The notes under the pieces are model-generated. The model searched no databases, was not told the DNA's origin, and worked only from the letters and a program-made list of their open reading frames with translations. From a virus: a stretch of 13,196 bases of DNA. The position numbers and the translations under genes were made by a program. The DNA is taken from positions 1 through 13,196 of the IMG/VR virus record IMGVR_UViG_3300045988_123862, one strand, 5' to 3'. Below, piece after piece: positions 1 to 13,196 of this stretch. Every line of letters starts with the position of its first letter. The first letter of the stretch is position 1.

Positions 1-59
1 CTAAAGTGCTAAAGCGTAAGCAATGCTTTAGTGTAGTAAAGTGGTAAAGCGGTGAAGCG
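1..59. repeat. Terminal octamer reiterations NTAAAG(T/C)G; candidate replication-origin / TP-polymerase recognition region
   Basis: CTAAAGTG (1-8), CTAAAGCG (9-16), GTAAAGTG (36-43), GTAAAGCG (44-51), GTGAAGCG (52-59). An inverted GCTTTAG (25-31) can pair with CTAAAGC (9-15). Confidence 0.7.
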
Positions 60-120
60 AGTGCAAATAAAAAATAATACCCTTACGCGATAAAGAGCAA
101 AAATATTTAGTTAAATAAGA

Positions 121-149
121 TTAACAAATACATAAAAGAAAAATATAAT
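121..149 (+). promoter_or_regulatory. Sigma-A type promoter, outer one in the left ITR
   Basis: TTAACA (121-126), 17-bp spacer, TATAAT (144-149), with AT-rich sequence upstream. Confidence 0.6.
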
Positions 150-165
150 GTTTACAAATTATTCA

Positions 166-194
166 TTGACAATGGCGGTGTAGTGTGGTATACT
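166..194 (+). promoter_or_regulatory. Sigma-A type promoter, inner one in the left ITR, with extended -10
   Basis: TTGACA (166-171), 17-bp spacer, TATACT (189-194) preceded by TGg (186-188). The predicted start near 200 leaves a leader of roughly 80 nt before ATG 284. Confidence 0.7.
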
Positions 195-252
195 ATATAT
201 AGAGTTAAGGGAGAGGACAAGAAAAGAAACCTTAACAAATAAAATTTTTAAA

Positions 253-268
253 GTTGCAACGTTGCAAC
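253..268. promoter_or_regulatory. 16-bp palindrome GTTGCAACGTTGCAAC, copy 1 (exact), in the left ITR leader
   Basis: Exact 16-mer located between the ITR promoters and the SD. It ends 15 nt before ATG 284. Confidence 0.9.
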
Positions 269-283
269 AGAAAGGAAATTACC

Positions 284-943
284 ATGGAGAACATTATTAA
301 ATCAGAGAGTACAAACATTATGAACACATTCAAGAGCAATGCTCTGAGAGAAAGCACTCAGCGTATCTTTACAAGAATGGTGAATGTTGAGGACAACAAG
401 AAAGCTATCTGTACTGACCTTGCCGAGATATACAACAACGGCACATGGAAAGACGATTTCGGTGACTTTGGCGATTACACCATGACAATGTTTAATATCA
501 CAAAGTCAACAGCAAGCCGTATGAGAAGAGTTTCAGATAAGTTCATAACTGACATTAACTCACTGCTCAATGCTGAAATGTTCACATTCAATCAGCTTGC
601 AGTGCTGGTAACTCTTGACAATGAAGTTATCGAGAACTCAATGATAAACCCAGACATGACAATAAAACAGCTGAGAGAGTTTGTCAACAGCACCAAGGCA
701 CTTGAAATGAAAGACACTGAGGAAGCGGTAGAAAAGGAACTCGAGGAAATAGAAGATGAAGTTGAGGAAACAATAAGGGCTGAAAGTTGCAACGTTGCAA
801 CTAATGAAGAGGAAAATCCGAGAGATTTGGCACATTTTGAAAATCTTAAAGAGCTGTCAATGTGGGTCAATAAGCTTATGGAAAAAAGAGAAAATATCGA
901 AAATATTAACATGTCTTTTGATATTACAACAAAAGCACACTGA
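284..943 (+). CDS. HTH DNA-binding protein; first gene behind the left ITR promoters (candidate regulator)
   Basis: ATG 284 lies 7 nt after SD AAAGGA (271-276). The track start at 254 is a TTG inside the palindrome. FGDYTMTMFNITKSTASRMRRVSDKF reads as a helix-turn-helix of the ParB/DUF3102-like style (recollection, not searched). The C-terminal third is E/D-rich. Confidence 0.7.
   Translation: MENIIKSESTNIMNTFKSNALRESTQRIFTRMVNVEDNKKAICTDLAEIYNNGTWKDDFGDFGDYTMTMFNITKSTASRMRRVSDKFITDINSLLNAEMFTFNQLAVLVTLDNEVIENSMINPDMTIKQLREFVNSTKALEMKDTEEAVEKELEEIEDEVEETIRAESCNVATNEEENPRDLAHFENLKELSMWVNKLMEKRENIENINMSFDITTKAH
786..801. promoter_or_regulatory. 16-bp palindrome, copy 2 (exact), inside the HTH gene
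   Basis: Exact 16-mer encoding ..CNVAT.., 142 nt before the stop of CDS 284..943. Confidence 0.9.
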
Positions 944-962
944 GTATTAATTACTCAGTGTG
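936..962 (+). other. 11-bp stem / 5-nt loop hairpin overlapping the stop of the HTH gene
   Basis: CACACTGAGTA (936-946), TTAAT loop, TACTCAGTGTG (952-962). No U-tract follows, so it is not a canonical intrinsic terminator. Confidence 0.5.
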
Positions 963-984
963 ATAGAAAGAGAGGTGAATAAAA

Positions 985-1191
985 ATGAAAAAACTTTTTA
1001 AATGTGAGCTGTGTGGCAAAATTTATGAAGACGAAATAAAAGCTAAACAGTGTGAAAAAGGGCATGAGTACCCCTCTGAGGTTAAGCCCCTTGCTTACGG
1101 TGAGGGTTCTACATACCCCTATAAGGTTAAAGTAAAGTTTGGTAACTGTGAAGCAGTTTACAGATATGACAGCGGATTGTGGGGAATGTAG
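985..1191 (+). CDS. Small Cys-rich protein (CxxC-x12-CxxxH), function unknown
   Basis: SD AGAGGTG lies 8 nt upstream of ATG 985. The ORF encodes 68 aa, with KCELCGKIYEDEIKAKQCEKGH resembling a zinc-finger or zinc-ribbon knuckle. Confidence 0.6.
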   Translation: MKKLFKCELCGKIYEDEIKAKQCEKGHEYPSEVKPLAYGEGSTYPYKVKVKFGNCEAVYRYDSGLWGM

Positions 1192-1193
1192 CC

Positions 1194-1418
1194 ATGAAAA
1201 AAAGAACAAAAACAACATTAATTTCAGTTGTGATAATTTTAGCATTTGTCTTGTTTAATGTTTTTACCGATTACATTAATTGGAACGGCGGAAAATGCAG
1301 AGAGTGTAATGCACCATGGAAGTTAGTAGCAGTAACTAACAATGGCATTAGATTGTATCATTATGTTTGCCCAAAATGTGGAAAAACTATTGAAATAACA
1401 TGGCACATAGGGGGTTAA
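1194..1418 (+). CDS. Small membrane-anchored Zn-ribbon protein, function unknown
   Basis: ATG 1194 starts 2 nt after the previous stop; the track's GTG at 1179 is less likely. The protein has a basic N-terminus (KKRTK), one TM segment (LISVVIILAFVLFNVF), then CRECN...CPKCG (4-Cys ribbon). Confidence 0.6.
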   Translation: MKKRTKTTLISVVIILAFVLFNVFTDYINWNGGKCRECNAPWKLVAVTNNGIRLYHYVCPKCGKTIEITWHIGG

Positions 1419-1422
1419 GGTT

Positions 1423-1584
1423 ATGAAGATAACAATAAAATCAATCGTAACAATCCTACTAACGATTGTATTTTGTCTACTATCACTAGCAGGAAAGATA
1501 ACGAGTGACCAGTATATGACAGTATTTACAACTGTTATCGCCTTTTATTTTGGCACTCAGTTCTCAAAAAATGGTAAAGTATAA
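1423..1584 (+). CDS. Small 2-TM membrane protein (holin/antiholin-like); below the ORF-track size cutoff
   Basis: My own translation gives MKITIKSIVTILLTIVFCLLSLAGKITSDQYMTVFTTVIAFYFGTQFSKNGKV. GGGGGT lies 7-8 nt upstream. The stop TAA overlaps the next ATG (TAATG), suggesting translational coupling within a lysis cluster. Confidence 0.5.
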   Translation: MKITIKSIVTILLTIVFCLLSLAGKITSDQYMTVFTTVIAFYFGTQFSKNGKV

Positions 1585-1793
1585 TGTGGAGTACGATAAT
1601 AGTTGCGGTGCTATCCTTGATAGGAACATTTATTGGTAGCTATTCGGGGTTCAAGCTGACAGAATATAGGGTACAACAGTTAGAGAACCGAGTGGCAGAA
1701 CACAACAACTTTGCAAGACGGTTACCAGTTGTTGAAGAACAGATAAAGGTAATCAACCATAGATTAACAGATTTGGAGGAAAAAGAAAAATGA
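1584..1793 (+). CDS. Holin-like protein, BhlA/UviB type
   Basis: An N-terminal TM segment (STIIVAVLSLIGTFIGSYSGF) is followed by a charged coiled-coil tail. ATGA overlaps with the endolysin start, directly upstream of the lysin. Confidence 0.6.
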   Translation: MWSTIIVAVLSLIGTFIGSYSGFKLTEYRVQQLENRVAEHNNFARRLPVVEEQIKVINHRLTDLEEKEK

Positions 1794-2458
1794 CATTTAA
1801 GGAATATGTTTCTAAAACCCTTGGCAAGTCGGTTGAGTTTGACGGAGTTTATCCTTACCAGTGTTGCGATTTAGTAAACGACTATATGCAGAAATGTTTT
1901 AACGTTTTTACATATTATCCATACAATTTCAATGCACAGCAGTATTTTACACGTTTCAATGAGGTATCGGCTCTTGTAAAGAATTTTACAAAAATTGCAA
2001 ATACCCCAGAATTTGTACCAATGCAAGGTGATATTTGTATTTTTAAATCGGCTGATAATATCGGGCATATCTCAATAGCCACTGGTGAGGGAGATACAAG
2101 GTATTTTTACAGTTATGACCAGAACTGGAACGGACACAACTTTGTCGCAAAAGAACGGCATACCTATACTAATTTCTTAGGTGTTCTGAGATATAAAGGC
2201 AATGCCCTTGATACTACAGGTTTAAAACGTGGAGATAATAATGTAGGTGTTTACGCATACAAAATGATGTTAAAACTTGCAAAAACTTGTAAAATAATTA
2301 GTACAAGTGTTGATTTTAACGGCATATACGGCAAGGGTACTGAAAAGGCTACAAACGAGATTTTGCGGAAGCTGAAAAAGAAAGAAAATGGAATAGCAGG
2401 GGTAAAGCTAATCAACGCACTTTATGAAGCTATTCTTGACAAAGTAGTTAATTTTTAA
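1790..2458 (+). CDS. Endolysin: N-terminal CHAP peptidase/amidase plus C-terminal putative peptidoglycan-binding domain
   Basis: CHAP-type catalytic context is present: PYQCCDLVNDY (Cys) and IGHISIA (His). The C-terminal 70 aa (GVYAYKMMLKLA...NGIYGKGTEKATNEILRKL) resembles PG_binding_1. Confidence 0.85.
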   Translation: MTFKEYVSKTLGKSVEFDGVYPYQCCDLVNDYMQKCFNVFTYYPYNFNAQQYFTRFNEVSALVKNFTKIANTPEFVPMQGDICIFKSADNIGHISIATGEGDTRYFYSYDQNWNGHNFVAKERHTYTNFLGVLRYKGNALDTTGLKRGDNNVGVYAYKMMLKLAKTCKIISTSVDFNGIYGKGTEKATNEILRKLKKKENGIAGVKLINALYEAILDKVVNF

Positions 2459-2505
2459 CAGATAATACGTTATGTGAGCATTTAACAATACAACAGCAAA
2501 TTGAT

Positions 2506-2548
2506 AATAATTAACATTTATAAAAATAATTAACATTTATAAAAATAA
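2506..2548. repeat. Tandem direct repeat, 19-bp unit AATAATTAACATTTATAAA x 2.3
   Basis: Exact copies occupy 2506-2524 and 2525-2543, with a partial copy at 2544-2548. It lies in the 188-nt non-coding gap between the lysin and SSB genes. Confidence 0.9.
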
Positions 2549-2646
2549 GAGTGCTAAACCGTTATTGTTATCTAACGTACATAACTATTATATATTACGG
2601 TCACACAATATTGAACAAATTACAAAACATGAAAGAGGTTTTAAAC

Positions 2647-2985
2647 ATGAGTGGATTTAACGTAAACATGACAAAAAAGGACATATTTAACGCAAAAAGT
2701 GGAAGCATTTCAATCAAGACAGCAGAAGCGGCAGAGTGGCACACTGTATCGGGCTGTGCAGTGGTAGAAAATGGTGGACTTGACAGAGATAAGAAGCCAT
2801 GTGATATTGGCTATATTGCTACTGATATCGGGGTGTTTGGGTTCTCGTCAAAGGTCTGCCTAGACCATATGGAAGAGTTGGCAGATATTCTCAGCGACTG
2901 CCTTAACGACGGTGAAGAAGTAAAGGTAAGATTTGTAAAGGGTAAATCAACCAACGGCGAGTTCTATTCAATTCAGATACAGTAA
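2647..2985 (+). CDS. Single-stranded DNA-binding protein, phi29 p5-like
   Basis: SD AAAGAGG lies 8 nt before ATG 2647; the track start at 2551 has no SD. IFNAKSGS and the C-terminal VKVRFVKGKSTNGEFYSIQIQ match my recollection of phi29 p5 (IFNAQTGG ... KVKVVQGTSSKGNVFFSLQL). The size of 112 aa is similar. Confidence 0.6.
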   Translation: MSGFNVNMTKKDIFNAKSGSISIKTAEAAEWHTVSGCAVVENGGLDRDKKPCDIGYIATDIGVFGFSSKVCLDHMEELADILSDCLNDGEEVKVRFVKGKSTNGEFYSIQIQ

Positions 2986-3000
2986 ATAACAAATCGGCAG

Positions 3001-3027
3001 AACGTGGCAATAAAAAGTTGCCACGTT
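3001..3027. other. 10-bp stem hairpin built from a degenerate half copy plus the first part of palindrome copy 3
   Basis: AACGTGGCAA (3001-3010), loop TAAAAAG, TTGCCACGTT (3018-3027). Confidence 0.6.
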
Positions 3028-3032
3028 GCAAC
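3017..3032. promoter_or_regulatory. 16-bp palindrome, copy 3 (1 mismatch: GTTGCcACGTTGCAAC), upstream of the connector gene
   Basis: Preceded by AAAAA. It ends 21 nt before TTG 3054. Confidence 0.85.
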
Positions 3033-3053
3033 CGATTGAAAGGGGTGAAAAAA

Positions 3054-4010
3054 TTGGGTTCAAAAATAAAGCCGTGGAGTTGGAGTGAGTTCGGGGTATC
3101 AAACATTGATAAATCACAATTAACAAGCTACTATTACAAAATGCTGTTAAATCGTGTTATTAATATGTTTACATGGGAAAATCTACCTGATACAATTGAT
3201 GAGCAAGTGATGAATTTTTGGCTATTTGTTACTGGAAGAGTTGTTTTCACTGAGTTTAATGGAAAACTATATGCACTAAATGGTAATTACGGTGGTTATC
3301 CTAACGAATACTATTTACCTACTGAATTTGTTGTAGCTAATCCGATTTTAGGAAATAAAATCGTAAAGTTAGATATTGACGGAGTTGCAATGTTTAACAG
3401 TGATACGGATAAATACCCTACACAAGGGCTAGTGGGTGGTTTATATCCTATATTGACGCTAACAGCAAATATGTTGGCTGATTGCGTAACAACAATTTCC
3501 AGTGCATTGAAAAACGGCAGAGTTCAAACAGCGTTTATATGTAAAGATGATACAGTGCGAATTGCAGGGGAAAAAGTTCTAAAACAGTTATACAACGGTA
3601 ATCCAGCCGTTATGATTGATGATACAATACTAAATTGTATTTCGCCAATCAAAATGGCAGATAATACAAGTGTTGCTACAATCCTACAACAGACAGTTGA
3701 AACGTACCAATTTTGGTTGGCTAATTTTTACAATTCTATCGGTGTAAACGCAAATTTCAACATGAAACGAGAACGGCTAAACACGGCTGAGGTTAATATT
3801 AACGATAGTGCATTATTTGTAAATGTTGTTAATATGCTAAATAACCGTCAGCAGGCAGTCGATAAAATTAACGCTATGTTTGGGGTAGACATTTCTGTAA
3901 AAATTTCTGAAGAGTGGAAGGATTTAGTAAAAACTGAGGAAGAGCCTACCGAGGAAAATCCAACAGAGGAAGAGGGAAACGACAATGCGAAAGATGATAA
4001 CGCTGAATGA
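3054..4010 (+). CDS. Head-tail connector / upper collar (portal), phi29 gp10-like
   Basis: TTG 3054 lies 7 nt after GGGGTG. MFTWENLPDTID matches phi29 gp10 LFEWENLPPTIN, and NMKRERLNTAEV matches KKERMVTDEV. The C-terminal tail is acidic. Confidence 0.9.
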   Translation: MGSKIKPWSWSEFGVSNIDKSQLTSYYYKMLLNRVINMFTWENLPDTIDEQVMNFWLFVTGRVVFTEFNGKLYALNGNYGGYPNEYYLPTEFVVANPILGNKIVKLDIDGVAMFNSDTDKYPTQGLVGGLYPILTLTANMLADCVTTISSALKNGRVQTAFICKDDTVRIAGEKVLKQLYNGNPAVMIDDTILNCISPIKMADNTSVATILQQTVETYQFWLANFYNSIGVNANFNMKRERLNTAEVNINDSALFVNVVNMLNNRQQAVDKINAMFGVDISVKISEEWKDLVKTEEEPTEENPTEEEGNDNAKDDNAE

Positions 4011-4656
4011 ATGGGCTGAAAAATTCCCTGCTATAAGTACTATTTTTGACAAGGTATCAGCAGACTTGAAGCTATTTACAGTTTTCACGTCCTCTGAAAT
4101 GTTCTCTTATTTTATAAACAAGTTCGGCGAACGTGATTTTTATAAGTATTATGATAATGCAACAAGTAATGCCAATATGGTAAAACAGGCAAGCGACTAT
4201 ATAGCATTATATGGTAAATCTCACAAGTATGAGTATGACAAGCTAGTCGATACCCTATCACTGGAATACAACCCCATTGAGAACTATTCCATGACAGAAA
4301 AAGGAACAGATACACGAACACCAAATATCACGCAAACCAATAAGGGAACAAATACCAATACCGCAGGAGTTGACACTGCAATCACAACAGGCAAAACTAC
4401 ATTTGATAAATCAGATAGTTTTATCAATGATACAAAAACTACCAATACAGGAACTAACACCGATACGCAGGATATAGACACTACAGTAACAACAGCAGGA
4501 AATGAAAAAACCGAGCATGAACTTACAAGAAGTGGCAATATCGGAGTTACCACGTCACAACAGATGATTGAAAGTGAACGTAAATTGGCAATGTTTTCTG
4601 TAGTCGATTTGTTCGTTAAGGCAATAGCTGATATTATTCTAATCGGAGTATATTAA
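3985..4656 (+). CDS. Lower collar protein, phi29 gp11-like
   Basis: It lies immediately after the connector with a 26-nt overlap and an upstream SD GAGGAAGAGGGA. The central region is T/N-rich and beta-prone. The C-terminal SGNIGVTTSQQMIESE motif is typical of lower-collar proteins as I recall them. Confidence 0.6.
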   Translation: MRKMITLNEWAEKFPAISTIFDKVSADLKLFTVFTSSEMFSYFINKFGERDFYKYYDNATSNANMVKQASDYIALYGKSHKYEYDKLVDTLSLEYNPIENYSMTEKGTDTRTPNITQTNKGTNTNTAGVDTAITTGKTTFDKSDSFINDTKTTNTGTNTDTQDIDTTVTTAGNEKTEHELTRSGNIGVTTSQQMIESERKLAMFSVVDLFVKAIADIILIGVY

Positions 4657-4660
4657 AAAA

Positions 4661-4676
4661 GTTGCAACGTTGCAAC
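4661..4676. promoter_or_regulatory. 16-bp palindrome, copy 4 (exact), upstream of the small-ORF/MCP module
   Basis: Preceded by AAAAAA (4655-4660). It ends 16 nt before ATG 4693. Confidence 0.9.
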
Positions 4677-4692
4677 TAGAAAAGAGGAGAAA

Positions 4693-4980
4693 ATGCAAAA
4701 AGTGAGAAGTCCTACATATGCTGAAAATTATGTCAATCTTGCAAGAGCGGTTGTATTAAAAGTAGTAGTAGATACGCTCCAAAATAAGGAAGATTTAAAA
4801 GACTATATTTTATATAGTGATGATTTTGTGTTTTGGTTATGCCTTGCAGATTGGTTAAAATATGAAAATGTTATTAAAGATAAGTTTTCATGTTTTAAAG
4901 GGATTGACAATACGCTAAGAAAGAAACTAAATAACTATTATCGCTTAAAAGGCGAAGAAATAAAGAGAGGTAAATTATAA
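4693..4980 (+). CDS. Hypothetical protein (95 aa) in the position phi29 uses for scaffold gp7
   Basis: SD AAGAGGAG is followed by ATG 4693, and TAATG couples it to the MCP gene. I recognise no sequence similarity to gp7; the scaffold idea rests on position and size only. Confidence 0.55.
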   Translation: MQKVRSPTYAENYVNLARAVVLKVVVDTLQNKEDLKDYILYSDDFVFWLCLADWLKYENVIKDKFSCFKGIDNTLRKKLNNYYRLKGEEIKRGKL

Positions 4981-6119
4981 TGAAAGTTACACAAATTGCC
5001 ACAATTTTGAATGAAGCACAGCAGGAGATAATCGGAGAAGCCGCAATAACAACGGAAAATCTTGAAAACGTTGTTGATATGGGCAAGCAGATTTTGGAAG
5101 CTACAGACGTTGACAACTATGTTCGCAAGCTGATTGACAAAGTTGGCAGAATGATTTTTGTAGACAGGGTTTACAACTCAACAGCTCCTGATATTTTGAC
5201 GGATAGTTGGGAGTATGGCTCTGCAATGCAAAAAGTCCGCTGTGAAATGCCTGACGCAGTTGAGAATGACAGTTGGAAATTGACAAACGGTCAGAGTTAT
5301 GACCCATTCGTTTTTACAGCCCCCGACGTTCAATCAAAATTTTATGACAGTAAGGTGACATATGAAGTGCAGATGTCATTCACAGAAATGCAGGTCAAGA
5401 GTGCATTTAATTCACCGGCTGAAATGAATAGCTTTTTTGCTATGATTGAAAACAGAATACGTTTTAAGCTCACTTTGTCAAATGATATACTTAAAACACG
5501 AACTGTTAATAATCTCATAGCAGAAAAGATACACAGCAATAACAATGTTGTTAATCTTTTGACAATGTATAACACAGAGTTTACCCAGACCCTGAAAGCA
5601 GATCATGCTCTTATGGATAAAGACTTTTTGAGATATGCAATTGGCAAAATCAAGGAGTATATTAAGTACATTCAGCGTCCGTCAATGATGTTCAATGACG
5701 GCGGTTACACAACTTTTACTCCTGAAAGTGACATGAAAATGGTGCTTTTGTCAAGATTTGTAAATACTGCTGAGGTATACCTACAGAGTGACACATTCCA
5801 TAATGACCTTGTGAAACTGACTGGTTACTCAGAAGTGCCATATTGGCAGGGTAGCGGAACAGGTGAAACTTTTGATTTTGCGGAAATTTCAAAAATCGAT
5901 GTTACAACTGCAAGCGGTAACGCAGTATCTCAGACAGGTATTATCGGAACTATTTTTGACCGTGACGCGTGTATGGTATGCAATGCTAATCCGAGAGTAA
6001 CTAGCATTTACAATCCAAAGGGCGAATACTGGAACTATTTTTACAAGTATGACGCTAGCTATTTCAATGATACAATGGAAAATTGTGTTGTATTTATAGT
6101 AGCAGACGCAAAAAAGTAA
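4980..6119 (+). CDS. Major capsid protein, phi29 gp8-like
   Basis: IYNPKGEYWNYFYKY matches phi29 gp8 VRNPRGLYWNYYYHV. The N-terminal region also resembles gp8 (DKVGRMIF versus DRIGLVVI). Size and position fit. Confidence 0.88.
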   Translation: MKVTQIATILNEAQQEIIGEAAITTENLENVVDMGKQILEATDVDNYVRKLIDKVGRMIFVDRVYNSTAPDILTDSWEYGSAMQKVRCEMPDAVENDSWKLTNGQSYDPFVFTAPDVQSKFYDSKVTYEVQMSFTEMQVKSAFNSPAEMNSFFAMIENRIRFKLTLSNDILKTRTVNNLIAEKIHSNNNVVNLLTMYNTEFTQTLKADHALMDKDFLRYAIGKIKEYIKYIQRPSMMFNDGGYTTFTPESDMKMVLLSRFVNTAEVYLQSDTFHNDLVKLTGYSEVPYWQGSGTGETFDFAEISKIDVTTASGNAVSQTGIIGTIFDRDACMVCNANPRVTSIYNPKGEYWNYFYKYDASYFNDTMENCVVFIVADAKK

Positions 6120-6142
6120 CAGTATAACAAAATGATAGTTAA

Positions 6143-6172
6143 AACGTTGCAACCCTAAAAAGTTGCAACGTT
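6143..6172. other. 11-bp stem hairpin built from an extra half copy plus the first part of palindrome copy 5
   Basis: AACGTTGCAAC (6143-6153), loop CCTAAAAA, GTTGCAACGTT (6162-6172). Confidence 0.6.
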
Positions 6173-6177
6173 GCAAC
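6162..6177. promoter_or_regulatory. 16-bp palindrome, copy 5 (exact), upstream of the tail module
   Basis: Preceded by AAAAA. An extra AACGTTGCAAC half copy lies at 6143-6153. The motif ends 20 nt before ATG 6198. Confidence 0.9.
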
Positions 6178-6197
6178 TATATAGAGAGGGTGAAAAA

Positions 6198-6698
6198 ATG
6201 CCTATAATTACAAGTTATCAATGTTCGCAGGACATACGAACAATTTCAAAAACACTAACAAACGCAGTAGAATATAATTGTGAAATACTGGATATTATGA
6301 ACAGTTTCACACCCCATATAAGATTATTTTGCACATCTGAAACTTTTAATGCCAATATGGTGTATATACCATTTTTTGATAGATATTATCATATAATTTC
6401 GACGGAAATTGAAAGTGCAGAAACTATTATTTTACAATGTGAATTTGATATATTTACATATTCAGTAGCACTATTATCTAGCGAATTTTTAGTTACTAGA
6501 AATGAAAATATTGGAAGTACATATATCCCCGATACAATGTTACCATTAAAAGGTAATAAGGAAATGAAAGTAATTGAATTTACTGGGGGAGATTTTAATC
6601 TTGACAGTGCCACGGTAAATAGTTACAATTTTGTGCTAAATGTGGCAGGTGGTGGAAGTAATCAAGGAACGGCAGAAAATGGGGGTTTAAACATATGA
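6198..6698 (+). CDS. Hypothetical virion-module protein (166 aa)
   Basis: SD GAGAGGGTG lies 6 nt before ATG 6198; the track start at 6171 is a TTG inside the palindrome. ATGA couples it to the tail-knob gene. I recognise no motif. Confidence 0.6.
   Translation: MPIITSYQCSQDIRTISKTLTNAVEYNCEILDIMNSFTPHIRLFCTSETFNANMVYIPFFDRYYHIISTEIESAETIILQCEFDIFTYSVALLSSEFLVTRNENIGSTYIPDTMLPLKGNKEMKVIEFTGGDFNLDSATVNSYNFVLNVAGGGSNQGTAENGGLNI
6601..6629 (+). promoter_or_regulatory. Candidate internal sigma-A promoter ahead of the tail-knob gene
   Basis: TTGACA (6601-6606), 17-bp spacer, TACAAT (6624-6629), about 66 nt upstream of ATG 6695. It lies inside CDS 6198..6698, and in AT-rich DNA it could be a chance match. 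Confidence 0.35.
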
Positions 6699-8782
6699 AG
6701 TTAAATAAAGAAATTTATTCCAGTGACCGCAGTATATCCATAGATTTTTTAAGTGGCATTAAAACAACTCAGTCATTAGAAACTTTGGTTAATAATGGTA
6801 AATTACAACTAAACAGCCCCATTGATGAATCAATTTTTTATGCGGTTGATTTTAACCCCCCTGATGATTATTTTGTCCGCAGTGGGTATAGGAAACCAAA
6901 TCAATCGGAATTTGTAACTGGTACAAATACCCCTAGCGGTGTATGTGCTATGTTTGGACGTTTAAACACTAGAGACACATTACAAAATAGACCTGTATAC
7001 GCTAACCAGTTAACAACAACATATTATAGACTAGCATATGACAGTAATAGTAGTAGTAGGTTAGGATATTATTTCGGCACTGAGTATAAATTAAAAGATT
7101 TTCTCTTTTTGATACGAGTGATAGCTTACAAATTTGAATATTCTGAAATGGGTGACGTATCATCATTTAGCGATAGAATTGATGTTGACGTTATCACATT
7201 TGAACAAAATTACAAAAATAGTCACCACATTGTCGGTATGTATGCAGCACCGTATTATTTTAGGGCTGACCTTAATGACCGCAAATTGTGCCAAGGTTTT
7301 AATATTATCCCATTTTGTACATATTCAAAAAATTCTATGGTGGATAATTATGACGTTTACGGTGCATTATTTTTTGGCGATTATGACCAAGATCACGCAA
7401 TTTTGAATAATTTCATTTATGGGTGTGATGATTTGAATACTAACTATTTTAATAGATATGATTACTATTATGCAAATTTAGGCTATAACGATTTGTGGGA
7501 TAAAACATATTTTGCAATTAATAGTAGTGTATATACTGGATATTTGCCAGTTTTTGACTACAGTATTGAAAACATTCATAAATTATATAGCAGAATGGGA
7601 ACATATTATACATTCTCTAAAAATTTAGCCGAGCAGGAAAATTTAAACCAAAATGGTATATATTGCGGTATTATATCAGATGACGGAAAAATTACAGGGA
7701 AATATTCTGAGGGTGCAGAAAATGCAAAACAAATTCAAACAACGTGGGATACCCCTACAGATTGGCAGGATAATCCATTTAATGGTATCAGTAATACAGA
7801 CTCGAATAACTACACTGACAAAATAGATTTAAATAAACCCACACTATCAAATGTGAACGTTTTCAATCGTAGTTTTGCAGTTAATGCAAATACTGTAAAA
7901 AATTTGGCTGATTTTTTGTGGAACGCAGATGAAACGAAATTTCAAGAAATTGTAAAAGGTTTAGCGTTAATGGGTGAAAATCCTATGAATGGAATTATTG
8001 GCTTGCTTTTATTTCCATTTAATGTAGCATTGAAAAATTCTGCTACAGGGGCAGAAAATATCGTTATTGGCAGAACTGATACAGGGGTATCAGGTATCAA
8101 ATTAACAGAAAAAGTAAACAGTTTAATTGATTTAGGTGAATGTACATTTTTTACTAAATTCAAAAATTTCCTAGACTATGAACCATACACAACAGCACAA
8201 TTATATATACCATATATTGGTGTTGTACCAGTTTCAACGGCTGAATTTATGGGGCATAGAATATCGGTTAAAATGATAGTTGACTATACCACAGGTGCAG
8301 GAACTGCCATAGTATTTAAAGACGATATACCTTTTATTTACAGAAATGGTGTAGTAGGTATATCAATTCCAATGACTGGAAACGATAGTGCTAGTTATGC
8401 TAGTACAGTTATTGGAAATGTAGTCGGTGGTGCTGTTGGTGGTGTATCGTCAATCGCTAGCGGAAATGTTGGCGGTATGGTTAGCAGTGCAGAAAAATTA
8501 TACAGTGGCTTTGCAACTGGTACTAATTACCAAGAGGCTAGTGCAAGTTCTCCGTCGGTTGCAACGTGGCAACCGCAACGATGTTATTTTATAATTGACC
8601 GTCCTATTTTAAATGTACCTGATAATTATGGGCGGACGATTGGTTTTGCGTGTGAAAAAACTGGTAAACTATCAGATTTTAAAGGTTTTACAGTTGTTAG
8701 CAATCCTGAAATTAATTTCAGATGTACGGACAGTGAAAGGCAGTATATAGTAAATATGTTACAAGGCGGTGTATTTGTATGA
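6695..8782 (+). CDS. Tail knob / distal tail tube protein, phi29 gp9-like
   Basis: It is the largest structural ORF (695 aa) in the tail position. The C-terminal half has YIPYIGVVPV...ISVKMIVDYTTGAGTAIV and a long Gly/Val/Ser hydrophobic loop (GNVVGGAVGGVSSIASGNVGGMVSSA), like the membrane-active loop described for phi29 gp9. Confidence 0.6.
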   Translation: MKLNKEIYSSDRSISIDFLSGIKTTQSLETLVNNGKLQLNSPIDESIFYAVDFNPPDDYFVRSGYRKPNQSEFVTGTNTPSGVCAMFGRLNTRDTLQNRPVYANQLTTTYYRLAYDSNSSSRLGYYFGTEYKLKDFLFLIRVIAYKFEYSEMGDVSSFSDRIDVDVITFEQNYKNSHHIVGMYAAPYYFRADLNDRKLCQGFNIIPFCTYSKNSMVDNYDVYGALFFGDYDQDHAILNNFIYGCDDLNTNYFNRYDYYYANLGYNDLWDKTYFAINSSVYTGYLPVFDYSIENIHKLYSRMGTYYTFSKNLAEQENLNQNGIYCGIISDDGKITGKYSEGAENAKQIQTTWDTPTDWQDNPFNGISNTDSNNYTDKIDLNKPTLSNVNVFNRSFAVNANTVKNLADFLWNADETKFQEIVKGLALMGENPMNGIIGLLLFPFNVALKNSATGAENIVIGRTDTGVSGIKLTEKVNSLIDLGECTFFTKFKNFLDYEPYTTAQLYIPYIGVVPVSTAEFMGHRISVKMIVDYTTGAGTAIVFKDDIPFIYRNGVVGISIPMTGNDSASYASTVIGNVVGGAVGGVSSIASGNVGGMVSSAEKLYSGFATGTNYQEASASSPSVATWQPQRCYFIIDRPILNVPDNYGRTIGFACEKTGKLSDFKGFTVVSNPEINFRCTDSERQYIVNMLQGGVFV
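8558..8573. promoter_or_regulatory. 16-bp palindrome, copy 6 (1 mismatch: GTTGCAACGTgGCAAC), inside the tail-knob gene
   Basis: Encodes ..VATWQP.. and lies 221 nt upstream of the next gene start (8779). The flanking CG..CG extends the dyad. Confidence 0.8.
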
Positions 8783-9330
8783 TGAATGAACATTTTGCAA
8801 GCGGTTTAACAAATGAGCAGTTAAAGGCAGAAATTTTAAGGCAAGGACGTAAAGCAAATTTACGTCTTAGCCAATTGAAAAAAACTGGAATGTATAGTAA
8901 AAATCCTATAATTTCTAGTAAATGGAATACTTTTTTGCATGAAAACAAATTTGCTACAAAAAAGAACTTTTTCAAAACTGGTTCAAAGGGTGAAACGAGA
9001 GCAGAAATGTTAAAACACTATGTGCAGATTAGACAGTTTCTAGGGCAGAAAACAACAGTAAAAGAAACGAGAGCTATTATGTCAAAACACGCAAAACGTT
9101 TAAATATTTCTGAGGAAAATGTTGACAGAGTTTTATCAATTTTCGGCAATAGCGGAATAAGTGCAGAATTACCGAATAGTGATTTTGTACAGCAATTTAT
9201 TGCTGAAATGGTTGAAAATGGGTTTAATGATAATGAAATAAATTCATTATTGAACACCCTTGAAAGTTCGGCACAAACACAAAGTGAAATGTACGATTTA
9301 ATGCGTGAACAACTTCAAATGTTGGAATAG
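8779..9330 (+). CDS. Terminal protein candidate (183 aa)
   Basis: It lies directly upstream of the protein-primed polymerase, as gene 3 precedes gene 2 in phi29. The basic N-terminal KAEILRQGRKANLRLSQLKKTG and GETRAEMLKHYVQIRQF loosely resemble phi29 TP KAEYARLVKNTKAKIARTKKKYG and ETRAQFNKWKEQASSF (recollection). Confidence 0.45.
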   Translation: MMNEHFASGLTNEQLKAEILRQGRKANLRLSQLKKTGMYSKNPIISSKWNTFLHENKFATKKNFFKTGSKGETRAEMLKHYVQIRQFLGQKTTVKETRAIMSKHAKRLNISEENVDRVLSIFGNSGISAELPNSDFVQQFIAEMVENGFNDNEINSLLNTLESSAQTQSEMYDLMREQLQMLE

Positions 9331-9345
9331 TTGCAACGTTGCAAC
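9330..9345. promoter_or_regulatory. 16-bp palindrome, copy 7 (exact), between the TP candidate and the polymerase
   Basis: Overlaps the last base of stop TAG 9328-9330. Flanks extend it to the 22-bp palindrome ATAGTTGCAACGTTGCAACTAT (9327-9348). It ends 23 nt before TTG 9369. Confidence 0.9.
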
Positions 9346-9368
9346 TATTCTTTAAAGGGGTGTAATAG

Positions 9369-11507
9369 TTGATAAATGTAAATGATTTTGATTTTGATAT
9401 TCTAAAAAATAGTAATTTACAAACTGTTACAACTAGAAATCGCGATAATCAATATATAGAATATTATAACGCACCTTTTGCATTTGATATTGAAACTAGT
9501 TCATTTTATGACGGTGAAAATAAACGTGCGTGTATGTATATTTTTATGTTTGCATTAAATGGTAATTATGTATACGGTAGGACATGGGAAGATTTTGATT
9601 TTACATTGAATAAGTTAAGAGAAGTATTACAATTAAATGAATACAGAAGAATTATAATATATATTCATAATTTAGGATATGAGTTTCAGTTTCTAATCGG
9701 TCATGAACGGTTCAAAGATGTTTTTGCTAGAAATGCACGTCACCCTATTAAATGTACTATGAATGATTGTTTTGACCTGAAATGTAGTTTAATGCTAAGT
9801 GGTATGAGCCTAGCAAAGACGGCCGAGGACTTGACAAGCGTAAAAATACAAAAATTAACAGGTGACCTCGATTATAAACTTTTACGAACATGGAAGACAC
9901 CTTTAACAAAAGAAGAATTTGGATATTGTGAACATGATGTTAAAATATTACATTATTTTATACTTGAAGAAATGGCAAAAAATGATAATGATATAACAAA
10001 AATACCATTAACTAAAACAGGATATGTAAGAAAATATTGCCAAAACTACATTAAGAAACATACATATTATCCAAAATATAGAGAAAAAATTAAGAAGATA
10101 GCCCCAGTTAATAAAGACTTGTTTTGCCTATTACACAAAAGTTTCATGGGTGGGTATACTCATGCTAACTATATGTATGTGGGAATGGTATTAGAAAATG
10201 TTGCCAGTATTGACTTTACAAGTTCTTATCCGTCCGTTATGATTAGAAAGAAGTATCCAATGCAACCATTTACAAAAGTTCACATAAAAAATTTAACAGA
10301 TTTTAGATATTGTATTAAAAATTATCCATGTGCTTTTGAAGTGGAATTAACTAACGTTGTTGCTAAAAAATGTAATCATATTTTATCACGTTCAAAATGT
10401 TCCGTTTGTGATAATGCAATAGTTGATAATGGGCGAATTGTATCGGCAGATAGAATATTTACATATTTTACAGATATTGACTTTAAAGATTTTGAAGAAT
10501 TTTATTCTTATGAGCATTTATCAATTGGTAAATTTTACACGTCAAGTTATGGATATTTACCAAAACAAATTATTGAATGTGCGTTAAAATTTTACAACGA
10601 TAAGACCACGTTGAAAGGTGTTGCAGGAAAAGAAGTTGAGTATTTAGTCGGTAAAGGTATGCTGAATAGTTTGTTTGGAATGTGCGTGACAAACCCAGTA
10701 AACGATGATATTGTTTTTGACGGAAAAGAATGGAATACGGAGAAGAAAGATATTTCAGAAGCATTACAAGAAAATTACATAAAGAACAAAAAACAGGTAT
10801 TAGTATATCAGTGGGGAGTGTGGATTACTGCATGGGCTAGGCACGAACTTTTCAAGGGTATATTAGAAATTAATGAAGATGTTATTTATTGTGATACAGA
10901 TAGTATAAAATTTTTAAACTATGAAAATTATGAAAACTGGATAAATGAATATAACAAAAATTGTATTAACGAGATTAACAAAGCGTTGACATACTATGAA
11001 ATTGATTTGAATTTAGCAAAACCTAAAACAATTAAAGGCATTAAAAAGCCCCTAGGTGTATGGGATTTTGAGGGAATTTATAAAAAATTTAAAACACTAG
11101 GTGCTAAAAGATATGCTTATGAAGAAAATGAAAAATTTAATATTACAGTGTCAGGATTAAATAAAAAACGTGCTGTGCCGTATATAGTTGCAACGTTGCA
11201 ACCGTTTGAATTTTTTGACAATGAAATGTATATCCCGAAAGAGTATACAGGTAAAAATACATTAACATATATTAACGAACCATACAAAATTATGGTAAAA
11301 GACTACCAAGGAAATTATGCAGAAGTGGAAGAAAATACCTATATCCATATGGAGGAGCAGGACTATAATATGTCATTATCTGAACAATTCATACATTATT
11401 TAATGTGTGGCACAAATTTTGGTAGCGGAGCAAAAGAGCATACATTATTTGAAAAAAGCCAAGAATTGGCTACAAATTTCTGGGAGTGTGATTACAATGA
11501 AAAATGA
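9369..11507 (+). CDS. Protein-primed family-B DNA polymerase, phi29 gp2-like
   Basis: TTG 9369 lies 6 nt after GGGGTG. Motifs present: ExoI FDIETS, ExoII HNLGYEFQF, ExoIII YCEHDVKIL, motif A DFTSSYPSVM, motif B KGMLNSLFGM, motif C YCDTDSIKF, and KxY LGAKRYAY. Confidence 0.95.
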   Translation: MINVNDFDFDILKNSNLQTVTTRNRDNQYIEYYNAPFAFDIETSSFYDGENKRACMYIFMFALNGNYVYGRTWEDFDFTLNKLREVLQLNEYRRIIIYIHNLGYEFQFLIGHERFKDVFARNARHPIKCTMNDCFDLKCSLMLSGMSLAKTAEDLTSVKIQKLTGDLDYKLLRTWKTPLTKEEFGYCEHDVKILHYFILEEMAKNDNDITKIPLTKTGYVRKYCQNYIKKHTYYPKYREKIKKIAPVNKDLFCLLHKSFMGGYTHANYMYVGMVLENVASIDFTSSYPSVMIRKKYPMQPFTKVHIKNLTDFRYCIKNYPCAFEVELTNVVAKKCNHILSRSKCSVCDNAIVDNGRIVSADRIFTYFTDIDFKDFEEFYSYEHLSIGKFYTSSYGYLPKQIIECALKFYNDKTTLKGVAGKEVEYLVGKGMLNSLFGMCVTNPVNDDIVFDGKEWNTEKKDISEALQENYIKNKKQVLVYQWGVWITAWARHELFKGILEINEDVIYCDTDSIKFLNYENYENWINEYNKNCINEINKALTYYEIDLNLAKPKTIKGIKKPLGVWDFEGIYKKFKTLGAKRYAYEENEKFNITVSGLNKKRAVPYIVATLQPFEFFDNEMYIPKEYTGKNTLTYINEPYKIMVKDYQGNYAEVEENTYIHMEEQDYNMSLSEQFIHYLMCGTNFGSGAKEHTLFEKSQELATNFWECDYNEK
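11187..11202. promoter_or_regulatory. 16-bp palindrome, copy 8 (exact), inside the DNA polymerase gene
   Basis: Encodes ..VATLQP.. and lies 310 nt upstream of the ATPase start (11497). Confidence 0.9.
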
Positions 11508-12588
11508 ATACTATTCATTAAAAAAGATTAATAAGTTAAATGCCCTATACAATTTGATTATAGGGCAGAGGTCAAACGGAAAAACATACTCAGTGTGCAA
11601 ACAGGAAATAGAAGGCTACTTCAAAGAAAATTTTCGACTTGCATACATAAGAAGATACGATGAGGAAATAATGCCTAAGAATATACAGAATTTGTTTAAA
11701 CCACATTCAGCACTAATTGAAAAATTATCTAATGGTCAGTTTAACAGCACCACATATAAAAATAGGGAATTTTATTTATATAATAAAGATACTGAGGAAA
11801 AAAGCGAACAAAGTTTTTGCAAGTGTTTTTCGCTGAACGCCTGGGAGCGTACAAAAGGTGCAGACAATGGATATTTTAAATATATACTATTTGATGAATT
11901 TATGACACGTTCTTTTTACCTTAATAATGAATTTGTTACATTTACTCAATTACTATCATCTATCATTCGTGACAGGGATAACACAATTATTTATATGATA
12001 GCAAATACTGTCAATCAATACTGCCCTTACTTTGCCGAAATGGGCTTGGGTAAAATTTCAGATATTAAACAGGGTGACTTGAAATTATTTACATATGGTG
12101 ATAGTGAATTAACTCTCGCTTTGGAATATTCAGATAGTAGGGGTCAGACTGGAAAAGTTAGTAAATATTTTGCTTTTGATAATCCACAATTGAAAATGAT
12201 TACCACAGGGCAGTGGGAAATTAAAAATTACCCCCACGCACCGTTTAAAATCAAAAAGGAAAATATTGTATATAGGGCATATATATTCTTTGACAATGAT
12301 GTTATTGCTTGCAATATTATTCATTATGAAAATACTGTATTTCTATTTTTTAATATTCAGACAAAGACGGAAAACCTCGAATTAAAAAAGAGGGTTGTAT
12401 ACAGTTTTGAAACTGATACAAACCCCCTGCACGTCCAATCACTGGCAGAACAGCCAACAGACGTACATAAACTTATTAATAATTTAATAACATTTAATCG
12501 TGTATTCTATGCAGATAATTCAGTAGGTGAAATTGTTAGAAACTGGATAAATGCACAAAGCAAGCACTCTATAAGTTTAAGAACATAA
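11497..12588 (+). CDS. DNA packaging (encapsidation) ATPase, phi29 gp16-like
   Basis: ATG 11497 overlaps the polymerase stop by 11 nt. LYNLIIGQRSNGKTYS matches gp16 ILNFVIGARGIGKSYA (Walker A), LAYIRRY matches FIYVRRY, and ILFDEF matches IVFDEF (Walker B). Confidence 0.9.
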   Translation: MKNEYYSLKKINKLNALYNLIIGQRSNGKTYSVCKQEIEGYFKENFRLAYIRRYDEEIMPKNIQNLFKPHSALIEKLSNGQFNSTTYKNREFYLYNKDTEEKSEQSFCKCFSLNAWERTKGADNGYFKYILFDEFMTRSFYLNNEFVTFTQLLSSIIRDRDNTIIYMIANTVNQYCPYFAEMGLGKISDIKQGDLKLFTYGDSELTLALEYSDSRGQTGKVSKYFAFDNPQLKMITTGQWEIKNYPHAPFKIKKENIVYRAYIFFDNDVIACNIIHYENTVFLFFNIQTKTENLELKKRVVYSFETDTNPLHVQSLAEQPTDVHKLINNLITFNRVFYADNSVGEIVRNWINAQSKHSISLRT

Positions 12589-12592
12589 AAAT

Positions 12593-12627
12593 AACCCCAC
12601 GAAATTAATCGTGGGGTTTGTTTTTTG
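12593..12627. terminator. Bidirectional rho-independent terminator between the convergent genes
   Basis: AACCCCACGA (12593-12602), loop AATTAA, TCGTGGGGTT (12609-12618), then TTTGTTTTTTG. On the minus strand the hairpin is followed by ATTTTTAT. Confidence 0.85.
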
Positions 12628-12912
12628 TTATATCACATAATCTCTTAACACTGCCTGAATGTTTGTCATTGTAGGTTTTACATATTCCTCATCATAAACG
12701 TCACACAATAAATCACTTATGTTTTCATATCTGAGATAACCGTTAGGGGTTTTTTCCTGATTTTCCCAGAACCACTCAACAGAAGCACACGCAACCGTAT
12801 TTGTTATAGTGTCAAATATAATCATTACAATTGGTCCATGTGATTTAGTTGCACTATTATATCTACCTACTGCCTTTTTAATTCCTTTAACCTCTGTACC
12901 ATTAATTTTCAT
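12628..12912 (-). CDS. Hypothetical 94-aa protein; the only minus-strand gene, driven by the right ITR promoters
   Basis: ATG 12912 lies 8 nt after the ITR-borne SD AAAGGA. The ORF ends at the bidirectional terminator. I recognise no motif; the C-terminal half is acidic. Confidence 0.75.
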   Translation of the reverse strand: MKINGTEVKGIKKAVGRYNSATKSHGPIVMIIFDTITNTVACASVEWFWENQEKTPNGYLRYENISDLLCDVYDEEYVKPTMTNIQAVLRDYVI

Positions 12913-12928
12913 TTCAATCGTCCTTTCT

Positions 12929-12944
12929 GTTGCAACGTTGCAAC
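12929..12944. promoter_or_regulatory. 16-bp palindrome, copy 9 (exact), in the right ITR leader
   Basis: Mirror of copy 1. It lies 16 nt from the ATG (12912) of the minus-strand gene. Confidence 0.9.
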
Positions 12945-13002
12945 TTTAAAAATTTTATTTGTTAAGGTTTCTTTTCTTGTCCTCTCCCTTAACTCTATAT
13001 AT

Positions 13003-13031
13003 AGTATACCACACTACACCGCCATTGTCAA
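13003..13031 (-). promoter_or_regulatory. Sigma-A type promoter, inner one in the right ITR (mirror of 166-194)
   Basis: Reverse complement reads TTGACA-17-TGgTATACT and faces inward. Confidence 0.7.
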
Positions 13032-13047
13032 TGAATAATTTGTAAAC

Positions 13048-13076
13048 ATTATATTTTTCTTTTATGTATTTGTTAA
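13048..13076 (-). promoter_or_regulatory. Sigma-A type promoter, outer one in the right ITR (mirror of 121-149)
   Basis: Reverse complement reads TTAACA-17-TATAAT and faces inward toward CDS 12912..12628. Confidence 0.6.
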
Positions 13077-13137
13077 TCTTATTTAACTAAATATTTTTGC
13101 TCTTTATCGCGTAAGGGTATTATTTTTTATTTGCACT

Positions 13138-13196
13138 CGCTTCACCGCTTTACCACTTTACTACACTAAAGCATTGCTTACGCTTTAGCACTTTAG
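13138..13196. repeat. Mirror copy of the terminal octamer reiterations at the right end
   Basis: Reverse complement of 1-59, as part of the ITR. Confidence 0.7.

Follow-up and report, generated by a model that had tools for sequence, protein, structure and literature searches.

Genome organisation and the palindrome array

The window, that is, the whole stretch of DNA analysed here (13,196 nt), holds the entire 13.2-kb genome of a tiny phi29-like gut phage, bounded by 276-bp inverted terminal repeats (ITRs), the left ITR (1..276) being 100% complementary to the right ITR (12921..13196). Each ITR presents a promoter and then one copy of the motif described below. The sigma-70-type promoter of the left ITR (TTGACA-17-TGnTATACT) lies at 166..194 on the plus strand, and its mirror at 13031-13003 on the minus strand. 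A bidirectional terminator of the genome is found at 12593-12618, and not at copies of the motif. No ParA is encoded in the window, where the sole ATPase is the gp16-type packaging ATPase, and its genes include no RNA polymerase or recognisable sigma factor, no integrase, no telomerase and no SopA/SopB.

The 16-bp sequence GTTGCAACGTTGCAAC, palindromic over its full length including the centre, occurs in the window as seven exact copies (starting at 253, 786, 4661, 6162, 9330, 11187 and 12929), two one-mismatch copies (3017, GTTGCCACGTTGCAAC, and 8558, GTTGCAACGTGGCAAC) and one two-mismatch copy (6138), with none expected; not one of 200 shuffled genomes gave any match to the motif. The two one-mismatch copies are reverse complements of each other, and the variant half-site is thus found in either orientation. 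All 17 occurrences of the octamer GTTGCAAC fell within motif loci, as compared to 0.32 expected. Half copies are present at 3001-3011 and 6143-6153, and each pairs with the adjacent full copy. An earlier note on this DNA had described a repeated 16-bp palindrome built from an 8-bp unit in tandem; the counts bore this out, and all the exact, one-mismatch and half copies were found where it had placed them, with the two-mismatch copy at 6138 in addition. As both lie within the perfect ITR, the copies at 253 and 12929 represent a single element that is tallied twice.

In the left ITR, 58 nt separate the -10 box of the promoter from the motif copy (253..268), and the ATG of g1 follows 15 nt after it; this copy, conserved in relatives, is a putative autoregulatory operator or roadblock. 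Its mirror in the right ITR (12929..12944) has the promoter of that ITR on one side and, 16 nt away on the other, the minus-strand right-end gene g17 (start 12912). Among the internal copies, the one-mismatch copy GTTGCCACGTTGCAAC (3017..3032) sits between g7 and g8 and ends 21 nt short of the start of the connector gene; an exact copy (4661..4676) in the g9-g10 gap is 4 nt from the preceding stop codon and 16 nt from the g10 ATG that follows; another (6162..6177) occupies the gap between the major capsid protein (MCP) gene and g12, 20 nt before the g12 ATG; and a further one (9330..9345) overlaps the TAG stop codon of g14 and ends 23 nt before the polymerase start. Past the capsid gene, the two-mismatch partial copy (6138..6153) forms the 5' arm of a composite hairpin; its conservation as a 16-mer is poor. 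Three copies are intragenic: an exact one inside g1 (786..801), the one-mismatch copy GTTGCAACGTGGCAAC inside the tail gene g13 (8558..8573) and an exact one inside the DNA polymerase gene g15 (11187..11202), the last preceding the start of the packaging ATPase gene. They stand 183, 205 (from g14) and 294 nt ahead of the next gene, within the 140-310 nt proposed earlier, and are read in two different frames (SCNVAT in g1; VATWQP in g13 and VATLQP in g15), also as proposed.

The earlier note had the motif punctuating every gene module and filling the only short intergenic spacers. Copies are indeed present at many junctions, and those in spacers do end 15-23 nt before a start codon. However, two gaps, g1-g2 (41 nt) and g6-g7 (188 nt), are free of the motif, and three of the copies are intragenic; the claim of a mark at every module was therefore an over-reading. 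Placement at junctions is to be expected for any fixed 16-bp sequence where non-coding DNA is nearly absent.

Conservation of the sites in close relatives

The check on relatives proposed in the earlier note was run on 18 genomes of about 85-90% nucleotide identity to the window. The motif was neither absent nor displaced: all nine main sites lay at homologous positions in the 18 relatives, with 0-2 mismatches each. Identity across relatives was 0.91-1.00 for the motif as compared to 0.63-0.91 for the 30-nt flanks, and the copies within coding sequences formed conserved islands. The copy at 786 in g1 is one such island in an otherwise variable acidic linker (motif identity 0.91 against 0.63 for its flank). 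Even the variants were retained, GTTGCCACGTTGCAAC at 3017 in 15 of 16 aligned relatives and the one-mismatch variant at 8558 likewise. The single-site substitutions seen among relatives (T11->C, T11->G and G12->A) revealed no wobble bias.

The g1 product as candidate binding protein

The gene following the left-ITR copy, g1 (284..943, plus strand), encodes a 219-aa, all-helical protein with a helix-turn-helix (HTH) at about aa 62-88, which resembles ParB/Spo0J DNA-binding domains (DBD) and the PF49/DUF3102 proteins and is our proposed cognate binder. Its AlphaFold model (pLDDT 82) was compared with the PDB by Foldseek, and the matches were nearly all ParB-family DNA-binding domains, albeit with weak E-values of 0.03-2 and TM-scores of 0.35-0.55. 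They included the Spo0J-parS structure 4UMK (probability 0.99-1.0), 1VZ0, 6T1F, 6S6H, Noc (7NFU and 7OL9), SopB (3MKW) and VirB. A profile search of PDB sequences with g1 found nothing. The NCBIfam model borfam_49 (NF033725, 'chromosome replication/partitioning protein') matched 17 of 44 g1-family members at E <= 0.05 (best 1.9e-8), and Pfam DUF3102 (PF11300) matched one of the 44 (0.0024). The g1 of the window itself was matched directly by no Pfam or NCBIfam model, and not by DUF3102 at E <= 0.1, while the depositors of close homologues in nr gave these the name DUF3102. A ParB-like centromeric role is considered likely for PF49 of Borrelia (PMC10406323).

Neither g1 nor its family gave a Pfam ParBc match; the ParB/Srx-like N-terminal CTPase domain with its GxxRxxA box is absent, and the model contains no beta-containing N-terminal domain. 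The missing CTPase domain, like the missing ParA gene of the phage, leaves a classical mode of partition unproven. The HTH (aa 59-90) was 96-100% conserved among 119 homologues, with a variable C-terminus, and the motif is invariant in the lineage of the window.

Lineage-specific palindromes co-vary with g1

The g1 family was the sole ORF family restricted to palindrome-bearing lineages, being present in 5-6 of 7 of these but in none of the 62 relatives that have no such palindromes. Around ten lineages with the g1 family have a palindrome of their own: GTTGCAACGTTGCAAC in the lineage of the window, GTTGCCACACGGCAAC in L295, GTTGCGTTAACGCAAC in L298 (7 exact copies), GTTCGACGTCGAAC in L092 (8 copies), GTTCAACNGTTGAAC in L093 (12 copies), TCCG-N6-CGGA in L101, L293 (two sites only) and L299, TTCCACGYRCGTGGAA in L291, TTCCAGTCAACTGGAA in L296 and TCTAGTYRACTAGA in L136, the last with sites in both orientations. 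L297, also a g1-family lineage, showed no clear palindrome. Of 12 lineages examined, 10 had a copy 14-45 nt ahead of the start of the g1-family gene, and the equivalent site in other lineages overlaps the transcription start or the -35 box. Comparison of the recognition helices revealed that SKSxASR pairs with GTTGC..GCAAC sites, KKS/TxAYxL with TCCG..CGGA sites and xNNMI with a AGTCAACT core. These roughly ten natural pairs of protein and site, in which helix and site co-vary, provide a ready system for studying how the specificity of ParB-type HTH proteins evolves.

Canonical parS in sister phages and the same 16-mer in unrelated elements

Canonical parS was present in at least one copy in 44 of the 62 relatives without g1, about 37 of which carry three or more, typically 3-5. 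In these genomes it lies in the ITRs adjoining the promoter -10 box, and at stop-parS-SD-ATG junctions. The window contains no canonical parS (TGTTNCACGTGAAACA) at up to 3 mismatches and no 0A box (TGTCGAA); its site is a different 16-bp palindrome that has only the outer GTT...AAC in common with parS. The g1-bearing L092, L101 and L136 also carry canonical parS, so that a simple substitution of the g1 array for parS does not describe the pattern. PMC2731898, citing Meijer et al. 2005, describes five parS sites in phi29, used with Spo0J for spore entrapment.

The 16-mer GTTGCAACGTTGCAAC or its core TGCAACGTTGCA was also found in multiple copies in unrelated elements, namely the group A phage family, L022, L190 and L030. 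The group A phages (a TerL-type family, about 17 kb) have as many as 17 copies at their gene junctions, and the 16-mer there adjoins the start codon of nearly every gene; L190 is an ICE-like contig from a Treponema MAG; and one of the elements is a 66%-GC contig. Searches of these elements by phmmer, hmmsearch, tblastn and hhalign yielded no g1 homologue. The GC contents of the elements span 33-66%, and they vary in Shine-Dalgarno use, which makes a common host unlikely. Among the matches listed in a scan of genome contigs, nearly all were singletons, and no bacterial chromosome was enriched for the 16-mer. In these unrelated mobile elements, the shared 16-mer may be read by a different, possibly host-encoded, binder.

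Composite RNA hairpins

Two long composite hairpins are predicted on the plus strand, in both of which the motif forms the 3' arm in the sense strand. In the first (2997..3029, -22 kcal/mol), the initial 10 nt of the 3017 copy are paired to a partial copy at 3002-3011, with three further pairs outside; 98.9% of cells were paired over 14 distinct sequences, all variation being by way of G-U wobble on the plus strand. The second, past the major capsid gene (6135..6180, -24.5 kcal/mol, z-score -6.3), has 5-6 bp, an internal loop and 11 bp; 100% of cells were paired across relatives, with one compensatory UA->GC pair and one CG->UG pair. The lone core motif folds at -5.6 kcal/mol, and the flanks of the 9330 copy lengthen its palindrome to 9324-9351 (-15.5 kcal/mol as RNA). 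L092 has an analogous composite hairpin past its capsid gene, made from its own motif. Intrinsic terminators were rejected: a terminator-like arrangement on the plus strand occurs only at 11187, and the T-runs that derive from A-rich upstream flanks are antisense only.

Proposed function and alternative explanations

We consider it probable that the GTTGCAACGTTGCAAC array consists of double-stranded DNA operator or centromere-like sites of the phage's own g1, a protein whose DBD is ParB/Spo0J/Noc-like (and akin to Borrelia PF49) but which has no CTPase domain. The in silico basis is the site array and its conservation, the predicted fold class of g1, phyletic co-occurrence, cis-linkage and the co-variation of helix and motif. 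We infer from these the binding by g1, the dimer stoichiometry and the physiological output, be it silencing, roadblock or segregation. The g1 protein would be made early, its gene being read from the host-type promoter of the left ITR, and would act on the palindrome as a dimeric HTH protein. Judging by their position between the ITR promoters and the first genes, the terminal copies may allow g1 to autoregulate or roadblock both early transcription units, and the eight internal copies would load it along the whole 13-kb linear genome. Such loading could bring about genome-wide silencing or compaction, and/or tethering or segregation of the DNA in a non-lytic carrier or spore-entrapment state, which would parallel the role of host Spo0J-parS for phi29 and apparently for many of the parS-bearing sister phages. 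The junction positions would mainly reflect where a fixed 16-mer fits in a gene-dense genome.

That the motif acts mainly in polycistronic mRNA, as a hairpin (6-bp stem, ACGU loop) before the ribosome-binding site that serves as a processing site, 5'/3' stabiliser or translational operator read by an RNase or RNA-binding protein, appears unlikely to us. The extended hairpins, their wobble-compatible or compensatory changes confined to the sense strand, the counterpart in L092 and the copies ending 15-23 nt ahead of start codons would all suit such a role. A hairpin, however, needs neither the identical sequence in every copy nor a palindromic loop, three of the conserved copies are intragenic and far (183-294 nt) from start codons, and the single-site substitutions lack a wobble bias. 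Moreover, the palindromes of relatives have 1-2-nt centres that make poor hairpins and occur in both orientations; the only co-occurring and co-varying gene encodes a predicted double-stranded DNA-binding HTH protein; sister phages place a genuine DNA site, parS, at the same junctions; and Rfam 15 gave no match on either strand of the window. At the two composite junctions, the g1 site may instead have been secondarily recruited as an arm of a long mRNA hairpin, which would illustrate that a protein-binding palindrome can be co-opted in this manner.

A host factor other than g1, such as a ParB paralogue or a global regulator, on which unrelated elements sharing a host range converged, is in our estimate still less probable as the reader of the 16-mer. 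Elements lacking a detected g1 homologue do carry the 16-mer or TGCAACGTTGCA in multiple copies, and sister phages demonstrably use a host-factor site, but the differences in GC content and Shine-Dalgarno use, the near absence of anything other than singletons among the bacterial matches listed, and the change of palindrome by lineage together with the g1 recognition helix in the phi29-like group speak against it. We see very little chance that the copies are module promoters or activator sites giving one transcript per gene block. A copy does precede most blocks, including the replication genes downstream of the structural genes, and TTGCAA resembles a -35 hexamer; yet with site centres 23-31 nt from the start codons, an activator at about -41.5 or a -35/-10 pair would put the transcription start within the start codon or past it, no -10 box is conserved at a suitable spacing, a palindromic, orientation-free layout is atypical of promoters, and the phage has no RNA polymerase or recognisable sigma factor of its own. 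A main role as recombination or module-exchange hot spots, with microhomologies at mosaic boundaries, is just as improbable. Modules bounded by copies (g2, g10, g13, g14 and g17) do have divergent alleles among close relatives, but the low-identity regions (716-784, 988-1451, 6704-7808 and 12616-12889) generally neither start nor end at copies, and as any conserved sequence can be a crossover point, exchange there is more likely a by-product.

Of the three hypotheses in the earlier note, which jointly found support in part, operators for a site-specific binder, for which it had named the product of 284..943, thus agree best with the predicted ParB-DBD/PF49-like HTH, the phyletic tracking and the helix-palindrome co-variation. 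Centromere sites gain from the predicted ParB/Spo0J-like fold, the PF49 profile matches and the host parS of sister phages, though no partition ATPase is encoded. RNA hairpins hold for 2997-3029 and 6135-6180 but not for the array as a whole.

The g1 reading would give a concrete putative function to the DUF3102/PF49-like family, which is common in human and animal gut viromes. It also suggests that either host parS or a private counterpart is a routine component of the smallest tailed phages (11-13 kb). If so, non-lytic persistence or segregation, as in phi29 spore entrapment, may be widespread in Firmicutes gut phages. A bolder extension, which we hold to be possible but doubtful, is that a private, CTPase-less ParB-like genome-marking system, with rapidly diversifying g1 and co-evolving palindromes, silences and segregates the genome independently of Spo0J and so sustains a plasmid-like or spore-borne carrier state in these nominally lytic, phi29-like gut phages. 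In the same extension, GTTGCAACGTTGCAAC would recur in unrelated phages, and also in an ICE-like element, as a second parS-like code read by another binder.

Comparison with known systems

KorB of plasmid RK2 is a ParB-family global regulator with 12 OB operators, a ParB CTPase domain and the partners IncC (ParA) and KorA. The window resembles it in having a predicted ParB-type HTH protein and one short palindrome about a dozen times around a small replicon, with sites proximal or distal to promoters, one of them in the gene's own control region for (in g1, putative) autoregulation, and in a regulatory plus partition flavour. It differs in that g1 lacks the CTPase domain and a ParA, the genome is a linear, protein-primed phage genome and the 16-bp site has another sequence. 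As with Spo0J-parS of phi29, dispersed 16-bp palindromes of the GTT...AAC type are found in a phi29-like phage, but the window has neither parS nor Spo0A boxes, its sites are proposed to be paired with a phage protein and are about twice as dense. Some g1-family members match the borfam_49 profile of Borrelia PF49, and both occur on small, often linear replicons; PF49, in contrast, clusters with PF32 (ParA), PF50 and PF57/62, none of which is in the window.

The stoperators of cluster A mycobacteriophages are 13-bp, asymmetric sites oriented with transcription and bound by the immunity repressor of a temperate, integrating phage. The analogy drawn earlier holds in logic, as in stoperators, P1 C1 operators and phiC31 CIRs many operator copies are spread genome-wide, favour short intergenic gaps near stop and start codons, and serve one phage repressor for roadblock silencing. 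It fails in detail, since stoperators are asymmetric and orientation-dependent, whereas the window has perfect palindromes, a variant half-site in both orientations, a ParB-DBD-like protein and no integrase. The linear plasmid-prophage N15 encodes SopA/SopB (ParA/ParB) and a telomerase and has dispersed SopB centromere sites; it shares with the window a linear phage genome in which inverted-repeat centromere sites are scattered among phage genes, with effects on gene expression suggested for N15, but not SopA/SopB or the telomerase. T7-type phage mRNAs carry intercistronic RNase III hairpins, and the two composite hairpins alone are like these in being long, imperfect hairpins between modules of a polycistronic mRNA with no U-tract, while differing in their shorter stems (about 13-17 bp), in arms made of a putative protein-binding palindrome and a partial copy, and in that cleavage here is hypothetical.

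Distribution of the palindrome in the window and in its close relatives

Exact copies of the 16-mer GTTGCAACGTTGCAAC were present in the window at 253, 786, 4661, 6162, 9330, 11187 and 12929. Two further copies, at 3017 and 8558, depart from it at one base, and a third, at 6138, at two; a conserved variant of the 16-mer is GTTGCCACGTTGCAAC. The earlier note had placed the seven exact and two one-mismatch copies at these positions and had excluded chance as their origin, and both claims were borne out. No match to the 16-mer occurred in 200 dinucleotide-preserving shuffles of the window, and all 17 GTTGCAAC octamers (expected 0.32) lie within 16-mer loci. Its distances to start codons and its reading frames were also correct. 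It described the copies as filling the only short intergenic spacers, but the motif is missing from the 41-nt spacer between g1 and g2 and from the 188-nt spacer between g6 and g7. Internal copies occur at about one per 1.3 kb.

The window is a linear, complete phage genome with a perfect inverted terminal repeat (ITR) of 276 bp; a single ITR element thus accounts for both the copy at 253 and that at 12929. Each ITR carries a promoter close to consensus (TTGACA-17-TATACT, TG upstream; 166-194) and, after it, the motif, with the first gene next in line. Recognised gene products were a Phi29-type major capsid protein, a connector, a type-B protein-primed DNA polymerase, a gp16-type packaging ATPase and a CHAP lysin. 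The right-end g17 is the only gene not to run rightward, and positions 12593-12618 form a bidirectional terminator. GenBank phages yielded no Megablast match to the genome, and no paper was found on the 16-, 14- or 12-mer forms of the motif.

Other features of the window were also recorded. The 94-aa early gene g17 (12628-12912, minus strand), under the right ITR promoter, had no family match and is hypervariable (35-87% identity) in relatives otherwise 90% identical, as is typical for genes of host takeover or anti-defence. The largest non-coding gap, 2459-2646, is divergent among relatives. Within it the 19-bp unit AATAATTAACATTTATAAA is repeated perfectly in tandem (2.3 copies, 2506-2548), and there are two weak promoter-like sites; relative L005 has an extra motif copy in the matching gap, mapping to ~2525. 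A hairpin at 936-962, with an 11-bp stem CACACTGAGTA...TACTCAGTGTG, overlaps the g1 stop codon and fills the motif-less g1-g2 gap, with a T-run on the antisense strand only.

A scan of viral contigs with the 16-mer yielded 18 genomes, each 12-13 kb in size, and most of their proteins share 80-99% identity with their window counterparts. All main sites were kept at homologous positions with 0-2 mismatches, and the variant base of both variant sites was retained in nearly all relatives. Identity among relatives was 0.91-1.00 in the motif versus 0.63-0.91 in the 30-nt flanks. SCNVAT, encoded by the copy inside g1, stands out as conserved amid an otherwise variable linker. In the window lineage the motif is invariant and the g1 helix-turn-helix (HTH; aa 59-90) is 96-100% conserved, with a drifting C-terminus (119 homologues). 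Sharply divergent alleles were seen among close relatives for g2 and g3, both small early genes, for tail protein g13 in its N-terminal half, and for g14, a putative terminal protein (68-70% versus 92-99%), the corresponding stretches of the window being 988-1451, 6704-7808 and 8779-9330. These alleles indicate module exchange; placement of the mosaic breakpoints at motif copies was unsupported by the identity profile.

Co-occurrence and co-variation of g1 with the palindrome

The nearest cultured phages, by capsid-protein tblastn, were ~11-kb Astrithrvirus podoviruses of Gram-negative bacteria and Amedibacillus phages, and several human-faecal contigs were also related. Two faecal contigs carry palindromes, GTTCGAC(G/A)TCGAAC in L092 (8 copies) and GTTCAAC-N-GTTGAAC in L093 (12 copies), with the same stop-site-SD-ATG junctions as the window. 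A polymerase-profile search added ~70 further genomes (40-51% identity). A g1-family profile built from 44 representatives detected a g1-type gene in the window lineage, L092, L093, L101 and L136, and in none of 62 other relatives. Genomes bearing g1 have 3-10 palindrome copies, except L293 with two; none of the 62 g1-less relatives has a dispersed non-parS palindrome in more than 3 copies. In an all-against-all search, g1 was the sole ORF family present in 5-6 of the 7 palindrome-bearing lineages and in 0 of the 62 others.

Further g1 lineages were obtained by exact-protein look-up. Their palindromes were GTTGCCACACGGCAAC in L295 (2 copies), GTTGCGTTAACGCAAC in L298 (7 exact copies), TTCCAGTCAACTGGAA in L296 (3 copies), ATTCCGTACATACGGAAT in L299 (1 copy on a 962-bp contig), TTCCACGYRCGTGGAA in L291 (3-4 copies) and GTCCGATTAAACGGAC in L293 (2 copies, matching TCCG-N6-CGGA). 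In each of these lineages the g1-type start is preceded, at a distance of 14-45 nt, by a copy, the exceptions being L297, without a clear palindrome, and L092, where parS adjoins g1. The recognition helix varies with the site: SKSxASR accompanies GTTGC...GCAAC, KK(S/T)xAYxL accompanies TCCG-N6-CGGA, and xNNMI accompanies sites sharing the AGTCAACT core. By co-occurrence, cis-linkage and co-variation, g1 and the palindrome are shown in silico to behave as a protein-site pair would.

Direct searches of g1 against Pfam, PHROGs and NCBIfam gave no informative match, and its profile against PDB sequences gave coiled-coil noise only. Close homologues carry the depositor name DUF3102, for which no functional paper was found. 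The AlphaFold model of g1 is all-helical (pLDDT 82), and its best PDB matches, with weak E-values (0.03-2), came almost without exception from DNA-binding domains of the ParB family: 4UMK, a Spo0J-parS complex (probability 0.99-1.0), 1VZ0, 6T1F, 6S6H, Noc, SopB and VirB. NCBIfam borfam_49 was matched by 17 of the 44 g1-family members (best 1.9e-8), the window's own g1 having no informative match; the profile represents PF49, a family of Borrelia plasmids regarded as probably a centromeric protein of ParB-like type (PMC10406323). The ParB CTPase domain is absent from g1 and no ParA is encoded by the phage. Thus, g1 appears ParB-DBD-like in its predicted fold and in its proposed working logic, and is not a canonical ParB.

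parS and other palindromes in distant relatives

Neither the canonical parS TGTTTCACGTGAAACA nor a Spo0A box was present in the window. Of the 62 g1-less relatives, most carry 3-5 parS copies (L107, L144, L145, L151, L154, L128-L130, L149, L150, L105 and others) and 44 carry at least one. These copies occupy stop-parS-SD-ATG junctions as well as both ITRs, where they abut the -10 box of the promoter; in L107, for example, they are at 180, 1293, 4235, 5578 and 12722. This suggests a widespread hijack of host ParB/Spo0J by these tiny phi29-like phages, as in phi29, which has five parS sites and whose genome is trapped in the spore with the help of host Spo0J (PMC2731898).

Both parS and the g1 array are present in L092, L101 and L136. 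L136 has three near-perfect parS copies (6383, 6437 and 6491) at exact 54-bp spacing within a coding region. In L092, with parS at 10978 and 12024, one copy adjoins its own palindrome and one lies in the g1-gene leader. A perfect match to the Spo0A box TGTCGAA is embedded in three of the eight L092 palindromes (3430, 8933 and 12250; GTTCGATGTCGAAC or GTTCGACATCGAAC); this may be a coincidence. In L118, a tandem palindrome TGTTAATTAACA interleaved with TTAACANTGTTAA occupies only the ITRs (116-191 and 12256-12331), as also in L155, L160 and L166, all g1-less; such arrays may be origin- or terminal-protein-related sites, or sites of another regulator.

RNA hairpins at two sites

The earlier note had also proposed that the copies act as RNA hairpins. 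By itself, the 16-mer forms a weak RNA fold (-5.6 kcal/mol). Longer, composite sense-strand hairpins, made by base-pairing between the full copy and a partial one upstream of it, form at 2997-3029 (-22 kcal/mol) and 6135-6180 (-24.5 kcal/mol), and pairing is retained across relatives in 98.9% and 100% of cells, respectively. All six variable pairs of the former change solely via G-U wobble; in the latter, one pair goes from UA to GC, a compensatory change, and another from CG to UG. The sense-strand structure is genuine because wobble pairs would be A-C mismatches on the opposite strand. It would form in RNA or, possibly, in the displaced single DNA strand; L092 has an analogous composite hairpin, made from its own motif, 3' of the capsid gene. 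A search of Rfam gave no match. We read these hairpins as the palindrome secondarily recruited as an mRNA 3'-stabiliser, attenuator or processing hairpin, and not as the primary role of the array, because substitutions at single sites lack wobble bias, three sites lie deep within genes, one sequence is common to all copies and the motif centre is itself palindromic. The interpretation given in the earlier note is partly supported: the RNA proposal holds at these two loci but not for the array as a whole, and the readings that stand are protein operator or roadblock sites and genome-organisation sites, with g1 as the proposed binder.

The same 16-mer in unrelated elements

Multiple copies of the 16-mer, or of its core TGCAACGTTGCA, also occur in unrelated elements. 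A family of ~17-kb TerL-type phages (L043, L088/L040, L080/L020, L009, L067 and L033; 44-56% GC) has up to 17 copies, for example at 1636, 3910, 8792, 12225 and 14673 in L080. The core TTGCAACGTTGCAA occurs at nearly every gene junction of this family, often running into the stop codon of the gene before, with 0-2 nt left to the ATG of the gene after, in the form GTTGCAAC-T-ATG or TTGCAATG. Most junctions are without an evident Shine-Dalgarno sequence, and there are almost no Pfam matches. Two contigs are related neither to the window nor to these phages: L022 (26 kb, 43% GC), with 3 exact and 8 near copies (11 with up to 2 mismatches), and the viral contig L030 (66% GC), with exact copies at 124, 174, 947 and 1379, within 1.3 kb, around small ORFs whose sole Pfam match is weak (PsbQ, E 0.013). 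A Treponema sp. MAG contig (JAEDGP010000024.1) carries six copies (1637, 2401, 3772, 4464, 5470 and 5666) in an ICE- or plasmid-like region with a tyrosine integrase, topoisomerase III, HicB and a relaxase; they are extended to AAAAAGTTGCAACGTTGCAACTTTTT, which resembles an operator in extended form or a bidirectional terminator.

In these elements, phmmer --max, hmmsearch with the family profile, tblastn (44 queries), a regex for the recognition helix and hhalign against two candidate ORFs were all negative for a g1 homologue. No related locus was found for P0121 in viral contigs. In bacterial genome contigs, almost all of the matches listed were singletons. Some other binder, perhaps encoded by the host, may thus recognise this particular 16-mer.

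Proposed mode of action

Other roles for the motif were considered. The geometry makes it improbable that the copies serve as promoters or activator sites, the site centres being just 23-31 nt from start codons. The CcpA cre, LacI/PurR-type, sigma-54 -24/-12, Bacteroidetes -7 box, NrdR, LexA and CIRCE sites were judged unlikely on spacing or sequence. The MetJ 'metbox' consists of tandem 8-bp palindromes bound by RHH dimers, but no RHH protein was found in the search, and g17 is too variable among relatives with an invariant motif to be a binder of this type. The system is probably a dispersed operator/centromere array of a ParB-type protein in an undescribed setting.

The ITR copies are placed between the early promoter and g1 or g17, and in other lineages the equivalent copy lies on the transcription start or the -35 box; from this position, g1 would regulate its own expression. 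At the internal copies, g1 could act in genome-wide silencing or as a roadblock, or could tether and segregate the phage DNA. Since parS and the g1 array occur together in three genomes, the two systems are probably not fully redundant, and we lean slightly towards a regulatory or silencing role. The g1-palindrome system supplies many natural specificity variants. For genome-wide silencing or roadblock, the comparison is with KorB, stoperators and P1 C1; for tethering and segregation, it is with N15 SopB, and the internal copies on that reading resemble the Spo0J-parS system of phi29.

Follow-up and report, generated by a model that had tools for sequence, protein, structure and literature searches.

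The left end of this phage genome raises the question of whether the first gene encodes the reader of a 16-bp palindrome that recurs along the sequence, and what such a reader would do. The window, i.e., the whole stretch of DNA analyzed here, is the 13,196-nt IMG/VR virus record IMGVR_UViG_3300045988_123862, which we compared with about 150 related phage genomes. The phage is of the small, protein-primed, phi29-like podophage type and has a long single rightward transcription unit. Its CHAP lysin, together with a gut or sewage source, suggests that the host belongs to the Bacillota (Firmicutes). Its terminal repeat arms (1-276 and 12921-13196) measure 276 bp and are 100% complementary. The promoter matches within them, called by consensus match only, are the best-scoring promoter-like sites of the whole window (11/12 positions) and are mirrored at the right end. 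Both top-scoring matches precede gene 1, in agreement with the initial annotation, which had placed this gene first behind the strongest promoters. Judging from the positions of these matches 5' of nucleotide 253, the leader copy of the 16-mer would lie at about +50 from the predicted transcription start. The 94-aa right-end early gene gave no family match in the sequence libraries searched; the terminal repeat, which contains them all, gives it the same promoter, leader, 16-mer and Shine-Dalgarno sequence (SD, ribosome-binding site) as gene 1. The features are collected in Table 1.

Table 1. Features of the window referred to in the text, in order of position (promoters and helix-turn-helix as predicted).
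Feature	Position	Strand	Remarks
Left inverted terminal repeat	1-276		holds both early promoters, the leader, one 16-mer and the SD
Tandem sigma-70-type promoter matches	121-194	+	TTAACA-17-TATAAT at 121-149; TTGACA-17-TATACT with upstream TG at 166-194
16-mer, gene-1 leader	253-268		exact; immediately 5' of the SD and 15 nt from the ATG
Gene 1	284-943	+	ATG at 284, stop at 943, 219 aa; AAAGGA upstream
Predicted helix-turn-helix	467-547	+	residues about 62-88, DYTMTMFNITKSTASRMRRVSDKF; model helices 62-70 and 74-88
Disordered acidic linker of gene 1	734-820	+	residues 151-179, pLDDT <50; contains the internal 16-mer
16-mer, 3' part of gene 1	786-801		exact
Stem-loop over the gene-1 stop codon	936-962	+	conserved; no U tract on the + strand
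Variant 16-mer GTTGCCACGTTGCAAC	3017-3032		immediately ahead of the connector-gene SD
16-mer	4661-4676		16 nt before the ATG of ORF 4693-4980
Degenerate site (6138-6153) and exact 16-mer (6162-6177)	6138-6177		before the ORF starting at ~6198, downstream of the capsid gene
Variant 16-mer GTTGCAACGTGGCAAC	8558-8573		inside ORF 6695-8782; reverse complement of the 3017 variant
16-mer	9330-9345		23 nt before the DNA polymerase start; center of a 26-bp perfect palindrome (9325-9350)
16-mer	11187-11202		within the DNA polymerase gene; packaging ATPase gene ~300 nt downstream
Right-end early gene, 94 aa	12628-12912	-	reverse-strand sequence and translation
16-mer, right-end gene leader	12929-12944		terminal-repeat copy

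The palindrome, GTTGCAACGTTGCAAC, is perfect over its 16 bp, has ACGT at its center and occurs in multiple copies. We found ten sites with at most two mismatches in the window, compared to a shuffle mean of 0.07, and none of 200 shuffles reached ten. The copies that had been described in the leader and in the 3' part of gene 1 both match it exactly. Seven of the ten sites are located in non-coding DNA, which makes up roughly 7% of the genome, and three inside genes; for six, a start codon follows on the sense strand at a distance of 15-23 nt. None lies outside the two early leaders and the long rightward unit, and the spacing is 0.5-2.4 kb over the whole genome. Sites are also found at the borders between functional modules. 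A place for the 16-mer within a sigma-70 promoter of fixed layout was rejected: no two sites have the same spacing to a -10-like hexamer, and the gap up to the start codon is too small to hold a -10 element together with a transcription start. A function as terminator of antisense transcription was likewise rejected, a minus-strand T run being present at only two sites (3017 and 4661).

In 19 family genomes, the sites are syntenic and show 94-100% identity, compared to 70-88% for their flanks. This holds for the intragenic copies, with 97% versus 70% in the 60-nt flanks for the site at 786, 99% versus 86% for that at 8558 and 99% versus 88% for that at 11187; the wobble positions of all three are conserved. 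The leader copy was found in the window-family loci reaching this end and is exact in most of them, with one mismatch in the relative L004. The A6-to-C change of the 3017 variant is kept in nearly all relatives, L004 having GTTGCCGC.

No sequence library searched puts a name on the gene-1 protein. It matched nothing in Pfam, NCBIfam or PADLOC, nor did any of 185,579 species representative genomes contain a match to it; a search of 50,697 deposited phage records with the protein and with the whole-window DNA also found nothing. It does match phrog_15077 at 3e-11, and its family comprises 241 representatives, with the N-terminus MENIIKSES kept in all homologues. An 89%-identical homologue is labelled DUF3102 in NCBI nr, and PF11300 (DUF3102) is matched by 3 of 61 family representatives, distant relatives with E-values up to 1.9e-4; the window protein itself has no match to PF11300 at E ≤ 0.1, i.e., below the Pfam gathering threshold. 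The searched literature contained no functional study of DUF3102/PF11300. Neither gene 1 nor the small ORFs matched the phi29 early regulators p4 or p6 in Pfam or PHROGs.

The AF2 model of the protein (pLDDT 80.7) shows a single long helix (residues 19-52) ahead of the predicted helix-turn-helix (HTH), the stretch in which conservation within the family is highest. The linker behind it varies in length and sequence except for an SCNVAT island, and this island is encoded by the internal 16-mer. Among the top 30 Foldseek matches of the model in the PDB, 18 are ParB, Spo0J, Noc, SopB or VirB structures, including Spo0J-parS and Noc (4umk, 7ng0, 6t1f, 7ol9). The best match has a probability of 0.99 and an E-value of 0.05, with TM-scores of 0.32-0.39 over about 100-117 columns; by E-value these matches are weak, which counts against a ParB-type reader. 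The top viral fold matches are DUF3102 phage proteins (E 4e-3 to 2e-2). Gene 1 is hence predicted to carry a ParB-type HTH DNA-binding domain that is visible at the fold level only: a sequence-level link to ParB was not found, the PDB sequence search returning chance matches and designed coiled coils on the long N-terminal helix. A sigma-factor-like role was rejected, the fold being ParB-like and not sigma-like. The ParB/Srx CTPase domain (PF02195, arginine-rich box) is absent, with no Pfam match at E ≤ 0.1, as is a recognizable ParB C-terminal domain, and none of the window ORFs matches a ParA/CbiA-type partner ATPase family. The description of gene 1 as the only clear HTH protein of the genome holds insofar as no ORF matches an HTH family in Pfam, PHROGs or NCBIfam; the word "only" is not strictly proven, the fold model covering gene 1 alone.

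The ParB/Spo0J/Noc DNA-binding domain reads 16-bp palindromes, and the cognate palindromic, centromere-like sites of the ParB superfamily are 14-16 bp long and present in one or more copies. The window likewise holds a palindrome in multiple copies, which differs from canonical parS (half-site GTTGCAAC compared to TGTTTCAC in parS) and shares the central ACGT with it. The best PDB matches of gene 1 are to the HTH domain fold of the readers in ParB/Spo0J-parS and Noc-NBS; it differs from these systems in having neither the N-terminal CTPase domain nor a ParA partner nor sequence similarity to them, and in that its putative sites are distributed over the 13-kb genome of a lytic-type phage, immediately ahead of ribosome-binding sites.

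Distant homologues of gene 1 adjoin a genome end in related small phages, and those phages carry different palindromes. These are GTTGCC-N4-GGCAAC in L020, whose gene-1 protein is 40% identical, TTACAATCGATTGTAA in L021, TCCGTT-N2-AACGGA in L059 and L075, TCTAGT-N2-ACTAGA in L050 and L082, and GTTCGG-N4-CCGAAC in L107. Most distant lineages have a copy within the leader or promoter of gene 1 or adjacent to it, and the leader position equivalent to 253-268 holds the lineage-specific palindrome in L020, L021, L059, L075, L074 and L107. The recognition helix differs between lineages with different palindromes, being KSTASRMRRV in the window (half-site GTTGCA), KSVASRMRNV in L020 (GTTGCC) and KQAQAYNLKRV in L021 (TTACAATC). 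Gene 1 is also the only accessory gene of the window common to other palindrome-bearing lineages.

We then compared the presence of gene 1 with that of a private palindrome. In the IMG/VR survey, 9 gene-1-positive genomes had such a palindrome and 2 did not, compared to 2 and 40 of the gene-1-negative ones (p = 6e-7), and in the genome-bin set the respective numbers were 12 and 5 (12 and 6 with L175 moved) compared to 2 and 31 (p = 3.6e-6); both surveys joined gave a Fisher p of about 1e-11, although these p-values overstate the evidence, because related genomes are not independent samples. Under a strict criterion, six to eight gene-1-positive genomes had no clear palindrome, and four gene-1-negative ones (L055, L101, L129, L166) had a private palindrome. 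The cultured relatives astrithr, Phanie and AD70P2, which served as negative controls, have neither gene 1 nor a repeated palindrome. In the gene-1-negative genomes L054 and L055, which carry parS or private palindromes, the gene-1 profile had no match even at E up to 50, and the small early proteins had no recognizable DNA-binding family that would point to an alternative reader.

Taken together, sequence comparison and the fold model suggest that gene 1 is probably the reader of the 16-mer. The proposal that an HTH protein reads this dyad-symmetric site gains from the ParB-domain fold, the co-variation of palindrome and gene 1, and the leader copies, a support that is comparative in nature. 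The initial annotation had named as fatal to the idea a firm place of the protein in a family whose role is unrelated and whose preferred site differs; neither the profile searches nor the fold pointed to such a family.

Canonical host parS (TGTTTCACGTGAAACA, at most one mismatch) is present in about 25 of about 65 distinct genomes of the IMG/VR and cultured set, most of which lack gene 1, and there were further cases in the second set of contigs from a genome collection. In these sister phages, parS is placed like the motif of the window, in terminal-repeat leaders and directly before ribosome-binding sites. The window itself has no parS-like site within two mismatches. Phi29, a small protein-primed podophage with several ParB-type palindromes on its genome like the window phage, has five parS sites and uses host Spo0J to bring its genome into the prespore, which links parS to an alternative non-lytic fate without integration (PMC2731898). 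In contrast to phi29, the site of the window is private and its ParB-like reader apparently phage-encoded.

How might such a reader act? Gene 1 would be an early DNA-binding protein with a ParB-type HTH core, distantly related to DUF3102 and without CTPase, and its dimer would read GTTGCAACGTTGCAAC as two 8-bp half-sites. The analysis shows where the sites lie, how they are conserved, which fold the protein has in the model, and that palindromes co-occur and co-vary with gene 1; binding and dimerization, and the direction and size of an effect on transcription, are inferred. Each of the two early units is predicted to begin in a terminal repeat and to carry one site some 50 bp into the transcript, immediately ahead of the ribosome-binding site. 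With rising amounts of the gene-1 protein, both early leaders would thus be expected to become occupied, and occupancy of the gene-1 leader would reduce synthesis of the protein through a block to elongating RNA polymerase. The remaining sites, which either lie within three genes or directly precede the connector gene, ORF 4693, the polymerase gene and the ORF that follows the capsid gene, may be roadblock-type, stoperator-like operators, whose occupancy would throttle or silence read-through into late and replication genes. Such roadblocks would fit a phage that lacks an integrase, be it for the timing of its gene expression or for a silent carrier state. The absence of an integrase, already stated in the initial annotation, was borne out by profile searches of all ORFs, none of which matches an integrase family. 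In its reach over the whole genome, the proposed system would be wider than a local autoregulatory switch.

A comparable layout is known from KorB of plasmid RK2/RP4, a ParB-family HTH protein with about a dozen OB palindromes over a small replicon. KorB is a global transcriptional repressor that also acts on its own operon; it retains the CTPase domain and has KorA and IncC as partners. The proposed gene-1 system resembles it in the many short palindromes on a small replicon; the OB sites are placed relative to promoters, whereas those of the window lie directly before ribosome-binding sites. The gp71 stoperators of mycobacteriophage L5, which are thought to stop elongating polymerase, are both intergenic and within genes (PMC4351075). 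Like the window sites, they form many identical copies in short intergenic gaps and genes of long operons, and the window has seven copies in short non-coding gaps and three in genes. They are, however, asymmetric and oriented with transcription in a temperate phage, whereas the window site is a perfect palindrome, its asymmetric variants at 3017 and 8558 stand in opposite orientation on the same transcribed strand, and its phage, unlike L5-type temperate phages, has no integrase match. Mycobacteriophages of Cluster O lack an integrase as well and carry more than 30 copies of a dyad-symmetric 17-bp repeat (TGTTCGGNNNCCGAACA), one third of them in genes, whose reader and function are unknown (PMC4351075). 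Neither the L5 nor the Cluster O system has a ParB-fold reader assigned.

Several observations count against roadblock control. With a single strong rightward promoter in the phage, a strong block at its position +50 would silence every late gene as well, and for the three intragenic sites that are conserved no regulatory target is evident. The promoter-like matches inside the genome show no consistent placement beside the 16-mers. That transcription control is the main role of the gene-1/16-mer system is therefore a tentative proposal, which we place somewhat short of an even chance; taken as a whole, a gene-1 dimer acting on the 16-mers as roadblock-type gene control is the best explanation at hand, and we regard it as evenly balanced between right and wrong.

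The same binder and sites could instead have a mainly ParB-like role, in which the protein would mark the DNA at about ten evenly spread private "parS" sites and organize, anchor or segregate a non-integrated genome (in a carrier state or by spore entrapment) or exclude host factors, with transcription effects as a side effect. The gene-1 fold, which is that of the ParB/Noc DNA-binding domain, the similarly placed host parS of sister phages that mostly lack gene 1, the use that phi29 makes of host Spo0J with its five sites (PMC2731898), and the intragenic location of three sites together with the genome-wide spacing all favor this role. With ten sites, three of them intragenic, an identical copy in the right-end leader and parS in sister phages, ParB-like maintenance or silencing becomes about as plausible as operator control. 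The absence of a CTPase/spreading domain, a ParA partner and a recognizable ParB C-terminal domain argues against it, and partition would not call for the strong preference of the sites for positions just 5' of ribosome-binding sites. The related phage contigs in the genome collection are free-standing, almost all of them in metagenome bins and two in isolate assemblies, which neither shows nor excludes episomal carriage. As the main role of the system, we consider it possible but on the unlikely side.

It is improbable that the palindrome acts as an RNA hairpin before the ribosome-binding sites of one long polycistronic transcript, as a 5' stabilizer, processing signal or translational operator to which gene 1 would be unrelated. 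The position of six sites shortly before start codons on the sense strand would fit such a function, and the 16-mer RNA folds into a 6-bp stem with an ACGU loop (-7.1 kcal/mol). A structural hairpin does exist at the end of gene 1, where the stem-loop at 936-962, listed only as a minus-strand terminator-like site, reaches -15 to -20 kcal/mol in all relatives and shows compensatory stem changes in L017, L018 and L020. The 16-mers, however, are identical within the genome in sequence and not only in structure, the variants at 3017 and 8558 break the same base pair uncompensated in essentially all relatives, and the 786 site drifts by mismatches, not by compensatory pairs. Moreover, the intragenic copies are equally conserved, the asymmetric center of the L024 palindrome has the same orientation beside genes on opposite strands, sister phages hold the exact host parS 16-mer, a DNA site, at the same position, and the whole window has no Rfam match at E up to 1. 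Even less probable is that the palindrome serves a host protein (a regulator or a Noc-like factor) or is a short boundary sequence that favors the exchange of gene modules among related phages, without being read by gene 1. Canonical parS in sister phages indicates that the clade uses host-protein sites, the 16-mers do occur at functional module borders, and the four genomes with private palindromes have no detectable gene 1. Yet the window lacks parS-like sites within two mismatches, the palindrome changes with gene 1 between closely organized relatives (window versus L020), and the statistical link between the two is strong; 16 bases are also short for homologous exchange, which would leave the intragenic copies unexplained.

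With gene 1 as the probable reader, a family without assigned function gains a testable one, namely the reading of a specific palindrome, and the lineages with differing sites and recognition helices provide a natural specificity series for the retargeting of ParB-type HTH domains. A more far-reaching and doubtful idea is that miniature phi29-like phages have an unrecognized, interchangeable "ParB-site module", which uses either host ParB via parS or an own CTPase-less ParB-fold reader and switches between lytic and silent states. If true, each genome would be studded with a ParB-type palindrome at terminal-repeat leaders and gene junctions, the own reader would belong to the gene-1/DUF3102-like family with private, rapidly diversifying specificity, and the switch would lead from lytic expression to a silent, segregated, non-integrated state. 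This would give the DUF3102 fold a function and explain the persistence of integrase-less 11-13-kb phages. Some of the smallest tailed phages may possess a layer of control or maintenance that spans the genome and is either phage-encoded or borrowed from host ParB, a possibility that bears on how lytic-looking, integrase-less phages persist in gut and sewage communities. It is also a candidate explanation for unexplained dyad repeats elsewhere, such as those of mycobacteriophage Cluster O.

We found that the 16-mer GTTGCAACGTTGCAAC, a perfect 16-bp palindrome because it consists of the 8-bp palindrome GTTGCAAC twice in tandem, occurs at ten sites in the window when up to two mismatches are allowed, compared to 0.07 expected; none of 200 shuffles reached this number. 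Seven of the ten sites are located in non-coding DNA, which makes up ~7% of the window. Five lie 15–23 nt 5′ of a start codon, where they abut the ribosome-binding site on its upstream side; the genes concerned are gene 1 (the first gene, encoding a predicted HTH protein), those for the connector and the DNA polymerase, ORF 4693, and the ORF following the capsid gene. The sixth such site is the terminal-repeat copy preceding the right-end ORF. Since promoter, leader, 16-mer, and ribosome-binding site all lie inside the terminal repeat, this leftward gene has a control region identical to that of gene 1, from which co-regulation of the two early genes is expected. Its 94-aa product had no family match, and homologues were not found beyond the close family. 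The initial annotation had described gene 1 as the first gene behind the strongest promoters, with motif copies in its leader and its 3′ part. This is borne out: the four best promoter-like matches in the window are two per terminal repeat, and both motif copies are exact.

Features of the window and of related genomes
Feature	Genome	Coordinates	Sequence or remark
16-mer in gene-1 leader	window	253-268	GTTGCAACGTTGCAAC, exact
Gene 1	window	284-943	ATG 284 to stop 943
16-mer in 3′ part of gene 1	window	786-801	GTTGCAACGTTGCAAC, exact
Stem-loop over gene-1 stop codon	window	936-962	-17.6 kcal/mol
Connector site	window	3017-3032	GTTGCCACGTTGCAAC, one mismatch
Variant site	window	8558-8573	GTTGCAACGTGGCAAC, one mismatch
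26-bp perfect palindrome centred on the site before the DNA polymerase gene	window	9325-9350	GAATAGTTGCAACGTTGCAACTATTC
Segment 3′ of intragenic site 11187	window	11203-11245	ccgtttgaattttttgacaatgaaatgtatatcc
GC-rich hairpin between ATPase gene and leftward gene	window	12593-12618	10-bp stem
Right-end gene with its leader 16-mer	window	12628-12944	minus strand, 94 aa
Second palindrome	L020	75-91	TTGTGCAAnTTGCACAA
Second palindrome	L098	77-91, 154-168, 11184-11198	TTGTGCAAnTTGCACAA
parS-like copies in tandem coding repeat	L025	6554-6719	spacing 36-78 nt
parS-like copies in tandem coding repeat	L026	6383-6506	spacing 54 nt

With its 13,196 bases, the window represents the complete genome of a small phi29-like podophage and has perfect inverted terminal repeats of 276 bp. 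Pfam assigned a CHAP lysin, a phi29-type connector and major capsid protein, a protein-primed family-B DNA polymerase, and a gp16-type packaging ATPase, and all genes except the right-end ORF point rightward. DNA-level similarity was not found among the deposited phages searched. Among cultured phages, Astrithrvirus-like ones have the most similar capsid protein (Acinetobacter phage Phanie, Salmonella phages Astrid and astrithr; 41–46% identity), followed by Amedibacillus phages (31%). Rfam matched no family over the whole window at E up to 1 and hence detected no phi29-type packaging RNA, although a phi29-type connector and a gp16-type ATPase are encoded.

The sites keep their positions in 19 related genomes (gene-1 identity 79–98%), in which the 16 motif columns are 94–100% identical compared to 70–88% for the 60-nt flanks. 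At the three intragenic sites, wobble positions vary outside the motif and are fixed within it. Judging from these alignments, selection acts on the sites as DNA words. The copy at 786 encodes an SCNVAT island, which is invariant although the rest of the acidic linker around it differs in length and sequence among relatives; AlphaFold predicts this linker to be disordered. Two one-mismatch variants, at 3017 and 8558, are conserved across essentially the whole family, with the relative L004 as an exception at the connector site. They are exact reverse complements, so that at the DNA level one is the other in flipped orientation; in RNA, both disrupt the same base pair, with no compensating change. 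The C/G change of these variants is found on both half-sites in the lineage of L020, a more distant relative. In addition, the ~45 nt 3′ of intragenic site 11187 show zero wobble variation in 18 genomes; this segment contains TTGAAT-17-TATATC plus a TTGACA and may be an internal promoter or other element upstream of the packaging ATPase gene.

Searches of sequence libraries with the gene-1 protein gave no name apart from a PHROG of unknown function (3e-11) and an nr entry, 89% identical, labelled DUF3102, the Pfam threshold of which the protein does not reach. An exhaustive profile search collected 241 cluster representatives; most of the 150 listed measure 190–260 aa, and the common architecture is a long helix, a conserved helix-turn-helix block, and two further conserved helices. 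PF11300 matched weakly in three of 61 family sequences. The AlphaFold model built from the family alignment (pLDDT 80.7) had DNA-binding domains as its best PDB matches, namely Spo0J bound to parS, Noc, Caulobacter and Myxococcus ParB, SopB, and VirB. Proteins of this ParB type fill 18 of the 30 top places, with weak fold statistics (best E 0.05, probability 0.99, TM 0.32–0.39). The best viral fold matches were podovirus unknowns and DUF3102 proteins. The ParB DNA-binding fold is known to read 16-bp palindromes. Since the top matches are ParB-type, while the gene-1 protein lacks the ParB CTPase domain and the window encodes no ParA, the model identifies an HTH protein of the ParB DNA-binding fold and not a full ParB. 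As sequence homology is also absent, the protein stands outside the strict ParB family. By analogy, the predicted reader and its sites resemble ParB-parS and KorB-OB in fold, palindrome type, and many copies on a small replicon.

Distant gene-1 homologues are encoded first or second from an end of small phi29-like genomes, each of which has its own repeated palindrome: GTTGCC-N4-GGCAAC in L020 (gene-1 identity 40%; copies in the gene-1 and connector leaders), TTACAATCGATTGTAA in L021 (26%; six copies), TCCGTT-N2-AACGGA in L024 (= L059; six copies), and TCTAGT-N2-ACTAGA in L025 and L026 (= L082 and L050; five copies each); in L024, L025, and L026 the homologue was a gene-1 family match. In most lineages, one copy lies just 5′ of the ribosome-binding site of the gene-1 homologue; L050 has a copy overlapping the -35 of the early promoter, and L074 has two copies flanking the promoter. 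Lineages sharing a palindrome have similar recognition helices, while the helix differs among those whose palindromes differ.

We surveyed 80 IMG/VR genomes, selected through their capsid homology and without regard to gene 1, and three cultured phages for private palindromes, i.e. a lineage's own palindrome other than canonical parS in at least four perfect copies. These were present in nine of 11 gene-1-positive lineages compared to two of ~42 gene-1-negative genomes (Fisher p = 6e-7); the remaining two positive lineages (L091, L098) have AT-rich or half-site versions. In a second survey of 51 contigs of at least 10 kb, from 72 further contigs of the genome collection, gene 1 against private palindrome gave 12/5 versus 2/31 (p = 3.6e-6), the first row becoming 12/6 with L175 moved, which had scored positive solely through a run of N. 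Both surveys combined give p of about 1e-11, all these values being optimistic because the genomes are related, and there are exceptions in both directions. Neither gene 1 nor a repeated palindrome was found in astrithr, Phanie, and AD70P2. Conversely, L055, L101, L129, and L166 carry many private-palindrome copies (e.g. TGATTGTTAACAATCA, 12 copies; TCCGTT-N2-AACGGA, 10 copies) with no gene-1 homologue detected, the L129 sequence being partial; in the other three, the reader may be unrelated or very divergent. Among the accessory genes of the window, gene 1 alone is common to the other palindrome-bearing lineages. L020 and L098, from different lineages, share a second palindrome in their terminal regions, distinct from the gene-junction palindrome of L020.

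Canonical bacterial parS (TGTTTCACGTGAAACA, up to one mismatch) occurs in ~25 of ~65 distinct genomes of the first set, typically in two to five copies and mostly in genomes without gene 1; the second set added further parS genomes with up to 7–8 copies. Such relatives of 11–13 kb with 2–8 copies include L051, L053, L054, L058, L062, L065, L066, L068, L070, L071, L076, L144, L171, and L173. Placement matches that of the window motif, in terminal-repeat leaders and right in front of ribosome-binding sites, and also beside terminators; in L054, for example, TGTTTCACGTGAAACAtagaaaggaataataaaATG precedes the ATPase gene. L069 even has a canonical parS in the leader of its gene-1 homologue. Phi29 has five parS sites and uses host Spo0J for prespore entry (PMC2731898). 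An exact 16/16 parS can hardly be anything other than a DNA site for a ParB-type protein, which identifies the elements of this clade, as a class, as DNA sites. In the window family, host ParB/parS appears to have been swapped for a ParB-fold reader and a private site of its own.

Overall, the ParB-type fold predicted by the model, the co-variation of the palindrome, and its association with gene 1 support the core of the initial annotation, and gene 1 probably pairs with the 16-mer as its reader; the autoregulatory circuit remains a proposal. One site lies ~50 bp downstream of the predicted transcription start in each early transcript, and the single long rightward unit contains further ones, a placement that would imply feedback on both early units. 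A DNA-bound gene-1 dimer might act as a roadblock, as with stoperators, and thereby autoregulate gene 1 and throttle or silence late and replication genes. The site distribution is reminiscent of the mycobacteriophage L5 stoperators, but the window is not L5-type because its sites are symmetric and it contains no integrase. Two points are awkward for a roadblock: if the first site were blocked tightly, all expression would cease, and no target is evident for the three conserved intragenic sites. Transcription activation from the sites is unlikely, given the lack of promoter room between site and start codon and the inconsistent geometry to any -10-like hexamer.

In the main rival reading, gene-1 protein and 16-mer still form a pair, but their primary role is genome organisation or maintenance; in its favour are the even distribution of sites over the window, the ParB fold, and the parallel with parS. 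Less likely is an RNA hairpin as the functional form; the palindrome could fold (-7.1 kcal/mol), but its copies are strictly identical in sequence, the conserved variants are uncompensated, intragenic copies exist, and the parS parallel points to DNA. A host-factor site or recombination boundary fits poorly with a palindrome that co-varies with gene 1. As palindrome reader, the gene-1 protein would lend its uncharacterised family a testable role. The surveys also show a clade-wide pattern of ParB-type sites among tailed phages of the smallest size. A comparable puzzle is posed by the 17-bp dyad repeats of Cluster O mycobacteriophages (PMC4351075); the terms ParB, HTH, and DUF3102 do not occur in the text of a 2024 review of phi29-like phages (PMC11476376).

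L025 and L026, which have gene 1 and their own palindrome, additionally carry three or four parS-like copies (15/16) inside a tandem coding repeat (...PDPDDVSRET...), a centromere-like cluster embedded in a gene. All relatives retain the stem-loop over the gene-1 stop codon, and in L017, L018, and L020 its stem carries compensatory changes. It is ruled out as a standard terminator because the + strand lacks a U tract, and may serve, at the junction of gene 1 and the small-protein/lysis block, as an attenuator or RNA-end stabiliser. The hairpin between the ATPase gene and the leftward gene has T runs on both strands and is likely a bidirectional terminator separating the two convergent units.
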